Shown: in pieces, positions 1 to 64,000 of the stretch
Layout: every line of letters begins with the position of its first letter
How positions within the stretch are numbered: position 1 is the first letter of the stretch
From: Candidatus Thorarchaeota archaeon
Lineage (GTDB): Archaea; Asgardarchaeota; Thorarchaeia; Thorarchaeales; Thorarchaeaceae
NCBI GenBank assembly: GCA_048882045.1
Contig: JBHLRZ010000011.1
Coordinates: 26,778 to 90,777, forward strand
Direction of reading: 5' to 3'
DNA: 64,000 nt
Notes under the pieces: generated by a model
Databases searched by the model: none
Told to the model about the DNA's origin: nothing
What the model saw: the letters and a program-made list of their open reading frames with translations, nothing else
Translations under genes and position numbers: made by a program

Positions 1-1
1 C

Positions 2-2398
2 AAGACTGTCTTTGCAATCATCGTTGATGAGATTCATGACCTTGCAGACAGCAAGAGGGGAACTCAGCTCAGTCTTGGTTTGGAAAGACTTGAACGTGTC
101 ATTGGGAACAGAGTACAACGAGTCGGACTCTCGGCTACAGTTGGGAATCCAAAGGAAGTAGCTGCCCTACTAGGAGGAGCAGGGGAGGTCAAAACAATCT
201 GGGCAGGGTATGACAAGCGTCAGATGGAACTAAGTGTTGTAATGCCGGAACCAACAGACAGTCACAAACAGCTTGCACGGAAACTATCCTATCCCCCACA
301 CTCAGTAGCACGACTCGAAGCCATCGTAGATTTGATCAAGGCTCACCAGTCCGTCATTGTGTTCACTAATACAAGATCCTTCTCAGAAGTCCTTGGAGCA
401 AAGATGCGTGCAGTCAAGCCACCCTATGATTTTGATGTACATCACGGATCTCTCTCTAAAACAGCAAGGCTATCTGCTGAGGACAGGCTGAAGACGGGCG
501 TTTCAAAAGCAATTATTGCAACCTCGAGTCTCGAGCTTGGGATAGATATTGGACAGGCAGACCTAGTGATTCAGTATTCCTCGCCGAGAGAAGTTTCACG
601 AATGCTGCAAAGAAGTGGTCGTTCGGGTCATGGGATTGGCAAGTCCTCAAAGGGCGTGGTTATAGCCACAATGAACCTTGACGATATCACTGAGTCTGGG
701 GTGATTCTAAAAAGAGCCAAACAAAACAAAGTAGAGAACGCTAAGATACCACGAAAATCATGGGACGTTCTTGGTCATCAGATTGCAGGTATTCTGATGG
801 ATGCTGACGAGATTGAGAAGACTGAATTATTGAATATCATCTCCTCAGCATATCCATTCACTCAAGTTTCAATGGAGGAACTAACCAAGCTGGTTGAGTT
901 TCTGCAAGAAAGAAAGGTATTGGAGGCTGAGGGAACAGTTGTGAGAAGAGGCGCAAAAACACGCATTTTCTACTATGATCGACTTAGTACGATACCAGAT
1001 GTTCAACAAGTGAATGCTGTGGACATGACCACACGTACAGCTATTGGTGTACTAGATGAGGACTTTGTGTCAGCCAATGTTGAACGAGGTTCAGTATTTG
1101 TCTTTAGAGGAAGACCTTGGAATGTGGTGAATATTGATGATGACACTGGGGAAGTATTTTGTGCTCCAGCTTCAGGGACGGACAGTGATGCGCCGCGATG
1201 GGTCGGAGAGATGATTCCGGTCCCCTATGAAGTCGCCACTGAAGTGGCAAAGCTATGGAATACTATCTTAGAGAAGGACTCAAAGGCACTCAGCAGATGG
1301 TTGGTTCGAGAATATGGAATTGAAAAACAAGCCCACAAGTATCTCCGTGACACTCTCCAGACAAGCATAGATATACTAGAGAAACTTCCAACTGAAGACC
1401 TGTTTGTGTTAGAAGACTTTGACTCAGGTCTGGTTCTACATGCACCGCTTGGTACAAAGGTCAATGAAACATTGGGGATAGTCATCGCATCTCTCCTGAC
1501 TACCCGGTTCGGGGTCGAAGTAGCTGTAGAGAGAGACCCATACCGTATTCTATTCACAGCAGGTAAACGGATAGATCCACAGTGGATTATTGATGTCTTG
1601 AAAGAGTATTCAGGTCAACAAGTGTCAGTCATTCTTAGACTAGCCATGAAGAACACTCAGAACTTCAGCTCACGATTCATTCAGGTAGCACGACGTATGG
1701 ATGTGGTTCGAAAGGATGCAAAGACAAAGGAGGTTCCTGTCAAGTATCTCATCAAGTCATTTGAAGACTCTCCCGTGTACCAAGAGGCCATGAGAGAGGT
1801 CTTGGACGACAAGATGGATGAGAAGAGGGTCATGGACCTCTTTGATAGATACTCGAAGGGTGAAATTGAGATTCATTCCGTCATAACCAAGGGTCCTTCA
1901 CCTCTGGCCAGATTAATAGTGGAAGAGAAGACCAGATTTGAGGTCATGGGAGAGATCACAGAAGAAGATGAGGTGCTTCGGATGATGGAAGAGCGTCTTC
2001 TCTCCAAGAAGTTCAGATTGGTCTGCATGGCTGAGGGACACTGGAACTCTGTAAGAACTCTCTCCACATTGGATGATACTGTTGCCTGTCCAATTTGTGA
2101 CTCAAAGATGATTGCTGTTACTTCTCCTACGAAGAAAGACATCCCAAAGATAGTAACCAAAAGACAGAGAGGCGAAACACTCACAAAGACAGAGGAAAAA
2201 GAACACAAGGCAGCTTCCCTCACTGCAGAACTAGTGTCGAGATATGGAAAGACAGCACTCATAGTATTAGCGGGAAGAGGTATTGGAGCTACAACTGCTG
2301 CTCGGATACTAAAGCCGAGATTGAAGGACCGACTCGAGATCCTCAAAGAGATTGCCAAGGGAGAACTACAGTATGAGAGAACTCGACAGTACTGGTAG
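2..2398 (+). CDS. lhr: Lhr-family ATP-dependent DEAD/H-box helicase (5' truncated by window edge)
   Basis: Frame open from base 2 with IIVDEIHD, then GLSATVG, VHHGSLS, TSSLELGIDIG, QRSGRSGH; C-terminal Zn ribbon (CPIC). Confidence 0.92.
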   Translation, partial: KTVFAIIVDEIHDLADSKRGTQLSLGLERLERVIGNRVQRVGLSATVGNPKEVAALLGGAGEVKTIWAGYDKRQMELSVVMPEPTDSHKQLARKLSYPPHSVARLEAIVDLIKAHQSVIVFTNTRSFSEVLGAKMRAVKPPYDFDVHHGSLSKTARLSAEDRLKTGVSKAIIATSSLELGIDIGQADLVIQYSSPREVSRMLQRSGRSGHGIGKSSKGVVIATMNLDDITESGVILKRAKQNKVENAKIPRKSWDVLGHQIAGILMDADEIEKTELLNIISSAYPFTQVSMEELTKLVEFLQERKVLEAEGTVVRRGAKTRIFYYDRLSTIPDVQQVNAVDMTTRTAIGVLDEDFVSANVERGSVFVFRGRPWNVVNIDDDTGEVFCAPASGTDSDAPRWVGEMIPVPYEVATEVAKLWNTILEKDSKALSRWLVREYGIEKQAHKYLRDTLQTSIDILEKLPTEDLFVLEDFDSGLVLHAPLGTKVNETLGIVIASLLTTRFGVEVAVERDPYRILFTAGKRIDPQWIIDVLKEYSGQQVSVILRLAMKNTQNFSSRFIQVARRMDVVRKDAKTKEVPVKYLIKSFEDSPVYQEAMREVLDDKMDEKRVMDLFDRYSKGEIEIHSVITKGPSPLARLIVEEKTRFEVMGEITEEDEVLRMMEERLLSKKFRLVCMAEGHWNSVRTLSTLDDTVACPICDSKMIAVTSPTKKDIPKIVTKRQRGETLTKTEEKEHKAASLTAELVSRYGKTALIVLAGRGIGATTAARILKPRLKDRLEILKEIAKGELQYERTRQYW

Positions 2399-2999
2399 AC
2401 CGATGATTGTGTTTGCTGGACGGAGTAATGTGGGAAAAAGCAGCACAATTCGAATTCTCACAGGTAAGAAGGTGCGTATCGGAAAAAAACCCGGAAGTAC
2501 TCGATGGGAGATGATGATTGATTTCGGATCTGTCACTATTGTAGATATACCCGGTTTTGGATTCATGTCGGGTCAAAGCAAGACTATGATAGAAGAAACA
2601 AAAGTCAATATCGTTCAGAAGCTTGAAGAGTGGAGTGAGAATTTAGCATTGTCAGTCCTAATCATCGATATTTCCCTATTCAGAGAATTGTTTGAGAGGT
2701 GGTCATCAAGGGGAGAGATCCCGATTGACGTGGAGTTCTACAGTTTTCTGTCTGAGATTTCTCCGCAAGTAATAGTACTTGCAAACAAGAGTGACAAAGT
2801 GAAAAAGAAGATCCTAAATTCTGAAATACAGTTCTTGAAAGAACAGCTGATGGCGGCTGTGCCGAACAGTGAGCCTAAGGTGATTGTTGCTTCAGCTCAG
2901 AAGAAACATGGGATGAGAGAGCTCACTGATTCTATTGACAAGCTCCTAAAGGAGCAAGGTATTGAAACCCCACATTGGGCTTTCACCGCAACTTCTTGA
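2373..2999 (+). CDS. engB: EngB/YihA-family GTP-binding protein
   Basis: GRSNVGKSS, PGST, DIPGFG, NKSD; ATG at 2373 overlaps lhr end. Confidence 0.88.
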   Translation: MRELDSTGRPMIVFAGRSNVGKSSTIRILTGKKVRIGKKPGSTRWEMMIDFGSVTIVDIPGFGFMSGQSKTMIEETKVNIVQKLEEWSENLALSVLIIDISLFRELFERWSSRGEIPIDVEFYSFLSEISPQVIVLANKSDKVKKKILNSEIQFLKEQLMAAVPNSEPKVIVASAQKKHGMRELTDSIDKLLKEQGIETPHWAFTATS

Positions 3000-4086
3000 A
3001 CAGATAGAACACCACACCTACCGAAAGAACAACTGTTGATATAATCGCGAGAGGAATGATTGCACTGGGTGGTGCGATGAAGTCCTCAGATAACCAATCC
3101 ATGATGTTCATAAAGAGGCGGGAATTATCTCCCATGTAGAACCATTTTAGATCTGTTTCTGGATAGTCTAGGTCTCGTCCTGTGAACATCAGAGCTGATC
3201 CTGCAATCACAATGCGGTTGTTGTTGTATTCAAAAGCTGACATCCATGATGGATAGGTCCCATTGATTGCAGAATAGGAGAGTGGATCTTGTTCGAACTC
3301 CTCCAAGGTCATGTTTGGATGAGAATAGTTGGCCCAGCTGTTGTAATTTAATTTGTACTGAGCAAATGAGCTCTCATATCCTCTGGCAATACTGCTGGCT
3401 AGGTCGATAGGTTTCAGTGTGGAAGTCATCGTATAGATTTCGTTGATGTTTCGGAAGATTGGATGGTTTGTGTCCCAAGTAGTTGAGTCCAAGCGAATCA
3501 TCCAAGAATATGTAGAATTGAACACTGTGTGTTCTTCGTCAAACATCACGTCACTATACATTTCTTCCAGCCCAGGATTTGTTACATTCAAGCTAAATCG
3601 AACGCCAGTGACATTTAATGCATCAAGTAATCTGTTGATTCCCTGATTATCACCCATGTCTTGCATGAGTGCCTCTGCCCAGTATGTTGAATCTTCGTTG
3701 ATGTTTGGATTCCCTAGAACAAAGAGGGAACTTCCATTTGCGAGCATTTCTGAAATGCTTGTGGTTTCAGTTGCAGAGAAAGGATTGTCTTCGTCAGGAG
3801 CAGCTATGATGAGTACATCGACATCGTTGAGTAGGGATTCGGTAAGTTCATCGTCCTCATTTATGCGAAGGTCGTACTTTGTAGAAGCGTTTACCAAATC
3901 GAGCATCAGCTTCAGGCCTATATTCTCGTCATCCCCAGCAAACTGCTGACCATGGCTATCATCATAGAGTATGACCACGGGATCCAAATTGGACTGAGCA
4001 CTCACTATGCCCTGTAGACTTGAGAGGAGAATCATTGTAGTGACAACTGTTGCTAATACTCGTGTAGTATTCCTCAAGTGTTTCAT
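2983..4086 (-). CDS. Secreted, membrane-anchored protein (GATase-like/DUF4350-type fold)
   Basis: Signal peptide, ILYDDSHGQ, DVLIIAAP, C-terminal TM helix plus KKLR. Confidence 0.6.
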   Translation of the reverse strand: MKHLRNTTRVLATVVTTMILLSSLQGIVSAQSNLDPVVILYDDSHGQQFAGDDENIGLKLMLDLVNASTKYDLRINEDDELTESLLNDVDVLIIAAPDEDNPFSATETTSISEMLANGSSLFVLGNPNINEDSTYWAEALMQDMGDNQGINRLLDALNVTGVRFSLNVTNPGLEEMYSDVMFDEEHTVFNSTYSWMIRLDSTTWDTNHPIFRNINEIYTMTSTLKPIDLASSIARGYESSFAQYKLNYNSWANYSHPNMTLEEFEQDPLSYSAINGTYPSWMSAFEYNNNRIVIAGSALMFTGRDLDYPETDLKWFYMGDNSRLFMNIMDWLSEDFIAPPSAIIPLAIISTVVLSVGVVFYLFKKLR

Positions 4087-4168
4087 TTAGATTGACACAA
4101 CCTTTAGGCTCAGTCAGCGTGCCTGACCCTAGGCCGTGTTTTAAAGTTATCTTCAGAACCATTCAGTT

Positions 4169-4561
4169 TCAGTCAGTCCGACGCCACTCAACGAACAGCT
4201 GTCGACGTTCAGTATCTGTGGATTCTTTCGGCCTATACTGCTTACGAATTTCAGCAATTCGTTGCGCTAGAAGATGATAGCACATTGTGACCTCACGAGA
4301 GATGACAACCTCTTGGTAGAAGCTCCTACAGGTGCAATAAAGATCAGGGACTACGAGATACTCCCTACGCCCCTCCACAGTCCATGTTTCTGACTCGCTG
4401 GGAAGAAACCGATACTTGACTACCTTGCCCTTTTCTACTGCTCTGAGAGCACGAATGAACTTCTTACCGTATTTGTTCCTGAAGAACTCAATATCGTCCT
4501 GTGTGAGGTCATCTTTTGATAGTCTAGTGACTTCAGGTTGTGAAAGGACCATGATTCTCAC
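4169..4561 (-). CDS. SWIM zinc-finger protein
   Basis: CTC...CYH SWIM motif. Confidence 0.8.
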   Translation of the reverse strand: MRIMVLSQPEVTRLSKDDLTQDDIEFFRNKYGKKFIRALRAVEKGKVVKYRFLPSESETWTVEGRREYLVVPDLYCTCRSFYQEVVISREVTMCYHLLAQRIAEIRKQYRPKESTDTERRQLFVEWRRTD

Positions 4562-4616
4562 TCAAAGTTGAGGTATCACGATGTTAAAATGTTGTATATT
4601 AGATATCGAACCACCA

Positions 4617-5486
4617 ATGGAGTCTATTTTCGAAGACAGGGGTATGACCATCAAGTGGAGTGACAGGACAGTCCTACTGATATCAGACATCCATCTCGGT
4701 TTTGAGGTGTCTGTTTCTCAGGAGAAAGGAGTCGAATTTCCTCCTCAGTACCCCGTTATTCTCAAGAGGATAGAGAGTCTGATTAAGAAACACAGCGCGT
4801 CACATCTGTACATCATTGGTGATGTAAAACACTCCATATTCACTGATGATTACTCTAATTGGGAAATCATTCCCGAGTTCATGGAAGGACTGACAAAGAT
4901 AGTAGAAACTACTATCATTCCTGGTAACCATGATGGTGTTCTCGAACCACTCCTACCACGTACTGTCACACTCACAGATGTACATGGGATTGCATTGGGA
5001 TCAAAAGAAGAATCTGTGGGACTTTTTCACGGACATACATGGCCTTCACATGAAGTTCTGGATACAAAGATGATTGTTGTAGGACATAATCATCCGACGG
5101 TTCGACGATTGAGAGATGCTTCAGTCCCAGAAATAGGTCGTTCATCAAGGAAACGATTAGGTAGAATCATTCCAGTAATCGTTCAGTCCAAACTGGACAA
5201 GAACTGTGCGAGGCGGAACATGGGTATATTGGAGAATCTAGATGACACTGTGTGTACAGTTGTCACGCTCCCGAGTTTCAACGAGTTGTTTGCTGGTATG
5301 CCAATCAATCAACCCTCATCGAATTTTCATGGTCCACTCTTTGAGAACATGTGTGTGAATCTACCCGAGTCAGAAGTGTACAGCATAGACGGCCTGTTCC
5401 TTGGATCTATTGATTGGTTAAGAAACCGGTCCAACGAAATGATTAAATCCAAAGCTAAGGGGACTGACTCCGAGAAGGGTCGGTAG
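4617..5486 (+). CDS. Metallophosphoesterase (ICC-like, often Lhr-associated)
   Basis: SDIHLG, IGDVKH, PGNHD, HGH, GHNHP; last 10 nt overlap tRNA-Pro. Confidence 0.88.
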   Translation: MESIFEDRGMTIKWSDRTVLLISDIHLGFEVSVSQEKGVEFPPQYPVILKRIESLIKKHSASHLYIIGDVKHSIFTDDYSNWEIIPEFMEGLTKIVETTIIPGNHDGVLEPLLPRTVTLTDVHGIALGSKEESVGLFHGHTWPSHEVLDTKMIVVGHNHPTVRRLRDASVPEIGRSSRKRLGRIIPVIVQSKLDKNCARRNMGILENLDDTVCTVVTLPSFNELFAGMPINQPSSNFHGPLFENMCVNLPESEVYSIDGLFLGSIDWLRNRSNEMIKSKAKGTDSEKGR

Positions 5487-5553
5487 TCTAGATTGGTATG
5501 ATTCTTGGTTCGGATCCAAGAGGTCGCGAGTTCAAATCTCGTCCGGCCCACCA
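5477..5553 (+). tRNA. tRNA-Pro(CGG)
   Basis: GGGTCGG/CCGGCCC acceptor, CTTGG-TTCGGAT-CCAAG anticodon arm, GTTCAAATC T loop, encoded CCA, T-run downstream. Confidence 0.9.
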
Positions 5554-5571
5554 TTTTTCTTCTTCGAAACT

Positions 5572-6060
5572 TTACAGTAGTGAGTGTAGGATGATTGCAG
5601 CTGTGCCAGAAGGGCCAATGTCGACTCGAGCATCTAGACTGTGACAATCACCCAAATCCATCTCCTTACGAGAGAATGAGCTGTTGCTTCCCGAAAGGAA
5701 AATACCGATTCTCTCTCCAGATTTTACTGTTTCAGAGAGTTTGGCAAAGTCGAGACGTTCTTTGACAAGTACAGGAGACACGATGAACACAGGATGCTCT
5801 ATCTTCAGAACATCCAACACATCCTTGAGATCAGGTAATACCATGAAGTTGCTCTTCATCTTCATTGCGAGTCTATTCGCATCTGGTACTCCAGCCTGTG
5901 CAGCTGAACCTTCAGCCTTAGAAACAACAAAATTGGGGAACCCTAGTCCGTACACTACCTGTGCAGTTTCGATCGTCTTTGAAGCAGAATGTACGTTATG
6001 AAGGACTACGTAGATGTTCTTGAGTGATTCGTCCAAGATATGCACCAACCTCCTGTGCAA
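5572..6060 (-). CDS. SPOUT-like archaeal protein (COG4080, often annotated RecB-family nuclease)
   Basis: VVLHNVHS...VVSKAEGSAAQAGVP...DIGPSG pattern; start uncertain. Confidence 0.65.
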   Translation of the reverse strand: MHRRLVHILDESLKNIYVVLHNVHSASKTIETAQVVYGLGFPNFVVSKAEGSAAQAGVPDANRLAMKMKSNFMVLPDLKDVLDVLKIEHPVFIVSPVLVKERLDFAKLSETVKSGERIGIFLSGSNSSFSRKEMDLGDCHSLDARVDIGPSGTAAIILHSLL

Positions 6061-6994
6061 TTAGCTGGGATATGAGAGGAGGAACACTCTCACCCACTTG
6101 ATTGTATTGGCTGTCGATTGGACCATTAAATGTGAATGTGTCAGGGTAACTCATGAGTCTTGCGTGTTCTCTGACAGTCAGAATTCTGTTCTCGTATGGA
6201 TGTATATAACGGGACAGGCCATTGATTGATGTTGACACACGGTCTGGAAAGAGCCGGACCCAGTTAGGGAGAGTCCTTGTCTTTGATGCACGGAAGAATC
6301 TGGCGCCTTGTCCCCACCGAGTCTTACGAACAGCCTTCAGTCTGTCATCCGATAATGGATAGATTGAATGATTGGGACTAGTTTCATGTGGGTTAAGAAT
6401 ATGTTCTGGACCCAGAGGTGGGAGGTCTCCTATCGATTCCATTACTGTTGGTGCTGTCTTTCGTGGTAGGTTCAACTTGATATTGCTGATGAATACTCTC
6501 AGACGCTTCGATGGATTGCCATTTTGATGAGCTCTGACCATGTTGAAATGTACAGTATCAAATCCCACTCGTCTAAACTCGCGCAGGATGATCTCATCAC
6601 CACCGAATTGGAGAATTGCAGCAACATTTTCGATCACAAAGACCTTAGGAGATAAGTCTCCAATGATTCTAATACTGTCCAGTAGTAATTTAGCTGTACC
6701 CTCTCCATAGATACGTTCTGCAGAAGGTCTTTGGCTTTCTGGATTTGCCTTGCTGAATTCTTCACATGGAGGAGATGCGATGATAATGTCTGGAGCCCCA
6801 CTCAATTTTTCCTCAATCTGGATTGAGTGGAGGTCATGGATGTCCGTATTCCAGACCTTAGCACGAGGATAATTCAAACTATATGTTTTAAGGGCTGAGG
6901 AATCCATGTCTATTGAAAGATGGTCGTTCTTAGAGAGAGCTGTGAACCCATGGGAGAATCCACCTGCACCACAGAATAGGTCAAGAATCTTCAT
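5996..6994 (-). CDS. dcm: DNA (cytosine-5)-methyltransferase
   Basis: DLFCGAGG, SPPC, ENV, R-R motif, LTVREHARLMSYPD, QVGESVPP. Confidence 0.92.
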   Translation of the reverse strand: MKILDLFCGAGGFSHGFTALSKNDHLSIDMDSSALKTYSLNYPRAKVWNTDIHDLHSIQIEEKLSGAPDIIIASPPCEEFSKANPESQRPSAERIYGEGTAKLLLDSIRIIGDLSPKVFVIENVAAILQFGGDEIILREFRRVGFDTVHFNMVRAHQNGNPSKRLRVFISNIKLNLPRKTAPTVMESIGDLPPLGPEHILNPHETSPNHSIYPLSDDRLKAVRKTRWGQGARFFRASKTRTLPNWVRLFPDRVSTSINGLSRYIHPYENRILTVREHARLMSYPDTFTFNGPIDSQYNQVGESVPPLISQLIAQEVGAYLGRITQEHLRSPS

Positions 6995-7109
6995 TCATAC
7001 TTCCTCAGTTCAATTTCATTGCACCTATCGCCGATTATAACAATGTCGAAGGAAGAGTTCAAAAGTACCGTATATCTAGCCGGCTATTAAGCTGTGACGG
7101 TGAGTGAGA

Positions 7110-8054
7110 ATGGGATTTGGTTCTGGAAAAGGAAAAACCATCCTGTTTGGAGAGCACTTTGTAGTCTATGGACTTCCTGCTCTCGCTGCAGGAATTGCGG
7201 CAGAAACTACAGCAAAGGTGACACGAGTCCGATCCATAGGATGGAAGCTCGTAGACAATCGACCTGCTATGCCTGGATACAAGGAGAAAAAGTATGAGGA
7301 ACAGAAGCAATCGATTGAGAATATGTTGAAGCACCTCAACATTGACACCACAAAGTTGGGATTCCAGATTGATTTAGGAGGAAACCTTGTCTGTGCCTCT
7401 GGTATTGGAGCCAGTGCGGCAAGTTGTGTAGCAATTGCTAGGGCTCTCAGTGACGACTTTTCACTCGATCTCAAAGATGAACAAATCAATGAAACTGCGT
7501 ATATTGGTGAAATGGGATATCATGGGACCCCATCAGGTCTTGACAACACAGCTTCTACCTATGGAGGGCTTGTCTGGTTTGAGCGAAACTTGGGTGGAGG
7601 AGCACCTAGATTCGAGAGTTTAAAGCTTGAGAAACCAATGCATCTTGTGATTGCGTCTACAGGCATTACTGCAAGTACCAAAGTGGTTGTAGGAGATGTC
7701 AGAGCAAAGAAAGACGCTGATCCAGACTGGTTTGATGCTATTTCAAAAGAATACACTCAGTTGGTACATGATGCAAAGGATGCACTGCTGAAGTTGGACA
7801 CAGCCAAAGTAGGGACTCTAATGGACAAAAATCATGATTTATTGAAGCAACTGACAGTTTCTTGTAGAGAACTGGACGTTTTAGTTACTATTGCAAGACA
7901 GAATGGTGCTGTTGGATCAAAAATGACAGGAACCGGTAGAGGAGGAAACATGATTGCACTTGCTCCTGACGAAGCTACAATGAATCAGATAGCTGTTGCC
8001 TTAGAAAAAGACGGCAAGGCAGCAGGGGTGTGGACCACATCATTTGGACTTTGA
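7110..8054 (+). CDS. mvk: Mevalonate kinase
   Basis: KTILFGEHFVVYG, GIGASAA, HGTPSGLD, KMTGTGRGG. Confidence 0.92.
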   Translation: MGFGSGKGKTILFGEHFVVYGLPALAAGIAAETTAKVTRVRSIGWKLVDNRPAMPGYKEKKYEEQKQSIENMLKHLNIDTTKLGFQIDLGGNLVCASGIGASAASCVAIARALSDDFSLDLKDEQINETAYIGEMGYHGTPSGLDNTASTYGGLVWFERNLGGGAPRFESLKLEKPMHLVIASTGITASTKVVVGDVRAKKDADPDWFDAISKEYTQLVHDAKDALLKLDTAKVGTLMDKNHDLLKQLTVSCRELDVLVTIARQNGAVGSKMTGTGRGGNMIALAPDEATMNQIAVALEKDGKAAGVWTTSFGL

Positions 8055-8063
8055 GGTGAGGTT

Positions 8064-9371
8064 ATGATACTTGAGGAGTACATCAAGATACTGCAGCAAA
8101 AAGAGAAAATCACTACAATAAACAAGAGCATCTCAAGAAACTTAGAGATTGCAGGTGTGTTAAAGACACTTGAACCAACACCTGTGTTGTTCGAGAATGT
8201 GAAGGAGAGTGAGTTTCGGGTTGCCGGAAATCTGTTCTGTAACAAAGCACAGGTTGCAGAGTATTTTGGAATAACAACTGAAGAGATTATTCCAACCTTG
8301 GCAAAAGCGATTGAAAACCGCAGTAAACCTGAAGAAACTGAGAAAGCTCCATGTCAAGAGGTTGTAGAAGATAGTGTGAATCTTGACAAGATTCCAATCT
8401 TGATTCACAACGAGGTGGACGGAGGGCCATATATCTCATCAGGAGTTGTAGTCGCAGCGGACCCTGAATTTGGGCAGAACCTCGATTTTCATAGAGCTAT
8501 GCAGATTGGAAAAGACCGAATGGTTGCTAGAGTAGTAAGAGGACGGGATTTTCACAAATTTCTAGAACGCAATGGTGAGGTGGATGTGGCTTTCTGTATT
8601 GGAAACACTCCAGAGATCTTAGTCGCAGCAGCAACCTCTGTAGAAACGGGTATTGATGAACTAGAGATAGCGAACGCTCTGAAACCGATAAGACTGACCA
8701 AAGCCAAGACTGTTGATTTGATGATTCCTGCAGATTCCGAGTTTGTACTTGAGGGAAGAATATACTTGGAGGAGAAACACGCGGAAGGACCTTTCATTGA
8801 TCTGACTGAAACCGTCGATGTCATTCGTGAAGAACCTATCGTTGAAGTGAAGAAGATAACCCATAGAAAGACAGCCATATGGCAGGGTCTTCTACCTGGA
8901 CGCTCTGAGCACAAGATTCTGATGGGAATGCCCCGAGAACCTACAGTTTTCAAGAAGATCAAAGAAAGAGGCATCAACGTTCTCGACGTCTATATCACAC
9001 CCGGAGGCGCAAGCTGGCTGCATGTCGCAATAAAGATACAGAAGAAGAACGATGATGATGGTCTTCAAGCTCTTGAGGCTGCATTCGCAGGGCACAAGAG
9101 CGCAAAACACGTCTGGGTCTATGATGAGGATATTGATATCTATTCAGAAGAAGAACGCGAATGGGCCATGGCAACAAGATTTCAAGCTGATGTAGACCTA
9201 CTCATAAAAGATCCAGAACCTGGTAGTTCACTCGACCCGAGTGCAGAACCCGGGACCAAGCTGACAACAAAGTGTGGGTTTGATTGTACCAAAGTGTTAG
9301 ATTCAAAGGGAAAGAGCTTTGCAAAAGCAAAGTTCCCAGAAGTCGACCTGAAGAAGTTTCTAGGTGATTGA
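8064..9371 (+). CDS. UbiD-family decarboxylase, probable anhydromevalonate phosphate decarboxylase
   Basis: DGGPYI, EFVLEG, EGPF, WAMATRFQ, SSLDPS; operon context. Confidence 0.85.
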   Translation: MILEEYIKILQQKEKITTINKSISRNLEIAGVLKTLEPTPVLFENVKESEFRVAGNLFCNKAQVAEYFGITTEEIIPTLAKAIENRSKPEETEKAPCQEVVEDSVNLDKIPILIHNEVDGGPYISSGVVVAADPEFGQNLDFHRAMQIGKDRMVARVVRGRDFHKFLERNGEVDVAFCIGNTPEILVAAATSVETGIDELEIANALKPIRLTKAKTVDLMIPADSEFVLEGRIYLEEKHAEGPFIDLTETVDVIREEPIVEVKKITHRKTAIWQGLLPGRSEHKILMGMPREPTVFKKIKERGINVLDVYITPGGASWLHVAIKIQKKNDDDGLQALEAAFAGHKSAKHVWVYDEDIDIYSEEEREWAMATRFQADVDLLIKDPEPGSSLDPSAEPGTKLTTKCGFDCTKVLDSKGKSFAKAKFPEVDLKKFLGD

Positions 9372-9372
9372 G

Positions 9373-10560
9373 ATGGGACTAGATTTGACCAAAGAAGAGA
9401 GGGAAATGCTTGACGGAAAGCATGGAAAAGCGACCAAGAAGGCCATGGAAATCATTACAACTCTTGGAGAGATCTACGGAGCAAAGAAACTCATTCCAGT
9501 TTCGAGTGTCCAAATAGCAGGAGTGTCTTATCATAATCTTGGAGAAGCTGGTCTCGAATATCTTGATGAGATGGCTGAAGATGGGCGTACTATGGTACTT
9601 ACCACCTTGAATCCAGCAGGAATGGACCTTGAGGAGTGGAAAAAGCATGGAATTAGTGAGGATTTTGCTAAAAACCAGCAAAGAGTAGTAGATGCATTCG
9701 AGAAGATGGGCGTAGTCACAACCTGTACATGCACTCCGTATCTAATTGGCAACCTGCCACACTTTGGAGAACACATTGCCTGGGCAGAGTCATCTGCTGT
9801 ATGTTTCTCGAATTCAGTCATTGGTGCTCTCACGAATCGAGAGGGGGGTCCGAGTGCACTTGCATCAGCCTTGACTGGCAGGACTGCAGAATATGGCCTT
9901 CATCTTCAAGAGAACAGGGTTGCTCAAGTCAAGTATGAGGTTCAAACAGGACTGACCAATACTGATGACTTTGGACTTCTTGGTTATGTAATTGGTGAAA
10001 GGACAGGCAAGACCATTCCTTACATTGCTGGTGTGGAAAAGGCAACAACTGAAGAACTGAAGTCATTCAGCGCTTCTGTTGCTACATATGGAGGAGTGGC
10101 GATTTTCCATATGGAGGGATTCACACCAAACAGAACTACAATCCCAGACAAGACCGAGATAATCACAAAGGATGACTTGGAAAAAGCGAGAATCCAACTT
10201 GACGATGAGGATGCTGATATTGATTTCATAAGTGTCGGATGTCCTCATGCAAGTATCAAAGAAATTGGTCGCATTGCAGAGATGCTTGATGGAAAGAAAG
10301 TGACAGACGGAAAAACTGTCTGGATTACGACTGCCAAACCGACAAAGGATCTAGCTATGAAGATGGGATATTACGATAAGATTGAGAAGGCAGGAGCTTT
10401 CCTTGTGGCTGACGCATGTTGCGCTGTTGCACCTCTCAAAGGCAAGTTCAGCGGTTTGATGACGGATTCAGCCAAAGCTTGTTTCTATGCACGAGGAAAG
10501 AACAGCTTCAAGACTGAGATACGAACAGTAGAAGAGTGCATACAGGAGGCGATTTCGTAA
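9373..10560 (+). CDS. Aconitase X large subunit, probable phosphomevalonate dehydratase large subunit
   Basis: TCTCTPY, WAESSAV, TNREGGPSAL, GCPH, TDSAK. Confidence 0.88.
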   Translation: MGLDLTKEEREMLDGKHGKATKKAMEIITTLGEIYGAKKLIPVSSVQIAGVSYHNLGEAGLEYLDEMAEDGRTMVLTTLNPAGMDLEEWKKHGISEDFAKNQQRVVDAFEKMGVVTTCTCTPYLIGNLPHFGEHIAWAESSAVCFSNSVIGALTNREGGPSALASALTGRTAEYGLHLQENRVAQVKYEVQTGLTNTDDFGLLGYVIGERTGKTIPYIAGVEKATTEELKSFSASVATYGGVAIFHMEGFTPNRTTIPDKTEIITKDDLEKARIQLDDEDADIDFISVGCPHASIKEIGRIAEMLDGKKVTDGKTVWITTAKPTKDLAMKMGYYDKIEKAGAFLVADACCAVAPLKGKFSGLMTDSAKACFYARGKNSFKTEIRTVEECIQEAIS

Positions 10561-10946
10561 TGAAAGGCAGGAAAATCTTCAAGGGAAAAGTGACTGGTGA
10601 GGCTTTGGTAACGAAAGACGACATCTCTTTCTATGGAGGATGTGATCCAGAAACCGGCGAGATTGTAGAAAAGGGACACCAGCTTGAGGGAAAATCAGTT
10701 TCAGGAAAGATACTGGTTTTCCCAACGGGAAAGGGATCGACTGTTGGTTCATATGTCCTCTATGCTCTTAAGAGGGCCAACAAGGCACCTTTGGCAATCG
10801 TCAACAAGACTACAGATCCAGTCGTCGCTGTTGGATGTATCATATCAGAAATTCCCGCTGTGGATCAGATAGATATTGAAGAGATTAAAACAGGACAAAA
10901 AGTGGAAGTGGACGCCGAGAACGGCGTCGTTTCCGTCGTTGGTTAG
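10560..10946 (+). CDS. Aconitase X small subunit (DUF126), probable phosphomevalonate dehydratase small subunit
   Basis: [24 protein letters not shown]; ATG overlaps upstream TAA. Confidence 0.88.
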
Positions 10947-11578
10947 AACCGTTGTAGTTGTGGTTCGAAGTCTTCAGGACTGAAAGCGGTTTCACCATCT
11001 TCTGGCATATCACCTCTCTCTTTGAGTGTTTGAGTGGTCAGAAGATAGTAGATTAGTGCTAACGACTTTCTACCACGGTTGTTGGTGGGAATTACCAGGT
11101 CAACGTTGGTTGTGACATTGTCTGTATCGCAGAGCGCGACAACTGGCACTCCAATTTTTGCAGCCTCTGAGAGAGCTTGCTGATCTGTTCGTGGATCTGT
11201 GAGGATTACGGCATCTGGTTCGATGTAGGTCCTAGGTCCAGCAATGTTTGGATTGGTGAGAGTTCCTGGAACAAAGCGTTCTGTGAATGAATTCGCACCA
11301 ATGTAGTAGGCGAAGGTTTCCACTGGTTTCTTTCCATAAACTCTTCCCGAAACTACTACAACCTTTGCTGGGTCAAACCTTGCTAGAAACTTGCCAGCCA
11401 CTCTAATCCGCTCGTCGGTCTTTCGAACATCAAGTACGTAAAGACCGATAGGACGTTGTCTATAGACGAATGGCTCCATATCCTGGGTCTTGACCTGGGT
11501 TCCGATATGGCAGCCTGCGGCGAGGTACTTGTCCATCGGTGTGAGGAGCTCTAAATCAGCGACTTCTATCTCACTCAT
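10943..11578 (-). CDS. rps2: 30S ribosomal protein uS2
   Basis: [29 protein letters not shown]. Confidence 0.96.
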
Positions 11579-11579
11579 T

Positions 11580-11795
11580 CTACTTTACCTCCGCGGATTC
11601 TGTTGCAGCAAATGCCATGAAGCTGTCAATAATGTCAATGTGTGCGAGAAGCATCCTTCGACAGCAGTATCTTGTGAGTCCAACGTTGTCAAGAACGACT
11701 GATGGATCTTCACCCTGTCGCACTTCGCGTTTGAACTGCTCAAACTTGTCGGCAACTACTTTGCCGCACGTAAAACATCGTACTGGAATAATCAT
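11580..11795 (-). CDS. rpoN: RNA polymerase subunit N (Rpo10)
   Basis: [21 protein letters not shown]. Confidence 0.97.
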
Positions 11796-11807
11796 TGTAT
11801 AGTCGCC

Positions 11808-12206
11808 TCACCTGTATGATTTCTGGTATCGGGACCTAGCTGATGGACCACCAAACTTCTTGGGTTCGGTCCGTCGTGGATCTCCGACCAGCATTGTCCT
11901 ATCGTGTTCGATCATCTTTGAGCGTACCTCAAAGTCTTGGCTCATGCGGATCAGACCAGTAGCTATGGCCATTCTCACTGCATCAGCTTGACTCATGAAG
12001 CCGCCTCCCTTTGTTCGCACCCTGATGTCGTATCTCTTCCATCCCTCTCCGAAGAGAACCAACGGTTCCATGATACGCATTCGGGCAAGCTCTGGTTGTT
12101 GAATTTCCAGAGGTCTACCATTGATTCTAATTCTACCGGTACCATCCTTGATTGTTGCCTTAGCAAGGCTTGTCTTTCTCTTGCCGGTGCTCACTACGAC
12201 TCTCAC
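11808..12206 (-). CDS. rps9: 30S ribosomal protein uS9
   Basis: GKRKTS, GGGFMSQA, EPKKFGG..AR..YQKSYR; GTG start overlaps rpl13 stop. Confidence 0.96.
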   Translation of the reverse strand: MRVVVSTGKRKTSLAKATIKDGTGRIRINGRPLEIQQPELARMRIMEPLVLFGEGWKRYDIRVRTKGGGFMSQADAVRMAIATGLIRMSQDFEVRSKMIEHDRTMLVGDPRRTEPKKFGGPSARSRYQKSYR

Positions 12207-12658
12207 TTTTCTACCTCCGGGCCTCTCCAACCGAGTTCGTGGCTCAAATCTGCCACAGTGATGAACTTCCGTTTCAGACTCTTGTACCTTGCACCCTCGA
12301 GTACGATTTTCTCGGCATCCGCATATTGCTCTGGTACACCAATGTATACCTTGATACGCTTGTATGCGGCCTTACCTCGGGGTGTTGGCCAAGGTAGCAT
12401 TCCACGGACCATCTTCCGGACCATCTTGTCTGGGCGACGTTCATGTAACGGACCCCTGCTTGGTTTGTATGATGTCCGGATGTCGAACTTCTCTTTCCAA
12501 GCTTCAATCAAGGTCCTACGATCGCCTGTGATGATTGCTTTCTCTACATTGACGATGACAACCTGCTCACCAAGAATAGCAGCTTTCGCAGCCTTTGATC
12601 CTAGGCGTCCAACGACCATATTCTCAGCATCGTAAATCTTGACACTCTCTGTACTCAT
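12203..12658 (-). CDS. rpl13: 50S ribosomal protein uL13
   Basis: DAENMVVGRL, VRGMLP, RGKAAYKRIKVYIGVP. Confidence 0.96.
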   Translation of the reverse strand: MSTESVKIYDAENMVVGRLGSKAAKAAILGEQVVIVNVEKAIITGDRRTLIEAWKEKFDIRTSYKPSRGPLHERRPDKMVRKMVRGMLPWPTPRGKAAYKRIKVYIGVPEQYADAEKIVLEGARYKSLKRKFITVADLSHELGWRGPEVEK

Positions 12659-12667
12659 TGTAATCAC

Positions 12668-13039
12668 CTATACTATGATCGTTACTCCTTTCCCTTTGGG
12701 AACCTTTGTCAGCAGTTCGTCGATTGAAATCAGTGAACCACCAGCTCCTATAATGACTGTCCTTGCTGAAGCTGAAGCATTGAGGGCAGCCACTGTTACC
12801 TTGTGAGAGAGGTTCCCCGATCCTAGAACCTTTCCAGGAACGACGATTATGTCTCCAGCACTTGTGTAACGACTGATTTTCCCAATGTTCACTGTAGCAC
12901 GTTTGCGAGCTGGTCTAGCAATTAGCTCAGCAACTCGTTTCCAAATACCAACATTATGTTTGGTGGATGTCTTTCGTAGCGCATTAATGAGTGCGCGTGT
13001 GTTTGGGTCTGTTGGTCCAGATTTGACTGATCTTTCCAT
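12668..13039 (-). CDS. rpl18e: 50S ribosomal protein eL18
   Basis: IWKRVAE, VNIGKI, VVPGKVLGSG. Confidence 0.95.
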   Translation of the reverse strand: MERSVKSGPTDPNTRALINALRKTSTKHNVGIWKRVAELIARPARKRATVNIGKISRYTSAGDIIVVPGKVLGSGNLSHKVTVAALNASASARTVIIGAGGSLISIDELLTKVPKGKGVTIIV

Positions 13040-13050
13040 GATGTCACACC

Positions 13051-13854
13051 TCATAGTGTATTTGCATAGTCAAGGGCCAGTCTGATTCTCTCTTTCAGGA
13101 GCTCAGCGGACTTTTCTACAATCTCTTCAGGAGTGAGTGCACCTGTGGACTCTACCTTGAACAGAAAACTGTCTTTCTTGGAATCAATTGTTATTGCTCC
13201 AGGCTCGCAGACTTCCACACAAGCCTCACAGAGACTGCAATCTAGGGTGTTCTGTGTTGATATTGTATCACCCTCAACTCGGAAGATGTTTTTTGGACAC
13301 ACGCCAACACAATCTCCACACTGGGTGCATTTCTTCTTGTTCACTTCGACTATGGGTACATATTTGTATGAAACCGTTGATACTGGCTGGAATTTCGCGT
13401 TTTCCACACCCTTGCCAAGTCTGGCGTATGCTTCGATAATCAGACGTTGACCTGGGGCCAGCTTCACCAGGGGAATATCACCTGATGCAGGAACTACCTT
13501 TGGGTCTTGTGAGGATAGGTTGCTGGAATTGACAATCTTATCCTCATCGTCCTCAGCTGTTTCCTCAAGCGTGAGAGTACATTGACACAGGCTGCAGCCT
13601 TTACCTTCGCATTCGCAATCTTCTGGCAAGTTGTAGCTCTCGAGATCTGTTACGAGGGGAATCAGTCCTAGTCTATGTGCAAGCATCTCATCATACATGA
13701 CGCTCGTATTTTCTAGAACTAGAACCTCATCTATAGCCATTGAGGGCAATCTAGTAAGCATTGTCCTGCGTAGTGCGTTTGCAAAAGCAACATCCACTCC
13801 TTCTACAAGGAAGTGAATTATGTTGTCTTCTTTGTGGATTATTGTAATTTCCAT
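13051..13854 (-). CDS. rpoD: RNA polymerase subunit D (Rpo3) with ferredoxin-like insert
   Basis: ANALRR, NTSVMYDEMLAHRLGLIP, ESTGAL; two CxxCxxCxxxC motifs. Confidence 0.96.
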   Translation of the reverse strand: MEITIIHKEDNIIHFLVEGVDVAFANALRRTMLTRLPSMAIDEVLVLENTSVMYDEMLAHRLGLIPLVTDLESYNLPEDCECEGKGCSLCQCTLTLEETAEDDEDKIVNSSNLSSQDPKVVPASGDIPLVKLAPGQRLIIEAYARLGKGVENAKFQPVSTVSYKYVPIVEVNKKKCTQCGDCVGVCPKNIFRVEGDTISTQNTLDCSLCEACVEVCEPGAITIDSKKDSFLFKVESTGALTPEEIVEKSAELLKERIRLALDYANTL

Positions 13855-14036
13855 TGGCTCACCTGACCGCAGAGGTTTGTTCACCCAAAAGACATTCTTA
13901 CCGGGACGGACTCGCCATATGACTGTGATGCCAAATGGCTCACTCGCCCATGCCCTGGGCGTCTTCGCCTGCTTTGTCTGAACATAAAAGGCTTGTCCTA
14001 CGTCTGATTATAGAAAAACTGGAACGAATCTTTGAA

Positions 14037-14534
14037 CTATGAAGCTATCTGTGAAATGTCCTTTAGCCCATTAACAATTAGTTTGTATCCATTTAGTCGT
14101 TGCTTTGGATCGATTGCAACCATTCCAAAGGTAGGTACTCCAAGAAGGTCCTGTACTGATTCGGGTCTCATCGATCCTGGAAGGTCCTGTTTGTTCGCTA
14201 TGGCAATGACCTTCACCCCAAGGAGCTGGTTTTTGTACTTTTCAAGTAGCTGGCGCGTCTTTAATACGGCTTTAGGATAACTCTCAGTGACTATGACGAC
14301 CATCCTACTGCCTTTCATGAAGTCGGCCCAAAGAAATTCAAAATGAGATTGGCCACCCATCTCAATCAGCGATGCTTTTGTGTTACCATCAATTGTGATT
14401 GTCCCACAACTCATACCTGCAGTCGGCTGATAATTGACTTCCAGTTTTTGCGTGCTGTCCGTGAGTAGTTTGATCAGCGTGGATTTACCCGCATAACCGG
14501 AACCCATCAGGGCAACCTTGACATATTGTGTCAT
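14037..14534 (-). CDS. Small GTPase (Arf/Rab-like, Asgard type)
   Basis: G1 GSGYAGKS, G2 PTAG, G3 EMGGQ, G4 NKQD. Confidence 0.85.
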   Translation of the reverse strand: MTQYVKVALMGSGYAGKSTLIKLLTDSTQKLEVNYQPTAGMSCGTITIDGNTKASLIEMGGQSHFEFLWADFMKGSRMVVIVTESYPKAVLKTRQLLEKYKNQLLGVKVIAIANKQDLPGSMRPESVQDLLGVPTFGMVAIDPKQRLNGYKLIVNGLKDISQIAS

Positions 14535-14718
14535 GTGAGTTGACTCCAAGTTTAGGGAGTTTAGACAGCGTATAGGTTGGAGTATTTCGGGGGTAACACT
14601 CGCTCTATAACCATCCACCTTCTCATAGTCTACTTAAGAATAATGAAACTATCAAGAAAAACGCGCGATAGAAGGCCTTAACTGGCAAATAGATTCTGCA
14701 AAGGCGCGAGCTGATGAG

Positions 14719-15711
14719 ATGTCCTCGAAAGAGCCAGAAATCATTGTAATCGATGATAACGCCTTAGAGGAACTTGGAATTTTGATGAAAGACTACAAGA
14801 ATCCACTTTGTGTCACTGACGAACTAATCAAGGGAGAGTACTCGCATCATTTGGAGAAGGCCATAGGTTCTTCATGCAAGTGGTTTATGGCTGACAAGTA
14901 TCGTGCGCACTCCAACACGGTGCTTGGGAACATAGACATTATCCTCGGATTTGGAGGTGGGAGCAGTCTAGATGTGGCAAAACTTACAGCAAGGGATACT
15001 GGCCTGAGCTGGATTGCCATACCAACTGCAGCATCCCATGATGGTATCGCAAGCGAAGTTGCTTCAGTGAGCCATAATGGGTACAAATACTCAGTGAAAT
15101 GCAAAGGACCTGTGGCGGTGTTTGCGGACACTTCAATCATATCCAAGGCACCACCTATGTTGAAACTGGCTGGACTTGGTGATATAATCTGTAAGACTTC
15201 AAGCCTAGCAGAATGGAAGATGGCGCATAAAATCAAGAATGAGCCATTTGATAGCGAGGTCTATTCAATTGTTGATAATGCATTGAATGCTGTCTTCACA
15301 GATGATAGTCTTGAAACATTAATTATGGCAGAGATAGATGCAGGACGTGCTATGAGTATCTTTGGGAGTTCCCGACCGTGTTCAGGAACAGAACATGCAA
15401 TATCTCATGCATTGGATAGGGTGAGTGGTAAGCTTCATGGACTTCAAGTAGCCTTTGCGACTCCTCTCTGTCTTCACTATCTCAAAGAAGCAGGATATAC
15501 TTCCTACACACCACAAGATCTGAAGACCTACATGTCTGATAGACAGATGCCCACAACCCTAGAAGAGATTTCCATTTCAATTGGACAGTTCATTGATGCC
15601 ATCAATCAGGGACTAAAAATCATGGACAAGCGAGATCGGTATTCGATTCTTAGACACATGGAAGTAGATGAGTCGTCGTTGAGAGATACGATTACCAACC
15701 TCGGATACTGA
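14719..15711 (+). CDS. egsA: sn-glycerol-1-phosphate dehydrogenase
   Basis: GGGSSLDVAK, PTAASHDGIAS, SRPCSGTEH, LHGLQV. Confidence 0.9.
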   Translation: MSSKEPEIIVIDDNALEELGILMKDYKNPLCVTDELIKGEYSHHLEKAIGSSCKWFMADKYRAHSNTVLGNIDIILGFGGGSSLDVAKLTARDTGLSWIAIPTAASHDGIASEVASVSHNGYKYSVKCKGPVAVFADTSIISKAPPMLKLAGLGDIICKTSSLAEWKMAHKIKNEPFDSEVYSIVDNALNAVFTDDSLETLIMAEIDAGRAMSIFGSSRPCSGTEHAISHALDRVSGKLHGLQVAFATPLCLHYLKEAGYTSYTPQDLKTYMSDRQMPTTLEEISISIGQFIDAINQGLKIMDKRDRYSILRHMEVDESSLRDTITNLGY

Positions 15712-15794
15712 GGTGTTGCTTCGACAGTTTTAAAAGAAGTTAGAATGACGGCGCAGAAGAGTCTGTTCGTGAAGGACAGGTCTTGGTAGAATAT

Positions 15795-15818
15795 GCCGAT
15801 GAAGAACTAAACTGAGGT
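15795..15818 (+). promoter_or_regulatory. Kink-turn in rpl7ae 5' UTR (L7Ae autoregulatory site)
   Basis: GCC-GAT-GA-AG...CT-GA-GGT: C stem, 3-nt bulge, tandem G-A pairs; overlaps the RBS GAGGT. Confidence 0.7.
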
Positions 15819-15826
15819 AAACAATT

Positions 15827-16198
15827 ATGCCAAAGCCAAGTTTTGTAGAATGGGAACCCACTGATGAACTTCAAAAGAAGGCCCTTGAGGCTCTAGAGAT
15901 TGCCAAAGACACAGGTCGGATTAAGAAAGGTATCAACGAAGCGACAAAGAGTATCGAGCGTGGTATTGCACGACTGGTAGTAATTGCTGAGGATGTTGAA
16001 CCTCAAGAGGTCATCATGTATCTCCCCGGTCTCTGTGACGACAAGAAAGCACCTTACATCTTCGTGAAAAGCAAAGCAGATCTTGGAAACGCTGCTGGTA
16101 TTGAGCGACCAACTGCTGCAGTAGCAATCATCGTAGACGGCAAGGCAAAGGAATTGGTTGATGATCTTGTTGAGAAGATCAACGGCCTTCGTAAGTAA
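15827..16198 (+). CDS. rpl7ae: 50S ribosomal protein eL8/L7Ae
   Basis: KKGINEATKSIERG, IAEDVEP. Confidence 0.96.
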   Translation: MPKPSFVEWEPTDELQKKALEALEIAKDTGRIKKGINEATKSIERGIARLVVIAEDVEPQEVIMYLPGLCDDKKAPYIFVKSKADLGNAAGIERPTAAVAIIVDGKAKELVDDLVEKINGLRK

Positions 16199-16218
16199 GA
16201 CTCAGGTGATTGTTTCCG

Positions 16219-16443
16219 ATGAGTAAAGATGAAGAAACTACCCCTTCAATTCCTGCTGAAGTGATTCAGCTTCTAGGAAGGACTGGAGTGACTGGTGAAA
16301 TTACTCAGGTCCGGGTTAAGATCCTAGATGGGAGAGACAAGGGCCGAGTGCTTACTCGGAACGTGAAGGGACCGATCAGAATGGGTGATATACTCATACT
16401 GAGGGAAACTGAGCGTGAAGCCCGTAAAATGAGGAGGCGCTAG
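16219..16443 (+). CDS. rps28e: 30S ribosomal protein eS28
   Basis: [23 protein letters not shown]. Confidence 0.96.
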
Positions 16444-16445
16444 AT

Positions 16446-16646
16446 ATGGTCGGCACACAGAAATGTTCGTTCTGTGGCAGGGACATTGAACCAGGTACTG
16501 GGTCAGCTTTTGTGCAGACAAAGGATGGAGCTGTATCATGGTTCTGCTCAAACAAGTGTAAAACAAATCGACTGAAACGCCGCTTAAAGCCTAGAGATAC
16601 AAAATGGACTGCAGGCTACGAGAAAGGCGGCAAGGCAGCTCGTTAG
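16446..16646 (+). CDS. rpl24e: 50S ribosomal protein eL24
   Basis: CSFCG..IEPGTG, FCSNKC, KWT. Confidence 0.96.
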   Translation: MVGTQKCSFCGRDIEPGTGSAFVQTKDGAVSWFCSNKCKTNRLKRRLKPRDTKWTAGYEKGGKAAR

Positions 16647-16665
16647 AATAAAGAAATGAACCAAA

Positions 16666-16683
16666 GGTGGCTAATAAGCCACC
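16666..16683. terminator. Hairpin between convergent rpl24e and ndk
   Basis: GGTGGCT-AATA-AGCCACC perfect inverted repeat. Confidence 0.55.
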
Positions 16684-16694
16684 CGAGGTTTCAG

Positions 16695-17366
16695 CTATTC
16701 CTTTTCGATCTCTTCTTTTACAAAGTCAAAAATCACTGTTCCAAGATTTCTGATTTCTTCTGAACTTATTCCCTTGGCGTCTTTTCCAAGAAACCTAATC
16801 AACGAGTCTAGGACAGATTCAGATGTGTCACGGTTCTCAATTGCGTTCTTGACAACTTTCCGAATCTGCATAGTAAAATCAACATCACCTGAGATGTATT
16901 GCTCAACGTAGTCTTTTGCTATACTTTCCGCATCTGAAGTTTCCATGAGACCTCCCTCATTTGTCCATAGATCAATCTCCTTAGTTGCAGTTTCTGGAGC
17001 ATCAGAAGCATGTGCAATGTTGATACCAGCCCAAATGCCATATTTCCCTCTGAGTGATGATGGGTCGGCTTTCTGGACAAAGGTTGCCCCAAGTGCATCT
17101 CGAACTCCTTGAATCACATCATCAGCCTCAAAGATTATTGCAAGCACTGGTGCAGAGGATATGAAATCGACCAACCAGGAGAAGAAGGGTTTCTCTTTGT
17201 GTACTGCGTAGTGAAGCTTTGCTAGAGATTCGGGCACCTTCATCTCACTGAATGCACGTACTTTGTAGCCCCGGTCCATCAATGCTTTCAACACCAATGC
17301 ACTGACTGTCCGACGGGCTGTCCCATCTGGTTTGATTATGACAAACGAGCGTTCCAACGGTTTCAC
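16695..17366 (-). CDS. ndk: Nucleoside-diphosphate kinase with C-terminal extension
   Basis: FVIIKPDG, HYAVHKEKPFF, GAT, NIAHASD. Confidence 0.92.
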   Translation of the reverse strand: MKPLERSFVIIKPDGTARRTVSALVLKALMDRGYKVRAFSEMKVPESLAKLHYAVHKEKPFFSWLVDFISSAPVLAIIFEADDVIQGVRDALGATFVQKADPSSLRGKYGIWAGINIAHASDAPETATKEIDLWTNEGGLMETSDAESIAKDYVEQYISGDVDFTMQIRKVVKNAIENRDTSESVLDSLIRFLGKDAKGISSEEIRNLGTVIFDFVKEEIEKE

Positions 17367-17516
17367 CTATTCTAATTGATACACGAATCAGGTATCCTCG
17401 ACCCTCGCGAGATTGAACGTGAATATAACACATTTCATTGGACAGTGTCTGACAAAATCGACACTTTCATAACTGTAGCCCGTTGTCCCTCAGCAATTCC
17501 TTGTGAGGTGCACGCG

Positions 17517-19298
17517 ATGAGTGAGAAACGGAAGCTTCGCTCCCCAATCGTTACCGTTCTTGGACACATAGATCATGGAAAGACCTCATTGCTCGATAAA
17601 ATGCGTGGAACAGGAGTCCAAGATAGAGAGGCTGCTGGAATCACTCAACACATTGGAGCCTCATTCTTCCCAACTGAAACGATTCTTTCCATCTGCGGCG
17701 AACTCTTGAAGTCTGTCAATACCGAACTCACGATTGATGGTCTGCTCTTCATAGATACACCTGGCCATGAGGCATATCTTAACCTCAGACGGAGGGGAGG
17801 GGCTATAGCAGACATTGCAATACTCGTGGTGGACATAAACGAGGGACCTCTCACTCAGTCCTACGAGTCCCTCAAGATTCTTCGCTCAGGAAAGACTCCG
17901 TTTCTTATAGCAGCAAACAAACTCGACAAGGTCCCAGGATGGAGAGACAAACCAGGTATGACTCTTTTTCAGGCAATCAAAGCACAGTCACAGTCTACCC
18001 AGAATGAGATTGATAGACGTCTGTATGAGATTGTGGGTGCTCTCTCAGCTAATGGTATCCAATCAGAACGATTTGACCGTGTTGAGGACTTCAGAAAGAC
18101 CGTAGCCATCGTTCCCACAAGCGCCAAGACCGGGGACGGAATTCCAGAGCTTCTCATGGTATTATCAGGCCTGACCCAACAGTACATGCAGGAACGATTG
18201 AGAGTATCAAAGGGTCCAGCTAGAGGGGCAATCCTTGAAGTTCGCGAAGAAACCGGATTGGGACTGACTCTTGACACAATTATCTATGATGGTGTCTTGA
18301 GTAAGACTGATACAGTGGTCGTGGGCGGACTGGATGACGTCATTGTAGCGAAGATACGGGCGTTATTGCAACCAAAACCCCTAGACGAGATTCGAGACCC
18401 CAAGGAGAAGTTCACTCAGGTCGATAAAGTCCATGCAGCTGCAGGTGTCAAGATTGTCGCTCCCGATATCGAAGGTGCAGTTGCAGGTGCTCCTGTCTAC
18501 GCGGTGCCCGATCTCCAAAAACTCGATGAAATCAAACAACGAGTCAGAGATGAGGTGGGTGCGATACGAATCCAAACGGACAAGTCAGGCATAGTTTTGA
18601 AGACTGATACTCTTGGCTCGTTGGAAGCAGTCACACAATTTCTGCAGGAACGAAAGGTTCCAGTAAGAGCAGCTGATGTGGGTCCAATTGTTAAACGTGA
18701 CATCATAGAAGCCCAAGCTTCAGGTGATACTGATCCATTGAATGCAGTGGTACTAGGTTTCAATGTCAAGTTTGCTCCGGGCATAGAGGATCTTGCAGCT
18801 GAATTGGGCGTTGAAACTTTTCTGAATGAAGTCATATATCGTTTGTATGATGACTACAACGCTTGGTTGATTGTTAAGAGAGAACAAGAAAAAGCCGAAT
18901 CACTGAGCTCCATTATCAGACCAGGGAAAATAGAACTCATGCCAGACTATGTTTTTCGACATAGTAATCCAGCGGTTGTAGGTGTGAAGGTCTATGGCAT
19001 GATTCGACCTAGAACCACATTAATCAACGAAGAGGGCAAACGAGTAGGCACAATTCTACAGATTCAAGACAGAAGCGTCACGATTGACGAGGCCACGGAG
19101 GGTATGGAAGTTGCTGTTTCAATCCGTGGACCGACAATCGGGAGACAGGTGAAAGACACTGAGATTCTCTATACTGACATTCCTGACAAGCATGTTTTGG
19201 CAATCAGAAAGAAGTTCATGGATGATCTCTCACAGTCAGAACAGGAAGTCCTGGAAGAATTCACAACCATCAAACGAGCAGCTGGGGCTTTTATCTAA
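17517..19298 (+). CDS. infB: Translation initiation factor aIF5B (IF-2)
   Basis: LGHIDHGKT, GITQHIGA, DTPGHE, NKLD, DTLGSLEA; RBS-preceded ATG at 17517. Confidence 0.96.
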   Translation: MSEKRKLRSPIVTVLGHIDHGKTSLLDKMRGTGVQDREAAGITQHIGASFFPTETILSICGELLKSVNTELTIDGLLFIDTPGHEAYLNLRRRGGAIADIAILVVDINEGPLTQSYESLKILRSGKTPFLIAANKLDKVPGWRDKPGMTLFQAIKAQSQSTQNEIDRRLYEIVGALSANGIQSERFDRVEDFRKTVAIVPTSAKTGDGIPELLMVLSGLTQQYMQERLRVSKGPARGAILEVREETGLGLTLDTIIYDGVLSKTDTVVVGGLDDVIVAKIRALLQPKPLDEIRDPKEKFTQVDKVHAAAGVKIVAPDIEGAVAGAPVYAVPDLQKLDEIKQRVRDEVGAIRIQTDKSGIVLKTDTLGSLEAVTQFLQERKVPVRAADVGPIVKRDIIEAQASGDTDPLNAVVLGFNVKFAPGIEDLAAELGVETFLNEVIYRLYDDYNAWLIVKREQEKAESLSSIIRPGKIELMPDYVFRHSNPAVVGVKVYGMIRPRTTLINEEGKRVGTILQIQDRSVTIDEATEGMEVAVSIRGPTIGRQVKDTEILYTDIPDKHVLAIRKKFMDDLSQSEQEVLEEFTTIKRAAGAFI

Positions 19299-19334
19299 CT
19301 AAACGTTTTTAGGCAGTTCGGGAAAAAGGTCGAA

Positions 19335-19647
19335 TGCAGCGGGTAGGGCGGGCCGTTTGCCGCGGTCGCGACCACATGGCACTAGTGGCGCCAGTAACCT
19401 CGTGGAGGATGAAACCCAATCACGAAGAGTTTCGCTGTGGGACTGTGATTAGCAGTCTCTGGAGTCTGTTACAGACATAGCAGCATTCGTAGGTTTGTTG
19501 TGATTGTCTTAGATTTCCGAACCGGGTCAGGCCCTGGCGGGAACAGCCCTAAGGATAGGTAGTGGAGCCCCAGAGGGCGCTGCTTTGAGAAACACTGCGA
19601 GCTAACTCAGCGTGAGAAGGACATTCGATACATCAGGGGCTGCTGCA
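19335..19647 (+). ncRNA. Archaeal SRP (7S) RNA
   Basis: About 313 nt, GC-rich; ends pair (TGCAGCGG/CTGCTGCA); Alu-like 5' domain; helix 8 GGGTCAGGCCC-TGGC-GGGAACAGCCC. Confidence 0.85.
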
Positions 19648-19654
19648 CCCTCTA

Positions 19655-20737
19655 TTATTCTTCCTTCAAAATCGAGTCTATCTTCTCAACACACTCGTCG
19701 TAAGGCAGTCTCCAGCTTTCTGACTCTTCACTGTACATGTCAATGAGGTGACAGTATCCTTTGTGGGTATAGTCCACAAGAAACTGAACGAACATCTCGT
19801 CCGTGTACTCTTTCAGACCTCGGAGATGTTTCAGAAACACGTTGGTTTCGGTTGATGGTAAATGGACTTGTACAAAGAAGTGACTACTGCTTTCCATTGT
19901 AATCTGATGGTAGAAAGGTAGTTTGTCAAACCAGAGTAGAATCTTCTTCGCATCCTTTGATTTGAAGAAACACATGACTGTCATGCCTGACTCTGTAAAA
20001 GGCTTCATGACGAGTTTATAGCCTCTAATGATGCCAGACTCCTCGAGTTTCTTGACCCGATTGTGTACCTGTGGTTGTGACAGGTCCAGAATCTCCCCCA
20101 ACTCACGCAGTTTGATATCTGGATTCTCCACCATATGCCTCAGGATCAGTGTGTCTTTTCCATCGAAACTGACTGTCTGAGGGTACTCCTCCAAGTCCAG
20201 TTCAATCTCTTTGGCTCTCGACATAATCTTCGGAAGGGATTCAGCCCACTTCTCCCAGTCCCAGTCTTCAATCTCTGAAAGCTTGGCCTCGAATCGCTGA
20301 TAGTCAACAACATCGAAGAGATAGTAATCCTCAACCAGTCCTTTCTTCTTGAGATCGGCAGCCAGATCAATTATCACACGTGGAGTGTGGAGGGGATAGA
20401 CCGAGTATATCAGGAATCCCTCATATTTTCCATATGTTGTAGCACTAAAGTAGAATACAGGAATTTCTTCCAGTATCTTCTTGAGTTTTGGTTCTTTAGA
20501 AGGAACACTGGTCACGACCAGAATGTATTCAGCCAGACCAAGCTTTCGCTCGTGTGTCTGGACCTTTGCCTTGCAGAGAATTCCACTCTCTTTCAGTTTG
20601 GAGATACGATATCTGATGGTCCTGCCAGGCTCATCTAAGTGCTCACTAAGCTCTCGTGTTGAAACCTTCGTGCCATACTCTTCAAGGGCGCGGAGGATCT
20701 TTAGGTCTAGGGGATCAAGCGAAGATTTCAGAGACAT
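19655..20737 (-). CDS. Lrp/AsnC-family regulator with two wHTH modules
   Basis: LDLKILRAL...TIRYRISKLKESGIL and ILRHM...VHNRVKKLEESGIIRGY. Confidence 0.85.
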   Translation of the reverse strand: MSLKSSLDPLDLKILRALEEYGTKVSTRELSEHLDEPGRTIRYRISKLKESGILCKAKVQTHERKLGLAEYILVVTSVPSKEPKLKKILEEIPVFYFSATTYGKYEGFLIYSVYPLHTPRVIIDLAADLKKKGLVEDYYLFDVVDYQRFEAKLSEIEDWDWEKWAESLPKIMSRAKEIELDLEEYPQTVSFDGKDTLILRHMVENPDIKLRELGEILDLSQPQVHNRVKKLEESGIIRGYKLVMKPFTESGMTVMCFFKSKDAKKILLWFDKLPFYHQITMESSSHFFVQVHLPSTETNVFLKHLRGLKEYTDEMFVQFLVDYTHKGYCHLIDMYSEESESWRLPYDECVEKIDSILKEE

Positions 20738-20788
20738 TGTGGATTATCACCATTCCACGTATTTTACGCTGATGAATATACTTATACT

Positions 20789-20946
20789 TTGGCAAACGTA
20801 TTTAAAAGTAGTCCTACCAAGAGTTGATTTTCCTATTAACTATTGGCAGGTTCGTGATTTTTTCTTTGCCCAAATATCGGCCTAAGTATTGGCAATGTTT
20901 ATATACAAATTGTGCCAGAACTTTAGTAGGTGCTAAAAAATTGGCA
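20789..20946. promoter_or_regulatory. Array of TTGGCA / TGCCA half-sites, putative operator region
   Basis: TTGGCA at 20789, 20843, 20889, 20941; inverted partners at 20815, 20867, 20913. Confidence 0.5.
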
Positions 20947-21196
20947 TTTGCAAAATTAATCAAAAAAATCCGTGCTGAGCCTAATCTGGAGGAGCATCTT
21001 CGGCTAAAGTCACAAGTGCGGACTGAAGTTTACAGAACCTCTTTCCATAGGTAAGCACTAGTCATTCATCTCGAGAAAGAGCCACACCGGTGGTAACGGT
21101 CGTGTGCGCTTCACGACCTCTTTTCTCTTTATTCTAGAAATCTGGCGGACAATGCCTCTGAACATCACCTCAACCTTTGTCATAGGAATCTAGAGC

Positions 21197-21412
21197 GTGA
21201 TCGCAATGCTTGCAACCACGATATACGAGTTCAGTAGAACGGTCATCGAGAGAGTAATTCCAGAGAGAGTCAAGAAACAGAAGATTTTGGAATACAAGGA
21301 CGCCTCGATTGAGCTCCGTCGTCATCTTGCAGCAGAGATTGCAAACAGGGAGTTTGAGCAACGGAAGGACAGAGCACTGACTGAGAACCACAGAACGAGT
21401 TTCATCCGGTGA
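21197..21412 (+). CDS. Small hypothetical protein
   Basis: 71-aa ORF divergent from the regulator, with a long structured leader. Confidence 0.5.
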   Translation: MIAMLATTIYEFSRTVIERVIPERVKKQKILEYKDASIELRRHLAAEIANREFEQRKDRALTENHRTSFIR

Positions 21413-21497
21413 AATTGCCAGCCTGCTACCATTCTGTTGAATTATGTACTTGGTCACAATCTTTATGTGAGAATCAAGAGCCGAACGATTTACCGGT

Positions 21498-21521
21498 GCT
21501 CAGGTAGCCAAGCCTGGTATG
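21498..21521 (+). pseudogene. 5' fragment of a split tRNA-Ser
   Basis: GCTCAGGTAGCCAAGCCTGGTATG is acceptor plus D arm; GCTCAGG is the exact complement of CCTGAGC in the 3' fragment; TTTATG box about 30 nt upstream. Confidence 0.8.
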
Positions 21522-21571
21522 ATTCCTAGTCAATGCTTATCTTGGAGTTGCATACTAAAGATTCGAGGTTT

Positions 21572-22153
21572 ATGGGAGCGCCTTTCATCAAACTATTCTA
21601 TAATTATGGAGCACCTGAAAGAAAGGAGATCGATGTGACAACCCTAGAGATAGGATGGAGTCCCTATGGGAAACAAGTAACTTACATTGACTTTTCAGGA
21701 TTGACTGGGAGTGATTTGATTTGGGGACTTTCAGTCAAGGGTCCGGAAATTCGTAAATTGGACCTCTCTCCGCTGGCTACTTGTCCCAACCTTCGAAATG
21801 TGAATATTGAGTACAATCCTAAATTGAAGAAAGTAGACCTGTCTCCTCTGTCAAGAAGTGACACTCTTCAGATTGTAAAAATCTTGGCAAATTCTAAACT
21901 AGTTGATTTGATACTCCCAAGCACTCCTTCCCTTAGAGAACTGAGAATATCAGGAAACGGCTTAGAACAGATAGATATCAGTCCCTTAGTTGTCTGTGAT
22001 ATACTCACAATATTCTCTATCGACGAGAGAATATCAATACTTATGGATTCGCGTTTCAAGAATGATACTAATCTGCCCAAATCTATTCAACAAATCCGCG
22101 ATCGAGTGATATGGAAAAATCCCCTGTCTAAAGAGAATGGAGCACGAGTGTGA
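21572..22153 (+). CDS. Leucine-rich repeat protein
   Basis: LDLSPLxxCxNL-type repeats. Confidence 0.75.
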   Translation: MGAPFIKLFYNYGAPERKEIDVTTLEIGWSPYGKQVTYIDFSGLTGSDLIWGLSVKGPEIRKLDLSPLATCPNLRNVNIEYNPKLKKVDLSPLSRSDTLQIVKILANSKLVDLILPSTPSLRELRISGNGLEQIDISPLVVCDILTIFSIDERISILMDSRFKNDTNLPKSIQQIRDRVIWKNPLSKENGARV

Positions 22154-22241
22154 ACTGCTGAGCTGTTTCTTGCTTCTAATTCAAGACAACCTGTCCATGA
22201 ACCTTGTTCATCCCATCATCCTTGAGAAGACTCACTAATCA

Positions 22242-22269
22242 AGACTTATCTTGGAGTTGTGTTCTAGAA
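22242..22269 (+). repeat. Repeated upstream module; identical 28-mer at 23590-23617, degenerate copies at 21536 and 22887
   Basis: AGACTTATCTTGGAGTTGTGTTCTAGAA. Confidence 0.85.
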
Positions 22270-22283
22270 GGCAATAAGGGTGT

Positions 22284-22865
22284 TTGAACGTGAGGCGTGC
22301 GATTCAGCTTATTGGCATCCTATTCGCTGTAGTAGTCTTGGTACTCACTTTCTCTCAAAACCTCGGGGAAATCCAATACCTGTTAGCATTTCTAGTATCA
22401 CTTGCAATCATAGTAATTTCATACGTAATTTCTAGGAGTGCAAGCGATAAGGAATCGCCCAAGTATTCCAAAAGGCAAATTGACCGTATGCTCCGCGCTG
22501 AGGAGAAACGCGTAGCAGAGAAAAAACCTTGGAGAACTCCCTTACGAGAATATGAGCTAGGTCCTCTTTCTAGGGAAATTGATCGGATAGAACTCGAAAC
22601 AGTGATACAGAATCCATCTATGGCAGAGGCCTATTCATTCAGAAATAGACTTGAAACGATGATACTATCAGTCGCGAGAAGGAGTATCGACGCGGGAACC
22701 GAGATATCGATGAATGAACTCTGTCAGTTGACTGGACTTGACTTTAAGACGACGAAACAGATGCTGGATTATGTTGGCCGTAGGAGAGGATTCTCCCATA
22801 AATCACGGAAGGTTGGTCCTGACCCAAGACAGGCAATGATTCAATTCTACTCAACCAGAAAGTAG
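22284..22865 (+). CDS. Hypothetical membrane protein (2 N-terminal TM helices, possible C-terminal HTH)
   Basis: Hydrophobic N-terminus; ISMNELCQLTGLDFKTTKQML. Confidence 0.6.
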   Translation: MNVRRAIQLIGILFAVVVLVLTFSQNLGEIQYLLAFLVSLAIIVISYVISRSASDKESPKYSKRQIDRMLRAEEKRVAEKKPWRTPLREYELGPLSREIDRIELETVIQNPSMAEAYSFRNRLETMILSVARRSIDAGTEISMNELCQLTGLDFKTTKQMLDYVGRRRGFSHKSRKVGPDPRQAMIQFYSTRK

Positions 22866-22998
22866 CTTTGGTTAGAACGAATCAAAACTTATGTTGAAAT
22901 TGTATTCTAAAAGGGGGGTCAAAGAGAATGGGATGCGAGTACTGTGAATCAGTGGGAAATGTGTTTCCTAGGTTATAATGATTCGGAGATGAGCCTTA

Positions 22999-23514
22999 AT
23001 GAACAATGATTGGAAGGAGAGTGTCAGAAGCCAAATTAACATGGAACTTGCAGAGATTGTGTTTCAAACTGTGCTACCAAATATAGAGATTTTACTTGAC
23101 AAAGTTCGGGATAGAAAGGACCCCGAAAAAGCATGTAGACTGGCTGATGAAATTGTTGCATCAGTTTATGATCATATTGTCAGACATCCTAGTATAGGAC
23201 AGGATTTTGCATTGAAACCTAGGAAAGTGGAATACCGTCACTTCTTGACAGTGATGATGATGACTCATCTCGATCCTGAAGACACACGCCGCCTTCCATC
23301 GATGGTGTACAAGGATACTGGGGAGGTCCCTTGGTTTGTTATTATTAGAGTTGGATTATGCTCTTTGATGATACTCTTGCATCAAGTTGTCTTTGGCTTC
23401 TTCGAGCAAGTATGGAGCAAGTCTTCATTTGCCACAATAGCAGATTGTAGCAAATCCGATGCCACTTCAGAAATGTTGACAAGATTCAACTTGGAGCTGG
23501 AAACTTGGCTGTAA
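22999..23514 (+). CDS. Hypothetical protein
   Basis: 171-aa ATG ORF, no recognised motif. Confidence 0.55.
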   Translation: MNNDWKESVRSQINMELAEIVFQTVLPNIEILLDKVRDRKDPEKACRLADEIVASVYDHIVRHPSIGQDFALKPRKVEYRHFLTVMMMTHLDPEDTRRLPSMVYKDTGEVPWFVIIRVGLCSLMILLHQVVFGFFEQVWSKSSFATIADCSKSDATSEMLTRFNLELETWL

Positions 23515-23639
23515 GTTAGTGTTGGTCCAAAACAAACTTGCTTTGAACCTCTCTCATCACATCCAGTTTCTTCAATACGGTCTCCAATCAGACTTATCTT
23601 GGAGTTGTGTTCTAGAAAGGGAGTCATGGAGAATGGGGC

Positions 23640-25361
23640 ATGAGTGTCAAGCTGGCCTACACCACTATCAATGGAAACATGGAAGAAGTTGAATTTGAGA
23701 AGGACAAGAAGACAGTTTCACTCGAGTTTAGAGATATTGTGAATGTTGACCTGACTCCACTCAAGTCCTATCCATCATTACAATCACTCGCTCTGAGTGA
23801 CAATCATCTCCAATCTATTGACCTTTCACCCCTAGCATCTATCAAAGACCTTCTACATCTCTATATATCCAGAAATCCACTAGAAAGTATTGACCTGTCA
23901 CCACTGAGTTCTTGTAGTAACTTCACATTACTCTATCTTTCAGAAAACATCCTCAAATCAGTTGATTTGTCACCACTTTCCTCCTGTTTGAAACTCGAAG
24001 ATTTGCGTCTTGAAGGAAATGGACTCCAGACTATCGATCTCGAGCCCCTCCGGTCATGTGAGTCTCTTAGATACCTCTACCTACAAGATAACAGACTTCA
24101 TGAGATTGACCTATCACCACTCAGCTCAACTAATCTAAGAAGCCTTATTCTTCGAAACAACTTGCTTGAGAGCATTGACCTGTCACCACTCAGATCCACT
24201 CCTCTCAAGTTCGGTGATCTCGTTCTGGCCCAAAATAAGCTGAAGAGTGTCAATCTGTCTGGATTTGGCTCTACTGGGTTAGAACGAGTTTTTCTGGCTC
24301 AAAATGAGCTGGAATCCATAGACCTTCTACCCCTCAGATCATGTGTGAAGCTCAGAAGAGTCACTCTTAAAGGGAACAAACTAGAGTCCGTCGATATCAC
24401 ACCTTTCTATCGATTCAAACATGCACTAGTGGAACATGATTATCATTGCATAGACTATTCATGGGTTAGACATCCAAGGAATCGTGGAACCTATAGAAGA
24501 CCTGAAAGGATGTACCCTTGGTCGTTCCTATATGAAGTGGTCAAAGATTTCCCGAATGACTATCAGGTTCAACACGACATCCTTCTGGCTCTTGAACTCG
24601 AGGATTATGGCTTCGTTGATTCCAATCTCACAGACAAGTTTCTCGCCATACCACCTGAAACAAGAACTGAAGATGTTCAAAAGTTACTCATTGAGATACT
24701 CGTAGAAGAGATAGTTGATTCTGTGGATAGAGGAGGACCAACGACAGGTCTCAATCTTGAACGACTCACGAGTAAACATTCTGAGATTGCTTTAAGGGTT
24801 CAGAGAATCGCTGAACTCAGAGCCTTGGAAATGGAAAAGCTGGTTGTGACAGTGAATGAAGACCATCTTCCGATTTTTACTGGACCAGTTGATCTACGTT
24901 ACTTCTGCTTGACGGCTTACGGATATGAGATTCTCAGAACTTTGAAAAAGACTCAAAACTATGGCACATCCTCTCTGGATGTAGAGATGGAGATATTGAG
25001 TCCCATAAAGAGAGCTCTCAAAGAAATCGGATTCACACTGAAGACTGGAGAAGGAAAATCTGGAGTGGAAATGAGTGGCAAACTCCGTAAGTGCATCTGG
25101 TGGATCAAGAAAAATGATGGTTCGAACTGGTATTCTAGAGACCTTGAACCAATAGACCGTCCTGTAACTGAATTGATAGTCCGTACAATAAGTAATCTGC
25201 TTGACGAAAGTCATAGAACAGTTGATTGGGATGAACTCACACAAGTCTTGCTAGGAAAGGGTGTTTCAAAGGATAGGGTTGATGAAACGGTTGCGATGCT
25301 AATCGCGAAGAGATACTTAGACAGAGTTTTTAACAAACTCCGTGTGACGGACAGCTTCTAG
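23640..25361 (+). CDS. Leucine-rich repeat protein with C-terminal wHTH-like tail
   Basis: About 10 LxLxxNxLxxIDLSPL repeats. Confidence 0.88.
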   Translation: MSVKLAYTTINGNMEEVEFEKDKKTVSLEFRDIVNVDLTPLKSYPSLQSLALSDNHLQSIDLSPLASIKDLLHLYISRNPLESIDLSPLSSCSNFTLLYLSENILKSVDLSPLSSCLKLEDLRLEGNGLQTIDLEPLRSCESLRYLYLQDNRLHEIDLSPLSSTNLRSLILRNNLLESIDLSPLRSTPLKFGDLVLAQNKLKSVNLSGFGSTGLERVFLAQNELESIDLLPLRSCVKLRRVTLKGNKLESVDITPFYRFKHALVEHDYHCIDYSWVRHPRNRGTYRRPERMYPWSFLYEVVKDFPNDYQVQHDILLALELEDYGFVDSNLTDKFLAIPPETRTEDVQKLLIEILVEEIVDSVDRGGPTTGLNLERLTSKHSEIALRVQRIAELRALEMEKLVVTVNEDHLPIFTGPVDLRYFCLTAYGYEILRTLKKTQNYGTSSLDVEMEILSPIKRALKEIGFTLKTGEGKSGVEMSGKLRKCIWWIKKNDGSNWYSRDLEPIDRPVTELIVRTISNLLDESHRTVDWDELTQVLLGKGVSKDRVDETVAMLIAKRYLDRVFNKLRVTDSF

Positions 25362-25376
25362 TTCAAGAAGACAAAT

Positions 25377-25490
25377 TGGCGCTGGGGGCGAGATTCGAAC
25401 TCGCGAGTGCATAGCACACTGGATGTTTGCAGAATGCTGGATCAGCTATCATTAGCAATCCAGCGCCCTACCAGGCTAGGCTACCCCAGC
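25377..25490 (-). tRNA. tRNA-Ser(GCT) with canonical 37/38 intron (25425-25452)
   Basis: Full cloverleaf with long V arm, BHB helix TTGC/GCAA, G73, encoded CCA. Confidence 0.92.
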
Positions 25491-25635
25491 TTGAGCAATC
25501 GGTTCGGAATCCCAATTCTCTCATAAACATTGTGACCGAACCTCATCTATTTGTGAAAACACATAAATCACGACCCTCGTAGAGATGCCTTGTTCAGCGG
25601 AAATTGATGTAGAGAGTGAAGCTTTATGCATACTT

Positions 25636-25716
25636 GCCGGGGTGGCTGAACGGTTAAAGCGCCTACCTGAAAAGTAGGTTTCTACGGATATGTGGGTTCG
25701 AATCCCACCCCCGCAA
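25636..25716 (+). tRNA. Aberrant type II tRNA (Leu/Ser-like body, GAA anticodon), possible pseudogene
   Basis: D, anticodon (CCTAC-CTGAAAA-GTAGG) and T arms intact; V arm with cUACGg; acceptor needs a bulge; no CCA. Confidence 0.6.
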
Positions 25717-25746
25717 GATGTTTCAGCACAACTTCTTCTCATTGTT

Positions 25747-27219
25747 CTACTTCAAGGAGAACCGACGCTGACTTACCTTCTTCCCATTCTCACGCACGAA
25801 CTTCTCCAATTCATTTTTTGAAACCTGATATATGCCATCGCCGAGCTCAAATTGGACGAGATCATGGCTATTGCTAATTGCCGAGGAATAATCAGGAACC
25901 TCAACAGATTCGGTTTCAGAAACCCATTCCATTATTTGAGGCTTTGATACCTCGATATAGGATGATTTGACAATGTCTGATTCGCTTTCCATGGCTATTA
26001 TTCCCGCCAATTCGAGAAGCTGAAGAAGAATGTTCAATCTCTTAGTGTTCTTCCCAGAACCTGGAAGATATCCAGACTTCTTACCGAGTGTTTCCTGTAA
26101 TGATTCACGAGTATATTCATCTCTCATCTGGAACAAAAGATGAATGTGGGAACCAAACCAAGTTCTGAGTAGATGAACTCTTAGTGTTTCTTTGGCATCA
26201 AGAGGGACTCCCCAATCCATGCTGGTGACAAAGCTGACTAGAGGAGGGCTTGGTTGCCATCCATCTTGATTTTCAGAGAGTAAATTGATCGACTCCCAAA
26301 ATGACAGACATGTTCTGACATTCTTTTGCGAAACACCCACAACAGATGAAACATCTGAAAGCATGACTGGTGTTCTATCCCGTTCGTACATCGCTGTGAT
26401 TACCTTCAAGGTTTCAATTTGCTTATCTAGAACTAAATTGTGACAGGGAATAGTTTCTCTTGCCGGAGTGTCACTGTAATCTCTGGATACTCTAACAGCT
26501 TTCAGTGATGCATCAAAACTAGAATCTAATGTTTCTTGAACGGGATCTTTTGGTGCTTCTAGTGAAGAATCTGTATGTCTGGCAGAGTCGTCCTTTAATT
26601 CCAACTGACTAAGTAATTTCTCATTCTGTGAGATATCAGAAGTCAGGTTGTAGATGTCACTTGGAGGGTCGAAACTCCCACCTTCCATTCCGAGACTTTT
26701 CAAGATTGGGTTCACATTGATCACGAGGATGCGACCATCTTCTTCCTTTCTGATAACACCAGAAAGAAGACCAGACTCTAGAAATGTCCGTTCAAATTGC
26801 CGGGCAACCTTATCGGTGACTCCATACTGTTGACCTATGAGGTTTCTAAGATAGAGAGGATTCTTGATTCTGGATCCTTTAAATCTTGTATACATTTCTC
26901 TGAACTTCTCCGGATTCAGGAAAGTCAGGATTCTGACTATTCTCTGTTGGGACTCTGACAAGGGCATTCGGAGAGAACGTCCTAATGGAGTCATTTCATA
27001 GTTGCCATTGTTTTGCTTGATGAGACCATACATTCCCATTGCACCTACTGCACTACCAGCACTCATACTATGAGGTGTTGTATATCCCATAATTGTTGTA
27101 AGACTGACTCGATCAACCTGTGATGCAGGTGAAAGGTCAGTAAGCCACTCTTCACATTTCGCGATTGTGTATCGGGGAAATGTGATTGTTTTAGCGCGTT
27201 TCTTAACCACGATATTCAC
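25747..27219 (-). CDS. Hypothetical protein with two predicted winged-helix regions
   Basis: AMGMYGLI..NNGNYEMTPLG and LSDVSSVVGVSQKNVRTCLSFWESINLL patterns. Confidence 0.55.
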   Translation of the reverse strand: MNIVVKKRAKTITFPRYTIAKCEEWLTDLSPASQVDRVSLTTIMGYTTPHSMSAGSAVGAMGMYGLIKQNNGNYEMTPLGRSLRMPLSESQQRIVRILTFLNPEKFREMYTRFKGSRIKNPLYLRNLIGQQYGVTDKVARQFERTFLESGLLSGVIRKEEDGRILVINVNPILKSLGMEGGSFDPPSDIYNLTSDISQNEKLLSQLELKDDSARHTDSSLEAPKDPVQETLDSSFDASLKAVRVSRDYSDTPARETIPCHNLVLDKQIETLKVITAMYERDRTPVMLSDVSSVVGVSQKNVRTCLSFWESINLLSENQDGWQPSPPLVSFVTSMDWGVPLDAKETLRVHLLRTWFGSHIHLLFQMRDEYTRESLQETLGKKSGYLPGSGKNTKRLNILLQLLELAGIIAMESESDIVKSSYIEVSKPQIMEWVSETESVEVPDYSSAISNSHDLVQFELGDGIYQVSKNELEKFVRENGKKVSQRRFSLK

Positions 27220-27308
27220 GTTCCTGCTTGCTAAAATAGCTAGCGTTCGTTACATATGGCTTAAAGTACTAGCGTACGTATTTAAAGGTACCGCTCAATA
27301 TCAACGAG

Positions 27309-27386
27309 TACTGATAGCTAATCCAGCCGTCAGCAAACATCTAGTGTGCTCTGCACTCGAGAGTTCAAATCTCTCCCTGAGCGCCA
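27309..27386 (+). pseudogene. 3' fragment of split tRNA-Ser(GCT), intron retained
   Basis: Intron homologous to 25425-25452, then ATCTAG, V arm GTGC-TCT-GCAC, GAGAG-TTCAAAT-CTCTC, CCTGAGC-G-CCA. Confidence 0.85.
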
Positions 27387-27396
27387 CTTCTTCTCT

Positions 27397-27822
27397 TCAG
27401 CCTTCTTTCAGGTGTAGACGAGTATCACAGAATGGACAATGAACAACATCCGTATCGACTGGGAGTGCATTCACGAGATCAAAGATGTTGTTGCAGTTTC
27501 CACAACGATATCTGTCAGTGCCCGAGATTCTCTCAGCTGGGAGTGCATGCTTTCTCATTGAATCGAGAATTCTATCATCCTGCGAAACATCTGTGGGAGC
27601 GATGCTTCTACCTTGTGCCCAACGAAAGGTCGCATAGAGTCCAAAAATGACCATTGGAATATAGAAGACCATATAGATTGGAATCATGTCTACAGGTCCA
27701 ATGATGGCAATACCTATCGTGCCACCCAGACCTAGAATGAGTATGAGTACAAAGAACAACCACCTAGCTGGGGAAGGACCCGGTTTCTGTTGGTATGGGT
27801 CATAGTAGTCATCTTCTGTCAT
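27397..27822 (-). CDS. Membrane protein with C-terminal Zn ribbon
   Basis: 2 TM helices; CGNC...CPFC. Confidence 0.7.
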   Translation of the reverse strand: MTEDDYYDPYQQKPGPSPARWLFFVLILILGLGGTIGIAIIGPVDMIPIYMVFYIPMVIFGLYATFRWAQGRSIAPTDVSQDDRILDSMRKHALPAERISGTDRYRCGNCNNIFDLVNALPVDTDVVHCPFCDTRLHLKEG

Positions 27823-27890
27823 AGATTGGACACTCCAAATGAAAGTAGGACCTGAAACCTACTAATCTCTTGTGTCTAGGATCAAACATA

Positions 27891-27925
27891 AAATAAGAAG
27901 AGAGAACACGGGCCTCGCAGGCCCG
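27891..27925 (-). terminator. Terminator after tuf
   Basis: CGGGCCT-CGC-AGGCCCG hairpin followed by a T-rich tract on the minus strand. Confidence 0.55.
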
Positions 27926-27941
27926 GTTCTATGAAATTGGA

Positions 27942-29276
27942 CTATTCCTTCTTTCCAGGCTTCGCTTTGGCCATTGTCTTTGGTGTGACTTTCTGGACAA
28001 TGCCAACAGCCACGGTCATTCCCATGTCTCGGACGGCAAACCTACCGAGCTGTGGAAACTCCTTGTAGGACTCAATGACCATCGGTTTGAGTGGCACCAA
28101 CTTTGCAATCATGGACTCACCTTTCTTGACAAAGTCAGGGTTCTCTTCGATGACCTGTCCACTACGCTGGTCAAGTTTCTGGAGGATCTGATCGAACCTG
28201 CATGCCACCTGAGCGGTGTGGGTGTGAATTACTGGTGTGTAACCAACTGTGATGGCACTCGGGTGCTGAATGACCATGACTTGTCCGGTGTAGTCTTCAG
28301 CAACTGTGGGTGGTTTGTCAGTTGGACCAGCAACATCTCCACGACCAAGGTCCTTTCTTTCAATACCTCGCACGTTGAAACCGATGTTGTCACCAGGTAC
28401 TGCCTCAGGCATCACTTCATGGTGCATCTCAATGGACTTGATTTCTCCTTCTTTATTTGGAGGCATAAAGATGACTTTCATTCCTGTCTTCATGATTCCG
28501 GTTTCAACACGACCGACCGGCACTGTACCGACACCCTTGATTGAGTAGACATCGTTGATGGGTACTCGCAGTGGTTTGTCGGTTGGTTTTGGTGGAAGTG
28601 TAACTCCATCAAGAGCCTCTAGGAGTGAAGGACCATCATACCAAGGTGTAAGGTCGGGGGTCCTCTCCTTCAGGTTGGCTGCGTCGAGTGCTGAGGTTGG
28701 AATAAACGGAACATCTTCCTTCTTATAGCCAATGCTGGCTAGAAATCCACCGACTTCATCCTTGACCTCATTGTACCTATCTTCACTGTATTTGACACTC
28801 TCGTCGTCCATCTTGTTAACACAGACAATCAAGCTTGGTACACCAAGAGTCATTGCAAGATAGGCATGCTCCTTGGTCTGGCCACCAGGACCAACACCAG
28901 CTTCGAACTCTCCACGCTTTCCGGACACAACAAGTAGACCAACGTCAGCCTGTGAGGCGCCAGTGATCATGTTCTTGATGAAGTCTTTGTGGCCTGGAGC
29001 GTCAATGATAGTGTAATAGTACTTGTCGGTGAGGAACTTGAAGAAAGCGATGTCAATTGTAAGACCTCTCTCACGCTCCTCTTTCAGTCTGTCTAGAGCG
29101 AAAGCCCAAGCCCAGGAAGGCCTACCAAGTTTCTCGGCCTCAGCCTTGTGCTGCTGGAATGTTCGCTCATCTACTGCACCTGTCTCATATAGCAATCTAC
29201 CCGTCATAGTGCTTTTACCGTGGTCTACGTGCCCTATGACGACGAGATTGAGGTGCTCCTTGTCTTTTTTGCTCAA
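27942..29276 (-). CDS. tuf: Elongation factor 1-alpha
   Basis: [37 protein letters not shown]. Confidence 0.98.
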
Positions 29277-29415
29277 TCTTATTCACCACGTTGTTTTAGT
29301 CTGTCCTCTGAGCTGGACAGACTTTTGCTGTGACCTTTGGCTGTGCTTTTAACGCTTTCGACAAGGTCTATCATTCAGAAGCAATAGGAGCCTTCTATTG
29401 ATTATTGATAGAGTA

Positions 29416-29841
29416 CTATCCAGAGGAAATATTGTTCTTAGTTGATTGGAATTTCAAATATGAAAAAATTCCACCGAGTGCGAACGAAGCCATAGGAACA
29501 ATGATAGCCGCAGAATAGGGCTCTGATGTTGACATTAACAATGTCCCAACCTCAGGCCAAATGAACCAGACCATTCTAGGCATGAAGGTGACCAACAAGA
29601 AGATGATGGGCATGATGATGTGTTCAATGTTGTTAGGATTATTGAACGAGTCATGAAGTTCGGGGTTGTCTTTGAGTGTACGATAGTTCAGAAAAAATGC
29701 AGGAAAGAAACAAATTCCAGTGGCTACTACAAAAGTACCTGCCAATATGACAACCCCTTGACTAGACATCATTATCGATATAGAAATTGCCAGAAGATAG
29801 AGAAGAACAGAGAGTACACCCCTTCTCAATGAACGCACCAC
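29416..29841 (-). CDS. Hypothetical membrane protein (4 TM)
   Basis: Hydrophobic ORF. Confidence 0.55.
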   Translation of the reverse strand: MVRSLRRGVLSVLLYLLAISISIMMSSQGVVILAGTFVVATGICFFPAFFLNYRTLKDNPELHDSFNNPNNIEHIIMPIIFLLVTFMPRMVWFIWPEVGTLLMSTSEPYSAAIIVPMASFALGGIFSYLKFQSTKNNISSG

Positions 29842-29889
29842 AACATCTGAGGGATTATCTTAGTGGTTCAAAGGCTTTTCTGTCGAATC

Positions 29890-31134
29890 TCACGTGTGTC
29901 TTCTTCTATTCCAGACCACTGCTGCTATCGCAACAATTCCAATTCCGGACGCAGTAAGTATCTCCAAGACAGGTAAAGAATCAGGTTCTGGAACCTCATC
30001 TAGTGCTTCAAGGATGAAATCTCTGAAAAGATCAAATTCAGGATCATATCCATCATCTGGAACGCCTGCTGTGAACGCGACCACTAAGTCATGTTCAGGT
30101 GCAATCATGATTTTTTGTCCATGACGACCATATGCAAAGTAGATTCCAAGATCAGACCGCATCCACCAGTGCCAGCCATATCCGAAGTCAGGACCCAGCG
30201 GATTCGCTATATCGATTGGTGTTATTGTATTCAAAACAAAGTCAGATGGGAGTATCTGTGTACCATTCCATGTTCCGTTGTTCAAGTAGAGAAAACCAAG
30301 TTTTGCGATATCACGAGTCGATGCTCGGAGTCCTCCAAAAGTGTTGTACCAACCTCCAGATGTCATGTACCAGGTGGTAAACCCAAAGCCAAGTGGATCA
30401 AAGAGATACTGCTGAGCAAAATCATTCATACTCATATTGGAAACCTGTTGAACGATAGCGCCGAGTAGAAGGGATGCACCTCCATTATAGTCCCAATGTT
30501 CCCCTGGTGTGTGAGACATATTTCTGTCGAGTACGTACTGAACTGCGTCCGGACTTTGCATCATATCCATCAGAGGATTGCCAACACCATATTCGTATGG
30601 ATATGCCCATTCGTTCCAGTCTATACCTGAGGTCATGGTGAGTAGGTCTTCGATTGTCATTGCGTCCTTTCGTGGATCAGGGTTGACAATTGTATATTCA
30701 GGAAAGAAACTGAGAACTGTTTCGTCGACTCCACCGAGAAGACCCTGTTGGATTGCTATTCCGATGAGCGTAGATGCAAAGCTCTTGGTGACGGAGTGGA
30801 GAAGTTTGAGATGACCAGGTGGATAATATTCGTGTGGATATCTTTCGTACACAGCATATCCGTGTCTTATCACAAGTACTGAATGAATGGGATATTCTTG
30901 TTCTTCTATAAGATCCATCATAGCATTCAGAGTGTCGTTGTCCATTCCCTGTTCGTCAGGAGTACTGTACCTCCAACCGTCGATTGGCCAATATGACGGA
31001 TTTTCTTGTGATGTTATAGACTGGTTGATCGTTCCATCAATAGCTGGCGATTGTGGACTGACAGAAGTCAAGAGAAAAAAAGTGAGCGCAACCACTAGCA
31101 TCGCGGTTCTTGGTCTAGAAGTACTCCCACTCAT
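29890..31134 (-). CDS. Serine hydrolase, beta-lactamase/AmpC-like family, membrane anchored
   Basis: SVTKS, LLTMTSG, YN, YGWHWW; signal peptide and C-terminal TM. Confidence 0.88.
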   Translation of the reverse strand: MSGSTSRPRTAMLVVALTFFLLTSVSPQSPAIDGTINQSITSQENPSYWPIDGWRYSTPDEQGMDNDTLNAMMDLIEEQEYPIHSVLVIRHGYAVYERYPHEYYPPGHLKLLHSVTKSFASTLIGIAIQQGLLGGVDETVLSFFPEYTIVNPDPRKDAMTIEDLLTMTSGIDWNEWAYPYEYGVGNPLMDMMQSPDAVQYVLDRNMSHTPGEHWDYNGGASLLLGAIVQQVSNMSMNDFAQQYLFDPLGFGFTTWYMTSGGWYNTFGGLRASTRDIAKLGFLYLNNGTWNGTQILPSDFVLNTITPIDIANPLGPDFGYGWHWWMRSDLGIYFAYGRHGQKIMIAPEHDLVVAFTAGVPDDGYDPEFDLFRDFILEALDEVPEPDSLPVLEILTASGIGIVAIAAVVWNRRRHT

Positions 31135-31203
31135 TTGAACTAACCATTCAGAGAGAACAATTATCTGTCTTTAAAGAGGCTGAATACAGCAACAAGTCCG
31201 AGA

Positions 31204-31229
31204 ATCCGCGGACAGTTTTACTAGAAGTT
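31204..31229. repeat. 26-bp direct repeat (second copy 32218-32243)
   Basis: ATCCGCGGAnnGTTTTACTAGAAGTT, 24/26 identical. Confidence 0.8.
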
Positions 31230-31618
31230 TATCTCATGAGATCTGGAATCGAATCAGGTCCTTCTTTGAGGTCTTGAAGGTTCGCGAGAGGAATCCAACC
31301 CTCTTCTCCAAGAGTCGTTCGAACCCAAGCCCACTCACTATCTTCATCCAGTACAATGACTTCCTGCCCTTCATCTATTGTCAGTTCTCGAGAGTTGTAA
31401 TCCTTGAGAAACTGAAACTTTCCGGGATCTGATGTCTTTTCAAGATAGGTTTCAGGCACCCATGCATTGACACCAGCACTGTTTTGACACCAAAGCCAAC
31501 CCTCATATTCGGTTTCACGTTTCTCTCCTTGAACAAACTCACCTTTCGCAGCTATTAAGGGAACATGGAACTCGTTCACATGATTTTTGATTACCTTTAG
31601 TATCTTCATCCACTTCAC
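31229..31618 (-). CDS. Tandem SH3-like domain protein
   Basis: GWLWC...AWVP and DYNSRELT...WAWV...GWIP. Confidence 0.75.
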   Translation of the reverse strand: MKWMKILKVIKNHVNEFHVPLIAAKGEFVQGEKRETEYEGWLWCQNSAGVNAWVPETYLEKTSDPGKFQFLKDYNSRELTIDEGQEVIVLDEDSEWAWVRTTLGEEGWIPLANLQDLKEGPDSIPDLMR

Positions 31619-32158
31619 TCACTGAACTAGCTGTATAATCCAATCACGAATCATATCCCAATCCCGGAAGTCGATTTTCTCAGGAATTTCTTCGCCAGGG
31701 GGCAGTTGATCCTTAACTATGTCCTTTACAAGAGCACGGATTTCAAGGTTGTACTTCTTGAACTCAAACACTCCCCCAATCAGTGCGGTGGAAATTGGGG
31801 ACAGACCTGGGTATTTCTCAGGCATACTATCCAAGTACTCTGCCTGCGCCTCAGCGACCCTGTCGGGATTTCCTGCATATCCACTTACAACGAAGAGTGC
31901 GACTTTAGTTTTGGATAGAGGTTCCAGCTTCTGCTCGATGAATTCCAGTGGTTCTTTTTTCCATTGACCTTCTCGAATACCGCTCCCAATGATAACTAGG
32001 TCATATTCATCAGGTTCAGGAAATGGAGTTCCTTCCTCTAGGTTAATTACGTCTACTTGGGAACCGAGTTCCCTGGCAGTATTACTCATCTCTCGGACTA
32101 TTTCGGTAGTAGATCCATATCGAGTTCCGTAACAGATTAGGATTTTCATCATAATCAA
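31619..32158 (-). CDS. Flavodoxin-domain protein (HemG-like)
   Basis: YGTRYGSTTEI, DLVIIGS, DFRDWDMI. Confidence 0.85.
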   Translation of the reverse strand: MIMMKILICYGTRYGSTTEIVREMSNTARELGSQVDVINLEEGTPFPEPDEYDLVIIGSGIREGQWKKEPLEFIEQKLEPLSKTKVALFVVSGYAGNPDRVAEAQAEYLDSMPEKYPGLSPISTALIGGVFEFKKYNLEIRALVKDIVKDQLPPGEEIPEKIDFRDWDMIRDWIIQLVQ

Positions 32159-32241
32159 TCATGAGAAACGGTGTGCATTCTCACAAAATGCTTTCGACAT
32201 GGTGGTTTCCAGTTTTTATCCGCGGATGGTTTTACTAGAAG

Positions 32242-33279
32242 TTACTGCTCGTCTGACGTAAAGACATATGCGATGTTTGCACCTGTCTGAACAGCCTGAA
32301 GACTTCCTGGAGTTCCGAGAATGTCACCACACGGATACGCCCAGATATAACCATCAACAGGACATTCGACTCTCTCCAAGACATCGCCGTAGAGATTGTA
32401 TATCTCAGCAAACACATCTCCCTTCTTCAATAATTCACCAGGAGTCTTCAAGAACCGAATAAGACCACCACGGTTTGCATGGACTATACCTTGCCAGGTG
32501 CATTTTCCAGGAATGATCGTGATCCCTTCCTGTGGTTCCACATCACCATCTATCATGTCAAATTCTTTCAAAATATTGAGAATACCACGAATACCGACAG
32601 ATGTGGAAGGTTCAGAAATCCATCTACCATCGATGAGTTCGATGAGGATGTCAGGTACACCGTTCTTAACAGCTAGGTTTGCTAGTGTGTCAGGAGCATC
32701 ATCAGGAATTGGCACGCTTTCGACCACATTTGTTACACCAAATGATTTGGCCATTCTCTCTAGTTTGTCCTTCACTTTTGGATTACCAATATTAATCTCA
32801 GTGAAGAAGAGTGAGTCTGGTCTAGTGTTGCAGTGCATGTTTAAGACCATGTCAGCTTTGCTCCATGCTTCCCGCCAGAGTGTGTATGCTAACCTCTCTG
32901 TTGCGTTTCCATTGGGTTTGTCAGCGGTCAGTGGACTGGCGCTTCCTCCACCACCAAGATCGAGATTATCAATCCAAGATAGATATTGATGATGCATGAA
33001 GGCCAGAGGATTTTCAATTGGAATTCCAATGATAGCGCCTCTGAGTTCTTCAGGTTTCACCTTTTTTCGCATTATTTGGATAATTACTTCAGCACCTTGA
33101 ATCTCGATACCATGTTGAGTAGAAACAATAAGAGCAGTAGGTCCATCCCTTGCCCCATTCATGACCATAACTGGAATGTCGATACTGGTTGTTGTGTTCA
33201 ACTCTACTCCTTTGATTATTCCCTTCTGGAGTTCACCTCTTTTTGCAGAGGCTGTTCCAACTGTGAGTTCATCTGGCAT
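32242..33279 (-). CDS. Succinylglutamate desuccinylase/aspartoacylase-family protein
   Basis: HGIE, NMHC, C-terminal biotinyl-like domain. Confidence 0.85.
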   Translation of the reverse strand: MPDELTVGTASAKRGELQKGIIKGVELNTTTSIDIPVMVMNGARDGPTALIVSTQHGIEIQGAEVIIQIMRKKVKPEELRGAIIGIPIENPLAFMHHQYLSWIDNLDLGGGGSASPLTADKPNGNATERLAYTLWREAWSKADMVLNMHCNTRPDSLFFTEINIGNPKVKDKLERMAKSFGVTNVVESVPIPDDAPDTLANLAVKNGVPDILIELIDGRWISEPSTSVGIRGILNILKEFDMIDGDVEPQEGITIIPGKCTWQGIVHANRGGLIRFLKTPGELLKKGDVFAEIYNLYGDVLERVECPVDGYIWAYPCGDILGTPGSLQAVQTGANIAYVFTSDEQ

Positions 33280-33334
33280 TGTTTTGACCTCCTTTGAGAA
33301 AAGTCGCTATAGTGGGACATATTCTTTCCGGAAA

Positions 33335-33547
33335 CTATCGATTCTGAACTTCAAGGTAGATGACTAATAGAAGCAAGAATATCATTATTACAACCAGAAA
33401 GATGATTTGCATCCAGTATCTGAAAACAGGATCAATTGCTATTGAGAATGTACTAACTGAATACTCAAAGATTGTGAGAACTAGCAGGATGAAGCCAAAG
33501 ATAATTGTCAAGTTCTTCACGGTTTCTTTTCGACCCATTGTACTCAC
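33335..33547 (-). CDS. Small membrane protein
   Basis: 70 aa, 2 TM. Confidence 0.45.
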   Translation of the reverse strand: MSTMGRKETVKNLTIIFGFILLVLTIFEYSVSTFSIAIDPVFRYWMQIIFLVVIMIFLLLLVIYLEVQNR

Positions 33548-33569
33548 ACTTCGGGTTTAGTATATCCCC

Positions 33570-34487
33570 TTATTGATGGTTTTCATTAGTCTTCTTTGTC
33601 ATCACTTGAGCGAGTACCACTCCCAACATGGTTAGAAGACCTCCTACAATCTGGAGAGCTGTGACTGGTTCATTTAGTATCACGACTGACATTAACACGC
33701 CCCAAACACCAATCAGATTCAGAGTGATTTGAACTCGAGAAGCTTCAATATATTTCATAGATTCGTAGTAGAGGATGAATGCTAGGAAGGTGTTGATGAC
33801 TGCAACCCACGTGACAATGATCCAAGTCAAAGAGCTCATTCTGAAAAGAACTGTTACATCTTCAAGAAAGAAAGCAGATATCCAGATGAAGGGAACAGCA
33901 ACAAGTGTGCTATAGAATGTGGTTGAAACAGCATCAACGGACTGTACAGCAATCTTTCCAGCTATTCCATTGATTGCAAAAAACAACGTTGAAACAATGA
34001 CAATGATGTCACCAAGAACTCGTAAGAGTCCAAATGCAGCGTATTCTGGAGATGTATTCATCACAATTAGTGTCGCACCAATGGTTGCCAAAGCGAGACC
34101 TGCAAGCTTCTCCACTGTGATTGTTTCATTCAGAAGGACTGCAGCCAACACTACAGCAAAGATCGGGGTCATATTCAGTAGAAGAAGAGCATCACTGGCT
34201 ATAGTCATCTCGAGTCCAATGTATTGCATGATTTGAGAAATGAATGGACCACTGATTCCAGCAAGAGCAATTATCTTCCAATGTTGTTTCACAGAATCCG
34301 CCTTTCTTCGTCTTTTATATTGAAAAGTGGCAACTAGAAGAAATGGACAAGCAAGAGTATATCTCAGTGCTACGAAGACGATCGGGCCGACACCCTCGGT
34401 GAAGACAATCTTGGCCAGTATCAACGACGATGCCCATACAAATGTTGTTGCAATAAGTGCGATGTATGCCAGAGAGAGTCTGTTCAT
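33570..34487 (-). CDS. DMT/EamA-family transporter
   Basis: 10 TM, WASS, duplicated EamA halves. Confidence 0.9.
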   Translation of the reverse strand: MNRLSLAYIALIATTFVWASSLILAKIVFTEGVGPIVFVALRYTLACPFLLVATFQYKRRRKADSVKQHWKIIALAGISGPFISQIMQYIGLEMTIASDALLLLNMTPIFAVVLAAVLLNETITVEKLAGLALATIGATLIVMNTSPEYAAFGLLRVLGDIIVIVSTLFFAINGIAGKIAVQSVDAVSTTFYSTLVAVPFIWISAFFLEDVTVLFRMSSLTWIIVTWVAVINTFLAFILYYESMKYIEASRVQITLNLIGVWGVLMSVVILNEPVTALQIVGGLLTMLGVVLAQVMTKKTNENHQ

Positions 34488-34596
34488 TTGTCGGGCCTCG
34501 CTATGATTTCTGAAAATGAACTGACTGATAAGCTGCACTGAACGAATACCAAATGGAGGAAGAGTGAGCAGATATTCACCAAAGAGTGGTAACGAA

Positions 34597-35256
34597 CTAT
34601 CTAGCGGAACGAGCCACTCTCTCGCGTTCTTCTTTCCTAGCTACGGCAAAGCTGCCAGGATCGTTCTTGTATGCGAGTAGTAGTTCATCCACAAGACACT
34701 CTTCAAATGACTTTGCGTTCTTGTGTGCTGATCGAACCGCACCAACTGAGAGATATCTCAGAGCAAGATCGATTCTTCTCTGTGGAGATACATCAACAGA
34801 ACGAGGGTATGCCATTCCACCGTAGGAGATACGTGTGGTTTCTTCTGCAGGAGCAGCATTTTCGATGGCTGTAACAAGAACTTGGACAGGATTCAGTCCA
34901 GTCCTGTAGTTTATGATATCAAAAACTCGTCGAAGTGTGCTGATTGCTCGAAGCTTCTTCCCAGCACCCCTACCAGTCCTTGTCTTCTTGTCCTTCCTAC
35001 GACCAGCATTGAGCATCTTGTTGGCAAATCGTTCAACAATAGGGATGTGTGATTTGTGGAATCTCTTGTGTGCATGACGACCTGATGTGTGTGGAATCAG
35101 AACTGGTTTTAATGAGATGTATCTTGCAAGACCTACATCATTGATTTGCACGTCTGTAGAATCCCACTTTCCAAAAAGGAGAAGTTCAGGTGGTTCATGA
35201 GGAGGGGTTTCCTCAACGACTGGCTCAATGGTTTCTTCTTCAGACATTACTCCCAC
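34597..35256 (-). CDS. rps7: 30S ribosomal protein uS7
   Basis: LFGKW, IVERF, VDVSPQRR, ERVARSAR. Confidence 0.97.
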   Translation of the reverse strand: MGVMSEEETIEPVVEETPPHEPPELLLFGKWDSTDVQINDVGLARYISLKPVLIPHTSGRHAHKRFHKSHIPIVERFANKMLNAGRRKDKKTRTGRGAGKKLRAISTLRRVFDIINYRTGLNPVQVLVTAIENAAPAEETTRISYGGMAYPRSVDVSPQRRIDLALRYLSVGAVRSAHKNAKSFEECLVDELLLAYKNDPGSFAVARKEERERVARSAR

Positions 35257-35700
35257 CTAACGAATTGGCTTCTCTTTCCTTCCGTAAATCAATGACTCTA
35301 AGCCCACGCCATTGACCTTGATAACCTTCCATGAAACACCAGGCAGGTCACCGATTGGGCCACCCTGAGCACCACCAATACCTTCGACAACAACAGAATC
35401 ATGCTCATCGATATACTTCAGTCCACCATCCCCAGGTATGAATGCAGTGATCTGTTTACCGTTCTTTGAGAGTTGAATTCTCACAGCCTTTCGGATAGCC
35501 GAGTTCGGCTGCTTTGACTCGATACCTACCTTCTCGAGTACGATGCCTCTGGCCTGAGGAGCGCCTTCTAGGGGGTCTGTCTTCCTCTTCAGCTTAAGAG
35601 TACGCCTCTTGTATGTGGGTTTCTTCCAACGGAACTTTTTCCTCTTACGGAGAAGAGGTCGCGCTGCGAACTCACCCAATGGGGATTTTGAACCTGTCAA
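35257..35700 (-). CDS. rps12: 30S ribosomal protein uS12
   Basis: [15 protein letters not shown]. Confidence 0.97.
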
Positions 35701-35811
35701 GATGTCTTACCTCGTAAACGCACCATCCATGGTACGCCCTGATTGGTGGTTATCGGCTCCGGCCTGTTGTAACCTTAAAAGGATTTGGAAAAGAACGCTT
35801 CCAAAAGATGC

Positions 35812-36246
35812 TCAGGCAATAACGACGTTGTTCAAATCAAAATGACGACGCACAAGAATCCGTGCACGGGCAACATTTCGCCCCTCTCGACCGATTGCAA
35901 TACCACGGTCTTCCGAATTCACTGTGACGGATGCAACTCTGGTACCATCCTTATGTTCGATAATCTTTACTTCTTCAACCCTGGCAGGAGCAAGAGCACT
36001 CTTGACGAAAGCTTCGGCTGTTTCTGCTATTTCGACGACATCTACAGCCCTTCCAAAAGCTTCAGATGCAGCCTTCACATTCACTCCCCCACGACCGATG
36101 GCTTTGCCCAGCTGCTTAGGTCGCACTACTATGATTATTCTTTCCCCCTCATCGTCCCGTATAACATCGATTGCAGCAGCACCTGTAATCTGCTCGAATT
36201 TGGCAATGAGGGCCATATCTTCCATTGAAAGTTTGACTCGGGCCAA
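35812..36246 (-). CDS. nusA: Archaeal NusA (KH domains)
   Basis: GKAIGRGG, GIAIGREGRN. Confidence 0.93.
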   Translation of the reverse strand: MARVKLSMEDMALIAKFEQITGAAAIDVIRDDEGERIIIVVRPKQLGKAIGRGGVNVKAASEAFGRAVDVVEIAETAEAFVKSALAPARVEEVKIIEHKDGTRVASVTVNSEDRGIAIGREGRNVARARILVRRHFDLNNVVIA

Positions 36247-36256
36247 AAAAACCGCC

Positions 36257-36550
36257 TCAGACCATCTTTAAAATCTTTGAGTCCCCTGGCTTGATGATTG
36301 CTATGGCTGAAACCATGAACGGTTTACCCACGGTTTCGCCTAGGTCCCAGGAAGTACCTTCGAACCTGTGCACTTTGATCTCTGCTAGTTTGGCAAATCG
36401 TGCTATGTCTTCATAATCATCCTTTGGACAGTTGGCTGCAACGACTACAAGTTTCGCTGCACCACTCTTTATCGCATCGATTGAAGACTTAGCGCCTATT
36501 TTACACTCGCCTGTGTTTACTGCGCTTGCTATTGGTTGATTCAGGCTCAT
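36257..36550 (-). CDS. rpl30e: 50S ribosomal protein eL30
   Basis: AANCP, LGETVGKPF, PGDSKIL. Confidence 0.95.
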   Translation of the reverse strand: MSLNQPIASAVNTGECKIGAKSSIDAIKSGAAKLVVVAANCPKDDYEDIARFAKLAEIKVHRFEGTSWDLGETVGKPFMVSAIAIIKPGDSKILKMV

Positions 36551-36633
36551 TGTATGACCTCGTATGTGGTTTGTGTACAGGACCGAACTGATTGCGTCAA
36601 ATGGCTTTCAGTTTTAACGTTTCCGTCTTAGTC

Positions 36634-37992
<1,359 letters not shown>

Positions 37993-38003
37993 CTAGACCT
38001 CCA

Positions 38004-40661
38004 CTAATCGATCCTTCCTTTACCCAGAACCTTCTCGATTGCTATGTCAATATTGACAGAGCGTCCATGGTCAGATTTGCTTGGATCCACACCATCATCA
38101 CCGAATCGAAATTGGACAATTCGTCCGGGGGCAGTTCTGACAGTTCCATCACTCTCGACTTTAAGGTCCTGAAGAGCTGTCATTAGACGTCTCTGCATGT
38201 ATCCTGATGTTGAAGTTCGTACAGCAGTGTCTACTAAGCCTTCACGCCCTCCTGCTGCGTGGAACCAGTATTCTATTGGATCAAGCCCACTCTTGTAGCT
38301 AGACGTGACAAAACCTCGTGCTCGTGCACCGAGATCACCTCTTTCAAAGTGTGGAAGTGTTCGTCCAACATAACCTCTACTGATCCGCTCTCCTCTGACA
38401 GCCTGTTGTCCCACAACTGCAGCCATCTGTGAGAGGTTCAGTCTGGACCCACGGGCTCCAGTCTGTGCCATGATAACCGCTGAGTTCTCAAGACCAAGAT
38501 GCTCTCCTGCTACCTCACCTGCGGAGTCTCGTGCTTCTGCTAGAGTGGCCATGATTCTCTGTTCAAGTGTTTCCAGAAGTGTCTGACCTGGGTTTGGATC
38601 CAGTTCTCCTCGTTTGTATGTTTCAATGAGTTGGTTTACCTTTGCGTCAGCATCGTCTAGAATCCTTTTGATTCGTTGAGAAGCAGCCTTTGGCAGAGTG
38701 ACATCGTTCAGACCCATGGAGAATCCTCTGTCAGTGATAAGTCGAACAAGTAGTCTTCCGACGGAGTCCATGAAAATTCTGGCTGCTGTGGGTCCCTTTT
38801 CCTTGATGATTCTATGGAAAAGAGAGTCTGGTTCTCCTGCACCGAAAGCCTTCTCGTCAACAACTCCAAAGTTTAGATTTCCATCACGAACAACTACGTA
38901 CGCATCGTATTCACAGTCCTCTTTTTTACAGGTCTGGCATTTCCTACAAATGTTAGCCTTGAACGAGATGTTAATTCCCTCTGGGATGAACATGCTGAAG
39001 ATTTGTTTACCTGTCCACAAGGGTACTGGAGCAATGATTGCCGGGTCTGGGAGTACGCCTTCAAAGTTTGCTGTAGCCAAGAGTTGGTTGACTTGGTTCA
39101 ATGTATAGAGACTGGACTTTCTTGTCAGAAGGAATGCAGCTGAGATGTAGTCTTGTAGCGCTCCTATGATTGGACCGCCATAACGTGGGGACAGAATCTG
39201 TTCTTGTACACGCATCAAGACTCGAGCTTCTGCTCTTGACTCTTCAGACTGTGGTACGTGGAGGTTCATTTCATCGCCATCAAAGTCTGCGTTATATGGT
39301 GGGCAGACGTATAGTGAAAGTCTGAAAGTTCTGTATGGCATCACTCGAACTTCATGAGCCATAATGGACATCCTATGGAGTGATGGTTGTCTGTTGAATA
39401 GAACTATGTCTCCAGTGTTTAAATGACGCTCTACAATGAATCCAGGTTCAATGGTATCAGCAATTACTGACCTCTCTTTTACAAACCGTAGGTCAACTCG
39501 GCGACCATCAGTACGAATGAGATAGTTACATCCGGGATGTCTATCTGGACCTCGAATGACTAACTCTTTCATCTCCTCGATGTTCCATTCAGTCACACGC
39601 TGTGGAATTGTGAGGATTCTGGCGATTTGTTCTGGTACACCAACTTCGTTCATGCTTAGGTTCGGATCTGGTGAGATTACAGTACGTGCTGAGAAATCAA
39701 CTCGTTTACCTGAGAGGTTTGATCTGAAACGACCCTCCTTACCCTTGAGTCGTTGAGCCAGAGTTCTGAGTGCTCGACCAGATCTGTGTCTTGCTGGTGG
39801 GATTCCACTCACACCATTGTCGAAGTAGGTAGTACAATGATACTGAAGTAACTCCCAAAGATCCTCGACGATGAGTTGGGGAGCTCCTGCATCCAAGTTC
39901 TCACGAAGTCTCTGATTGATACGAATGATGTCAATGAGTTTGTGACTGAGGTCGTCTTCGCTTCTCACACCCGATTCAAGAGTGATTGAGGGACGAACTG
40001 TCACCGGGGGGACAGCAAGTACTGTGAGAATGGACCATTCAAGCCGAGCAGCTTGTGGATTGATACCCAGTAGACGATAATCATCATCGGTGATGTTCTC
40101 TAGACGAGCCCTGATGTCTATTGGAGTAAGTCGGACTGAGCCAGCCTCACCAACCTCATAGATGGATGTTGGTTTCTCCAATTTCAGTTTGAGAGGCTCT
40201 TCTTCACAATGAGGGCATGATTTGGTTTTTGCAGCCCTCTTCAAGATCTCATTGGACAGATTTGCTGTCTTCTGACCAATCTCTGGATATCTTTTGAAGA
40301 GTCGTTGAAAATGTTCGATTTCTTCATCTGTAAGCAGTATTCTGTTGCAGCTTCTACATATTGCTCGTAGAACCTTGTGGATGACCTTTGCATAGCCTTC
40401 ATGCATGATTGGCCGTGCAAGCTCGATATGGCCAAAGTGCCCTGGACAGTTCCCAACACGGTTACCACAGGTTCTGCAGCGTTGACCAGGATCGATAACT
40501 CCAAGTTTGGGATCCATGATACCGCTATCAATTGGATAGCCGTCTTCGTCGTATGTATCAGCAACTACAATCTGAGCAACTGACATCTTACGGATATCGT
40601 CAGGGGACAAAAGTCCAAACTCGATTGCGTCGACTTTTTTGGTTGTCAATCCTGATATCAT
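38004..40661 (-). CDS. rpoA1: RNA polymerase subunit A' (Rpo1N)
   Basis: NADFDGDEMN catalytic motif, CPGHFGHI. Confidence 0.98.
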   Translation of the reverse strand: MISGLTTKKVDAIEFGLLSPDDIRKMSVAQIVVADTYDEDGYPIDSGIMDPKLGVIDPGQRCRTCGNRVGNCPGHFGHIELARPIMHEGYAKVIHKVLRAICRSCNRILLTDEEIEHFQRLFKRYPEIGQKTANLSNEILKRAAKTKSCPHCEEEPLKLKLEKPTSIYEVGEAGSVRLTPIDIRARLENITDDDYRLLGINPQAARLEWSILTVLAVPPVTVRPSITLESGVRSEDDLSHKLIDIIRINQRLRENLDAGAPQLIVEDLWELLQYHCTTYFDNGVSGIPPARHRSGRALRTLAQRLKGKEGRFRSNLSGKRVDFSARTVISPDPNLSMNEVGVPEQIARILTIPQRVTEWNIEEMKELVIRGPDRHPGCNYLIRTDGRRVDLRFVKERSVIADTIEPGFIVERHLNTGDIVLFNRQPSLHRMSIMAHEVRVMPYRTFRLSLYVCPPYNADFDGDEMNLHVPQSEESRAEARVLMRVQEQILSPRYGGPIIGALQDYISAAFLLTRKSSLYTLNQVNQLLATANFEGVLPDPAIIAPVPLWTGKQIFSMFIPEGINISFKANICRKCQTCKKEDCEYDAYVVVRDGNLNFGVVDEKAFGAGEPDSLFHRIIKEKGPTAARIFMDSVGRLLVRLITDRGFSMGLNDVTLPKAASQRIKRILDDADAKVNQLIETYKRGELDPNPGQTLLETLEQRIMATLAEARDSAGEVAGEHLGLENSAVIMAQTGARGSRLNLSQMAAVVGQQAVRGERISRGYVGRTLPHFERGDLGARARGFVTSSYKSGLDPIEYWFHAAGGREGLVDTAVRTSTSGYMQRRLMTALQDLKVESDGTVRTAPGRIVQFRFGDDGVDPSKSDHGRSVNIDIAIEKVLGKGRID

Positions 40662-43600
40662 TAGATCATCTCCTTCAGACGCAGCCTGGTTGCCAGGCCG
40701 AGTGACATCATTTCTTGTATCAGCAGTTTGAAAGCGTATGAAACTACGACACTACTGATTTTGGCATTGGTGCCGCATATTGGACAGTAGTACTGGTCCT
40801 TGTTGCGATCGTAGACTCCAATCAATCCACATTCCTCACAGACTAGCATGTTGCTCTTGTCTGACTCGTCAAGGAGTCTGCCTTTGAGAAGAATCGCTGC
40901 ACCATGACCGATTAATACATCACGCTCCATTTCTCCAAATCTGAGACCACCCTCTCTGGCTCGTCCCTCAGTGGGCTGACGAGTCAGAATCTGGACTGGA
41001 CCTCTGGCACGGGCATGAATCTTGTCTGCGACCATATGGTGCAGTTTCTGGTAGAAGATTACACCCATGAAGATGTCCACCTTGAGTTTCTCACCAGTGA
41101 TTCCGGAGTACATGGTTTCTCTACCATTGTGTTTCAGACCATGCTTCTTTAGTATGTCAAAAAGCTCATCTTCTGAAACACCACAGAATGGCGTGGCATC
41201 CTGCTGTTTGCCCACCATACATGCAGCCTTGCCAGCTACCATTTCGAGAATCTGACCAATGGTCATTCTGCTTGGAATGGCATGGGGATTGATAAGAAGG
41301 TCAGGGACTACTCCATCCTCTGTAAATGGAAGGTCCTGTTGTGGTACGATGTACCCAATGACTCCCTTCTGTCCGTGACGTGAAGCATATTTGTCGCCTA
41401 GCTCAGGAATTCTGAGGTCTCGGACTTTCACCTTGACTAGACGGTTGCCATCTATGGTTTCTGTCAGTATGACACTGTCTACGACACCTGCTTCTCCATG
41501 ACGTACTGCAACTGATGTTTCGCGACGATTGGGTGAGGCAATCTCGAATTCAGAGTATTCCTCAAGGAATCTTGGTGGAGAGGTCCTTCCTATGAGCACA
41601 TCACCACCCATCACCTCGACCTCTGTTTCGATAATTCCGTCTTCTCCGAGGTTCCTGTATGATTCTGATGCTCTGTATCCTCTCACACTGCGGTCGGGAA
41701 TCTCGAAACGATCTTCCTGTCCACCAGGATACTTTCTCTCCTCGCTCTCATAGACTCGGGCGAATGTACTTCTTCCCAGACCTCGTTCAATTGAGGCCTT
41801 ATTCATGATAAGGGCATCTTCAATGTTGTACCCTTCAAAGGAGAGAATAGCGACAATGAAGTTCTGTCCAGCTGGACGGTCTTCGTAGCCAATAGAGTCC
41901 ATAGCACGAGTCTTGACCAGTGGAATCTGTGGATAGTGGAAGAAATGTGATCGTGTGTCTGCACGATATCTGAAGTTTGATGCGGGTACTCCAACTGATT
42001 GTTTTGCCATTCCGGCCATGTACACATTACGTGGGGACTGATTGCGTTCAGGGAATGGAATCAGTGCTGCTGAAATTCCCAAGATGGTGGAGGGTACTAT
42101 CTCCATGTGGGTATTGTTTGGCCCAATTTCATTGGGGTACATAGCGATTAGTGTGTTTTCTTCTTCCTCAGCGTCAATAAACTCAACAGTTCCGTTTCTG
42201 AGGAGGTCTAGGAAACCCCACTCATTGTCCTGAATCATCCGCAGGTGTTCATCAGTCAATCGGCTCTTCCCATTCTCAACGATAATGACCGGTCTCCTTA
42301 CACGACCTGCATCACAGTTGACCTGCACTTCATGCGTATCCTCATAGTAGGCAATGTTTGTCTGATGATCAATCTCGCCAGCACGGCGCTTCTGTCGTAT
42401 AGTCTTGACCAAGACTTGAGGAGCTGGATGAACACCAACGAGGCGACCGTTCAGGAATACATCAGCCCACTTTGTACCTCTTTTTCCTTGGAGCTTCTCA
42501 ATAGGTTCAACCTCAGCCTTGAGTAGAGCTCTTTCAACTGAGTCTTCCTCAGCACCGACTGAGATGTATGCCATCATTGCGATGTTCTTCACAAGACCAC
42601 AGTTAGGTCCTTCAGGCGTTTCGTTGGGACAGATTTTACCCCAATGCGTAGAGTGAAGGTCTCGTGCCTCGAAGTGTGGTTGCGATCGTGAGAGTGGAGA
42701 AACAACCCTTCTGAGGTGTGAGAGGGATGAGATGTAGTTGGTCCTATCAAGTAGTTGTGATACTCCTGCCTTACCACCAACCCAGTTTCCGGTGGCCAAG
42801 GCATGTTTTAATCTCTGAGTGATTACATCAGCTCGTACTGCAGTGCGAATATTTGGCTTGCGACCACGGACTGCAGTGCGTTCAAGCTGGTACTTAATGT
42901 CTCGTGTAAGTGAGTAGAGAGCCACTCGGAAAAGTGACATAAGAAGATCTCCAGACAGCTTCAGACGTTTGTTGGCATAGTGGTCTTTGTCATCTGCTGC
43001 TCGCTTGTTGAGAACCAACTCAAGAAGTCGTTCTACCATCTGTCCGAGGTAGTAAGCTTTCTGGAGTCGACTGTCGTCTTCAGTTCCAATGTGTGGGAGA
43101 AGATAACGATCCAGTACCTTTTCTGCGCGAGCGAGTCTGTATTCTTTTGTCTGACCGACTGCTACTCGCTTGCCAATGAAGTCCAGAGCATTGGTTCGGG
43201 TTGAGCCCTCTTCTTCGTCACGGGCAGCGTTTATTGGCGCAGATTGCTCAATGGTAACGATTAGTTCGTTTCTAATCTCATCATCATCTGAGATGACATC
43301 AACAATCTCTCTATCAGACTCAAGTCCTAAGGCTTTTAGAAGAATGGCAAGTGGAATCTTCCCAGGCACAGATGGGAATGACACTCTCAGTTCACCAGTT
43401 CGCTTTCGCTCGATTGTAACTGGCGCTCTGAACCCACGAGAAGTGGAGAACACCTTGGCAATGTGAGTATAGCTTGAACTCTTACTTGCTTCCTCAATCA
43501 AGATTCTATTCGGCGCTAAATCCTCTTGTGTAACAAGAACACGCTCTGAACCATTGATGATGAAATATCCACCAGGATCCTTCGGATCCTCTCCATGTTG

Positions 43601-44032
43601 GATGAGCTCTTCATCTGATAGTCCGTGGAGGTGACACTTCTCACTTCGAAGCATGATAGGCAGGTCACCTATGTAAATCCTCATAGTTTCCAACCGCGTT
43701 GACACTGATCCCTCCTTGCGGACAGGGGTCATATCAAGGTGTATCTTGCTTGCATATGTGAGGTTTCTAATTCTGGCTTCATTTGGGTAGAGCTTGTGCT
43801 CGCTGCCGTCAGCTTCTCGAATAGAAGGCTCATCAATATGGATGTCACCGAGTTCCACCACATAACCTTCTATTTTTGGAGTGAGCTTGCCAACACTGTC
43901 TACTACATACTGGAGCTCTTCTCTGATAAACCGGTTAAACGAGTCAAGATGCTGACCTACTAATCCATACTGATCGAAGAATGACTCTATCACTGGCCAG
44001 TACTTTTCCCGTTCGTTTGTGCCCTTTGTCAT
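40661..44032 (-). CDS. rpoB: RNA polymerase subunit B (Rpo2, unsplit)
   Basis: GDKYASRHGQKG, GLRFGEMERD, ETPEG. Confidence 0.98.
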   Translation of the reverse strand: MTKGTNEREKYWPVIESFFDQYGLVGQHLDSFNRFIREELQYVVDSVGKLTPKIEGYVVELGDIHIDEPSIREADGSEHKLYPNEARIRNLTYASKIHLDMTPVRKEGSVSTRLETMRIYIGDLPIMLRSEKCHLHGLSDEELIQHGEDPKDPGGYFIINGSERVLVTQEDLAPNRILIEEASKSSSYTHIAKVFSTSRGFRAPVTIERKRTGELRVSFPSVPGKIPLAILLKALGLESDREIVDVISDDDEIRNELIVTIEQSAPINAARDEEEGSTRTNALDFIGKRVAVGQTKEYRLARAEKVLDRYLLPHIGTEDDSRLQKAYYLGQMVERLLELVLNKRAADDKDHYANKRLKLSGDLLMSLFRVALYSLTRDIKYQLERTAVRGRKPNIRTAVRADVITQRLKHALATGNWVGGKAGVSQLLDRTNYISSLSHLRRVVSPLSRSQPHFEARDLHSTHWGKICPNETPEGPNCGLVKNIAMMAYISVGAEEDSVERALLKAEVEPIEKLQGKRGTKWADVFLNGRLVGVHPAPQVLVKTIRQKRRAGEIDHQTNIAYYEDTHEVQVNCDAGRVRRPVIIVENGKSRLTDEHLRMIQDNEWGFLDLLRNGTVEFIDAEEEENTLIAMYPNEIGPNNTHMEIVPSTILGISAALIPFPERNQSPRNVYMAGMAKQSVGVPASNFRYRADTRSHFFHYPQIPLVKTRAMDSIGYEDRPAGQNFIVAILSFEGYNIEDALIMNKASIERGLGRSTFARVYESEERKYPGGQEDRFEIPDRSVRGYRASESYRNLGEDGIIETEVEVMGGDVLIGRTSPPRFLEEYSEFEIASPNRRETSVAVRHGEAGVVDSVILTETIDGNRLVKVKVRDLRIPELGDKYASRHGQKGVIGYIVPQQDLPFTEDGVVPDLLINPHAIPSRMTIGQILEMVAGKAACMVGKQQDATPFCGVSEDELFDILKKHGLKHNGRETMYSGITGEKLKVDIFMGVIFYQKLHHMVADKIHARARGPVQILTRQPTEGRAREGGLRFGEMERDVLIGHGAAILLKGRLLDESDKSNMLVCEECGLIGVYDRNKDQYYCPICGTNAKISSVVVSYAFKLLIQEMMSLGLATRLRLKEMI

Positions 44033-44183
44033 GTAATCACATCGTGAATGTGAAGGACGGGGGAACTACTGCTATGCACACGCTTCCCAACGCATGGATT
44101 ACCCAGAAAATCCGAGCTCACCAACTGCCTGCAATAGCCGCCCCGTTTGCATTACTCCTACAGACTCACTCCCACTCATGCAA

Positions 44184-44291
44184 TGGCGGGCTCGGCGGGA
44201 TTTGAACCCGCGGCCAATCCCCATATGGGAGATCACTCTCACATATTTCAGGTTAAAAGCCTGCTGCGCTACCTAGCTGCGCCACGAGCCC
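44184..44291 (-). tRNA. tRNA-Lys(TTT) with non-canonical intron near 43/44 (about 44217-44247)
   Basis: GCAGG-CTTTTAA-CCTG anticodon arm, hairpin insert before the variable loop, T arm, encoded CCA. Confidence 0.88.
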
Positions 44292-44610
44292 TTGAGTCAG
44301 GTTTTAACCACCTTGGCCCCATCATCTATGACATCATCGCGCATTACAACATGTCAAGTGGATGCAATTTACGACCATGCATGAGAGGGAAGCAGTTCTG
44401 TCTGAGCAAAGGACGGGGAATTCTGTATCAATAAAAGGGTTGCGATAAAACGCAGAAATGGAGTAACATCTAAGGACGGTTTGGCTTTTGTGAGCCACTT
44501 TTCTATAGGCCTCAATCAGTAATAAATCTACTCTGTAATCGACCCGTGCTGTCTATTCCAGCTCAAATCGTATCCTAGATGTTATGCCCTGACCTGTTTC
44601 TAATTCAAAG

Positions 44611-44800
44611 ATGCAAGCCCCTGTAGTGTATGACCTGCTTCTGAGATTGTGAGTGAACCACAACTGTAAGAAACCTCTGTGTTTCGCCCCTCTCTTGCCA
44701 GTGTCACCACCATCCAGCATTTTCATGAAAATGCTAAACTTAGCAAGAGCATTGTCAACGTTCATTGGGATGGGATCCCTCCTGAAGACCTGGCATCTTT
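44611..44800 (-). ncRNA. Putative TnpB omega-RNA (scaffold plus guide); 5' limit uncertain
   Basis: Dense hairpins downstream of tnpB (20-nt palindrome 44716-44735, CTCTTGC/GCAAGAG, GAAAC/GTTTC, TTGTG/CACAA), ending ...GGTCA then the anti-tRNA-Asp sequence. Confidence 0.55.
44617..44630 (+). pseudogene. 5' 14 nt of tRNA-Asp (split exon and/or TnpB guide)
   Basis: GCCCCTGTAGTGTA, identical to the first 14 nt of the tRNA-Asp at 51900-51887. Confidence 0.75.
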
Positions 44801-46438
44801 CTCCTGTCTTGATGTCGGGGCATCACTCCCAACTACAGAGAGAGTTTCCACAGTATTTTCCACGGCGGGGTCATTATCACCCTTCCCAGATTCATCGCTG
44901 AAGCTGAAAAGACTCGTCTGAGTATGGTGAACAGCCGCGGACTCTCCAAGACCCGATGTTTGATCTTTAGAGGAGAGTAAGGACTTCCCTTGAGAAGACT
45001 TCTTCTTTCGGGCTTTCAGTCGTGCACGTTGAGTCTTATCTAAGACCCTAGTCCACATACCTAGTCCTCTCACAGAGTGCAGTGACTTTGTGAGCTTGAG
45101 CATACGTGCTGCGATGTTGATACTACCGTTCCTGTCAGCATTGGTCTTGTGTCCGCAGGATGGACAGTGGAAGTAGTTCTGCTTGGGTCTCCTACCCTTA
45201 CTTCCACACTTCCAGCACATGATGGAAGTCCAAGCCTCAGGAACGGCTTGGAACCTCGCATCCTTGCCATCGACTTTCCAACCAAGCTGAGCAAGTCCAT
45301 GTTCCAGACTTTCAGTTATCCGGGCAAAGGCCCATGAATTTATCATAGCCCTAAACTTGCGACCTCGGTAGTTTCCTCTTCTGGCACGCATTCGTATATT
45401 CTTTAGACGACCGATGGCTACATAGAGTGTGTATTTCTCAGAGAGTATAGAGATGCAATCAAGAAGTTGTCGAACGAGAACCCTGTCATACTCTTTCGAC
45501 ACATTTTCTCTTTTATTCTTCATCTGACGGAGCCTTTCTGCAATCTTATCGTGTGTCTGTCCGTTCTCTCTCCTGAGATGTAACTCTCTCTGAAGGTTGG
45601 CAACAAGTCGGTCATATTTCTTTATGACTTTGACCTTCTCTTTTTGGATGAAGTATCTTGTTTCCCTCGTCTTCTCTGGAGTTAGGAGAGTTGAACATGC
45701 GGCCTTCTCGATGCCGAGGTCGATTCCAAGTATCGCTACAGGAAGTCCACTCATGTGTAAGTCATCAATCGCAACCCTGACAGCTATTGTCACCCACCAC
45801 TTTCTGAATCGATCAGTGAAGATCTGTACAGCCTTTACATCTCCACGGCGAAGTTGATTCAGGTGAAAGGATGAAACCTTCAAAGGAATGACTAATCTAT
45901 CATGAAATGTACGCCCAGCCTGTACGGAGTCAAGAGAATCCCTTATGTCTAGCCACCAGCGAGCTGAAGATGTACGTTTTTCAACAAGTCTGAATCGTTG
46001 AGCAAAGACCCATCTGGGAATACGTCGACTTCTATTGATTGATGCAGGGCGAGAAGCTCTCAATCCATTCTTCATTCTGAGCTTAAGATAACTCTCATAC
46101 AAAGAAACTGCAATCTGTCTGCACTCGGTCATCTCGTTTTGAGATATTCGAGGGAACCTTGCCTTGAAGTCATGAGGTACGGTTAGTCTCCGACTATAGC
46201 CCGCCTTGACTTGGTGTGCAGTCATAGTGAGCTTATCCAGCTCACCATCATCAATCCGATTTTTCTTACGACCTGTCAACAACTTGTCTTCATGTTGTTC
46301 AATAATTCCAAGGAATGCACGAATCACTCTAGTGTCTCGCCCAATGGTCTGCCTAAGCCTCTGCTTAGTCCTCTCGGTCATGGCTTCCCAGTTGATTGGG
46401 ACCTTCACCGAGATTGTCACACCCTTGGACCGAGCCAT
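44762..46438 (-). CDS. tnpB: TnpB/Cas12f-like RNA-guided nuclease with rearranged RuvC site
   Basis: GIDLG (D240), AIGRL (G343 at RuvC-II), VPEAWTS (E401), CWKC/CPSC Zn ribbon, NADRN (D435). Confidence 0.88.
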   Translation of the reverse strand: MARSKGVTISVKVPINWEAMTERTKQRLRQTIGRDTRVIRAFLGIIEQHEDKLLTGRKKNRIDDGELDKLTMTAHQVKAGYSRRLTVPHDFKARFPRISQNEMTECRQIAVSLYESYLKLRMKNGLRASRPASINRSRRIPRWVFAQRFRLVEKRTSSARWWLDIRDSLDSVQAGRTFHDRLVIPLKVSSFHLNQLRRGDVKAVQIFTDRFRKWWVTIAVRVAIDDLHMSGLPVAILGIDLGIEKAACSTLLTPEKTRETRYFIQKEKVKVIKKYDRLVANLQRELHLRRENGQTHDKIAERLRQMKNKRENVSKEYDRVLVRQLLDCISILSEKYTLYVAIGRLKNIRMRARRGNYRGRKFRAMINSWAFARITESLEHGLAQLGWKVDGKDARFQAVPEAWTSIMCWKCGSKGRRPKQNYFHCPSCGHKTNADRNGSINIAARMLKLTKSLHSVRGLGMWTRVLDKTQRARLKARKKKSSQGKSLLSSKDQTSGLGESAAVHHTQTSLFSFSDESGKGDNDPAVENTVETLSVVGSDAPTSRQEKDARSSGGIPSQ

Positions 46439-46685
46439 CGCTTTGTCTTTCCTTATTAAGTTCTGACCTGTTTCAGGCCAGTTGAGTTCACTCCAATCTT
46501 TGTCTGAAATTGGAGTAATTAACTCATAGATTTATCATACAAGTTTCCTTATTAAGTTATTATGAAAATTTATTATAAACTCTTTAATAAAGAAAATAAG
46601 AACTGATAAGTCTATTTTTATAAATTTTAGACTTCTGAATAAGTATGAAATACTTATAAATAAAATCGAGAGGAGAATAACTGGA

Positions 46686-49600
46686 GTGTCCTGTTTGGGG
46701 CGAAGAACTCAGGAATTCAGACCGAATGCAGTTCTAGCTACTGCACTTTATTCAGGATTATCAGCTCTAGTCTGGTTGGCAAATAGACGAAAGAATAGAC
46801 AGACAGAAGAAATCTTTGAGAAAATTAGAAACAAATGGAAATCTATCCAAGTGAATAAGAAAATGGATGGATCAAGCCGCCCGCATGATTTCTCTAAAGT
46901 TCAGAAGATAGAATCCCCCCTCAGAAAGCTGAATCTACGTATGCTCTGGCTTAGCACGAAACGATACGGCAACAAAGAGAGGAAGCGAGTATACAGCTGG
47001 AAAGAGGGCACCATTGGAGAACTCAATAGTCTACTGAACTATGCTGGAGCAACACTACGAGATATCGTTGTTCCACGTTATCCATTCCCAACCCCACAGC
47101 TCTACGAAATCCGAAAATATCCAGATGGAACAAAGCAAGTCATTCCAAAAGATGTGGCGGACAAGGTCCCAGCAGCACTTGGGGTGAAGACTCACTTGAA
47201 AGCGGGATATCGAGGAAACTCTAAAAATCCCAGAGTGTTATTGACACATCCAACATTACCAGCCATGGACTTTGGAGATATGCTACGAGCTCATCTCATT
47301 GAACTCTGTCGACAATGCTTCATTCATTGTGTACCTCGAACTGAGTCACATCGATACATTAGACTGCTGATTCATAGACTGACCCCATTTCTCGATTGGG
47401 TGTACACACGAGGAAAGACAGGTCGCAAGGATTTCTCCCCTTGCGCAGACAGAGAATTGAGAAAGATTGTACTTGAAATCAGGAACAACTACAGCAGACA
47501 CATTAGGACTAGAGAGAGAATCAGTAAACCAGTCGAAGATGTTCCTCAAGACTTTGGAATAGATGCTCTCAAAGAACAGGTTGAAGCAATACAAGAAACA
47601 TCAGAAGACAGAAACACCAAGAAAAAGTGTAAGACAATTCTTCAGCACATTGAGAAAAGAATCGTCACACACAGAGAAGTGGAAAAGTTCCTTGAAAACA
47701 TCATGAGTAGCGTACAACTAGAAGGGAGCAACTGGCACAGAGTGCTGCTCTCTGGATATCCTCAACCTCGCTCACTCAAAGAGGCCATCTTTGCCGGAGA
47801 CTATCTCCTTCAGAATCCTTCCGGGTTTCAGTATTTTGCTGAAGTTCCGGTCACTGGAATCCAAGGATCAGGAAAGATTGACCTTGTCCTTTTCGTTCGC
47901 ATTCGTTGGCGTGACAGCCATATCTGGGCTCCCATCATGATTCTCGAGTTGAAGACCAAGGCTGGATTCGACTTCAACCTGTTTGGTAAACGTCCCCGTA
48001 CGAAGAAACCCAATGTATTCACACCAGTCTTGAACGCTTGGAAAGAACTTCTCAAGACATCTGAATGGGGTGAAACACTTGGTTCAAAGCCCCCAACAAT
48101 CCATCTTGACCAGATAGATGCATATGAGAATGCTCTGTTATCAGAGTATCATTCAATCATCGGTGAAACTATTGCTTTTAAGCAACTCTGGAAAGGAGTG
48201 GTCACACTTGATGTTTCTCAGGAGTATGAAGACACAAAGCAAATGTTCGATCACATCATCTCCGATTTGGCTAATCGAATAATGAAAGGAGAATTCAATG
48301 GGCGGTGGAAGACACTCAAATTCAAGGACAAGCCTACGGAGCAGATAGCTCCTCGAGTAGCCATTACAATGACTCCAGCTCAGGGTCCTGTGGATGTACT
48401 AAAACGTGTCAGTCCCCTCGAAAATGTTCTATTCGAAGACCCCTTTGCTGATAGAGTGGAGGATGACACCTTCTTCACCCAGTACATTTCACTATCATCT
48501 CCAACATCATCCGGCAAGAGTGCAGCATGGTTTGCCAAGAACTGGCATCTCTTGAACCACCTTGCAGAGCTGGAACGGGCTTTGGACACAGAAACTTCTC
48601 TGACTTGGATTGATCTAATTGGTGATTTTCCAACAAAGAAACTGATAGAGAAGCGATTTGGACTTGATAATCTAAAGAAGAACAAGCTGATTACGAATTC
48701 AGAATATGCAAAACTGAGAAGTCTGTTAGAACGAGTCACCTTTGTCAGTCTTAGAGAGGATATTGATAGATTTCTCATCGACGGGAAACAATCAGGAATC
48801 GAGAGGGCGAGGTCTGCAATCACAGCAGCTCTCGAATCTGAGTCAGAGAATCAAATTACAGTTGTAGATGGCTGGTCGGACTTGGAGAACATGACTCCTG
48901 CGACTCATAGGAACAATCTACAGGTGCTTGAACTCTCACTGCTTCAGATTGTCAAGGATCTCATGAACGAGGTAATCTGGACCGATACAGGAGTTGACCT
49001 TCCACAGGTTTCCGAACTCTATCAACGGAACAGCCCAAGTCCATTCTACTACACATCTCCTAGGAAACAGGTCATTGACGAGGTTCTATGGAATGTGCCC
49101 ACAGCTCCTCAAAAGATGGGGTGGCAGACCCCGGAGTATGAGGACAGTCGAGTAATCATCCAGGACCTACCAACAGAACAAGATCCATGGTCCACGGTCA
49201 TCCATGTACCGCATCTCAAGGGTCTGGGTCGTAAGTTCAGCAAGGCTTCCGTTAGAAGTCCTATTGTCAAGATTGAGAGGCAAACTGGTGACCTGAATCA
49301 ACATGAAAATATGCATGGAAGGTCCTTTCGAAGTTCATCCATCCAGGTGCGTTCTGACACTATTGACATGACCTCCTTGGAAGAAATCACAAAGCATGCA
49401 TTTATCCTGATTCCAAGTCTTCTGAGACCTAGAGATGGACAACCACTGAGTCAGGTCAATGAACATAGTGTTGATTGGTCAACGACCTATCACAATGTCA
49501 ATGTAAACAGTGTTCATCCAAGTCTATCAAGCAGACTGCATCTTGACGTGGACAGAGAGCCACCACATCCAAATCGAATAGGAATTGGTCATGAGGGAAT

Positions 49601-51776
49601 CTACGTTGAGGCAAGGTCCATCACACGTGGGTGGATTCACAAGGAAACTGATGAAGAGGAAGAAGAATCGGTAACGATCACCCGAAGACCAGCTTTTACT
49701 TATTCATCTGAATCAACTCATATCGATACGATTGATACCAGACGAAGAGAAGTCCTACGGTTGTCATACGCTGCTGAGTTCCTCAGTAAGAGACCAACTT
49801 CCTACCGCTCTCTCTACAGAAAGATCGTTTCACTCTGTACCTATGACAACAACGAAACTACTGAGGAGAATCTACTGGGAATACTCACTCAAGTCAGAGA
49901 GGTCATTCTTCACCGAACTGAGACTCAGCGTCTCTGGACACTTCTCCTCAATGACAGGTTGAATCTTGGAAACCTACTGAACTCTGTTAACCTGAAGACA
50001 CTGCAACAAGCATTGGGTCATAATCCTGAACTCATGGATCTCTATGGGATGAATCTCTTTCTTGGAGTGCTTGATGTAGCAACTAGGGTCCTGAGAGATG
50101 CAGAGTCCCCTCATTGTAACGATCTATGGTCATCAGTTGCACGATGGCAGCTCTATCAGATTGGTTTTAGGCAGCAGGATGAGGGAGAATTCGAACACCG
50201 GTATGACTTTCAAGCAATCCACTCAAATCTCACATGGAGGGCGAAACAGATGAAGAAGACAACTTCGCGGATAACCACAAGATTTCCTGAGCAACACGGA
50301 CTATTGCTCTTTCAAGAGAAGAGTGATGGTGGCAGTATCTGGCTACTGTTTCCCTCAATCAAGAAGACTATATTTGGTGCGCTGTTGGAGGAGCAGATGA
50401 GTGCCATTCTTCGCTATGGGTGGCACAGAGGTGAGATAGATCCTCAAAAACTCTCGAAGAGTGCAAAAAGTGCCCTGTCAAGAGACGGGTGGATGGAATA
50501 TCCCATTGTTCTTGTTTCTGTGAACAAACAACACGTGCTCTACACAAAGGACGAGGAAGAATGGGTTCAGTCTGGTCTGTTGGAGTATGGAAATCCTCCA
50601 AAGGAGCAGAGTCAACCTGCACGTTGGATCAGACTGTCGCAACCGTCACCCGAAACTCTTGCAGTCTTGTATGGGTACAGGCCAGGTTCCTTTAACACTG
50701 AGGTCGAAATAGAGTGTGACGAAGTGTTAAAGGAGGCTGCTGAGTGGAGTGGTGTAGTAAGGGAGGTTTCGTGTTTTCTCACCATTGACCCTGAGAAGAA
50801 GGTTTACAGGATTGACCTGAATGAAGGCTCAAAGACCATAGCAAAGAAGGAAACTCAGTATACTGATGAAGCGATTAGATTCCTCAGATACCCCCAGAGA
50901 ATTGGAGAATACTTTTCGACTGCAGACGGTACATACCTCAAGTGGGATGCTCGGAAAGACATCGAGTATGATGAAGTGAAACTCAAGAACAGAGATGGGA
51001 AGTATGACTTCTATCACTTGTCAGTGTTCAAGCCACTCATCCACAGATACTCGTTCTTTTCAGACAGCTACAAGTTACCTTCGACCTGTGAGGACTTCTT
51101 GATGACCAAGGCTGGTGAGGACATAACTCTGAGAATAGTAGTGGATGAACAACGAAAGGACCGAGGTTACAAGAAGTATCTCAAGGTCCGGCTAGATGGA
51201 CTACAGGGAAGAGGACATCTGATTGGTCTTGAGATGGAGGACATGGGGATATTCGATGTGGCACTATTGGCAGAATCCGGACAACTTGTGGACTCGGATT
51301 CTGGGAAGAGGTGCGATGTCACGATTAATTCAAAGGCTCTTGTTAGTCTTAGAGTGGTTCATCTCCTCTCTGATTATCCACGAACTCAAAACTCAATAAT
51401 TGGGGATATAGAGGAACTTGAATCAGCTGAATTGGAAGAGTCAAAATTGACTGATGACGAACTGTTCGAAATCGATGATTCAACACCAGAACTTAGGTTT
51501 GTCAGAGTCCATGTGGAGGAATCTTTACGACAGAGATCTTTGGATGCGATTGCACATCTGTGCAATGTAGATGACGAAACTGACTTTGAGGAGGTGGTAG
51601 TAGTATCAGTATCATCTGAGATTGCAAAGAACCAATCGGTATCTTTTGACTTCATCGAGCATGAAGTCAAGCTCAATCTGAGAGGTCGTAGAGTAAGCAA
51701 TGTCACAATAGAATCCATCTTGAAAGAGGTAGAAGATGCGTTTGAAAACAAGGGAGTAGCAATTGATTATTACTAG
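46686..51776 (+). CDS. Giant uncharacterised protein with PD-(D/E)XK nuclease and P-loop-like regions
   Basis: E386..IDL(D399)..ELK(421-423), QIDAY; SPTSSGKS near 605; VVDG near 726. Confidence 0.7.
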   Translation: MSCLGRRTQEFRPNAVLATALYSGLSALVWLANRRKNRQTEEIFEKIRNKWKSIQVNKKMDGSSRPHDFSKVQKIESPLRKLNLRMLWLSTKRYGNKERKRVYSWKEGTIGELNSLLNYAGATLRDIVVPRYPFPTPQLYEIRKYPDGTKQVIPKDVADKVPAALGVKTHLKAGYRGNSKNPRVLLTHPTLPAMDFGDMLRAHLIELCRQCFIHCVPRTESHRYIRLLIHRLTPFLDWVYTRGKTGRKDFSPCADRELRKIVLEIRNNYSRHIRTRERISKPVEDVPQDFGIDALKEQVEAIQETSEDRNTKKKCKTILQHIEKRIVTHREVEKFLENIMSSVQLEGSNWHRVLLSGYPQPRSLKEAIFAGDYLLQNPSGFQYFAEVPVTGIQGSGKIDLVLFVRIRWRDSHIWAPIMILELKTKAGFDFNLFGKRPRTKKPNVFTPVLNAWKELLKTSEWGETLGSKPPTIHLDQIDAYENALLSEYHSIIGETIAFKQLWKGVVTLDVSQEYEDTKQMFDHIISDLANRIMKGEFNGRWKTLKFKDKPTEQIAPRVAITMTPAQGPVDVLKRVSPLENVLFEDPFADRVEDDTFFTQYISLSSPTSSGKSAAWFAKNWHLLNHLAELERALDTETSLTWIDLIGDFPTKKLIEKRFGLDNLKKNKLITNSEYAKLRSLLERVTFVSLREDIDRFLIDGKQSGIERARSAITAALESESENQITVVDGWSDLENMTPATHRNNLQVLELSLLQIVKDLMNEVIWTDTGVDLPQVSELYQRNSPSPFYYTSPRKQVIDEVLWNVPTAPQKMGWQTPEYEDSRVIIQDLPTEQDPWSTVIHVPHLKGLGRKFSKASVRSPIVKIERQTGDLNQHENMHGRSFRSSSIQVRSDTIDMTSLEEITKHAFILIPSLLRPRDGQPLSQVNEHSVDWSTTYHNVNVNSVHPSLSSRLHLDVDREPPHPNRIGIGHEGIYVEARSITRGWIHKETDEEEEESVTITRRPAFTYSSESTHIDTIDTRRREVLRLSYAAEFLSKRPTSYRSLYRKIVSLCTYDNNETTEENLLGILTQVREVILHRTETQRLWTLLLNDRLNLGNLLNSVNLKTLQQALGHNPELMDLYGMNLFLGVLDVATRVLRDAESPHCNDLWSSVARWQLYQIGFRQQDEGEFEHRYDFQAIHSNLTWRAKQMKKTTSRITTRFPEQHGLLLFQEKSDGGSIWLLFPSIKKTIFGALLEEQMSAILRYGWHRGEIDPQKLSKSAKSALSRDGWMEYPIVLVSVNKQHVLYTKDEEEWVQSGLLEYGNPPKEQSQPARWIRLSQPSPETLAVLYGYRPGSFNTEVEIECDEVLKEAAEWSGVVREVSCFLTIDPEKKVYRIDLNEGSKTIAKKETQYTDEAIRFLRYPQRIGEYFSTADGTYLKWDARKDIEYDEVKLKNRDGKYDFYHLSVFKPLIHRYSFFSDSYKLPSTCEDFLMTKAGEDITLRIVVDEQRKDRGYKKYLKVRLDGLQGRGHLIGLEMEDMGIFDVALLAESGQLVDSDSGKRCDVTINSKALVSLRVVHLLSDYPRTQNSIIGDIEELESAELEESKLTDDELFEIDDSTPELRFVRVHVEESLRQRSLDAIAHLCNVDDETDFEEVVVVSVSSEIAKNQSVSFDFIEHEVKLNLRGRRVSNVTIESILKEVEDAFENKGVAIDYY

Positions 51777-51792
51777 TTCATGAGTCAAAAAG

Positions 51793-51900
51793 TGGCGCCC
51801 CCGCCGGGATTCGAACCCGGGTCTCAAGAGTGACAGTCTTGAATGCTAATCCGGATACTGTAAAACATCTACAGTATTGACCGTACTACACTACAGGGGC
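51793..51900 (-). tRNA. tRNA-Asp(GTC), intact, with D-loop intron (51849-51878)
   Basis: CAAGA-CTGTCAC-TCTTG, CCGGG-TTCGAAT-CCCGG, G73, CCA; 30-nt hairpin insert in the D loop. Confidence 0.92.
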
Positions 51901-51995
51901 TGCGGTTCGGTTGGAGCAAAGTCGATTTTCTATTAAACTCATCGGTCGAGAACATATAACTACGGACGAGTTCTATTAGATATTGAGGAGTTATT

Positions 51996-52628
51996 GTGAA
52001 AGATGATGATTCACCTGATAATTGGATTCAGGTTAGATTATTCTACAATGCCTTTGAAAATGAGAAGATAAGAAAGCTAGATCAACGGGTTTTAGAAGTA
52101 GGTTCAGATCTAGAGAATGAAGAGCTTGCAGAAAGTTGGCACATTAGATTCTCCGGACCTTACATCTCATTACGTGTCAAAACTAAACCTAGAAATCGAG
52201 CAGAGGTTGAAAGCCGAATTGAAGCATTGAAAAAAGAATTGACTAACGAGAATCTAATCAGAGATTCTAAGATTGATTTGAAAGAATTTCTCCAAAGTAA
52301 TGAAGTCCCTTCCGATCTCGAATCATGGAAAGAATGGAACATCTTGATGGAGATTCTCAACTTATGTAGTCGAATCGTCAGGATGGTACATAAACTGGAG
52401 AAACACGAACGTAGATTGTATATGACACATAACAAAGTAATCCATCACTTCTATAACATGGCACATATTCAGGACACATTCATTCCCTTTCTAATGAAGT
52501 ATCCATATGACAGTATCATTGGCTTTCTGGAGGAGGGGGAGGGAGAGAAACTCACGAGGATTGTAAAAGACTTAGGTGCAGAAGAGAAACAATGGTATAT
52601 GAAATTACATTTTGGTCAGATGATTTAA
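51996..52628 (+). CDS. Hypothetical protein, weak resemblance to lantibiotic dehydratase C-terminal domain
   Basis: WIQVRLFY...WHIRFSGPYISLRV...IHHFYN. Confidence 0.45.
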   Translation: MKDDDSPDNWIQVRLFYNAFENEKIRKLDQRVLEVGSDLENEELAESWHIRFSGPYISLRVKTKPRNRAEVESRIEALKKELTNENLIRDSKIDLKEFLQSNEVPSDLESWKEWNILMEILNLCSRIVRMVHKLEKHERRLYMTHNKVIHHFYNMAHIQDTFIPFLMKYPYDSIIGFLEEGEGEKLTRIVKDLGAEEKQWYMKLHFGQMI

Positions 52629-52692
52629 TCATTCGCAAAATAAGGGGTGCTATGGAATCCAGAATCCATGGTTATTCGAAAAAGTAAGGATT

Positions 52693-52847
52693 TGACGGTC
52701 TAGCATTCAAGACTGTCAATCCAAAGTGGTTGGCACCTTGGAACGGATCTCTTGAGACTCTCTCATTCGTGAGAGAGCCAGAGAAAGACCCGGGTTCAAG
52801 AGGAATCATGAATTCCATGGTTTTTGGAAATCCCGGCGGGGGCGCCA
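52693..52847 (+). tRNA. 3' part of split tRNA-Asp(GTC) with three BHB introns (52719-52748, 52755-52785, 52801-52830)
   Basis: Removing the three inserts gives GACGGTCTAGCATTCAAGACTGTCACTCTTGAGACCCGGGTTCAAGTCCCGGCGGGGGCGCCA. Confidence 0.85.
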
Positions 52848-52958
52848 CTCTCTATTTTCCACTATTCTTCATTATTAAAATTCTGAGTTCCAAAAGGACC
52901 ATTAGGAAGGAGACCGTTTGTTTCGACCAAGTTTTGATTAATTGTGGAAAGGGTAGAG

Positions 52959-53780
52959 ATGAAAGAAAAAACAGGCTATTTACACGAAGGTACAGAAGAA
53001 GAAGTAGCGCGTCTTGAATTTCAGGCTGACGAGGATGAAGAACACCTTAGTGCTGAATTCGATATATTGCAAATTAACTCAGGGATGAAAGTTCTTGATG
53101 CTGGTTGTGGAACAGGTGCGGTTACAAGGCGAATTGCCAGAAGAGTCGCACCTTCTAAAGTAGTTGGGGTTGATCTTGATGAATTCTTCATTGAAAAGGC
53201 TAAGGAATTTGCAGCCAAAAAAGAGATCGAGAACATTCAGTTTGAGGTAGGTGATGTTGCAAATCTTCGATTCTCTGATTCCGTGTTTGATTTATCCTAC
53301 AGTAGACTTGTCTTGATGCATGTTCAAGATCCTGTCAAGGTTGTTTCCGAACTTCGACGTGTGACAAAAAGTGGAGGAATTGTAGGTGTGTCAGATACCG
53401 ATGATGATGCAATGCTAATCTATCCATCAATTCCGATTTCCACAGAGCTCAGAAGTAAATCTGTTGAATGGATGAAAACGAAGGGTGTCAATCGGTATAT
53501 AGGAAAAGAGCTATACGACATATTTCGGCTAGCTGGACTGAAATCGATTAGAATTATTCCATTTCCATTCATTATTACAAAAGAAAACCCAGAGGACTTG
53601 GAAGCATATGTTTCGAATCTAAAGCAGAGTTATGAACAGATAAAGGACCTATTAATTGAACAGGGCATTATCACTTCCAAAGAGAGCGATGAGGTCTACA
53701 AGGAGCTGGAAGAGTTTCTCGATCATCCGGGTAGGTTCCTAATGGTATGTATGTTTTTAGGAATTGGAGAAGTGCCATAG
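52959..53780 (+). CDS. Class I SAM-dependent methyltransferase
   Basis: VLDAGCGTG, VGVD, FDLSYSRLVLMH. Confidence 0.9.
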   Translation: MKEKTGYLHEGTEEEVARLEFQADEDEEHLSAEFDILQINSGMKVLDAGCGTGAVTRRIARRVAPSKVVGVDLDEFFIEKAKEFAAKKEIENIQFEVGDVANLRFSDSVFDLSYSRLVLMHVQDPVKVVSELRRVTKSGGIVGVSDTDDDAMLIYPSIPISTELRSKSVEWMKTKGVNRYIGKELYDIFRLAGLKSIRIIPFPFIITKENPEDLEAYVSNLKQSYEQIKDLLIEQGIITSKESDEVYKELEEFLDHPGRFLMVCMFLGIGEVP

Positions 53781-53785
53781 ATTCA

Positions 53786-53808
53786 CAAGTCCCAGCGGGG
53801 GCGCTACT
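53786..53808 (+). repeat. Degenerate intron-less copy of the tRNA-Asp 3' end (att-like)
   Basis: CAAGTCCCAGCGGGGGCGCTACT vs spliced CAAGTCCCGGCGGGGGCGCCACT, 21/23. Confidence 0.75.
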
Positions 53809-53814
53809 ACTTCT

Positions 53815-54675
53815 TTATTCATTCTCAGGTTCCAAACTGTCCCAGAAGCTCTTCGGAGGGTGTCGTAGGTTCCAATCTACCCGGGTGTCATGCAGAACAC
53901 GAGAGCAGTATGAATCTCCTTGTGCGATTGTGTGTTCCATAGTGAGAATTACACTGTCATGGTATACCTTGAAGTTTTCATAATCGCCATAACAACAGAC
54001 ATAATATTTTAGCTCGGTATCGGGCAGTTCATCTCCAATGGCAGTAAGAAAGACACAGTTGTCATTCCGAAAAGCATACTTACCATCCCCAATCATGGTA
54101 TGAACGATTTGCCAATCAGAGGGGGTTTCTTTAGGTTCAGTCCTCCTAGCAAAGAGGTCTTCAAGATTGTCTACTATTTTTCTATTCGGATCTCTGTTCT
54201 CCATTGAATACTGTGTGACGAATCTCTTGTATAATGCAATGGCTTCTTTTCTACCAATAGTTTCAGACAGGACTACCAGGTTGTTGTAGTTGTGGTGTGA
54301 CCAGGACTGGAAATATGCCCTGTTGACGACTTTGGTTTCTCCAAGACGATCCTCAGGCCGAAGTTGGAGAATCTGTACAATGTAGTTCAAAACAAGTCTG
54401 CTGAGTCTGGGATGCTCTTTCAGGTGGGGGGTATTGGATACGATGTCATCAAGGTCTGGGGGATTAGCCTTCGCTTGCTCATCATTCAGTAGATCTTGAT
54501 ATTTGGCGGTGAGATTGACTATATATTTAGGAAAAATCTCTGGAATTCGTTCTTTGACAAATCCAAGGAAATAGTCCATACGCCTGAATCGGTCTTGTAT
54601 TTCCTCAAGCGAATTGATCTCAACGATTCGCTCCATGGTTTCCGGTCTGTAGTTTCCAGTTCTCACAACCTTCAT
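53815..54675 (-). CDS. L-2-amino-thiazoline-4-carboxylate hydrolase-like protein
   Basis: C...CCYGD...HTIAQGDSYC pattern. Confidence 0.6.
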   Translation of the reverse strand: MKVVRTGNYRPETMERIVEINSLEEIQDRFRRMDYFLGFVKERIPEIFPKYIVNLTAKYQDLLNDEQAKANPPDLDDIVSNTPHLKEHPRLSRLVLNYIVQILQLRPEDRLGETKVVNRAYFQSWSHHNYNNLVVLSETIGRKEAIALYKRFVTQYSMENRDPNRKIVDNLEDLFARRTEPKETPSDWQIVHTMIGDGKYAFRNDNCVFLTAIGDELPDTELKYYVCCYGDYENFKVYHDSVILTMEHTIAQGDSYCSRVLHDTRVDWNLRHPPKSFWDSLEPENE

Positions 54676-54782
54676 TGTCAAATCACAAGACCCGATGAAG
54701 TCTGAGTTAATAAGAGTGTCAAACAACGCAGAAAACTCAGCTATCGTGACTAACATAAGGACAATCATCCAGAAAATAAACT

Positions 54783-55247
54783 ATGTTGACCGTCATTGAG
54801 ATGCTGATTAACCACAACAAAGTATGCAGAGAACCACTGTTTCGGACTCTGGAAAAAATCGATTCAAAAGAGTTCCTGAAACCGACAGGAGCAGGGAAAG
54901 GATCGATACGCGATATCTTGGTGCACATCATGAACGCAGAGAAGTTCTGGATATCGTATCTGAATGAAAAACAGTATGAGATGAGCAAGCCAGAGGGTTT
55001 TCATGATATTCAAAGCATCAGAAATGCATGGTCGAAGGTCGCTGCTGATACAGAGGAGTTTATCGCAAACATTTCAGAAGACCAGCTCCATCATGTCAGG
55101 AGTATTAGGTCGGGAGATCAGACCATCAGTTTTACTGTAGCCAAAGCTCTTCTTCATGTGACAACCCATGAAACCCATCATAGAGGTTTCTTAATAGGTC
55201 TGATAAGACAGAAGGGATTAGAACCTCCTGATGTCAATTTACTATAG
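54783..55247 (+). CDS. DinB-family protein
   Basis: SIRDILVHI..AE..W, HETHHRG. Confidence 0.88.
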   Translation: MLTVIEMLINHNKVCREPLFRTLEKIDSKEFLKPTGAGKGSIRDILVHIMNAEKFWISYLNEKQYEMSKPEGFHDIQSIRNAWSKVAADTEEFIANISEDQLHHVRSIRSGDQTISFTVAKALLHVTTHETHHRGFLIGLIRQKGLEPPDVNLL

Positions 55248-55263
55248 ACAGAGATGATGATAG

Positions 55264-56262
55264 ATGACCGAGTTTCTAGACATATGCTATGACGCAATAA
55301 AGATGCAGGAGATATCCATACCTCGAACAATCAAAGAAGTGGACGATTCATCGATTTCTGTTCTTGATGAAAAGAAACGGGTTGTGTTGGTTGGTTGTGG
55401 AGATTCCTATGCAGTAGCAGACTATGGTAGGTGGGCATTTCTTAACGCGGGAATTGATGCTCTGTTTATTTCTCCCGACGAATTGAAACACATCCATCTG
55501 GACAATGATTCAGTCGTGATTGGAATAACTGCATCAGGTAGAAGTCTTGCTACGATAGATGCGTTACAGGAGGCCAAGCGACTTAAAGCAACAGTTATTG
55601 TACTCACAGATAATGAAGATGGTACAGCATCGCAAGATGCAGATCATATCTGGGTGACCAAGTCAGGAATGAGTACCTACAACACTAGTCCATCTGCTCC
55701 TACAACTGCAGCAATGGTGTATCTTCTTGAGGTTTCATCAAGGTTTGGTGACTATGATTATTTGACTCGTGACATTAAACAGTTGCAGAGCATCGGAAAA
55801 GAGATGATTGCATGGGCTGAGATTGAAGGCAAGAAGATCTCGAATCTTGTAACTCCAAATATTCCAATCTATCTCGTTTCTGAAGGACCAAATCATGTTG
55901 CTGCACAGGTTGGAATGATGAAGTTCAACGAGTTCTCTGTTTTGAAGGGTTATGCAGCGATCAGAGAAGAGTTTCGTCACCATTACAACATCTCAATAAA
56001 TGATGGTGACAGTGCTGTATTGATAACAAACAGTCCTCCAGAAAAAACAGATAGGACCTACATGAAGGTGCTAGATGATGCGCTCAAAATGATGGCATAC
56101 CATCTATATTCCAAGGAGGATTTCAAGCTCAAACTTCCTCTTGTACAAGCGATTCCAAATATGATTGCACTCCAGATGGCATCATACCATACCGTCCTCA
56201 AATTCGATCCAGACAAAGAGTCGTTCAAACTGCCTCATGCAGAAGCATTCAAGATCTATTAA
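55264..56262 (+). CDS. SIS-domain sugar isomerase (GlmS/AgaS-like)
   Basis: GCGDS, ITASGRS, EEFRH. Confidence 0.85.
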   Translation: MTEFLDICYDAIKMQEISIPRTIKEVDDSSISVLDEKKRVVLVGCGDSYAVADYGRWAFLNAGIDALFISPDELKHIHLDNDSVVIGITASGRSLATIDALQEAKRLKATVIVLTDNEDGTASQDADHIWVTKSGMSTYNTSPSAPTTAAMVYLLEVSSRFGDYDYLTRDIKQLQSIGKEMIAWAEIEGKKISNLVTPNIPIYLVSEGPNHVAAQVGMMKFNEFSVLKGYAAIREEFRHHYNISINDGDSAVLITNSPPEKTDRTYMKVLDDALKMMAYHLYSKEDFKLKLPLVQAIPNMIALQMASYHTVLKFDPDKESFKLPHAEAFKIY

Positions 56263-56308
56263 TTGCTCTAGGGCAAAAGGTAACAAGGGGATTCTGTTAG
56301 AAAAAATT

Positions 56309-57271
56309 GTGACCAATGTGCTTGAGCTTCTAAATGACATTGAATCTGTGGGCAAACGAAAAGAGGCGGCTGATTTTATCAATGCTCATCCAGACGATTT
56401 TGTACTTCTGCTAGATTCTGTATTTGGTTCAAGTGAATTGGTAAACTACAAACATCAGTTATTGGACATCTCCGATCTTTTGAGACCAAAACTAGCTATA
56501 CTACTCATAGAGAGAGCAATTGCTGATGACGAATCTCAAATTCGAGTCAGAGGGTTACAAGCTGCCTACAGGACGAGAATAGATTCTCTCAATCCGCAGC
56601 TTGTCGTCATTCTTAGAGATGCAGAGGAAGAATTTGAGGTTAGAAAGTGGGTAGTTCACATTCTGGGAAGTACGGATCCAGCAGGCTATGGTAGAATCCT
56701 GAGAGAGCTTGCACGGAACAGCAGTGAAGAGGTAAGTCTGAGGAAGGAGGCTGTTTTTGCACTAACCAAGGTTACAGATGGAGAAACACTTGGAACGCTC
56801 TGTGTTCTGTTAGGAGATTCTAATTCGGAGATGAGGGAATCAGGTGCATGGGCACTGAGCAACATAGGTGCTCCAGAAACCATCAACTGTCTTCTCGCAG
56901 CACTTGAGGATATATCTGAGAAAGTGAGAGACTGGGCTATTCGGGGACTAAGAGATATGGATGATACTAGGGCGTTGCAAGGTCTAGCTGACGCAATGGT
57001 AATAGTACCATCGAAAGAACAGGTCAGAATGATACGACTAGTTGTAGAGAGAAAGTCCGAAATCATTTTCAGGGCTATAACAGAGCTATTAGGCTCCGAT
57101 GATGTAGAGGTGCTCCGAACCGCAGCCTGGGCAATAGGGGTTTCACCATATCCACCTGCTGTCGCGGCACTGAGAGAGCTTTTGAATCATGATGATGAAC
57201 AGGTACAGCACTATGTCAAGGTGGCATTGATCAGAAGTGGAGGAATAGATCCGACGGATATCCAGCTTTGA
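56309..57271 (+). CDS. HEAT-repeat protein
   Basis: Repeated LxD...VR..A..AL units; start uncertain. Confidence 0.8.
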   Translation: MTNVLELLNDIESVGKRKEAADFINAHPDDFVLLLDSVFGSSELVNYKHQLLDISDLLRPKLAILLIERAIADDESQIRVRGLQAAYRTRIDSLNPQLVVILRDAEEEFEVRKWVVHILGSTDPAGYGRILRELARNSSEEVSLRKEAVFALTKVTDGETLGTLCVLLGDSNSEMRESGAWALSNIGAPETINCLLAALEDISEKVRDWAIRGLRDMDDTRALQGLADAMVIVPSKEQVRMIRLVVERKSEIIFRAITELLGSDDVEVLRTAAWAIGVSPYPPAVAALRELLNHDDEQVQHYVKVALIRSGGIDPTDIQL

Positions 57272-57276
57272 GAAAG

Positions 57277-58032
57277 TTACATCATACCTTGATAGAGACC
57301 TCCATCCACCAGTATCAGTGCTCCATGAATGTAACTAGAAATAGGGCTAAGAAGGAAAGCACACACTGGTCCAAACTCCTCAGGTTTTCCCATCCTGCCC
57401 AGAGGAATTCTTGCATTGATACTCTCAACCGCTGATTCAGAAGCAGACATCAATTCCTCTACTCGTTCCGTATGTATATATCCTGGACAGACCGCATTCA
57501 CTCGGATATAGTCAGAAACTAGTTCTGATGCGAGTGTTCGCATCATCCCAATGACTGCGGGACGAATCGAGTTTGAGAGAAGTAGGTTGTTGATGGGCTG
57601 TTTCACCGAAATTGACGTACTGTAAAGAATGGAAGGGGAATCAGACATCTTCAGAAGATGTTTCGTTTCTCGTGTCAGCCAAACTGCACTCATCAGTGTG
57701 AGATCTATTGCTTTCCTCCAGTCATCATCGGTAAGATTTGAGAAAGTACCTGGTGGTGGTCCTCCGGCATTGACGAAAAGACCGTCTATATGCAGCATCT
57801 GTGAACCAATGTCCTTTACCAGACGCTTGATGTCGTCCTGTTTCGAAACATCTGTCACAAAGTATTGAGACTTCTCACCAAGTTCTGATGTTGCCTTCTT
57901 CAGTGATTCCTCATTTCGGCCACAGATTAACACTTCTGCTCCTTCATCGGCAAGTGTCTTAGCCACGCTGAATCCAAGTCCGCGAGAAGCTGCAGTCACC
58001 AAGAAGGTTCGGTCTATGAGATCGAGATCCAT
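57277..58032 (-). CDS. SDR-family oxidoreductase
   Basis: TAASRGLG, NAGGPP, VDGG. Confidence 0.9.
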   Translation of the reverse strand: MDLDLIDRTFLVTAASRGLGFSVAKTLADEGAEVLICGRNEESLKKATSELGEKSQYFVTDVSKQDDIKRLVKDIGSQMLHIDGLFVNAGGPPPGTFSNLTDDDWRKAIDLTLMSAVWLTRETKHLLKMSDSPSILYSTSISVKQPINNLLLSNSIRPAVIGMMRTLASELVSDYIRVNAVCPGYIHTERVEELMSASESAVESINARIPLGRMGKPEEFGPVCAFLLSPISSYIHGALILVDGGLYQGMM

Positions 58033-58089
58033 GATCTATTCAGTATTCAGTCTGGCTGATAAGAGATATGGCGTGACACGAAACCACTC

Positions 58090-58377
58090 TTACATAGATG
58101 CAGAAACTACAGGTTTCTCAGTTCTAGCTCCAAGAGTCACTTCTAGATGCAGAAATGCAGAACTGAGCCGTTGAAACTCTTTGGGAACCTTGACTTCGCC
58201 CATATCGAGGTTTGTCAATGCATTCTCAATCTTGCGTATTGTTAGTCTTCGACTATCACTAGAATTAAAAGCTATAAGCACGCGAGTATCTTCCAGATCA
58301 GGCATTTGATAGACTGATTGGCATTTGATACCCTTGTTTTCTAGAGCGTGCTTAATTTTGGCTTCTATTGCTTTCAT
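58090..58377 (-). CDS. Hypothetical protein
   Basis: 95-aa ATG ORF. Confidence 0.55.
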   Translation of the reverse strand: MKAIEAKIKHALENKGIKCQSVYQMPDLEDTRVLIAFNSSDSRRLTIRKIENALTNLDMGEVKVPKEFQRLSSAFLHLEVTLGARTEKPVVSASM

Positions 58378-58553
58378 TGCTCGAATACACCGAGAATTCG
58401 TCCGTACTGGCCTAGTTAAGCACCTGTATTAGTGGAGTATTACTCGCAAACAGCGCCAAACACATTCTCACTATTTCCGAGTAAACGGCTTATCATCTAA
58501 TTCTTGCTTTCATGCTTCGTTTCATAAACGACAGTGGGAAAGGTTGAACGAGC

Positions 58554-59549
58554 GTGGGAAAAATGGACAAAGACGGATTTCGAAGGTATCTGACTGACAG
58601 AGACCAACCAATCCCTGAGGAAGAGATAATTGAAAACACCAAGATGGTGGAACGGTTTGAGGATTTTCTGAAACAGTCTGGAAAGACATTTGAAACAGCT
58701 GCAGAACCAGAGTTCCAAAAATTCGCTAAAATCCTGATTGAAGAAGGACTCAATACTTACACCAATTTTGCAGCTATATCGCGCTATGCTTTCTTCATTA
58801 AGAATATGGATCTGTTCCTACCAGTATTGGGAATATTAGATGGTTCTGAAGTGATGAACGTACTTCGGGAGAGGCTGGGAGAGCATGTTGGCGAGCAAAA
58901 ACGTGACGAGATTCTTCCTGAGAAAGACCTTCCTCCTCTAGGTATGCCCGATACCGAGAAGATGAAAGTCACTCAAGAGGTTATGAAACGGATGACCAAA
59001 ACTCTGACACCTGGTGACTGCAAGAAGGTCTTGGCCGATGTGGCACATGGTCTACCCCGTGACTTTAGAAAGGGAGAACGTGAAAAGTTTCTGAAGGCTG
59101 GTAGCATTGACGAGTATCTGAAAAAGAAACGAGAAGATGCGATTGCAGAACTGGAGAAACACAGGGACGAGGGAACACTGTTCTATAACCAATACATCAC
59201 TGATGCTGTTGTTGAGTATGTCAAGAGTCGCCCTGATGTGTTGAGCGGAGAGAGAAGAGGAAACACTATCTATCACACCAAGATCCCATACAAGGTTCAG
59301 GAGTTTCTTGAGGAGAGAGATGAGAAGATGAAGAGATATTATGCATGTCACTGCGCTTGGGCCAGAGAGTCAATTCTGAATGATGAGGTGGATGTTTCTT
59401 CCGACTTCTGTCACTGTAGTGGCGGGTTCACCAAACAGCCATGGGAGGCAGCTCTTGATCAACCACTAACATATGAAATGGTCAAATCTGCGCTCCAAGG
59501 AGATACAGAGTGTAGTTTCATCATTCATCTCCCAGAGAATGTTGAGTAG
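58554..59549 (+). CDS. Cys-rich hypothetical protein (DUF6144-like)
   Basis: YYACHC...FCHCSGGF...GDTECSF. Confidence 0.6.
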   Translation: MGKMDKDGFRRYLTDRDQPIPEEEIIENTKMVERFEDFLKQSGKTFETAAEPEFQKFAKILIEEGLNTYTNFAAISRYAFFIKNMDLFLPVLGILDGSEVMNVLRERLGEHVGEQKRDEILPEKDLPPLGMPDTEKMKVTQEVMKRMTKTLTPGDCKKVLADVAHGLPRDFRKGEREKFLKAGSIDEYLKKKREDAIAELEKHRDEGTLFYNQYITDAVVEYVKSRPDVLSGERRGNTIYHTKIPYKVQEFLEERDEKMKRYYACHCAWARESILNDEVDVSSDFCHCSGGFTKQPWEAALDQPLTYEMVKSALQGDTECSFIIHLPENVE

Positions 59550-59766
59550 ATTTTGAGTCAGCTCAATTCAGAGAAGAGAGGTGTCTTACCACTTATAAGC
59601 ATGGGTTCGTAAAGAATACTGAGCGAGAGATTAAGTAGAGATAAGATTCGGTCGTATTCTTGCATAGAGACCGATTGGACCGATATATTCTATCGATTGT
59701 CCTATTTGTACGAATTCCGAAGCGTTCTACTTTTGATCTGAAGTGAGATTGGAATGTGAATGAAAC

Positions 59767-60708
59767 TTGGTTTCAATGAAAGGAAGTCATAAGACAAACA
59801 GGAAAGAGGTTTGTACAGGTTGTGGAAATAGTCTGTTCACAAGAGATTATTCTCGTGGAGAGTACATTTGCACGACTTGTGGACTTGTTTTTTCCGGACG
59901 CACTGTTGATAGAGGTCCTGAATGGAGAGCATTCAATGCAGAAGAAAGAGATGCAAGAGCAAGAGTTGGATCTCCTGCAACCTACACAATAGCTGACAAG
60001 GGCCTATCGACGATGATAGACTGGAGAAATAAAGATGCAAGTGGTAGAGCAATCAAGAGCAACACTCGTGCTGCAATCTACAGAATGAGAAAATGGCACA
60101 TCAGAAGTAGACTTCATGGGTCACAAATTAGAAACCTAAGCGTTGCAATGAGTGAGATGGATAGAGTCTCTTCACAGTTAGGAATTCCACGTGATGTCAA
60201 AGAAACTGCAGCATTGATGTACAGAAAAGCTCTCACAAAGAAACTTGTTAGAGGGAGAAGTATTGAAGCAGTTGTTGCTGCATCGATTTACCTTGCCTGT
60301 CGAATTCACAGGATTCCAAGACGGCTCGACGAGGTTGCGGTTGAAACAAATCTAGATAGAAAACAGATAGGGCAGGCTGTTCGTTTGATTGTTACTCGAG
60401 TAAACATCAAGGTGCCACTTCCATCAGCAAAAAACCTGATACCAAGATTATCATCGGATCTTCTTCTTGAGGGAAGAACAGTGAAGAAAGCCACTGAAAT
60501 TGTAAAGCGTGCAGAGGAGAGATTCATAACAATAGGGAAAGATCCTGGAGGGATTGCAGGAGCTGCAATCTATATTGCTGGGATACTTGAAGAAGATAGA
60601 CGAACACAGAGAGAGATAGCTAGGATTTCGCGTGTCACTGAGGTCACAATTAGAAATCGCTACAAGGAACTTGTTCGGTCTCTTGAGATTGCGATCAATC
60701 CTGAGTGA
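59767..60708 (+). CDS. tfb: Transcription initiation factor IIB
   Basis: CxxC..CxxC Zn ribbon, GPEWRAF, GRSIEA, TEVTIRNRYKEL. Confidence 0.95.
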   Translation: MVSMKGSHKTNRKEVCTGCGNSLFTRDYSRGEYICTTCGLVFSGRTVDRGPEWRAFNAEERDARARVGSPATYTIADKGLSTMIDWRNKDASGRAIKSNTRAAIYRMRKWHIRSRLHGSQIRNLSVAMSEMDRVSSQLGIPRDVKETAALMYRKALTKKLVRGRSIEAVVAASIYLACRIHRIPRRLDEVAVETNLDRKQIGQAVRLIVTRVNIKVPLPSAKNLIPRLSSDLLLEGRTVKKATEIVKRAEERFITIGKDPGGIAGAAIYIAGILEEDRRTQREIARISRVTEVTIRNRYKELVRSLEIAINPE

Positions 60709-60870
60709 GTGTCAGATTCAATTCTTATCAGCTACTCAGACCCTCTGATAGTCATATTTTGAAGCCGAAATATGGAGATTTTTGATATGATTTTGGCGTA
60801 TCTGTTCAGACTCCGTTAGGATATACCTAGGGCGTTGGAGGAGAATCCTCTTTCATGGTAAGTGACAAAC

Positions 60871-61977
60871 CTAGTTGTTTTCAAAATCATCTAGCCATGT
60901 AGCTGTCTTGTCTATCTTTCTTGAGAATATTCTGTCAATATCTCTTGGATTTTTTGCTTGATGATATTTGAAAAGAAAATGATCATTCTCTATTCCGAGT
61001 ATTTCGATTTTCCCTGTTTTATGTGACATGATAAACCTGAATCTCTTTGAGATTCCATCTAGTTTTTTGCGTGTATCCCGTATAATTTCATACCCATCAA
61101 TGAGAGGCACCTGAAAATGCTTCTTTACTCGTTTTACAGGTCTGCATTGAAAAATATAGTATGGAATAACACCAATTCCAACAAGTCGCTTTTGAAGTTG
61201 AGCCATTACTTCTGAATCATCATTAACACCCTTTAGGAGGACAGTCTGATTGTTGGTGATAACTCCGGCTTTGGAAAGAAGACGGATAGCTTGAGTTGAT
61301 TCGCTAGTAATCTCTCGGGGATGATTATATTGTGTGACGAAATAGATACGTTTTCTATTTCGTGAGAACTTTTCTAGAATTTGAAGGAGATCTTGATCTT
61401 CGGTAATTCTCTGAGGGAAGGTAACAGGGACCCTCGTACCAAACCTCACGAAATCTAGATGATCAATATCTGTAAAAGCTTCAAGAAAAGCGGTAATTCT
61501 TTCATTTGGGAGTACAAGAGGGTCTCCGCCAGTAATGAGAATATTATTGACTTCTTTATGGTCCATTACATACTCCTTGGCTCGCTCAATGTCTTGCAGA
61601 GCCTCGTTTGTATCAACGCCAACAAGACGTTTTCTGAAACAATGTCTGCAATACATTGCGCACTCGTTTGTAGCCAGAATGACAACTGTTTGTTTGTACT
61701 TGTGTTGAAGTCCCTGGAATACAGTGTTTGTCTTCTCTCCACTTGTGTCATATGTACCTTCCAGATAGCTCTCATGTGCAAGAGGAACAGCAATTCTTCT
61801 GATTGGATCATTCTCATCGTTCTTTTTAATTAATGACAGATAGTAATCCGAGATTCTCATTGGGTGTTTTCTGCAAATGTCCTGTAGAACACTGATTTCA
61901 TCTTCATTCATTTGTAAGACCATAGCTAATTCATCGATTGTGGAGATACTCCCTTCTAGTTGACTTTTCCAGCTCAT
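60871..61977 (-). CDS. KamA/lysine 2,3-aminomutase-family radical SAM protein
   Basis: LQHKY, CAMYCRHCFRKR, ITGGDPL, NQTVLLKGVND. Confidence 0.92.
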   Translation of the reverse strand: MSWKSQLEGSISTIDELAMVLQMNEDEISVLQDICRKHPMRISDYYLSLIKKNDENDPIRRIAVPLAHESYLEGTYDTSGEKTNTVFQGLQHKYKQTVVILATNECAMYCRHCFRKRLVGVDTNEALQDIERAKEYVMDHKEVNNILITGGDPLVLPNERITAFLEAFTDIDHLDFVRFGTRVPVTFPQRITEDQDLLQILEKFSRNRKRIYFVTQYNHPREITSESTQAIRLLSKAGVITNNQTVLLKGVNDDSEVMAQLQKRLVGIGVIPYYIFQCRPVKRVKKHFQVPLIDGYEIIRDTRKKLDGISKRFRFIMSHKTGKIEILGIENDHFLFKYHQAKNPRDIDRIFSRKIDKTATWLDDFENN

Positions 61978-61986
61978 GAGACCGAC

Positions 61987-62349
61987 TCACCTCGCAGATT
62001 GTTTTATCCTTCTCTGGGTTTCCATCTCAGATTGAAGAGAGGTTGTATCCATTTTTCCATTCATTTGCAGAAGCGGAGGGTCACTAGTCATCCTAGCGAT
62101 GACTCCCATTTTCCGCTCTAAGTCAGGCCAGTCTACGATGTGGATTCTTCTCTCTATGAGTTCCTTTTCAAATTCCTTTTCCATTGGATTCCTCTCCCAG
62201 ATCGGTAACGGCAAAGTAGGATGACACAAGGAGTAATTTTGTTGCCGTGACGTCGGGAATCTTCTAATAATCACGCGTGTTGTCTTGTCGTAATTCTTTG
62301 GAGTTGAAGCGCGTGTGTGCTTGTGTTCCTTATTATTGTCATTATACAT
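61987..62349 (-). CDS. Hypothetical protein (start uncertain)
   Basis: ORF upstream of the KamA gene. Confidence 0.3.
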   Translation of the reverse strand: MYNDNNKEHKHTRASTPKNYDKTTRVIIRRFPTSRQQNYSLCHPTLPLPIWERNPMEKEFEKELIERRIHIVDWPDLERKMGVIARMTSDPPLLQMNGKMDTTSLQSEMETQRRIKQSAR

Positions 62350-62447
62350 TGGAAACTGTGCTTATTAACATGTTGTTCTTTTTACTTAAAAGAGCGTAAA
62401 AAGGCATAATAGATTTATTTTACATTTTTGGGGGTTTATAAGACCCT

Positions 62448-62762
62448 TTAAGTCAGGCGCTCTTCCTTAAAAGCTACCCAGCGGACACCATCCTCATCAG
62501 TCATGACAATCATCTTGAAACCCATCTCTTTTGCGTAGTTTCTGAGTGTGTGATGTGTAAGCCCCATGAACTTCACAACATCACTGAGACAGAGTGGATC
62601 TCCGGTTTCTCTATATTTTTCTAAGACTTTCTTGAAACGAGGATGATTCTTTGTTCTACCTCTACGATATCTCAATTCTTCCACTGATTTGCTTCTTATG
62701 TCTTCTAATTCCATAATATTCACAATAGAAATTTCCCTTATAAATCTGTGTCTATAATACAA
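62448..62762 (-). CDS. Small basic protein, possible HTH
   Basis: LSDVVKFMGLTHHTLRNYAKEMG. Confidence 0.5.
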   Translation of the reverse strand: MYYRHRFIREISIVNIMELEDIRSKSVEELRYRRGRTKNHPRFKKVLEKYRETGDPLCLSDVVKFMGLTHHTLRNYAKEMGFKMIVMTDEDGVRWVAFKEERLT

Positions 62763-62841
62763 AATTATTTCTTCTCTATTTATTCTCTATCATAACATTT
62801 ATTATACTTCTATTCTATCATATGATAAGGATAAGAAAATA

Positions 62842-63504
62842 ATGAAAACAAAAGATGAACAAATCAAGAAAGCCGTTGTGGACATGTTGTACTGGGACAA
62901 TCGTGTTGATGCCTCAGATATTCACGTTGAAGTCAAAGATGGGGTGGTAGCCCTAACGGGTTCTGTTCCAAGCTACGGCGTCAAGGAAGCTGCTCTTTTT
63001 GCGGCTTGGAAAGTACCAGGTGTGAAGAAAGTTGACAACAACTCATTCGTCAAATTTCCAGCCACAGCAAAGTTACTGACTGATTCACAGATCAAGGACA
63101 GTATCGAAAAACAGCTCACATGGAATGATAGTACTAGAAATGAGAACATTCAGGTGAGGGTGAAGAAGGGAGAAGTGAAGCTTGAGGGGCATGTCGATGC
63201 CTATTGGAAGACATTTCGAGCGCAACAGCTTGCTTCAGATGTAACAGGTGTGATTGACATAGAGAATAAACTGACTGTTGTTCCAACAGCAACAGTGACA
63301 GATCAGGTCATTGCTACAGAAGTGATCAATGCGATTGACCGAAGCTATGCTGTGAATGTGGATGATGTAGAAGTCAAAGTCAAGGATGGAATTGTCACGA
63401 TATCTGGGGAATTACCTCATCGTTCAGCCTATGAAGCGGCCCTAGAATGTGCATACAACACTTTTGGGGTTAAGAATGTAGAAGACCGATTGAATCTGAA
63501 ATAA
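62842..63504 (+). CDS. Triple BON-domain protein (OsmY-like)
   Basis: Three repeats of I.V.V.DG.V.L.G.V...A....GV..V.N.L. Confidence 0.9.
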   Translation: MKTKDEQIKKAVVDMLYWDNRVDASDIHVEVKDGVVALTGSVPSYGVKEAALFAAWKVPGVKKVDNNSFVKFPATAKLLTDSQIKDSIEKQLTWNDSTRNENIQVRVKKGEVKLEGHVDAYWKTFRAQQLASDVTGVIDIENKLTVVPTATVTDQVIATEVINAIDRSYAVNVDDVEVKVKDGIVTISGELPHRSAYEAALECAYNTFGVKNVEDRLNLK

Positions 63505-63680
63505 ACAAATATGAAGTGGAGGATCTCCACTTCGCAAAGTTTTCCCTTTTGATTGCTTCAATCATTCAAAGGCAATATCAGAGAATCAATAACGAGAAAA
63601 CAAAGAAGCGTTTCAAGAGTTTGCTAGCTCAGACACCCAAATCACTATAAACAAGAGTTACTTAACTATAGTGAAATGAT

Positions 63681-63923
63681 ATGAAGGTAATGTCTAAGAA
63701 GACCCGGTTGTCGTCTGACGAGGTAATTCTTCGAGCCAAGACTTTCTTTGAGAACAACCTTGGCTTGACACTCGCTGAAGAAACAGCTGGTTGTTGTGTT
63801 GAATTCAGAAGTAAACTTGGTTTTGTCATAGTACAGGCTATGGAAGAGGATAAAGAACGCGAAGTCACAGTATCAACTAGAGAATATGAGTACCAAATCC
63901 AAGAGTTTCTGAAAAAGGTCTAG
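63681..63923 (+). CDS. Hypothetical protein
   Basis: 80-aa ORF with upstream TATA-like box. Confidence 0.55.
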   Translation: MKVMSKKTRLSSDEVILRAKTFFENNLGLTLAEETAGCCVEFRSKLGFVIVQAMEEDKEREVTVSTREYEYQIQEFLKKV

Positions 63924-64000
63924 GGTTTGAATTCATTGAGATTCTGTCTGTGATTTTCATGAAACCAACTAAATCCATCAGACTAGATACTGACAGATCT

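What the first reader, a model, noticed from the sequence alone, without database searches (positions are those of the whole stretch)
21498..52847. Same architecture twice: split tRNA with an inverted intact isoacceptor inside
Both the Ser(GCT) and Asp(GTC) loci read: 5' piece (+), cargo, full tRNA (-), one protein gene, 3' piece (+). Ordinary tRNA-integrating elements leave a direct repeat of the 3' end and restore the gene. Here the resident gene is broken in the D arm and the intact copy is inverted and differs in sequence or intron content. Two instances in 64 kb with unrelated cargo suggest a general mechanism, either tRNA-replacement islands or separately transcribed tRNA halves. TATA-like boxes precede the pieces (21463, 27281, 52624, weakly 44581).
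Basis: partly seen in the sequence, partly recalled or inferred. Interest (0 to 1): 0.88.

Follow-up and report, generated by a model that had tools for sequence, protein, structure and literature searches.

The report
Broken tRNA genes with inverted spare copies
Two tRNA genes of this Thorarchaeota (Asgard) genome were each cut in two by inserted DNA that also holds a complete, oppositely oriented copy of the same tRNA; the cut pieces look like dead leftovers, not working "split tRNA" halves.

Summary
The pieces are real, far beyond chance, and lie where related genomes have one intact tRNA-Ser(GCT) and one intact tRNA-Asp(GTC). Contigs from several sequencing runs bridge both Ser junctions.

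The resident genes were broken by insertions of 5.8 kb (Ser) and 8.1 kb (Asp). The inverted copies are complete genes with promoters homologous to the native one, so they most likely do the work.

Four results argue against trans-spliced halves:
- An intact isoacceptor is present at both loci.
- The Ser pieces lack 17 nt, including the anticodon.
- The flanks show no trailer/leader pairing.
- Relatives that share the Asp layout have lost one piece or the other.

At Asp, the break coincides exactly with the end of a TnpB element. That element, joined to a 1,696-aa ORF, forms a ~7-kb unit found in many copies across the genus and often beside tRNA sequence. Elsewhere the same unit sits at tRNA-Gly with ordinary direct repeats. 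The Ser insert is specific to this genome and has no recognisable mobility gene.

How the inverted spare came to lie inside each insert is unresolved. This is a new variant of tRNA-targeted mobile DNA, of moderate interest. Other first-stage notes of this scan had already recorded both loci.

The parts
21452..21497 (+). Native promoter region of the broken tRNA-Ser gene (S allele)
   Evidence: Aligns with the region upstream of the intact tRNA-Ser of G004 and with the upstream region of the window's own intact copy (inverted repeats I2 and I4).
21498..21519 (+). tRNA-Ser(GCT) 5' piece: acceptor 5' strand, D-stem 5' strand and D loop
   Evidence: Its acceptor strand pairs 7/7 with the 3' piece.
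21520..27311 (.). 5.8-kb insert in tRNA-Ser, specific to this genome
   Evidence: Apart from the tRNA itself, no DNA homolog of the insert was found in 27 genomes of the genus. G004, G012, G005, G011, G006, G009 and G015 have an uninterrupted gene at this site.
21533..25361 (+). Four tandem gene units, each opened by a 28-46-nt conserved leader; units 1 and 4 encode LRR proteins
   Evidence: (D2, D4).
25377..25490 (-). Intact tRNA-Ser(GCT), R allele, with a 28-nt intron at 37/38 and an encoded CCA
   Evidence: Rfam tRNA 50.2 bits. It is the only intact Ser(GCT) gene in the assembly.
25491..25542 (-). Promoter region of the intact tRNA-Ser copy, homologous to resident promoters
   Evidence: I4: 23 nt, 91%.
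25636..25715 (+). Class-II-shaped tRNA-like gene with anticodon loop CTGAAAA; the acceptor stem is one base short and no CCA is encoded
25747..27219 (-). 490-aa ORF of unknown family
   Evidence: No Pfam, PHROG or NCBIfam hit. One homolog among 5.8 billion proteins. The AF2 model is poor, with a repeated helix-helix-helix-strand-strand pattern.
27312..27386 (+). tRNA-Ser(GCT) 3' piece: intron, anticodon-stem 3' strand, variable arm, T arm, acceptor 3' strand and CCA; continuous with the conserved downstream flank
44617..44630 (+). tRNA-Asp(GTC) 5' piece (positions 1-14)
   Evidence: Also present in G004 and in G016 contig C66.
44631..46527 (-). TnpB element: right end at 44631, tnpB at 44762-46438, left end at about 46527
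   Evidence: TnpB family hits. Multicopy in the genus. Ends defined by aligning copies. The ORF is intact in G000 and G004.
46686..51776 (+). 1,696-aa ORF ('Big') that travels with the TnpB element as a ~7.1-kb unit
   Evidence: Contiguous homology from 44631/44650 to about 51700 in G009, G001 (two copies), G013 and G003. No family or PDB hit. Invariant D399..E421xK423 and SSGKS 609-611.
51793..51900 (-). Intact tRNA-Asp(GTC) with a 30-nt D-loop intron and an encoded CCA
   Evidence: It is the only intact Asp(GTC) gene in the assembly.
51901..51960 (-). Promoter region of the intact tRNA-Asp, homologous to resident promoters of relatives
51996..52628 (+). 210-aa ORF of unknown function; not conserved at this position in G004
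52695..52847 (+). tRNA-Asp(GTC) 3' piece (D loop to CCA) with three insertions (37/38, variable region, T loop); 82-86% like the uninterrupted genes of G015, G014 and G012
53787..53808 (+). Further direct repeat of the tRNA-Asp 3' acceptor end; with 52828-52849 it brackets the methyltransferase gene at 52944-53780
   Evidence: D3.

Best explanation
Both loci are resident single-copy tRNA genes that were destroyed by insertion of foreign or mobile DNA into the body of the gene. The pieces are non-functional relics. Decoding is done by the complete second copy that lies, with its own native-type promoter, inside the inserted DNA.

Asp. The break is the right end of an IS200/IS605-like TnpB element that inserted in the D loop. 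That element belongs to a ~7-kb TnpB plus giant-ORF unit that repeatedly lands in or beside tRNA genes in this genus. The event is old, being shared with G004, G016 and G012, and the relics are being lost piecemeal.

Ser. A 5.8-kb insert specific to this genome replaced 17 nt of the gene. The spare copy it carries is a distinct allele, about as far from the resident allele as alleles of other species are, so it most likely came in with the insert from a related archaeon.

Inferred, not shown. An insertion into an essential single-copy tRNA gene can survive only if a spare is present, which would explain why both inserts hold one. An inverted spare cannot delete the insert by recombining with the pieces, which would explain why inverted spares persist. 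How each spare was captured is not known.
For: Resident status of the pieces.
- In congeners, one intact tRNA-Ser lies between the SRP-RNA region and the Zn-ribbon/EF-1alpha genes.
- One intact tRNA-Asp(+) lies after rpoB and tRNA-Lys.
- The window's 3' pieces run straight into those conserved flanks.
- The Ser 5' piece carries the G004-type promoter.

The Ser pieces and the spare are separate genes with no crossover. The acceptor stems co-vary within S (GCTCAGG/CCTGAGC) and within R (GCTGGGG/CCCCAGC). Over the 75-nt 3' part, R is 85% identical to S and to the G004 allele, while S is 89% identical to the G004 allele.

Only one intact Ser(GCT) and one intact Asp(GTC) exist in the assembly.

Asp break.
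- tRNA homology stops exactly where the element's right end begins.
- IS-only copies lose homology right after ...ACTCGTAC.
- The antisense D loop of tRNA-Asp reads GTAC followed by the 14 nt that now flank the right end.
- This fits IS605-style insertion 3' of a target-adjacent motif, without target duplication.

The unit is mobile and tRNA-associated.
- Many copies exist.
- The right-end flank is tRNA-derived at five or more independent loci.

Age and decay. G004 keeps the 5' piece, but its 3' piece is only the T arm plus acceptor. G012 keeps a 3' piece but has lost the 5' piece and most of the element.

The Ser insert has no DNA homolog in 27 congeners.

The junctions are real.
Against: - No mobility gene was recognised in the Ser insert.
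- The left end of the TnpB element is not followed by the rest of tRNA-Asp. A simple IS insertion therefore does not explain the remaining 6 kb of the Asp insert, which holds the giant ORF, the spare tRNA and the 210-aa ORF.
- The spare Asp is not a regular part of the TnpB/giant-ORF unit. Copies in G009, G001, G013 and G003 lack it.
- The exons of the 3' pieces show no substitutions even though the Asp event is old. This could mean selection. However, obviously useless T-arm/acceptor fragments in the same arrays are equally perfect.
- No Y1 transposase or tyrosine integrase was found in the 93%-complete assembly, so the enzyme that moved these DNAs is unknown.
Confidence: 0.68

Rival explanations
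1. RNA-guided replacement drive (Asp). The TnpB nuclease is guided by the tRNA-Asp sequence that flanks its right end. It cuts uninterrupted tRNA-Asp genes in the D loop, and repair copies in the element together with a spare tRNA. This would be the RNA-guided counterpart of the phage 'HNH nuclease plus spare tRNA' cassettes seen elsewhere in this scan.
For: - The right end abuts the 5' piece, so the predicted guide is antisense to tRNA-Asp positions 1-14 plus 6 upstream nt.
- GTAC, the conserved last four bases at the left end of IS-only copies, precedes the matching sequence on the antisense strand of tRNA-Asp.
- TnpB is intact in G000 and G004, with 89% aa against 91% nt identity and the RuvC and zinc-ribbon motifs present.
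- Other copies of the element also have tRNA-derived right-end flanks.
- Naive intact alleles exist in close relatives G014 and G016 contig C151.
Against: - The spare copy itself keeps GTAC plus a 15-nt match (51883-51901), so it is not obviously protected.
- The target-adjacent motif is inferred from sequence conservation only.
- The spare tRNA is absent from other copies of the unit.
- All four genomes with the layout appear to share one inherited event, so spread is not shown.
- This says nothing about the Ser locus, which has no nuclease.
Confidence: 0.15
2. Ordinary att-type integration at the tRNA, followed by one or more inversions. Integration would give an intact tRNA on one side and a 3'-part repeat on the other. 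Later inversions, caused by a recombinase or by repeats, would have flipped the intact gene with its promoter into the island.
For: - The same TnpB/giant-ORF unit shows the ordinary layout at tRNA-Gly(TCC) in G001 and G013. There the full tRNA ends ...CCA directly against the right end, and a 45-nt direct repeat of the tRNA 3' half follows the giant ORF's stop codon.
- Direct repeats of the Asp 3' end are common downstream of tRNA-Asp in the genus and bracket the methyltransferase gene here.
- The Asp 3' piece keeps the introns of resident alleles, while the intact copy lacks them, as expected for an attR/attL pair.
- Integrase-driven inversions at tRNA genes are documented in Thermococcales (PMC5495485).
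Against: - At Ser, a crossover inside the tRNA would give chimeric acceptor stems, and none is seen.
- At least two inversions are needed to reach the Asp order while leaving a 14-nt 5' piece at the element end.
- No integrase was found in the inserts or in the assembly.
Confidence: 0.12
3. Functional split tRNA genes. The 5' and 3' pieces are transcribed separately and joined by the splicing endonuclease and ligase, as in Nanoarchaeum, Caldivirga, or tRNA-Asp of Aeropyrum and Thermosphaera.
For: - The Ser 5' piece keeps a native promoter.
- TATA-like boxes lie upstream of the 3' pieces.
- The Asp pieces together lack at most 2 nt.
- The exons and acceptor pairing of the pieces are undamaged.
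- This genus has many non-canonical tRNA introns, so its splicing endonuclease is probably permissive.
Against: - Intact isoacceptor genes are present.
- The Ser pieces lack 17 nt including the anticodon, and no third piece was found.
- Trailer/leader duplex energy is no better than shuffled sequence: Ser 0.66 and Asp 0.09 of shuffles reach it.
- The 5' piece of Asp is followed directly by the TnpB element end.
- The pieces are not conserved in G004 and G012.
Confidence: 0.04
4. Assembly or binning artefact that joins unrelated contigs at repeated tRNA sequence.
For: tRNA repeats do break assemblies. In G016, for example, the locus is spread over contigs C66, C140 and C151.
Against: - Unitig-level contigs from runs of two studies cross both Ser junctions with zero differences.
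- The Asp layout is found in three other independently assembled genomes.
Confidence: 0.01

Closest known systems
Recently split tRNA genes of Crenarchaeota (tRNA-Asp(GUC) of Aeropyrum pernix and Thermosphaera aggregans, tRNA-Lys(CUU) of Staphylothermus; Chan, Cozen and Lowe 2011, PMC3218864)
   Same: An archaeal tRNA gene, even the same isoacceptor Asp(GTC), is separated into pieces near a site of genome rearrangement, while relatives keep the gene whole. In T. aggregans the parts are also inverted.
   Different: In those cases the halves are the only source of that tRNA. They are cut at an intron position, carry complementary leader/trailer sequence forming a bulge-helix-bulge, and are modelled as trans-spliced. 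Here a complete spare gene exists, no complementarity is found, the Ser pieces are incomplete, and the pieces decay in relatives.
tRNA-gene integrative elements and 'gene capture' arrays of archaea (She et al. 2001/2002 as cited in PMC3218864; review PMC8371274)
   Same: tRNA genes act as landing sites, leaving partial tRNA copies that bound cargo genes. Direct 3'-end repeats of this kind are present around tRNA-Asp here and in relatives, and around the same TnpB/giant-ORF unit at tRNA-Gly in G001 and G013.
   Different: At the two loci of the finding the resident gene is not restored. The intact copy is inverted and is a whole gene with a promoter. No integrase was found.
Free-standing homing-endonuclease cassettes with a spare tRNA in phage tRNA clusters
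   Same: The order is 5' tRNA piece, whole spare tRNA plus other gene(s), 3' tRNA piece, with naive intact alleles in relatives. The logic is the same: the disruption is compensated by a spare.
   Different: The phage cassettes are about 0.5-1 kb, the spare is in direct orientation, and an HNH or GIY-YIG gene is adjacent. Here the inserts are 6-8 kb and the spare is inverted. The only nuclease is a TnpB at the far end (Asp), and none is seen at Ser.
IS200/IS605-family TnpB elements (OMEGA systems; review PMC13565253)
   Same: A TnpB with RuvC and zinc-ribbon motifs, conserved left and right ends, many full and truncated copies, and no target duplication at the Asp 5' junction.
   Different: No TnpA was found in the genome. 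The element is usually coupled to a giant ORF. Its right-end flanks are often tRNA sequences. At tRNA-Gly the unit is bounded by 45-nt direct repeats, which IS605 transposition does not make.
Aloposons of Heimdallarchaeia (Wu et al. 2022, PMC8813620)
   Same: Asgard mobile elements built around giant ORFs of unknown function, which integrate at tRNA genes lying just downstream of the giant gene.
   Different: Aloposons carry two tandem 3,000-6,000-aa genes and a ParA-like module, and no TnpB is reported. Here there is one 1,700-1,900-aa ORF plus TnpB. Homology was not tested.

Membership tests
Trans-spliced split tRNA genes | The pieces are the only source of that isoacceptor (no intact gene in the genome) | tested here: not met
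   Intact Ser(GCT) at 25377-25490 and intact Asp(GTC) at 51793-51900.
Trans-spliced split tRNA genes | The pieces together supply every nucleotide of the mature tRNA | tested here: not met
   Ser lacks 17 nt (positions about 22-38), and no third piece was found in the assembly. Asp lacks at most 2 D-loop nt.
Trans-spliced split tRNA genes | Complementary trailer and leader that bring the halves together and form a bulge-helix-bulge | tested here: not met
   RNAduplex of the 100-nt flanks: Ser -28.3 against a shuffle mean of -30.0, Asp -37.1 against -30.6 (9% of shuffles reach it).
Trans-spliced split tRNA genes | Each piece has its own promoter | tested here: inconclusive
   The Ser 5' piece has the native promoter. 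The other TATA-like boxes are shared with neighbouring ORFs or are weak.
Trans-spliced split tRNA genes | The mature joined tRNA is detectable | not testable with these tools
   No RNA run is listed as holding the stretch.
att-type tRNA integrative element / genomic island | Intact tRNA at one end and a direct repeat of its 3' part at the other | tested here: not met
   At both loci the intact copy is inverted and internal. The feature is met for the same unit at tRNA-Gly in G001 and G013 and for the methyltransferase cassette.
att-type tRNA integrative element / genomic island | The element encodes a tyrosine or serine integrase | tested here: not met
   No such domain in any ORF of either insert. 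Pfam Phage_integrase has no match in the 93%-complete assembly.
IS200/IS605-type TnpB element (Asp insert, 44631-46527) | TnpB with RuvC and zinc-ribbon motifs | tested here: met
   PF07282 at 5e-13, NF040570 at 1e-23, phrog_506 at 6e-26. GIDLG, CxxC..CxxC and NADRNG motifs are visible.
IS200/IS605-type TnpB element (Asp insert, 44631-46527) | Conserved ends and multiple copies at unrelated sites | tested here: met
   Dozens of full and truncated copies in G012 and G015. Right and left ends were aligned.
IS200/IS605-type TnpB element (Asp insert, 44631-46527) | Insertion 3' of a short target-adjacent motif, without target duplication | tested here: inconclusive
   IS-only copies end in ...ACTCGTAC, and GTAC precedes the right-end flank sequence in antisense tRNA-Asp. 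No empty site was recovered to prove the boundary.
IS200/IS605-type TnpB element (Asp insert, 44631-46527) | A Y1 (TnpA) transposase is available | tested here: not met
   PF01797 has no match in the assembly.
Homing-nuclease cassette with spare tRNA | A site-specific nuclease gene travels with the spare tRNA inside the broken gene | tested here: inconclusive
   Asp has a TnpB, but 5 kb from the spare, and other copies of the unit carry no spare. Ser has no nuclease domain.
Homing-nuclease cassette with spare tRNA | The spare allele is immune to the nuclease | not tested
   By sequence the spare Asp keeps GTAC plus a 15-nt match to the predicted guide (51883-51901; I13). Cleavage was not assayed.

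The most novel reading that the evidence does not exclude
The TnpB/giant-ORF unit may be an RNA-guided element whose guide is set by the tRNA sequence next to its right end. In that reading it homes into tRNA genes of Asgard archaea. At tRNA-Asp it would persist because it is linked to a spare tRNA, making it an RNA-guided version of the 'nuclease plus spare tRNA' replacement cassettes known so far only from phage protein nucleases.
Probability: 0.15. Interest if true: 0.8.

Novelty: new variant of a known kind. Interest (0 to 1): 0.5.

Why it matters
Split tRNA genes are central to the debate on how tRNAs arose, and they have not been reported from the Asgard relatives of eukaryotes. It therefore matters that these two look-alikes are insertion scars and not trans-spliced genes. 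Annotation pipelines and searches for split tRNAs would otherwise over-call them.

On the positive side, the loci show that tRNA genes in this Thorarchaeota genus are hit inside the gene body. They also show that such hits survive when a spare gene is linked.

The work also turned up a multicopy unit made of a TnpB gene and a giant ORF that repeatedly neighbours tRNA sequence. I found no description of such a unit. Its nuclease and target-adjacent motif can be tested directly.

Tried and rejected
- ARAGORN, with and without intron mode, mis-called the intron-rich genes: Ser as Trp, Asp as Arg, Lys as 'Stop'. I did not use it for the census. Rfam tRNA hits were used instead.
- Third Ser piece. 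A short-word BLAST and a mismatch-tolerant pattern search of the whole assembly gave only chance-level hits in unrelated contexts.
- Trailer/leader complementarity: none beyond shuffled controls.
- Genome-wide scan for orphan T-arm/acceptor/CCA ends. It found the Ser piece, one more 3' fragment at C19:63543-63570, and the known tRNA-Val array. It misses pieces with T-loop introns, so it is not a complete census.
- RNA evidence: no RNA holder is listed for the stretch.
- The 490-aa ORF had no family hit and only one distant homolog, on a 2.7-kb contig with no tRNA. Its AF2 model had mean pLDDT 44.6, so I ran no fold search.
- The giant ORF had no hit in Pfam, NCBIfam, PHROGs, PDB sequences (single sequence and profile) or the Atlas. 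The AF2 model of residues 330-760 had mean pLDDT 47.1, so I ran no fold search.
- The 490-aa and 210-aa ORFs next to the 3' pieces are unrelated.
- An intact tRNA-Arg(CCG) elsewhere in G015 was not found within 3 mismatches.
- I looked for a TnpB element end at the Ser junctions. Only short similarities appeared (TATGA at the left junction, ACGAGTAC at the right), and I judged them to be chance.


Full report
**What is in the sequence**

Rfam finds five tRNAs in the window:
- Pro, at 5477.
- Ser(GCT), on the minus strand at 25380-25490, with a 28-nt intron.
- A class-II-shaped tRNA-like gene at 25636-25715.
- Lys(TTT), on the minus strand at 44187-44291.
- A low-scoring Asp(GTC), on the minus strand near 51796.

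*Ser.* The sequence GCTCAGGTAGCCAAGCCTGGTA at 21498-21519 is the acceptor 5' strand, the D-stem 5' strand and the D loop. The stretch 27312-27386 aligns at 85% over 75 nt with the intron plus 3' exon of the intact copy and ends in CCA. The acceptor strands of the two pieces pair perfectly (GCTCAGG/CCTGAGC) and differ from those of the intact copy (GCTGGGG/CCCCAGC). The pieces are therefore two parts of one gene, which I call allele S. The intact copy is a second, self-consistent gene, allele R. The 17 nt between the D loop and the intron are missing. They comprise the D-stem 3' strand, the anticodon-stem 5' strand and the anticodon.

*Asp.* GCCCCTGTAGTGTA at 44617-44630 is an exact copy of positions 1-14. 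The stretch 52695-52847 runs from the D loop to CCA, with insertions at 37/38, in the variable region and in the T loop. The intact copy (51793-51900, minus strand) has a 30-nt D-loop intron instead.

Chance does not explain these matches. The expected number of matches is 0.01 for the Asp piece and 0.00 for the Ser piece, and the only other match in each case is the intact gene.

**Not an artefact**

Contigs built independently from public runs cross both Ser junctions without a single difference. X1 record 1 and X2 record 9 cover 21000-22264. X1 record 7, X2 record 15 and X7 record 22 cover 24792-27384 or beyond. X1 and X2 may be source samples. The Asp layout is present in other genomes of the genus that were assembled separately (see the Asp section below).

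**The pieces are the resident genes**

Earlier scan notes identify the genome as a Thorarchaeota genome. I compared 27-30 genomes of the same genus.

At the Ser site, G004, G012, G005, G011, G006, G009 and G015 have one uninterrupted tRNA-Ser(GCT). It lies between the SRP-RNA region (window about 19000-19650) and the Zn-ribbon/EF-1alpha genes. The window's 3' piece runs without a break into that conserved downstream flank. The 5' piece carries a promoter region that aligns with the one in G004. G004 has only this one Ser(GCT) gene.

At the Asp site, G015, G014, G003, G007, G013, G001, G031, G032, G034, G008 and G016 contig C151 have one tRNA-Asp(+) about 100-300 nt after rpoB and tRNA-Lys. The uninterrupted genes of G015 and G014 carry the same introns as the window's 3' piece, at 82-86% identity including the introns. 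The window's two Asp pieces therefore look like such a gene cut open.

**The intact copies are whole genes with native-type promoters**

Both inverted copies are preceded by about 50-60 nt that align with the promoter regions of the resident genes of relatives. They are therefore not att fragments.

For Ser, over the 75-nt 3' part, R is 85% identical to S and to the G004 allele, while S is 89% identical to the G004 allele. R has the acceptor stem of the G005/G011/G006 group but an intron of the G004/S type. R is thus a foreign allele or an old paralogous one.

There is no R/S chimera. This argues against any crossover within the tRNA, whether site-specific or homologous, as the origin of the Ser layout.

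**What was inserted at Ser (21520-27311)**

The insert holds:
- Four tandem units, each opened by a conserved 28-46-nt leader. Two of them encode LRR proteins.
- The R tRNA.
- A defective-looking class-II tRNA-like gene.
- A 490-aa ORF with no family hit and a single distant homolog among 5.8 billion proteins.

Apart from the tRNA, none of this DNA has a homolog in the 27 congeners. I recognised no transposase, integrase or nuclease. The mechanism of insertion is therefore unknown. The 17-nt loss and the lack of repeats at the junctions fit illegitimate joining at a break, but that is inference.

**What was inserted at Asp (44631-52694)**

The first 1.9 kb is a TnpB element. G012 and G015 hold dozens of full and truncated copies of it. 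Aligning about 25 right ends shows that the element ends with T(A/G)ACC..., about 20 nt outside the conserved GTGAGTGAAC core. In the window this places the element end at 44631, directly against the last base of the tRNA piece. The Asp break is therefore an IS insertion junction.

IS-only copies lose homology just after ...ACTCGTAC at the left end. If that GTAC is the target-adjacent motif, the antisense strand of tRNA-Asp offers GTAC immediately before the 14 nt that now flank the right end. This is the geometry expected for an IS200/IS605-type insertion, and it is inferred, not shown.

The left end, however, is not followed by the rest of the tRNA. It is followed by a 1,696-aa ORF. The element and this ORF form a ~7.1-kb unit that is contiguous and homologous in G009, G001 (two copies), G013 and G003, and the ORF has many further paralogs.

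The ORF has no hit in any library. It does have invariant D..ExK and SSGKS motifs.

**The unit and tRNA genes**

In G001:C27 and G013:C22 the unit lies in an ordinary layout. A full tRNA-Gly(TCC) ends ...CCA directly against the right end. Right after the giant ORF's stop codon comes a 45-nt direct repeat of the tRNA's 3' half.

Other copies also touch tRNA sequence:
- In G015:C148 the right end abuts a tRNA-Arg(CCG) 5' half cut at 37/38.
- In G001:C6 it abuts a T-arm fragment.
- In G015:C174 and G012:C285 it abuts a D-arm fragment next to tRNA-Arg(TCG).

tRNA genes make up about 0.1% of these genomes. Five independent tRNA-derived flanks among about 24 copies is therefore a real association.

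The closest published analogy I found is the aloposons of Heimdallarchaeia, which are giant-gene elements that integrate at tRNA genes downstream of the giant gene (PMC8813620).

**Age of the Asp event and fate of the pieces**

*G004 (contig C94).* It has the same order: 5' piece, TnpB, giant ORF (91% aa), inverted intact Asp with the same promoter. Its '3' piece' is only the T arm plus acceptor.

*G016.* It has the 5' piece and TnpB on C66. The giant ORF and the inverted Asp are on C140.

*G012.* It has the inverted Asp and a 3' piece starting in the D loop. It has lost the 5' piece, most of TnpB and the whole giant ORF.

*Close relatives.* G014 and G016 contig C151 still have the uninterrupted gene.

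The layout is therefore inherited from a common ancestor and is decaying differently in each lineage. That is what relics do and what functional halves should not do.

The exons of the surviving 3' pieces are unchanged. This is not good evidence for function, because the short and plainly useless acceptor-end repeats in the same arrays are equally perfect.

**Tests of the split-tRNA reading**

The defining features are taken from the Desulfurococcales cases, which include tRNA-Asp(GUC) (PMC3218864).

| Feature | Result here |
|---|---|
| No intact copy of the isoacceptor | Not met |
| Pieces supply the full set of nucleotides | Not met for Ser; near-met for Asp |
| Complementary leader/trailer forming a BHB | Not met |
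| Each piece has its own promoter | Only the Ser 5' piece has a convincing one |
| Mature RNA detectable | Could not be tested |

**What remains open**

I cannot say how each spare gene came to lie, inverted, inside the insert. I considered three routes.

1. The insert arrived as one piece that already contained a tRNA gene captured from a donor's integration site. For Ser this fits the foreign allele and the absence of chimeras.
2. An ordinary integration was followed by inversions. This is possible for Asp. It needs two inversions and is contradicted for Ser.
3. Nuclease-driven replacement. For Asp, the predicted TnpB guide is antisense to the tRNA's 5' end, and TnpB is intact in G000 and G004. 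However, the spare keeps GTAC plus a 15-nt match, and other copies of the unit carry no spare.

No tyrosine integrase and no Y1 transposase were found in the 93%-complete assembly.

Two points are arguments from selection, not observations. A spare is needed for such an insertion to survive. An inverted spare cannot delete the insert by recombining with the pieces.

**Verdict**

The 'separately transcribed halves' reading is rejected with fair confidence. The 'replacement island' reading holds as a description.

The two loci share an outcome, not a demonstrated common mechanism. Interest is moderate: this is a new variant of tRNA-targeted mobile DNA. The side finding, the tRNA-associated TnpB/giant-ORF unit, deserves its own follow-up.

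Other first-stage notes of this scan had already recorded both loci (e1-5583689, e1-5583697). A follow-up on this genome's tRNA-Val array reported related scars (e1-5584041).

Noticed in passing
window 44631-51790; also L039-L043, L067-L069: A ~7.1-kb unit made of a TnpB element and a 1,700-1,900-aa ORF of no known family is multicopy in the genus. Its right-end flank is tRNA-derived at five or more independent loci. At tRNA-Gly in G001 and G013 it is bounded by a full tRNA and a 45-nt direct repeat of that tRNA's 3' half.
   Followed up: partly
window 46448-46462 and 46544-46558; same positions in other copies: In each copy of the TnpB element, a copy-specific ~15-nt TATA-containing string upstream of tnpB is repeated just outside the left-end hairpins. 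The ~95-nt left-end module therefore looks as if it sits inside a short duplication. I have no explanation for this.
   Followed up: no
window 21533-25361: Four tandem ~700-nt units each begin with the same 28-46-nt leader (AGACTTATCTTGGAGTTGTGTTCTAGAA...). The leader occurs nowhere else in the assembly. The first leader starts 13 nt after the tRNA break.
   Followed up: partly
window 25636-25715 (+): A class-II-shaped tRNA-like gene (long variable arm, Ser/Leu-type D arm) has anticodon loop CTGAAAA (GAA, a Phe anticodon) and discriminator A. Its acceptor stem is one base short and no CCA is encoded. It is either a pseudogene or an odd recoding tRNA. No homolog was found in 27 congeners.
   Followed up: no
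whole assembly (G000): Pfam Phage_integrase (which includes the Xer type) and Y1_Tnp gave no match in the 93%-complete genome, although every control genome matched the former. Three TnpB-type genes are present.
   Followed up: no
window 52828-52849 and 53787-53808; L023, L024, L032, L034, L036: Single genes near tRNA-Asp are bracketed by direct repeats of the tRNA's last ~16-22 nt. Examples are the methyltransferase here and in G004, an LRR-like ORF in G004, and others elsewhere. The pattern is a cassette array like the tRNA-Val array reported earlier for this genome.
   Followed up: partly
window 52646-52681 compared with 52800-52830; T-loop introns of Ser in G006, G015 and G009: T-loop introns of different tRNAs in the genus share a CATGAWTNCCATG core. 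The sequence just upstream of the Asp 3' piece is 24/29 identical to that piece's own T-loop intron, which suggests a mobile intron family. Intron positions also differ between orthologous genes of sister species.
   Followed up: no
G000 C19:63543-63570 (-): Another orphan tRNA 3' fragment (T arm, acceptor CGAGCGC, CCA) lies directly after a protein gene, near a contig end. No matching 5' strand lies nearby.
   Followed up: partly
L067 (G015:C148:19688-19727): A tRNA-Arg(CCG) 5' half with its promoter is cut at 37/38 by the TnpB element. No second copy of this 5' half was found in G015 within 3 mismatches, so that genome may lack a working tRNA-Arg(CCG).
   Followed up: partly

Follow-up and report, generated by a model that had tools for sequence, protein, structure and literature searches.

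How does an archaeon go on decoding a set of codons when the resident gene of the matching tRNA has been broken apart by inserted DNA? This question is raised by a tRNA-Ser(GCT) locus of a Thorarchaeota (Asgard archaeon) genome, here referred to as G000, the assembly of which is 93% complete. The locus was analysed in its genomic context, and "the window" denotes the whole stretch of 64,000 nucleotides that was considered. The initial annotation had claimed that the gene is split by an island, that this island carries a divergent replacement, and that the split allele is non-functional unless a third piece exists elsewhere. The coordinates of the features are collected in Table 1.

The Interrupted Gene and Its Uninterrupted Relatives

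The genes of the locus are arranged in the order aIF2, SRP RNA, regulator, tRNA-Ser, Zn-ribbon ORF and EF1A. The left piece of the tRNA gene (24 nt) comprises the acceptor strand GCTCAGG, nt 8-9, the 5' strand of the D stem, the D loop, and nt 1-2 of the D-stem 3' strand. It is preceded by a promoter block that is homologous to the 46 nt upstream of the contiguous genes of L094, G004, G012, and G007, and also to the block of the copy inside the island. The right piece consists of intron nt 2-28 (27312-27338), exon 2 (27339-27383) with the 3' strand of the anticodon stem, the variable arm, the T arm, the acceptor strand CCTGAGC and G73, and an encoded CCA (27384-27386).

In the closest relative, the metagenome contig L094, an uninterrupted GCTCAGG-type gene is present at the same locus and the insert is absent; this contig is colinear with positions 19368-21521 and 27372-29829 of the window (85 and 83% nucleotide identity). 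Chance resemblance of the pieces to a tRNA was ruled out by the alignment with L094 (24/24 identical positions on the left and 72/75 on the right), in which the three changes of the right piece are two intronic and one exonic (C41>T). A contiguous tRNA-Ser(GCT) was found at the locus in all 18 genus relatives with an extractable gene, and the contiguous genes of L094, G015, G031, and G008 are of the GCTCAGG type, contrary to the condition named at first as refuting the reading, a lack of such genes at this locus in relatives. Thus, an uninterrupted ortholog at the same locus and colinear fragments, as expected of a tRNA pseudogene formed by insertion, are both found, and the split by an island that had been claimed at first is borne out.

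The segment that was lost (GCGCTGGATTGCTAG) is exactly 15 nt long, 14 of the exon and one of the intron, and 5,790 bp stand in its place. It spans the D-stem 3' strand, nt 26, the 5' strand of the anticodon stem, the anticodon loop to A37, and the first intron nucleotide. The loss itself had been noticed before, at a size of about 12 nt missing or degenerate; the CTAG/TGCT stretch after the left piece that had been taken for degenerate tRNA belongs to a promoter module of which the island contains four copies. The remnants lack nt 25-38, and because the anticodon is among these they should be unable to yield a tRNA. Compared with L094, they carry one change in 69 exonic nt, against about 8/46 positions in the promoter and about 15% in the flanking DNA, and the small number of exonic changes indicates that the insertion was recent. 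With neither a third piece nor trailer/leader complementarity found (see below), the flanking pieces are most probably recent, dead pseudogene remnants.

Could the two pieces instead be parts of a functional split tRNA, in two or three pieces, that is trans-spliced? In favour of this, the promoter of the left piece is still in place, and the right piece is preceded, at a distance of about 25-30 nt, by a TATA-like box (27279-27286). In extent, the pieces correspond roughly to exon 1 and to intron 2 plus exon 3 of the three-exon alleles of relatives, and Staphylothermus has split tRNAs whose halves are separated by a few genes (PMC3218864). However, the anticodon and the rest of the 14 exon nucleotides are gone, and searches of the genome for the middle piece, by patterns and by a 16-mer with up to two mismatches, returned only chance-level hits in coding context; the initial annotation had made the function of the split allele depend on such a piece. 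Furthermore, the trailer/leader duplex (RNAduplex) was no better than 77% of shuffles and gave no standout candidate, the TATA box suits the divergent 490-aa gene, and an intact isoacceptor gene is present. A full nucleotide set, a complementary trailer and leader, and the lack of a contiguous isoacceptor gene, which characterize trans-spliced split tRNAs, are all wanting here, and the probability of this explanation is considered almost negligible.

Content of the Inserted DNA

Independent Logan contigs from the runs of two studies span both junctions of the island. At its ends, neither terminal inverted repeats nor direct repeats, att repeats, or a target duplication were found. Among the island ORFs, no integrase or transposase was detected with Pfam, NCBIfam, PHROGs, or PADLOC, in agreement with the first impression that no mobility gene is visible, and a six-frame search of the whole assembly gave no match to PF00589. 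The island also contains no TnpB, right-end motif, or match to the element found in G039 (see below); the components of an IS200/605 TnpB element, namely tnpB, conserved ends, and a right-flank guide, were not found in it. TnpB domains in the genome are confined to C21, C33, and a site at about 45.1 kb in the window.

Table 1. Features of the tRNA-Ser(GCT) locus, with positions in the window.
Feature	Position	Strand	Basis or remark
Resident promoter block (type-B upstream element), core CTTTATGTGAGAAT	21452-21497	+	Homology to upstream DNA of relatives
5' remnant of resident tRNA-Ser(GCT), nt 1-24	21498-21521	+	24/24 identical to contiguous L094 tRNA
Inserted DNA, 5,790 bp	21522-27311	.	Absent from L094; replaces 15 nt of the gene
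Upstream (promoter/5'UTR) module, copy 1 of 4	21533-21560	+	Repeat search and alignment
LRR protein gene, 193 aa from internal ATG (listed ORF start 21533)	21572-22153	+	
193-aa ORF	22284-22865	+	No family match
171-aa ORF	22999-23514	+	No family match
LRR protein gene, 573 aa	23640-25361	+	Pfam LRR_4/LRR_8; large Thorarchaeal LRR family
Complete tRNA-Ser(GCT), inverted in the island	25377-25490	-	Rfam tRNA 50.2 bits; parsing; genome-wide searches
Promoter block of the internal copy	25491-25537	-	Inverted repeats with resident promoter; conserved with L095, L096, G004
Aberrant tRNA-like gene	25636-25715	+	ARAGORN; Rfam 53.6 bits; fold
490-aa orphan with a winged-helix-rich module in two tandem repeats	25747-27219	-	
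3' remnant of resident tRNA-Ser(GCT), intron nt 2 to CCA	27312-27386	+	72/75 identical to L094 tRNA nt 40-114

The first copy of the upstream module begins 11 nt from the left junction, and the others start at 22242, 22885, and 23590. Its core 15-mer occurs at these four sites only in the genome, and an 82-nt match to the module was found on another contig (run X7). The 193-aa LRR protein scores 26.8 bits with Pfam LRR_4, just below the gathering cut-off of 27 bits, and has distant paralogues in the genome (about 30-38% identity). The tRNA-like gene has a GAA anticodon, a long variable arm, and an imperfect acceptor, with CCA not encoded; no homologue was found in the genome or the genus, and the canonical tRNA-Phe(GAA) is located elsewhere in the genome. 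For the 490-aa orphan, 435 remote homologues of 230-280 aa were found, each matching one or the other half. Its AlphaFold model (pLDDT 83.5) gave weak fold matches to winged-helix arrays (SelB-C, TFIIIC tauB, and the recognition domains of FokI/BpuJI), and no catalytic domain was found in it. Elsewhere in the window, a 5'-defective Asp(GTC)-like tRNA and a TnpB domain were observed.

The Internal tRNA-Ser(GCT)

The inverted copy consists of an exon of 38 nt (25490-25453), a 37/38 intron of 28 nt (25452-25425), an exon of 45 nt (25424-25380), and CCA (25379-25377). Its perfect cloverleaf with a long variable arm, its G73 and GCT anticodon, its promoter, and its predicted spliceable intron are those of an archaeal tRNA-Ser that is probably functional. 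It is the only tRNA with a GCT anticodon found in the 93%-complete assembly, and AGY codons account for 8 of the 17 serine codons of EF1A. The 15 nt lost from the resident gene are nearly identical in this spare.

The description of the spare as a divergent replacement proved accurate, as it is 80% identical to the broken allele; the broken allele is 93% identical to L094, and the spare is 91% identical to L095. In a phylogeny of both alleles, which the initial annotation had suggested, the clade of the split allele and L094 was supported (94/93), and the grouping of the internal copy with L095 was poorly settled. The alleles closest to the spare are resident ones in other lineages of Thorarchaeota, which makes it most likely that the spare came in with the insert and that a related organism was the source; since the grouping with L095 is poorly settled, it may instead be an old paralogue. 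The T-stem difference between the two alleles had been read as a compensatory change. The differences in acceptor and T stem recur in relatives and, from this distribution, are inherited allele types. The introns of tRNA-Ser(GCT) in the genus also differ between species, with sites at 37/38 and in the T and D loops, and three-exon alleles occur.

Origin of the Arrangement

Based on these results, it is quite probable that one insertion-deletion destroyed the resident gene, that its remnants are dead, and that AGY decoding rests on the inverted spare of the island. The single-copy tRNA-Ser(GCT), with the SRP RNA/regulator genes on one side and the Zn-ribbon ORF/EF1A on the other, would have been hit by a single event, in which 5,790 bp of accessory DNA were swapped in for 15 nt, presumably by non-homologous insertion of the break-repair type. 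The AGY serine codons, used even in EF1A, would then be decoded by the inverted tRNA-Ser(GCT), the 37/38 intron of which would be excised by the archaeal splicing endonuclease, and viability would be maintained through this spare. The insert would no longer be losable, because it holds the only working copy found. The junctions do not fit simple break repair in every respect: the right one falls within the canonical intron, 1 nt from its edge, and the left one is within 1-3 nt of the fragment ends in G039 and G034. Their positions therefore look less random than simple break repair would predict.

The position of the left junction has parallels in other Thorarchaeota. In G039 and on contig L096, a compact version of the arrangement was found, with a full inverted tRNA-Ser(GCT) between plus-strand remnants of an older resident gene. 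The fragment ends cluster at raw nt 24 in G000, 23 in G039, and 22 in the fragment of G034, and in G039 the end of a TnpB insertion sequence coincides exactly with tRNA nt 8-23, where an omega-RNA guide would lie. These observations allow the rather unlikely proposal that tRNA-Ser(GCT) of Thorarchaeota is recurrently hit at nt 22-25, the junction of the D stem and the anticodon stem, by DNA that ruins the resident gene and supplies an inverted, divergent, self-sufficient replacement, with G000 (5.8 kb of cargo) and G039/L096 (no cargo) as two outcomes, possibly nuclease-driven. If true, this would be a strategy of replacing the essential gene, which makes the accessory DNA impossible to lose. 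A selfish module of this kind, in which cuts near nt 22-25 are made by a nuclease or recombinase with a site preference, since lost or supplied in trans, the inserted DNA survives through the spare that it supplies, and the same process made the G039/L096 forms, is itself unlikely. The recurrent topology, the clustered ends, and the end of the G039 element speak for it; on the other hand, the G000 island contains no nuclease, TnpB, right-end sequence, or guide, and none matching tRNA-Ser was found anywhere in G000. Moreover, the left-end flank of the G039 element (T/C-rich and TTCT-like, as in its other copies) mismatches the bases before tRNA-Ser nt 8 and was supplied by the SRP terminator, so the adjacency of this element looks secondary. 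The spare would also gain no immunity from its 15-nt segment, since this segment is nearly identical there.

The G039 locus also bears on a model in which the gene core was inverted in place and its ends were duplicated. Staggered breaks would give the order a, b', m', a', b; later additions would be the LRR array and the tRNA-like/490-aa segment, and the functional copy would be converted by a foreign allele. Such an inversion predicts a 5' piece, a full inverted gene, and a 3' piece, with the 15-nt middle in the inverted copy only, which is precisely the order in G000; the G039 form is compact, the 3' flank of its inverted gene resembles the resident 3' flank, and its tRNA-Ser allele is a mosaic. 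However, the remnants in G000 are nearly identical to the working gene of L094, and the working inverted copy differs by 18-20%, which is the reverse of the expectation for an old duplication in place. As four or more events are also needed, this origin is very improbable.

Decay of one or more classical integrative elements, that is, of tyrosine-recombinase islands at tRNA-Ser att sites in the 5' part and the 3' half, followed by inversion and deletions, was also considered. tRNA genes are the usual targets of such elements, and full and partial copies, sometimes on opposite strands after inversion, occur in Thermococcales (PMC9897764). The presence of the 5' part twice, the middle once, and the 3' part twice would fit two integrations; a 4.4-kb insertion with a degenerate 3'-end repeat lies 3' of tRNA-Ser in G015 and G034, and other places in the genome carry repeats of the tRNA-Leu 3' end. 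However, neither the island nor the assembly contains an integrase, and an identical core is lacking from the repeated parts, which are 83% identical over 86 nt with 9 nt as the longest uninterrupted match. The tRNA is restored at neither end, where non-overlapping fragments with a 15-nt loss are found, and the internal copy is coherent as an allele rather than chimeric, with 91% identity to L095 from end to end. With several extra steps required as well, this history is quite improbable.

The single insertion-deletion remains the preferred explanation. The locus would then be a clean natural example, with its empty site, of an essential tRNA gene, present in single copy, that was split by foreign DNA at its intron or directly beside it in an Asgard archaeon. 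It would also indicate that accessory DNA can be fixed without an addiction toxin, by holding the sole functional copy of a gene that the cell needs. In view of the inverted-gene arrangements and of the clustering of fragment ends in other Thorarchaeota, the locus may be suited to probing whether site-specific targeting of tRNA genes occurs in the group.

Comparison With Known Systems

An origin of split tRNA genes by insertion was reportedly also proposed by Randau and Soll. DNA insertion into a tRNA gene has long been proposed as their origin (Chan et al., 2011, PMC3218864), and split or tri-split trans-spliced tRNA genes are known in Nanoarchaeum, Caldivirga, Staphylothermus, and Aeropyrum (Chan, Cozen and Lowe, 2011, PMC3218864). 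As in these, the 5' part is separated from the 3' part by a few genes on one strand, the canonical intron is the site of one break, and mobile DNA striking a tRNA gene is the proposed origin. Unlike in these, the pieces are incomplete, complementary flanks and a bulge-helix-bulge are missing, and an intact gene with the same anticodon is present. A working split gene was not produced here because exon sequence was lost and the spare presumably took over, and the locus looks like a failed or aborted split rather than a working one.

Archaeal islands in tRNA genes that leave fragments include PYG1 of Pyrococcus yayanosii and a prophage in tRNA-Arg of Thermococcus with a later inversion (PMC9897764). 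They share with the present locus accessory DNA inside a tRNA gene, partial tRNA copies at its ends, a full and a partial copy on opposite strands, and a hot spot in relatives (G015 and G034). The present locus differs in that there is no integrase or identical att repeat, the target is restored at neither end, and function would come from a separately promoted, inverted, complete tRNA inside the island.

A broken essential tRNA gene beside a divergent working copy is also reminiscent of IS200/605-type TnpB systems, and in G039 the right end of the element abuts tRNA-Ser nt 8-23. In contrast, TnpB, element end, and guide are all absent from the tRNA-Ser island of G000, and the left-end flank in G039 argues that the insertion sequence landed secondarily. 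The tRNA genes of Asgard archaea are intron-rich and structurally variable (PMC11291895), as are the tRNA-Ser(GCT) genes of this genus with their introns at three positions. Unlike those introns, the interruption described here consists of 5.8 kb of protein-coding DNA accompanied by exon loss.

The Interrupted tRNA-Ser(GCT) Locus

The host assembly (G000) is an archaeal MAG of 3.6 Mb that is 93% complete, and the window lies on its contig C11. The features of the locus are collected in the table; small ORFs follow the double-HTH regulator before the tRNA-Ser interval.

Features at and around the interrupted tRNA-Ser(GCT) gene (window coordinates)
Feature	Position	Strand	Remarks
aIF2/IF-2	17376-19298		Housekeeping neighbour
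SRP RNA	19336-19646	+	Rfam
Double-HTH regulator	19655-20737	-	Between SRP RNA and tRNA-Ser
Left piece	21498-21521	+	Acceptor GCTCAGG, D-stem 5' strand, D loop, 2 further nt
Upstream module, 28-46 nt	21533, 22242, 22885, 23590 (also 23520-23568)		About 39-47 nt before the start codon
Internal tRNA-Ser(GCT), intron-containing	25380-25490	-	ARAGORN and Rfam, 50.2 bits
tRNA-like gene	25636-25715	+	ARAGORN and Rfam; anticodon GAA, class II body, long variable arm
Right piece	27312-27386	+	Intron homologue from nt 2, anticodon-stem 3' strand, variable arm
Zn-ribbon ORF	27397-27822	-	Past the interval's end
EF1A	27942-29276	-	Past the interval's end

The two tRNA-Ser pieces were recovered from the sequence as the initial annotation had described them. 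The right piece also contains a perfect T arm, the acceptor strand CCTGAGC, G73 and CCA, and the 46 nt upstream of the left piece share homology with the promoter blocks of the internal copy and the relatives (repeats I2/I4). Between the pieces, 15 nt (GCGCTGGATTGCTAG) are missing and are replaced by 5,790 bp (21522-27311). The pieces are remnants, because 14 exon nucleotides, including the anticodon, are absent from them, no third piece was found, and their flanks do not pair above background. The middle piece whose existence the initial annotation had left open was searched across the whole assembly with regex patterns and a 16-mer (up to 2 mismatches), which returned only the internal copy and chance-level matches in coding contexts. 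Pairing between the RNA following the left piece and that preceding the right piece was no better than 77% of shuffled controls, and no candidate middle piece had flanks pairing with the flank of either remnant above background. A trans-spliced tRNA was rejected, as both the flank duplex and the middle-piece flanks were at background level. The CTAG/TGCT resemblance after the left piece, earlier read as degenerate tRNA, is actually part of the four-fold repeated module of the island.

The interruption was also examined in Logan contigs, which cover the stretch and derive from runs of two studies. The left junction is bridged by contigs spanning 20500-22264 and 20862-22264, and the right junction by contigs spanning 24792-28134, 24792-27384 and 24792-28404, all with zero differences; one of the samples concerned had not been flagged as a possible source. 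Across four runs of the source metagenomes, no contig joins across the island as an empty-site variant would; for runs X7 and X8, stretches without cover were not counted as evidence.

The SRP RNA scores 80.5 bits, below the Rfam gathering score of 96.5, and its counterparts in relatives score 67-90 bits. The double-HTH regulator shares 46% identity with its counterpart in the relative G004 (L062:13728-14816, +), where the orientation is reversed, and locus L095 of another relative (Ga0114921_10033743) retains only its C-terminal part. The intergenic region between the SRP RNA and tRNA-Ser is rearrangement-prone.

The Uninterrupted Gene in Relatives

The tRNA-Ser(GCT) gene was extracted from 18 genus relatives. 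A Rfam scan in gathering mode missed their intron-containing tRNAs, which were therefore identified by direct reading and pattern matching; metagenome contigs were scanned by intron-sequence pattern, yielding 3 loci. In same-genus relatives the gene order is aIF2, SRP RNA, tRNA-Ser(GCT), Zn-ribbon ORF and EF1A, the tRNA gene is uninterrupted, and contiguous genes of the GCTCAGG type include those of G015, G031 and G008. The closest relative, the metagenome contig L094 (Ga0209536_100008111), carries an uninterrupted GCTCAGG-type gene (Rfam, 49.1 bits) and is colinear with the window over 19368-21521 (85% nucleotide identity) and 27372-29829 (83%). The left piece equals nt 1-24 of the L094 tRNA (24/24), and the right piece matches nt 40-114 at 72 of 75 positions. 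The refutation test posed by the initial annotation, namely whether relatives ever carry a contiguous GCTCAGG-type gene here, is therefore answered: L094, for example, has the contiguous form at the very same locus.

Compared with the working gene of L094, the pieces differ at one of 69 exonic nucleotides (C41>T) and at two intron positions; in the promoter about 8 of 46 positions are changed, and the divergence of the flanking DNA is about 15%. Judged by this divergence, the remnants appear to be young and the split allele a recent pseudogene.

The intron layout of tRNA-Ser(GCT) varies across the genus: depending on the species, the gene is interrupted at 37/38, within the T loop or within the D loop. 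Most species have the 37/38 intron; an additional T-loop intron occurs in G018, G009, G015, G031, G033, G008 and G006, and a D-loop intron in G003, G007, G017, G001 and G010, with the 37/38 intron absent in G007 and G017. One relative, G035, carries in addition to its resident gene a second complete tRNA-Ser(GCT) (contig C217; L036, 659 nt) with acceptor GCCGAGG, a type-B promoter and unrelated flanks.

The Internal tRNA-Ser(GCT) Gene

The internal gene is parsed as a 38-nt exon, a 28-nt intron at 37/38 and a 45-nt exon with CCA; every stem is perfect, and a conserved block lies upstream. It is the sole tRNA with a GCT anticodon found in the 93%-complete assembly, in which AGY codons are used (8 of the 17 serine codons in EF1A). 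Over promoter and gene, the internal copy is 80% identical to the broken allele, 91% to L095 and 86% to L096, a further relative's locus; the broken allele is 93% identical to L094. In L095 an allele of the internal type occupies the resident position, with the SRP RNA on one side and the Zn-ribbon ORF on the other. The allele phylogeny suggested earlier was built as a small ML tree, in which the grouping of the split allele with L094 is supported (94/93) and the internal copy has no resolved partner. By its sequence features, the island-borne allele is probably the working tRNA-Ser(GCT) gene. Both the observation and the interpretation of the initial annotation stand, with the split allele as a recent pseudogene and the island allele as its probable working replacement.

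Origin of the Insertion

The favoured history is one non-homologous insertion with a 15-nt loss. A single such event would have replaced 15 nt of the resident gene, and the cell would have survived it solely through the working tRNA-Ser(GCT) brought in with the insert. The island ends show no inverted repeat, direct repeat or target duplication. Searches with Pfam, NCBIfam, PHROGs and PADLOC detected no integrase, transposase or nuclease in the island, in agreement with the earlier remark that no mobility gene is visible.

Integrase-mediated insertion of one or more islands at tRNA-Ser fits less well. Islands of this classical type are indeed present around this tRNA: two relatives, G015 and G034, have a 4.4-kb insertion 3' of tRNA-Ser(GCT) with a degenerate 3'-end repeat. 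In Thermococcales, cases are documented in which inversion has left full and partial tRNA copies on opposite strands (PMC9897764). The present island, however, has neither an integrase nor an identical core, the gene is restored at neither end, and the spare is a coherent allele. The 4.4-kb insertion (L068:9468-13800 in G015; L092, contig C113 of G034) places membrane-protein genes directly 3' of tRNA-Ser(GCT) and ends in a degenerate repeat of the 3' end of the tRNA, which in G015 occurs once more at L068:11094. Elsewhere in G000, the 3' end of tRNA-Leu(CAG) recurs as three exact 20-nt copies (C9:64567-68197) on the same strand as the gene, 0.5, 0.9 and 3.5 kb further downstream; on contig C2, tRNA-Leu(TAG) is followed by a comparable 24-nt repeat. 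These repeats resemble att-type footprints, even though a search of the whole assembly for PF00589 gave no match.

Related arrangements were found in G039 (JASFEF010000009.1; L100:3430-3700) and L096 (JABAHP010001773.1; 320-580), where a complete tRNA-Ser(GCT) at the resident locus has the opposite orientation with respect to the SRP RNA and EF1A, and what remains of an older resident gene on the plus strand (nt 8-23 and the last 15 nt) lies to either side of it. The order in G039 is 16-18 nt identical to nt 6/8-23 of a G012-type allele, 28 nt, the inverted gene with its promoter, 31 nt, CCTCCCTCAGCGCCA and the Zn-ribbon ORF; L096 retains the 3' remnant. In G039 the gene combines two allele types as a mosaic; the 5' remnant there ends at raw nt 23, and that of G000 at nt 24. 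An in-place inversion-duplication predicts the order seen in G000, but under this model the remnants should be decayed and the working copy conserved, the reverse of what is seen, and it fits less well than a non-homologous insertion. Off the resident locus, beside a STAND NTPase-TPR gene on contig C161 of G034 (L075:2893-2974), an internal-type tRNA-Ser(GCT) is present as a decayed 3' fragment that begins near nt 22; its T loop is mutated and CCA is absent. Across G039, G000 and G034 the fragment ends cluster at nt 22-24.

In G039, a TnpB insertion sequence (L100:3699-4904, -; Pfam OrfB_IS605 and TNB, Cas12f1-like) has its right end, placed at ...GTTTCGGGNAACGG by an alignment of 11 copies, exactly against the nt 8-23 remnant, which is the guide position. 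A nuclease-driven process that knocks out and replaces the gene is kept as a minority hypothesis, since the left flank points to a secondary landing and G000 has no copy of this family, which is multicopy elsewhere (up to 19 in G015). The left end adjoins the SRP RNA terminator, which is T-rich like the T/C-rich flanks of other copies and differs from the bases preceding nt 8 in the tRNA-Ser gene; on these flanking bases, the simplest reading is that the insertion sequence landed beside an already existing remnant. A TnpB link in G000 was rejected, as no element is present: the island contains no TnpB, the three TnpB domains of the assembly lie elsewhere, and the genome holds no guide-like match of at least 15 nt to the resident tRNA. 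The 558-aa ORF at 44762-46438 (-) has a TnpB TNB domain and is unrelated in sequence to the G039 element.

Other Contents of the Island

An upstream module is common to four consecutive island genes, two of which encode LRR proteins of a large Thorarchaeal family and two of which have no match. The last three of these genes additionally have in common part of the intergenic junction before them, and contig C10 has two further occurrences of a 40-49-nt piece of that junction; in run X7, a different contig contains 82 nt matching the module. The acceptor of the tRNA-like GAA gene is bulged or mismatched, and the gene encodes no CCA, whereas the native tRNAs inspected do; it has no homologue in the genome or genus, and a canonical tRNA-Phe(GAA) is located at C54:9361. 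Outside the island, 51796-51858 (-) resembles a tRNA-Asp(GTC) at 29.7 bits, and its 5' part is defective.

A 490-aa orphan protein consists of two tandem units, each related to a 230-280-aa family (435 remote matches). Its model is confident (pLDDT 83.5) and consists of winged-helix arrays, with weak fold matches to SelB-C, TFIIIC tauB and type IIS recognition domains. A role as nuclease or recombinase was rejected, as sequence, ESM Atlas and fold searches gave winged-helix arrays only. It has no close homologue in the genus, the only relative being in G003 (29%). Positions 24900-27311, which hold the spare tRNA, the tRNA-like gene and the 490-aa gene, have no DNA match in the 27 other genus genomes, the tRNA excepted; the left part of the island, compared with G000 only, has no second copy there, and no match to the island was found in the viral contigs searched.

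Comparison with Known Systems

The G000 case resembles tRNA-integrating islands in its target and its tRNA fragments, and split tRNA genes in its geometry, as in the tRNA-Lys of Staphylothermus, whose halves lie a few genes apart (PMC3218864). It shows the defining features of neither group.

Follow-up and report, generated by a model that had tools for sequence, protein, structure and literature searches.

In a Thorarchaeota genome, a tRNA-Asp gene is split by an 8,062-bp insertion with a tnpB gene at its end, and the protein encoded by tnpB carries a rearranged RuvC site. Taken jointly, the protein, its RNA and its location are best explained, with a probability that we put at roughly 60%, by a catalytically competent TnpB of the 'Ealt' type whose C-terminal tail is the scaffold of an omega-RNA, whose guide derives from the flanking DNA and which homes to the uninterrupted tRNA-Asp gene. 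The window analysed was a stretch of 64,000 nucleotides, and all positions refer to it.

The TnpB protein and its predicted active site

The tnpB coding sequence (44762..46438, minus strand) is an open ORF of 558 amino acids (P0001) with a TnpB core (residues ~1-455) and a tail of 113 amino acids (residues 446-558). P0001 matched the Pfam family Cas12f1-like_TNB (PF07282, 5e-13) and the NCBIfam family guided_TnpB, the latter with 84 bits, under the cut-off of 100. The AF2 model had a mean pLDDT of 80.6, with blocks to residue 460 at means of 67-96 and lower values beyond. Foldseek returned Cas12f and TnpB structures as the best matches of this model (1e-16), and the family profile matched TnpB 9nzp best in the PDB (1.2e-32). 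These best fold and profile matches (AsCas12f 8j12/8dzj, OsCas12f 9nzq and TnpB 9nzp) have the same WED/REC/RuvC/zinc-ribbon layout as P0001. Unlike P0001 they use the canonical beta4 glutamate, and Cas12f works with CRISPR arrays, of which there was no sign here, with no tandem repeats in 40000-56000 and no array-like repeats. A type V-F CRISPR system (Cas12f) was rejected because the locus has no array and the genome, which is 93% complete, contains no match to Cas1 (PF01867).

The original prediction had placed intact RuvC-I and RuvC-III aspartates at D240 and D435, a glycine at the canonical RuvC-II glutamate position and a glutamate in VPEAWTS just before the zinc ribbon. All of this held up in a comparison with 166 relatives (120 close and 46 distant, down to 23% identity). 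D240 in the motif GIDLG (45719..45721, minus strand, as for the residues that follow) was kept in 120/120 close and 44/46 distant relatives, and D435 in NADRNG (45134..45136) in 120/120 and 46/46. The canonical glutamate position is taken by Gly343 in AIGRL (45410..45412), a residue that is kept in 164/166 relatives (120/120 close, 44/46 distant) and that phmmer alignments pair with the catalytic glutamate in the 'iqmEdL' motif of solved Cas12f/TnpB chains. The alternative glutamate, E401 (45236..45238), was present in 165 of the 166 (119/120 close and 46/46 distant). It lies six residues ahead of C408, the first cysteine of the zinc ribbon (C408/C411/C425/C428, with CxxC at 408 and 425; 45155..45217), whose four cysteines were invariant apart from one C428 substitution in the distant set. 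The joint conservation of D240, G343, E401, D435 and the cysteines rules out a chance pattern, and the E401-x6-C408 spacing is the Ealt position as defined by Yoon et al. (PMC10711439).

In the AF2 model, RuvC strand 234-241 carries D240, strand 337-344 ends at G343, and strand 396-400, which adjoins strand 337-344, is directly followed by E401; D435 starts helix 434-449. The active site is predicted to consist of D240 (beta1), E401 at the end of beta5, which stands in for the usual beta4 glutamate (here Gly343), and D435. The Ealt glutamate is catalytic in ApmFanzor2, where the E467A exchange kills ApmFNuc, and the archaeal TvTnpB with an Ealt arrangement is active (PMC10530073). The conserved layout together with the activity of such enzymes elsewhere makes an active nuclease likely, and we regard P0001 as an RNA-guided nuclease TnpB that is probably active. 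The nuclease-dead, TldR-like protein that the original prediction had considered as its counter-case was rejected, with D240, E401 and D435 all kept and invariant or nearly so.

Judged by these residues, P0001 is a RuvC-II-rearranged TnpB ('Ealt', TnpB2/RIIr), an already known variant that is not specific to Fanzors. The RIIr clades of rearranged TnpBs were reportedly set out by Altae-Tran et al. in 2023. With the RuvC-II-rearranged TnpBs (TnpB2, e.g. TvTnpB of Thermoplasma volcanium; RIIr) P0001 shares Gly or Pro at the canonical glutamate position, the alternative glutamate near the zinc finger, a prokaryotic, including archaeal, occurrence and an omega-RNA at the 3' end. TvTnpB works as a TAM-dependent nuclease without collateral activity (PMC10691335, PMC10530073) and is carried by an IS605 element that also has a Y1 TnpA. 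The clade of P0001 differs from it in lacking TnpA, in having a scaffold that is much longer (~437 nt) and shares ~300 nt with the ORF, in its pairing with an orphan protein of 1,700 amino acids and in its location in tRNA genes. Orthologues with 71-85% identity to P0001 were from Thorarchaeota, and the clade is expanded in one Thorarchaeota family, the only one in which our searches found it. If confirmed, this new clade, which is well sampled and has a defined scaffold, may suit genome editing, since the Ealt enzymes tested so far are without collateral cleavage.

The C-terminal tail and the omega-RNA scaffold

We wondered about the large size of P0001, which the original prediction had linked to a low-complexity tail. 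The tail is indeed present and Ser/Lys/Gly-rich, but it appears to be a by-product of an omega-RNA scaffold that is read in frame. Codon-position entropy in the TnpB core was 0.7/0.5/1.45 for positions 1/2/3. In the tail it was ~0.5-0.9 at all three positions in 5/6 windows, with a position-3 value of 1.02 in residues 446-470, and the relaxation of third positions was absent. RNAalifold yielded a structure with 99 pairs, 55 of them compensatory, in which 95.2% of cells were paired versus 38-45% when the partners were slid, and none of 500 shuffles reached the observed values. The scaffold of ~437 nt (44631..45068, minus strand) lies over codons ~457-558 plus the stop and ends with ...GCAGGTCA; sequence conservation among the copies ends at ...GGTCA. 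A search of Rfam over 44000-53900 returned two tRNAs only and no family matching the scaffold. Codon entropy and covariation indicate that the tail is not a protein domain: it is an omega-RNA gene read in frame, with the last ~100 codons forming the putative 5' two-thirds of a scaffold that continues through the stop to 44631.

The tail might still act as a functional protein extension, for instance as a disordered basic DNA/RNA-binding or localisation segment, besides or instead of the RNA. Such a role would fit a frame that is uninterrupted in 27 of the 31 distinct full-length copies examined (the other four have one in-frame stop), a stop codon shared by the aligned copies, tail indels that are in frame, and the short helices that AF2 predicts at 459-471 and 524-534. 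We nevertheless consider it improbable, since third codon positions vary no more freely than the other two, the covarying helices account for the region, pLDDT stays below 50 over 473-523 and 528-558, and the frame is also open in several stand-alone scaffolds that lack an upstream TnpB core. If confirmed, the in-frame omega-RNA gene would be an exceptionally clear example of an annotated protein with over 100 residues that are really an RNA gene, and would call for caution when 'large' TnpBs are annotated or engineered.

Complete omega-RNA scaffolds without tnpB have the same 5' boundary as the tnpB-linked ones, and these stand-alone omega-RNA genes possess a TATA-like box of their own. Eight of 18 'solo tail' loci proved to be contig-end artefacts and not stand-alone scaffolds. 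The guides of two stand-alone omega-RNA genes had no second match in their own genomes.

Within the scaffold, the conserved motif GTTCACTCA (44650..44658, minus strand) is kept in ~30 copies. It represents the right arm of an inverted repeat whose left arm, GGAGTGAACTCAACTGGCC (46476..46494, minus strand), lies in a conserved 250-nt intergenic region between tnpB and the neighbouring giant gene, a region that contains TATA-like boxes and in which RNAalifold detected a weak stem of 6 pairs on the sense strand and no stem on the opposite strand. By eye, GTTCACTCA seems to occupy the loop of a possible last scaffold hairpin, outside the scored RNAalifold structure, and the stretch directly 5' of it is short (5-11 nt), lies beside the scaffold and is not obviously a guide. 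A conserved GTTCACTCA downstream of tnpB has been named for the 'Cas1H-Asgard-1/2' TnpB groups (PMC10691335), to which P0001 can be likened, by description, in this feature and in its Asgard host. As points of difference from the 'Cas1H-Asgard' groups, no match to PF01867 was detected in the 93%-complete genome, residues 1-1150 of the neighbouring protein show a RecA-like and not a Cas1-like fold, and the stretch 5' of the motif is the short one just described.

A split tRNA-Asp gene and the content of the insertion

The insertion (44631..52692) lies in the D-loop of the tRNA-Asp(GTC) gene, with tnpB at the end of the element and TGAC at both junctions (44631-44634 and 52693-52696). The orphaned 5' fragment of the resident gene (nt 1-14) is found at 44617..44630 (plus strand) and its 3' part, which starts from nt 15 and contains three inserts, at 52693..52847 (plus strand). 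Relatives G087, G098, G103 and others carry an uninterrupted tRNA-Asp at the same rpoB/tRNA-Lys locus, and G165 has the same insertion. The sole intact tRNA-Asp anticodon arm of the assembly is located inside the element, in an intact tRNA-Asp(GTC) that the element carries (51793..51900, minus strand) and that has a single D-loop intron; ARAGORN mis-parses or misses the intron-bearing tRNAs. A 210-aa ORF (51996..52628, plus strand) is cargo of the tRNA-Asp element only and had no homologue in other elements. Family searches over the whole content of the element (tnpB, giant ORF, tRNA and 210-aa ORF) revealed neither TnpA nor another recognisable transposase, and no serine recombinase was found in the 8,062 bp.

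The giant ORF (46686..51776, plus strand) is divergent to tnpB and encodes 1,696 amino acids of an orphan family. No credible match was obtained in Pfam, whether with the one sequence or with each of the 20 members of its family, nor in NCBIfam, PADLOC or PHROGs or with the PDB profile. The protein contains a PD-(D/E)xK-like motif (D396...E418-x-K420), a Walker A motif (SPTSSGKS) and a RecA/Rad51/KaiC-like fold over 588-896, and residues 1-1150 gave RecA-like fold matches only, none of them Cas1-like. An orphan protein of ~1,700 amino acids accompanies most paralogous tnpB copies, and the divergent pairing persists at giant-protein identities of 26-94%. The giant neighbour may be a nuclease/RecA-like factor for recombination or mobility.

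In our explanation, the flanking DNA after the scaffold end (44631) serves as the guide. With tnpB at the end of an insertion in the D-loop, this candidate guide (44610..44630, minus strand) is antisense to tRNA-Asp nt 1-14 with its first 14 nt, the remainder being the upstream flank of the tRNA, and would aim the ribonucleoprotein at the uninterrupted tRNA-Asp allele. The inverted match to the tRNA-Asp 5' end is exact over 15 nt and unique in the genome. If empty alleles were cut and then repaired homologously from an occupied copy, the element would be retained and spread, as in TnpB homing, and the element-borne tRNA-Asp copy would maintain cell viability. In ISDra2-type TnpB homing (IS200/IS605) the guide comes from the DNA flanking the right end and the nuclease is aimed at the unoccupied site, as we propose here. 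The guides of type V-K CASTs are reported to home to tRNA genes, so that a TnpB-derived effector is directed at tRNA genes in these systems as well. What sets the Thorarchaeota element apart from both is the split tRNA-Asp, the inverted spare copy that it carries and the absence of TnpA or Tn7 machinery.

Several observations count against this explanation. The guide matches the element's own tRNA-Asp copy across 15 nt, and the flank is recognisably tRNA-derived in only ~10 of ~33 distinct copies. GTCA (in element orientation) both ends the right end, which bears tnpB and the scaffold, and precedes the left end, so that these 4 nt would not tell self from non-self. Also against it are the guided_TnpB score under its cut-off and the lack of a recognisable transposase in the element. 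The element copy of tRNA-Asp differs from resident alleles beside the protospacer and past guide position 15. A comparison of left flanks, right-end termini, the internal tRNA copy and empty sites did not yield a consistent TAM motif, the candidates being GTCA or a GGAC-like sequence. In favour of the explanation, other copies adjoin tRNA-Gly, tRNA-Arg and tRNA-Leu, and in some cases the far end carries direct tRNA repeats.

Alternative readings and related elements

Copies of tnpB within one genome are 62-87% identical and none of the paralogues exceeds 91% identity across loci; they are old and give no sign of recent mobility. We also weighed whether P0001 might be a domesticated, non-mobile RNA-guided factor, i.e. 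a regulator or a maintenance/addiction module with the giant neighbour that binds or cuts at the tRNA-Asp 5' end and the promoter-proximal flank to control or police the locus. Exapted TnpBs are known (PMC10691335), the old paralogues are mostly intact, the element is without a transposase, its divergent partnership with one orphan protein has been kept across the wide identity range given above, and stand-alone omega-RNA genes have their own TATA-like box. Yet the catalytic residues are all invariant, unlike those of inactivated exapted TnpBs, and the guides consist simply of the DNA beside the element, which is also the case in mobile TnpB elements. Moreover, the loci differ between genomes, the tRNA-Asp site is occupied in some congeners and empty in others, and two stand-alone guides lack a second target in their own genomes. 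Domestication thus appears unlikely to us.

Even less credit is due to a Fanzor-type enzyme that Asgard archaea would have preserved as a prokaryotic relative or ancestor of the Fanzors of eukaryotes, a reading that we regard as very improbable. The original prediction had called the protein an active, Fanzor-like nuclease with an arrangement that characterises Fanzors and a subset of TnpBs. The likely activity stands, and the Gly/alternative-Glu arrangement is real in P0001 and common to Fanzors and these TnpBs, but it is not Fanzor-specific as many clades of prokaryotes' TnpBs are of the Ealt type, a few of these clades being nearly archaea-only (PMC10691335, PMC10530073). In favour of a Fanzor connection, P0001 comes from an Asgard archaeon, fits the pattern D{P}G-x(120,160)-E-x6-CxxC-x(12,18)-CxxC-x(4,8)-D (PMC10711439) and resembles Fanzor2 (ApmFNuc/ApmFz2, PDB 9b0l) and pro-Fanzors in the Ealt six residues before the zinc finger, the compact TnpB fold and a guide RNA overlapping the ORF 3' end. 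Fanzor2 9b0l was a significant fold and HMM match, but it ranked 24 in Foldseek where Cas12f/TnpB ranked 1 and reached 2e-14 versus 1e-32 in the HMM comparison, and Fanzor1 was absent from the fold and HMM matches of P0001 and its family profile in the PDB. The hallmark of Fanzors and pro-Fanzors in RuvC-I is DPG, and the pro-Fanzors reported all come from cyanobacterial IS607 elements (PMC10711439). P0001, in contrast, has DLG (D240-L241-G242, with L241 at least 90% conserved), an archaeal instead of a eukaryotic or giant-virus host and an element without the IS607 serine recombinase. A relevance to eukaryote origins is unsupported, given the wide spread of Ealt in prokaryotes and the missing DPG. 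The rearranged site alone represents one more archaeal clade in a known class and has no bearing on Fanzor origins. Nor was the placement of the host in the prokaryotic lineage closest to eukaryotes borne out: to our knowledge, Thorarchaeota are not the Asgard lineage nearest to eukaryotes.

Building on the homing explanation, one can tentatively picture a transposase-less, RNA-guided 'break-and-replace' element. The Ealt TnpB, guided by the DNA that it displaced, would cut the intact single-copy essential tRNA gene, and the variant rescue tRNA would escape cutting, resulting in a homing/addiction drive. The ~1,700-aa nuclease/RecA-like partner would perform the recombination or mobility step and stand-alone omega-RNA genes would re-aim the nuclease in trans, which would bring the system closer to multi-guide targeting without an array. 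We hold this extended scenario to be possible but doubtful. If confirmed, a TnpB family would have been long-lived without a recognisable transposase, in or beside tRNA genes and sometimes with a replacement tRNA, so that a role in homing or selfish retention would be directly testable on a natural essential target. The giant partner and the stand-alone omega-RNA genes could then show a TnpB recruiting helpers and multiple guides towards CRISPR-like systems.

Mobile elements with giant orphan ORFs and integration at tRNA genes are known from another Asgard archaeon, namely the Aloposons of Heimdallarchaeum (PMC8813620), to which we liken the tnpB element by description. Aloposons differ from it in that they carry tandem genes for 3,000-6,000 amino acids and a ParA-like ATPase, with no TnpB reported.

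The TnpB active site and its relation to Fanzors

The element is a transposase-less TnpB system with an alternative catalytic glutamate (Ealt) near the zinc ribbon replacing the canonical RuvC-II glutamate, a very long scaffold and a candidate guide aimed at the tRNA gene that the element splits. This surrounding element is of more interest than the rearranged TnpB active site itself. The tnpB frame (44762-46438, minus strand) is open throughout its 558 codons. The original prediction had named RuvC-I D240, a glycine at the canonical RuvC-II glutamate position (AIGRL), the alternative glutamate E401 (VPEAWTS), RuvC-III D435 and a zinc ribbon, and each was found in its place: D240 lies in GIDLG, the glycine is G343, D435 lies in NADRNG, and the ribbon has CxxC pairs at 408 and 425. 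The layout is near-invariant in an alignment of 120 close relatives and 46 distant ones with as little as ~23% identity: D240 and G343 are each kept in 120/120 close and 44/46 distant sequences, E401 in 119/120 and 46/46, D435 in 120/120 and 46/46, and the four cysteines are invariant except for one C428 substitution in the distant set. The pattern is real and selected.

Pfam matched a Cas12f1-like TNB domain (5e-13), and NCBIfam guided_TnpB scored 84 bits, under its curated cut-off of 100. The top solved sequence relatives were TnpB 9nzp (6.6e-11) and Cas12f chains; G343 aligns with the catalytic glutamate of '...iqmEdL...' in solved TnpB/Cas12f chains. Homologues of equal length and 71-85% identity come from sources named Candidatus Thorarchaeota. 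An AlphaFold2 model (input alignment of 62 sequences) reached a mean pLDDT of 80.6, with blocks through residue 460 averaging 67-96 and values below 50 at residues 473-523 and 528-558. It reproduces the RuvC/RNase H order of secondary structure: D240 closes strand 234-241 and G343, at the usual glutamate position, closes strand 337-344; E401 immediately follows strand 396-400 and precedes the zinc ribbon, and D435 starts helix 434-449. In the RuvC/RNase H fold, the C-terminal ends of the D240-, G343- and E401-type strands converge on the active-site edge. Foldseek ranked AsCas12f and OsCas12f on top (E ~1e-16), followed by ISFba1 and ISDra2 TnpB, with Mimivirus Fanzor2 (9b0l) at rank 24. Searching the sequences of PDB entries with a family profile gave TnpB 9nzp at 1.2e-32, Cas12f at 1e-30 to 1e-32 and Fanzor2 at 2.1e-14, and found no Fanzor1 at E values up to 10.

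Glycine or proline stands in place of the RuvC-II glutamate in Fanzors and in some TnpBs ('TnpB2'), which use an alternative glutamate; E467A abolished cleavage by ApmFNuc, and the archaeal TvTnpB is an active nuclease, specific for its target-adjacent motif (TAM) and without collateral activity (Jiang et al., PMC10530073). By a published definition, the alternative glutamate precedes the first CxxC by six residues, and Fanzors and pro-Fanzors are recognised by this residue plus a RuvC-I DPG motif; pro-Fanzors are reported only from cyanobacterial IS607 (Yoon et al., PMC10711439). Our TnpB matches the second regular expression of these authors (158 residues from G242 to E401, E-x6-C408, 13 between the CxxC pairs and 6 to D435). 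Its RuvC-I motif is DLG, with L241 at least 90% conserved. Two major clades and eight large branches of TnpBs have rearranged RuvC-II sites, some of them being almost confined to archaea, and in two Asgard-linked TnpB groups tnpB is followed by a conserved GTTCACTCA motif (Altae-Tran et al., PMC10691335); GTTCACTCA is also present here (44650-44658, minus strand) and in ~30 related copies. From these three comparisons and the DLG motif, the arrangement is an already known one and is not diagnostic of Fanzor ancestry. The idea of a Fanzor-like enzyme close to eukaryotes therefore finds no support, given DLG instead of DPG, the ranking of Cas12f and TnpB above Fanzor2 and the presence of Ealt in many prokaryotic branches. 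The predicted activity as an RNA-guided nuclease is reasonable: the Ealt layout is that of active TvTnpB, its residues are conserved, and the site is probably catalytically competent. The protein is a further TnpB of the described Ealt class, and the element a variant of a known TnpB-element type, new in this form.

The protein tail and the omega-RNA scaffold

The original prediction had also described a large protein with a long tail. The tail is present; rather than a protein domain, it is an artefact of annotation caused by an RNA gene that overlaps the ORF. In a codon alignment of 31 DNA copies, entropy in the core is ~0.7, 0.5 and 1.45 at codon positions 1, 2 and 3, a normal coding signature. 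Across residues 446-558 it is nearly equal at the three positions (~0.5-0.9) in five of six windows; in window 446-470 the third position still reaches 1.02. RNAalifold, applied to 30 copies over the stretch between codon ~445 and the point where conservation ends, predicted 99 base pairs in 19 helices, 55 of them with compensatory double changes compared with 17-23 when partners were slid by 1-3 columns. Likewise, 95.2% of cells were paired versus 38-45% in the slid controls, and 0/500 shuffles reached any observed measure. In window coordinates, the scaffold extends from ~45068 to 44631 (minus strand), across the tnpB stop codon (44762-44764).

An nhmmer profile of the scaffold also retrieved complete scaffolds of ~440-460 nt at internal loci of five other genomes (L067, L068, L071, L073 and L076-L080 in G046, G081, G140, G037 and G128), where no tnpB core lies within 700 nt upstream. 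These stand-alone omega-RNA genes share a common 5' boundary, and their 3' flanks differ in each. The tail frame is still open in several of them, though there is no upstream core to translate from. L076, L078, L079 and L080 have a common upstream block with a TATA-like GCTTAAATAG ~25 nt ahead of the scaffold start. For two stand-alone guides, a second match was absent from their own genome. Because codon-position entropy is flat, helices covary and scaffolds occur alone, we conclude that the tail results from reading the omega-RNA gene in frame; it may have a minor additional role as protein.

Insertion into tRNA-Asp

Conservation among copies ends at ...GCAGGTCA (44631). The bases that follow, TACACTACAGGGGC, are the exact reverse complement of the tRNA 5' end and match elsewhere in the genome only at 51887-51900. 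Nucleotides 1-14 of the tRNA-Asp(GTC) gene lie at 44617-44630 (plus strand), the remainder of this resident gene, with three inserts, at 52693-52847 (plus strand), and an intact tRNA-Asp with one D-loop intron at 51793-51900 (minus strand). TGAC is found at both junctions. Outside the element-borne copy and the split gene, blastn found no Asp anticodon arm in the 93%-complete assembly. Among 40 genomes of the window's family searched with the rpoB/tRNA-Lys flank, three of the same genus (G087, G098, G103) and several others carry an uninterrupted tRNA-Asp at this locus, and G165 shares the insertion, down to the nucleotide. The split halves and uninterrupted relatives define an insertion of 8,062 bp (44631-52692) that contains tnpB, a giant ORF, a 210-aa ORF matching no known family and the tRNA-Asp, a spare tRNA carried aboard. 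At tRNA position 17, immediately 5' of the protospacer, the element-borne tRNA copies deviate from resident alleles, and past position 15 their sequence departs from that of the guide; depending on the TAM, this may protect them.

The exons of the orphaned 3' part still look intact, and of its three inserts the one in the T-loop is missing from the intact G087 gene. L089 (G131:C40) has, at ~2954, an element-type tRNA-Asp with a D-loop intron and without one in the anticodon loop. The distance to the rpoB/tRNA-Lys flank is ~680 nt, with no tnpB noticed between, and this tRNA gene may be the leftover of a decayed element. Between tnpB and rpoB, an intron-containing tRNA-Lys(UUU) (44184-44291, minus strand; Rfam tRNA 58.6 bits) was missed by default ARAGORN and called 'tRNA-Stop(tta)' with introns allowed.

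Flanks at the right end, the end with tnpB and scaffold, hold tRNA sequence at other loci too: an entire antisense tRNA-Gly, of which a diverged second copy lies at the module's far end (L052, L060), a tRNA-Arg 5' half up to the anticodon loop (L009), a tRNA-Arg 3' half (L016) and a 12-nt tRNA-Leu repeat, the complete gene lying directly upstream of tnpB (L063). In many further flanks no tRNA is recognisable. The orthologous element L008 (G146:C94) has a degenerate second terminal scaffold segment ~80-130 nt past its right end, with a second GTTCACTCAC 115 nt downstream, which looks like tandem right-end remnants. The window also has a direct repeat of 19 nt (in tnpB orientation GAAACAGGTCAG...), with one copy in the left-end region, immediately before the tnpB promoter (46456-46474), and the other 30 nt past the right end (44582-44600), so that two AGAA(G/A)CAGGTCA-like segments bracket the candidate guide; the repeat may be left over from an older element end. 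On either side of tnpB lie the arms of an imperfect inverted repeat, CAGTTG-x-GTTCACTC (46476-46494 and 44649-44666). No CRISPR array was found at the tnpB locus, and Cas1 was not detected in the 93%-complete assembly.

The giant neighbour and the wider family

Ealt-TnpB elements of this kind are usually accompanied by a giant orphan protein, here encoded by a 1,696-aa ORF divergent from tnpB (46686-51776, plus strand). The 250-nt region between the two genes is conserved and has two TATA-like boxes; no RNA structure could be assigned to it. In most of the copies fetched, a homologue of the giant ORF, from 94% down to 26% identical, adjoins tnpB and is likewise divergent from it; a minority of copies have none. 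In the search made, the family was confined to Thorarchaeota, and it had no match in Pfam, NCBIfam, PADLOC, PHROGs or PDB sequences. Invariant residues include G393/D396 ... E418-x-K420, and D396...E418-x-K420 reads as a putative PD-(D/E)xK nuclease motif. Residues 1-1150 were modelled with AlphaFold2 (pLDDT 71.8), with no Cas1-like fold among the matches. Residues 588-896 form a RecA/Rad51/KaiC-like core (Foldseek ~1e-4; VIA-align Z ~12 over ~200 residues, rmsd 3.5-4) with Walker A SPTSSGKS and Walker B-like VVDGWSD. We speculate that this predicted nuclease and RecA-like ATPase might be a recombination or mobility helper.

We surveyed a sample of 151 Asgard genomes, with up to ten matches listed per genome. 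Among the matches listed, close full-length relatives of the TnpB (at least 46% identity, tail included) occur only in the window's own family, in 22 of its 26 sampled genomes; TnpBs of other Asgard families reach only 33-39% identity, and their matches stop near residue 448. G003, G026, G074 and other genomes of one such family (f5) have at least nine copies each among the matches listed; these stop near residue 448, i.e. without the tail/scaffold overlap. Paralogues within a genome are 62-87% identical, and of the 31 distinct full-length copies fetched, the frame is uninterrupted in 27 and has one in-frame stop in the other four. Given this identity range and the share of uninterrupted frames, the paralogue diversity is old, with most copies kept intact, and does not resemble a recent burst.

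Follow-up and report, generated by a model that had tools for sequence, protein, structure and literature searches.

Why does the DNA behind an archaeal tnpB gene end directly against the start of a broken tRNA-Asp gene, and could that start serve as the template of an RNA guide? The question is raised by a stretch of 64,000 nt from a Candidatus Thorarchaeota archaeon (GCA_048882045.1, JBHLRZ010000011.1:26778-90777), which is here called the window. The source assembly comprises 3.6 Mb in 93 contigs, and the genome that holds the window is labelled G000. An earlier note, made from the window alone, had predicted an omega-RNA behind tnpB with a guide antisense to the 5' end of tRNA-Asp.

A tRNA-Asp gene split by an element with a spare copy

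A tRNA-Asp gene in the window is split by an insertion of 8,064 bp (44631-52694). The 5' stump of this gene (copy B), comprising nt 1-14, is found at 44617-44630 on the plus strand and lacks a tRNA-Asp promoter upstream. The rest of the gene, from the D loop to CCA and with three short introns, lies at 52695-52847 on the same strand. The two pieces complement each other and together make one tRNA-Asp. The larger piece opens with TGAC, as does the insertion itself (44631-44634), and these 4 nt are all that the two junctions share. Both junctions are bridged by contigs of independent sequencing runs. In the contigs of four DNA runs, which drop rare forms, no joint removing the insertion was found across 43800-53900.

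The insertion carries tnpB, a long partner gene (ORF1696), a spare tRNA-Asp gene, and ORF210. The spare tRNA-Asp(GTC), copy A', occupies 51793-51900 on the minus strand and is served by a TTTAATAGAAAA promoter of its own; its D loop reads GTAC and is interrupted by a single intron of 30 nt (51849-51878). It is the sole intact tRNA-Asp found in the assembly. The broken gene is thus tolerated because the only intact tRNA-Asp is carried by the element, and the host has become dependent on that element.

Several other accounts of the split gene were rejected. An integrase-type tRNA island does not fit, as the ORFs of 44631-52694 hold no tyrosine or serine recombinase domain and the junctions share only the four bases in place of att direct repeats of the tRNA. 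A giant intron or a trans-spliced split tRNA was discarded because a junction mini-construct formed neither a bulge-helix-bulge nor a leader fold, leaving no splice motif across the 8-kb insertion, and the stump has no promoter; the intron of the spare copy, which served as a control, folded as expected. By reasoning, a simple inversion between the inverted 15-mers would have left both genes whole and the stump unexplained.

Some smaller features of the insertion were also recorded. Contigs of two runs (X3, X4) join 51872 to 52701 on opposite strands, as would be expected if, in a relative or in some members of the population, the segment between the inverted tRNA-Asp copies were itself inverted. 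Inside the left junction, 52652-52681 resembles the T-loop intron at 52801-52830 (about 22 of 28 nt by eye; 17 nt aligned at 88%) and may be a further decayed piece of tRNA-Asp. ORF210 (51996-52628) resembles, weakly and below cutoff, the C-terminal domain of thiopeptide/lanthipeptide dehydratases and is missing from the version of the element in genome G046.

TnpB and the predicted omega-RNA scaffold

The tnpB gene (44762-46438, minus strand) is a 558-aa ORF whose product belongs to the RNA-guided nucleases of the TnpB/Cas12f kind and has its RuvC glutamate rearranged. It matches Pfam PF07282 (TNB, zinc-ribbon) at 5e-13 and scores 84 bits against the NCBIfam guided_TnpB model, under the cutoff of 100. 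Its best solved relative is TnpB 9nzp_A (6.6e-11 over residues 115-445). The RuvC fold and the zinc-ribbon (TNB) domain by which OMEGA nucleases are recognized are both present. Across the 39 family members compared, D240, E401, and D435 never vary; D240 and D435 line up with known catalytic residues, and the position of the canonical RuvC-II glutamate is held by an invariant G343-R344. On the basis of its invariance in these 39 proteins, E401 is a candidate for an alternative catalytic glutamate, a pattern which we take to be that of the rearranged-site TnpB subgroup. These candidate catalytic residues are kept, apparently under purifying selection, and the protein may be active. Relatives of this TnpB occur in 57 of 87 genomes of the same order, often in multiple copies.

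Behind the tnpB stop codon, 131 nt (44761 to 44631, minus strand) lead to a terminus reading ...TCAGAAGCAGGTCA, of which GAAGCAGGTCA occupies 44641-44631. When the post-stop DNA of approximately 30 loci (TnpB identity 61-89%) was aligned, a conserved block extended up to GGTCA or GGTTA, and the sequences beyond this GGTYA were unrelated. Among the copies within genome G043, homology is likewise lost 137-143 nt past the last aligned codon. The scaffold is kept in some 35 related loci of Thorarchaeota. The consensus fold, drawn from 35 loci, contains 29 predicted pairs, and the conserved structure starts within the 3' end of tnpB. The predicted omega-RNA scaffold hence spans 44631-44794 on the minus strand (the last 30 nt or so of tnpB and the 131 nt past its stop), its 5' limit being approximate. 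A search of Rfam gave no family matching it.

The earlier note had described this segment as packed with hairpins, and this was borne out: the hairpins are there, and 16 of the 29 pairs show compensatory changes. Its prediction of an omega-RNA behind tnpB finds support in sequence comparison, given a scaffold that ends at 44631 and is conserved and covarying across relatives. These patterns support the anatomy of an omega-RNA and suggest that the scaffold is under purifying selection. We infer that it is transcribed, processed, bound by TnpB, and used for cleavage.

The predicted guide template and its match

Since similarity stops exactly after GGTYA, the guide would be templated by the flanking DNA; in line with the guide position of OMEGA systems, the flanks directly after GGTYA and one further base (T or G) are locus-specific across the family. 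With the scaffold ending at 44631, the guide position corresponds to the antisense of tRNA-Asp nt 1-14. The first base past GGTYA was examined in 42 loci and proved to be T in 23 and G in 14; A and C did not occur. Where the locus's own genome retains an empty site, as in two cases, this base mismatches the target and the flank matches the empty site from base 2 onward. The base therefore belongs to the element, and the tRNA-matching core comprises 13 nt. The predicted guide template of the window is T-ACACTACAGGGGC-T (44616-44630, minus strand), in which the first T is probably the element's last base and the 13-nt core is antisense to tRNA-Asp nt 1-13. The earlier claim of a guide antisense to the tRNA-Asp 5' end thus stands as regards the gene start, but the core measures 13 nt (14 with the next T).

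Directly past the scaffold end, TACACTACAGGGGC is found at 44617-44630 on the minus strand. This 14-mer occurs twice in the window, the second time at 51887-51900 on the plus strand, against none expected from 100 shuffles. The exact match reported earlier was accurate to the base and can be extended to 15 nt (44616-44630 versus 51887-51901). The core ACACTACAGGGGC has only these two sites, in the regions 44617-44630 and 51887-51900, in the whole 3.6-Mb assembly. The stretch of the spare gene that is identical to the guide (51887-51901, plus strand) is preceded by CCGTAC (51881-51886), compared with CCGTCA in the allele rebuilt from 52695-52700. This difference had been read correctly in the earlier note, as had the distance of 8 nt between the match, which starts at 51887, and the D-loop intron.

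Empty sites and other carriers

An uninterrupted tRNA-Asp is present at the homologous place in six genomes of the same genus (G036, G047, G049, G050, G032, G054) and in G008. It lies approximately 95 nt past the homolog of window position 44540, beside tRNA-Lys and rpoB. Because the gene is intact at the same place in relatives, the empty allele postulated in the earlier note is real in nature, but its sequence in the same genus differs from the one reconstructed: the D loop of the natural allele is GTCC, giving CCGGAC followed by TACAC on the guide's strand, not CCGTC(A). The tRNA-Asp alleles of related genomes (L053-L064) have zero to three introns at the same positions, which indicates that introns are gained or lost quickly.

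The scaffold followed by T or G and ACACTACAGGGGC was found in five genomes, four of one genus (G000, G046, G029, G053) and one of another (G055). The bases past the 13-mer core differ in all five (TTGCATC, TCGGGTA, TCGGAGC, TCGGATT, GCGATTA). Four of these carriers share the same chromosomal place; in the flank of G053, the rpoB/tRNA-Lys context is not found within 1.5 kb. This conservation of the predicted guide in five genomes suggests that it is used. More broadly, the flanks of the right ends begin inside tRNA sequence in 10 of 39 loci, in nine of them antisense, compared with 3, 1, and 0 in control stretches 120-240 nt further out at the same 39 loci.

An earlier strike at the same locus

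The 77 nt upstream of the window's stump lack the promoter CCGACAACTTTAATAGAAAA... that is present in every intact allele (12 compared). With the native promoter missing there, the history of the locus is layered and the exact empty site is gone from the relatives. Genome G012 provides one layer. A member of the family there abuts tRNA-Asp nt 27-to-1 with the native promoter beyond it, the remainder of the gene is found at a distance of 11 kb, and the two junctions carry a duplication of 8 nt (TGCTAGAC). In G046 and G029, decayed pieces of scaffold follow the 15-mer, and these are followed by a decayed stump of tRNA-Asp nt 27-to-1. Several end relics accompany this stump past the present right end in G046, and G029 retains a 75-nt scaffold relic at the relative place of the window's 44589-44600 motif. 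The older stump has accumulated many changes in both genomes while the 13-mer core stayed intact.

In the window itself, the relic GAAACAGGTCAG of an earlier copy's end is found at 44589-44600 on the minus strand, 30 nt past the present right end. This sequence, read as ...TTAGAAACAGGTCAG (44600-44589), is all that is left there of the earlier scaffold and stump relics, and the deletion seems to end right at the edge of the 13-mer core. These relics show that an earlier element of the same family struck tRNA-Asp at this locus. A loose-pattern search for more junctions of the nt-27 type returned mostly noise, with G012 and the G046 relic as the only genuine cases.

The simplest account of the locus is a history of three steps. 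An earlier family member would have inserted at nt 27/28 of the native gene and brought a spare copy; that spare copy would then have been struck at nt 14/15 by the present element, which came with a spare of its own; the last step would have been deletions. The 13-mer core may be under selection or may be renewed by repeated entry into tRNA-Asp genes, and either possibility ties the core to tRNA sequence.

Two further sequences near the locus deserve mention. A relic of a native-type tRNA-Asp T loop and acceptor (CAAGTCCC..GCGGGGGCGC; 53786-53808, plus strand), recognized by comparison with native alleles, may mark a separate integrase-type islet. The segments 44461-44480 and 44569-44589 are inverted copies of GGAGTAACATCTAAGGAC, one of them beside the relic end motif, as in G046; genomes with the empty site carry one copy only.

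Possible immunity of the spare copy

The earlier note had suggested that differences beside the match could make the element's own tRNA immune to cleavage. The spare copies borne by the elements of G000, G046, G055, and G029 all have a GTAC D loop, compared with GTCC in 15 other intact alleles; these four copies share descent, so that the change counts as one observation. Counted on the 5' side, the changed base lies at a distance of four from the 13-mer core and of three from the 14-mer match. One of the four spare copies, that of G029, has no D-loop intron. The intron of the G012 spare copy interrupts that element's protospacer five bases from the TAM side. The short match of 13-15 nt between guide and spare copy may itself be sufficient protection, and the same 13-15 nt may be too short for cleavage of other tRNA-Asp genes.

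The targets borne by tRNA genes alone yielded no common TAM motif of 4-5 nt. A weak, post hoc signal was seen in five of seven rebuilt targets, where C then T stands before the matched part; native and spare copies both show it.

The partner gene, the left end and mobility

Divergent from tnpB is ORF1696 (46686-51776, plus strand), a Thorarchaeota-specific partner of 1,696 aa with PD-(D/E)XK-like motifs (D396, E418, K420, Q473, Y477) and a RecA/Rad51-like domain. Its homologs adjoin tnpB in the same divergent arrangement in nearly all family loci. There are at least 179 of them, about 1,700 aa long and none annotated, and searches of Pfam, NCBIfam, PADLOC, and the protein atlas gave no family. 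In a structural model (mean pLDDT 79), one domain weakly resembles Rad51/RadA/DnaB ATPases (E ~1e-4, target TM-score 0.4-0.5). The identities of the two proteins are uncoupled, with TnpB pairs at 75% having ORF1696 at 27-59%, which indicates that the two modules shuffle.

The left end of the tnpB module (46448-46558, minus strand) consists of CATAAT, a 15-nt repeat (46558-46544), the conserved 81-nt piece P (46543-46463), a second copy of the 15-nt repeat (46462-46448), and the ATG. Piece P terminates in GAAACAGGTCAG, a motif that all family loci conserve upstream of tnpB as part of their left end. In 31 of 35 loci, the layout is CTTAAT, approximately 12 nt of a sequence X, approximately 15 variable nt, P, X again, and GGCGAAA-ATG; within P, the order is GTACGAG, a hairpin, GAGTGAACTCAACTGACC, and GAAACAGGTCAG. 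X varies between loci and is constant within a locus; its sequence resembles a TATA-box promoter, and the two copies also have the look of a guide/target pair (scaffold-like end plus X versus TAM-like CTTAAT plus X). A 16-nt inverted repeat links the left end (46480-46495, GAGTGAACTCAACTG) with the scaffold (44650-44668, CAGTTGTGGTTCACTC) and covaries within loci, the observed score being reached by none of 2000 permutations. It could represent terminal repeats or tracr-type pairing between RNAs.

The Y1 transposase TnpA (PF01797) is absent from G000 and present in only 4 of the 86 family genomes; it was detected in the control genomes. Nevertheless, the TnpB family reaches at least 16 copies per genome. 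Without TnpA, the classical peel-and-paste cycle that makes vacant sites is not evident. No left-end sequence is common to the composites of the five genomes compared. The lack of TnpA and of a shared left end, together with the shuffling of modules, argues against plain IS200/IS605 membership. Copying of the element through breaks and recombination would fit these points. Identity with aloposons (PMC8813620) was rejected, as these are of a different kind, with tandem proteins of 3,000-6,000 aa and no mention of TnpB.

A second island was observed in the window. At 21498-27386, tRNA-Ser is split in the D loop (between ..CCTGGTA and TGATTCC) by 5.8 kb that encode leucine-rich-repeat proteins and an inverted intact tRNA-Ser, without tnpB.

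What the guide may do

We consider it probable, with moderate confidence, that the element makes a flank-templated guide against uninterrupted tRNA-Asp that serves its retention or homing, and that the spare copy makes the host dependent on it. The end of tnpB and the following 131 nt would template a scaffold ending at 44631, and the DNA just outside the element, here the 5' stump of the split tRNA-Asp, would template a guide with the core ACACTACAGGGGC antisense to nt 1-13. The TnpB-RNA complex would recognize uninterrupted alleles, matching in full the site that is restored by precise loss of the element; the 13-15 conserved bases might be enough for other tRNA-Asp genes. If such a site were cut, repair would reinstate the element by copying, and both retention and homing would result. 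The spare copy, which shares just 15 nt with the guide and differs beside the match, might escape.

The guide could instead have no role. Other machinery, such as the nuclease/ATPase encoded by ORF1696 or a lost integrase, might have split the gene, with the tnpB module forming the end of an island and the guide matching tRNA-Asp only because that is where the island sits. Such an origin would be in keeping with the nuclease-like and RecA-like parts of a partner found beside tnpB in nearly all loci, with the lack of TnpA and a conserved left end, and with the second island, which splits tRNA-Ser and has an inverted spare copy but no tnpB; the five 13-mer carriers could stem from one ancestral event. 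However, in both the nt-14 and the nt-27 insertions, the tnpB module itself abuts the stump to the base with its right end, without island DNA in between. The 13-mer remains intact in five genomes, while the older stump and the neighbouring bases have decayed or been deleted up to the edge of the core, and both the catalytic residues and the scaffold appear to be under purifying selection. A roleless guide is therefore, in our view, unlikely. We rate lower again the alternative raised in the earlier note, in which the 13-15-mer is a guide carried by the element that directs insertions to tRNA-Asp, like the tRNA spacers of type V-K CASTs. It could be argued from the core following the scaffold in five genomes with differing bases beyond, the absence of the rpoB/tRNA-Lys context within 1.5 kb in G053, the non-native DNA upstream of the stump, and the recurrence of the family's end motif 30 nt downstream. 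It is not favoured because the 14-mer completes the split gene, stopping exactly where the other gene piece starts, the insertion holds no Tn7-type genes, and the nuclease residues are intact, unlike those of Cas12k. Moreover, the flank is locus-specific across the family, four of the five carriers sit at one chromosomal place, and the downstream end motif is explained as a relic.

Two readings that do without an attack on tRNA-Asp are more remote. The complex might bind the 5' end of the spare tRNA-Asp without cutting and tune its transcription, in the manner of nuclease-derived repressors or short natural guides. The match is indeed short and coincides in position with the spare gene's transcription start, and a second short guide-like/target-like pair of about 12 nt occurs at the left end of the element; but the catalytic residues are invariant and the two candidate targets share no TAM-like context, and we hold such regulation to be very improbable. 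The motif GAA[AG]CAGGTCA at 44641-44631 and 44600-44590, with 30 nt between, could also be taken for a minimal CRISPR-like array, with the scaffold end and GAAACAGGTCAG as repeats around a spacer. We reject this reading as hardly credible. The motif occurs a third time upstream of tnpB, where it belongs to the conserved left end, the corresponding place holds a 75-nt decayed scaffold in G029 and end relics with a decayed tRNA stump in G046, and spacing and content differ between genomes. The appearance of repeat, spacer, and repeat is owed to the relic of the earlier element, not to an array.

The favoured reading, in which the guide is directed against uninterrupted tRNA-Asp, can be carried further. 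The element might be a natural RNA-guided 'cleave and rescue' or homing drive, whose guide cuts tRNA-Asp, whose spare escapes, and which spreads without TnpA; this is possible, if rather doubtful. The spare would escape through the changed base beside the target, the intron, or the short match. Spread would proceed by break-induced copying, perhaps aided by the nuclease/RecA-like partner. Successive elements would overwrite each other's spares, as the nested relics suggest, and this overwriting would generate intron-bearing and fragmented tRNA genes. The left-end pair, CTTAAT plus 12 nt versus GGTCAG plus the same 12 nt, covaries in 31 of 35 loci and might have a role in controlling the element.

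If the guide is active, a TnpB element breaks an essential gene, substitutes its own copy, and aims at the unbroken form. This would bear on the role of TnpB in genomes without TnpA, on why archaeal tRNA genes collect odd introns and fragment, and on how mobile elements persist in Asgard archaea. The spare copies differ from the native alleles exactly beside or inside the targets of the guides. The family also offers compact, apparently TnpA-independent TnpBs with a well-defined scaffold and many natural pairs of guide and target to test.

Comparison with known systems

Type V-K CASTs combine a nuclease-dead Cas12k with TnsB/TnsC/TniQ, hold their spacer inside the transposon, and insert downstream of a tRNA that remains unbroken. 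They reportedly include short tRNA-directed homing spacers, in work credited to Saito et al. in Cell in 2021. The present element resembles them in pairing a short tRNA-complementary guide with a Cas12-lineage protein on a mobile element; it has neither Cas12k nor the Tns proteins, the internal spacer, or the downstream insertion.

The closest likeness in anatomy is to the OMEGA systems of IS200/IS605 elements such as ISDra2, which have a TnpB nuclease with a structured RNA from the 3' end of the gene and the right end of the element (PMC8612924; 10.1101/2023.03.14.532601). Both have a flank-templated guide that spells the uninterrupted site, and both spread in multiple copies. Guide-directed cutting of vacant donor sites is known for TnpB, as set out in three reports (PMC8612924; 10.1101/2023.03.14.532601; 10.1101/2023.11.20.567912). 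The present element differs in that its genome has no TnpA, a partner gene of 1,700 aa is constant, a 16-nt inverted repeat connects left and right ends, the RuvC glutamate is rearranged, and an 8-nt duplication accompanies the insertion in the relative G012. In addition, its cargo includes a spare copy of the very gene that it broke. IStrons are another TnpB element bearing a remedy for the damage of their own insertion, which in their case is self-splicing of the element RNA (10.1101/2023.11.20.567912) and here is a spare gene.

ClvR (PMC6442612) is an engineered selfish element that uses Cas9 and is located away from its target. The two share an RNA-guided nuclease directed against an essential gene, a linked version that differs at or near the target, and the dependence of the carrier. 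The present element, in contrast, is natural and uses TnpB, its cleavage and immunity are predicted, and the likeness is a functional analogy, not one of family. Disruption of tRNA genes by mobile elements has been described in Caldiarchaeum subterraneum, with a comparable tRNA-Thr locus (Sugahara et al. 2012, PMC3293823). As here, that locus shows a 5' fragment of the tRNA, a multicopy insert, and a new intron-bearing copy, and its state varies between related genomes. The Caldiarchaeum element was interpreted as coding for a recombinase of plasmid origin, and a guide RNA was not considered; its fragment and copy are direct repeats, whereas the spare copy is inverted here (PMC3293823). In the literature searched, no natural TnpB element that breaks, replaces, and targets an essential gene was found, the closest being the engineered ClvR. 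A guide from the flank of a split gene is in itself as in known TnpB systems. What is new is the combination of a guide against an essential tRNA, an onboard spare, repeated strikes at one locus, and the lack of TnpA.

Observations at other loci

Two further loci were noted. In genome G030 (L071, contig C22, 10180-10400), an intact antisense tRNA-Gly(TCC) lies between the right end of one member and the P-like left end of the next. On contig C21 of G000 (L002, 49300-49480), a TnpB paralog of 50% identity has the 19-mer ACGACATCTGCTCCAAGCC directly past its scaffold end; the 19-mer recurs 135 nt downstream, with an AT-rich segment between the two copies.
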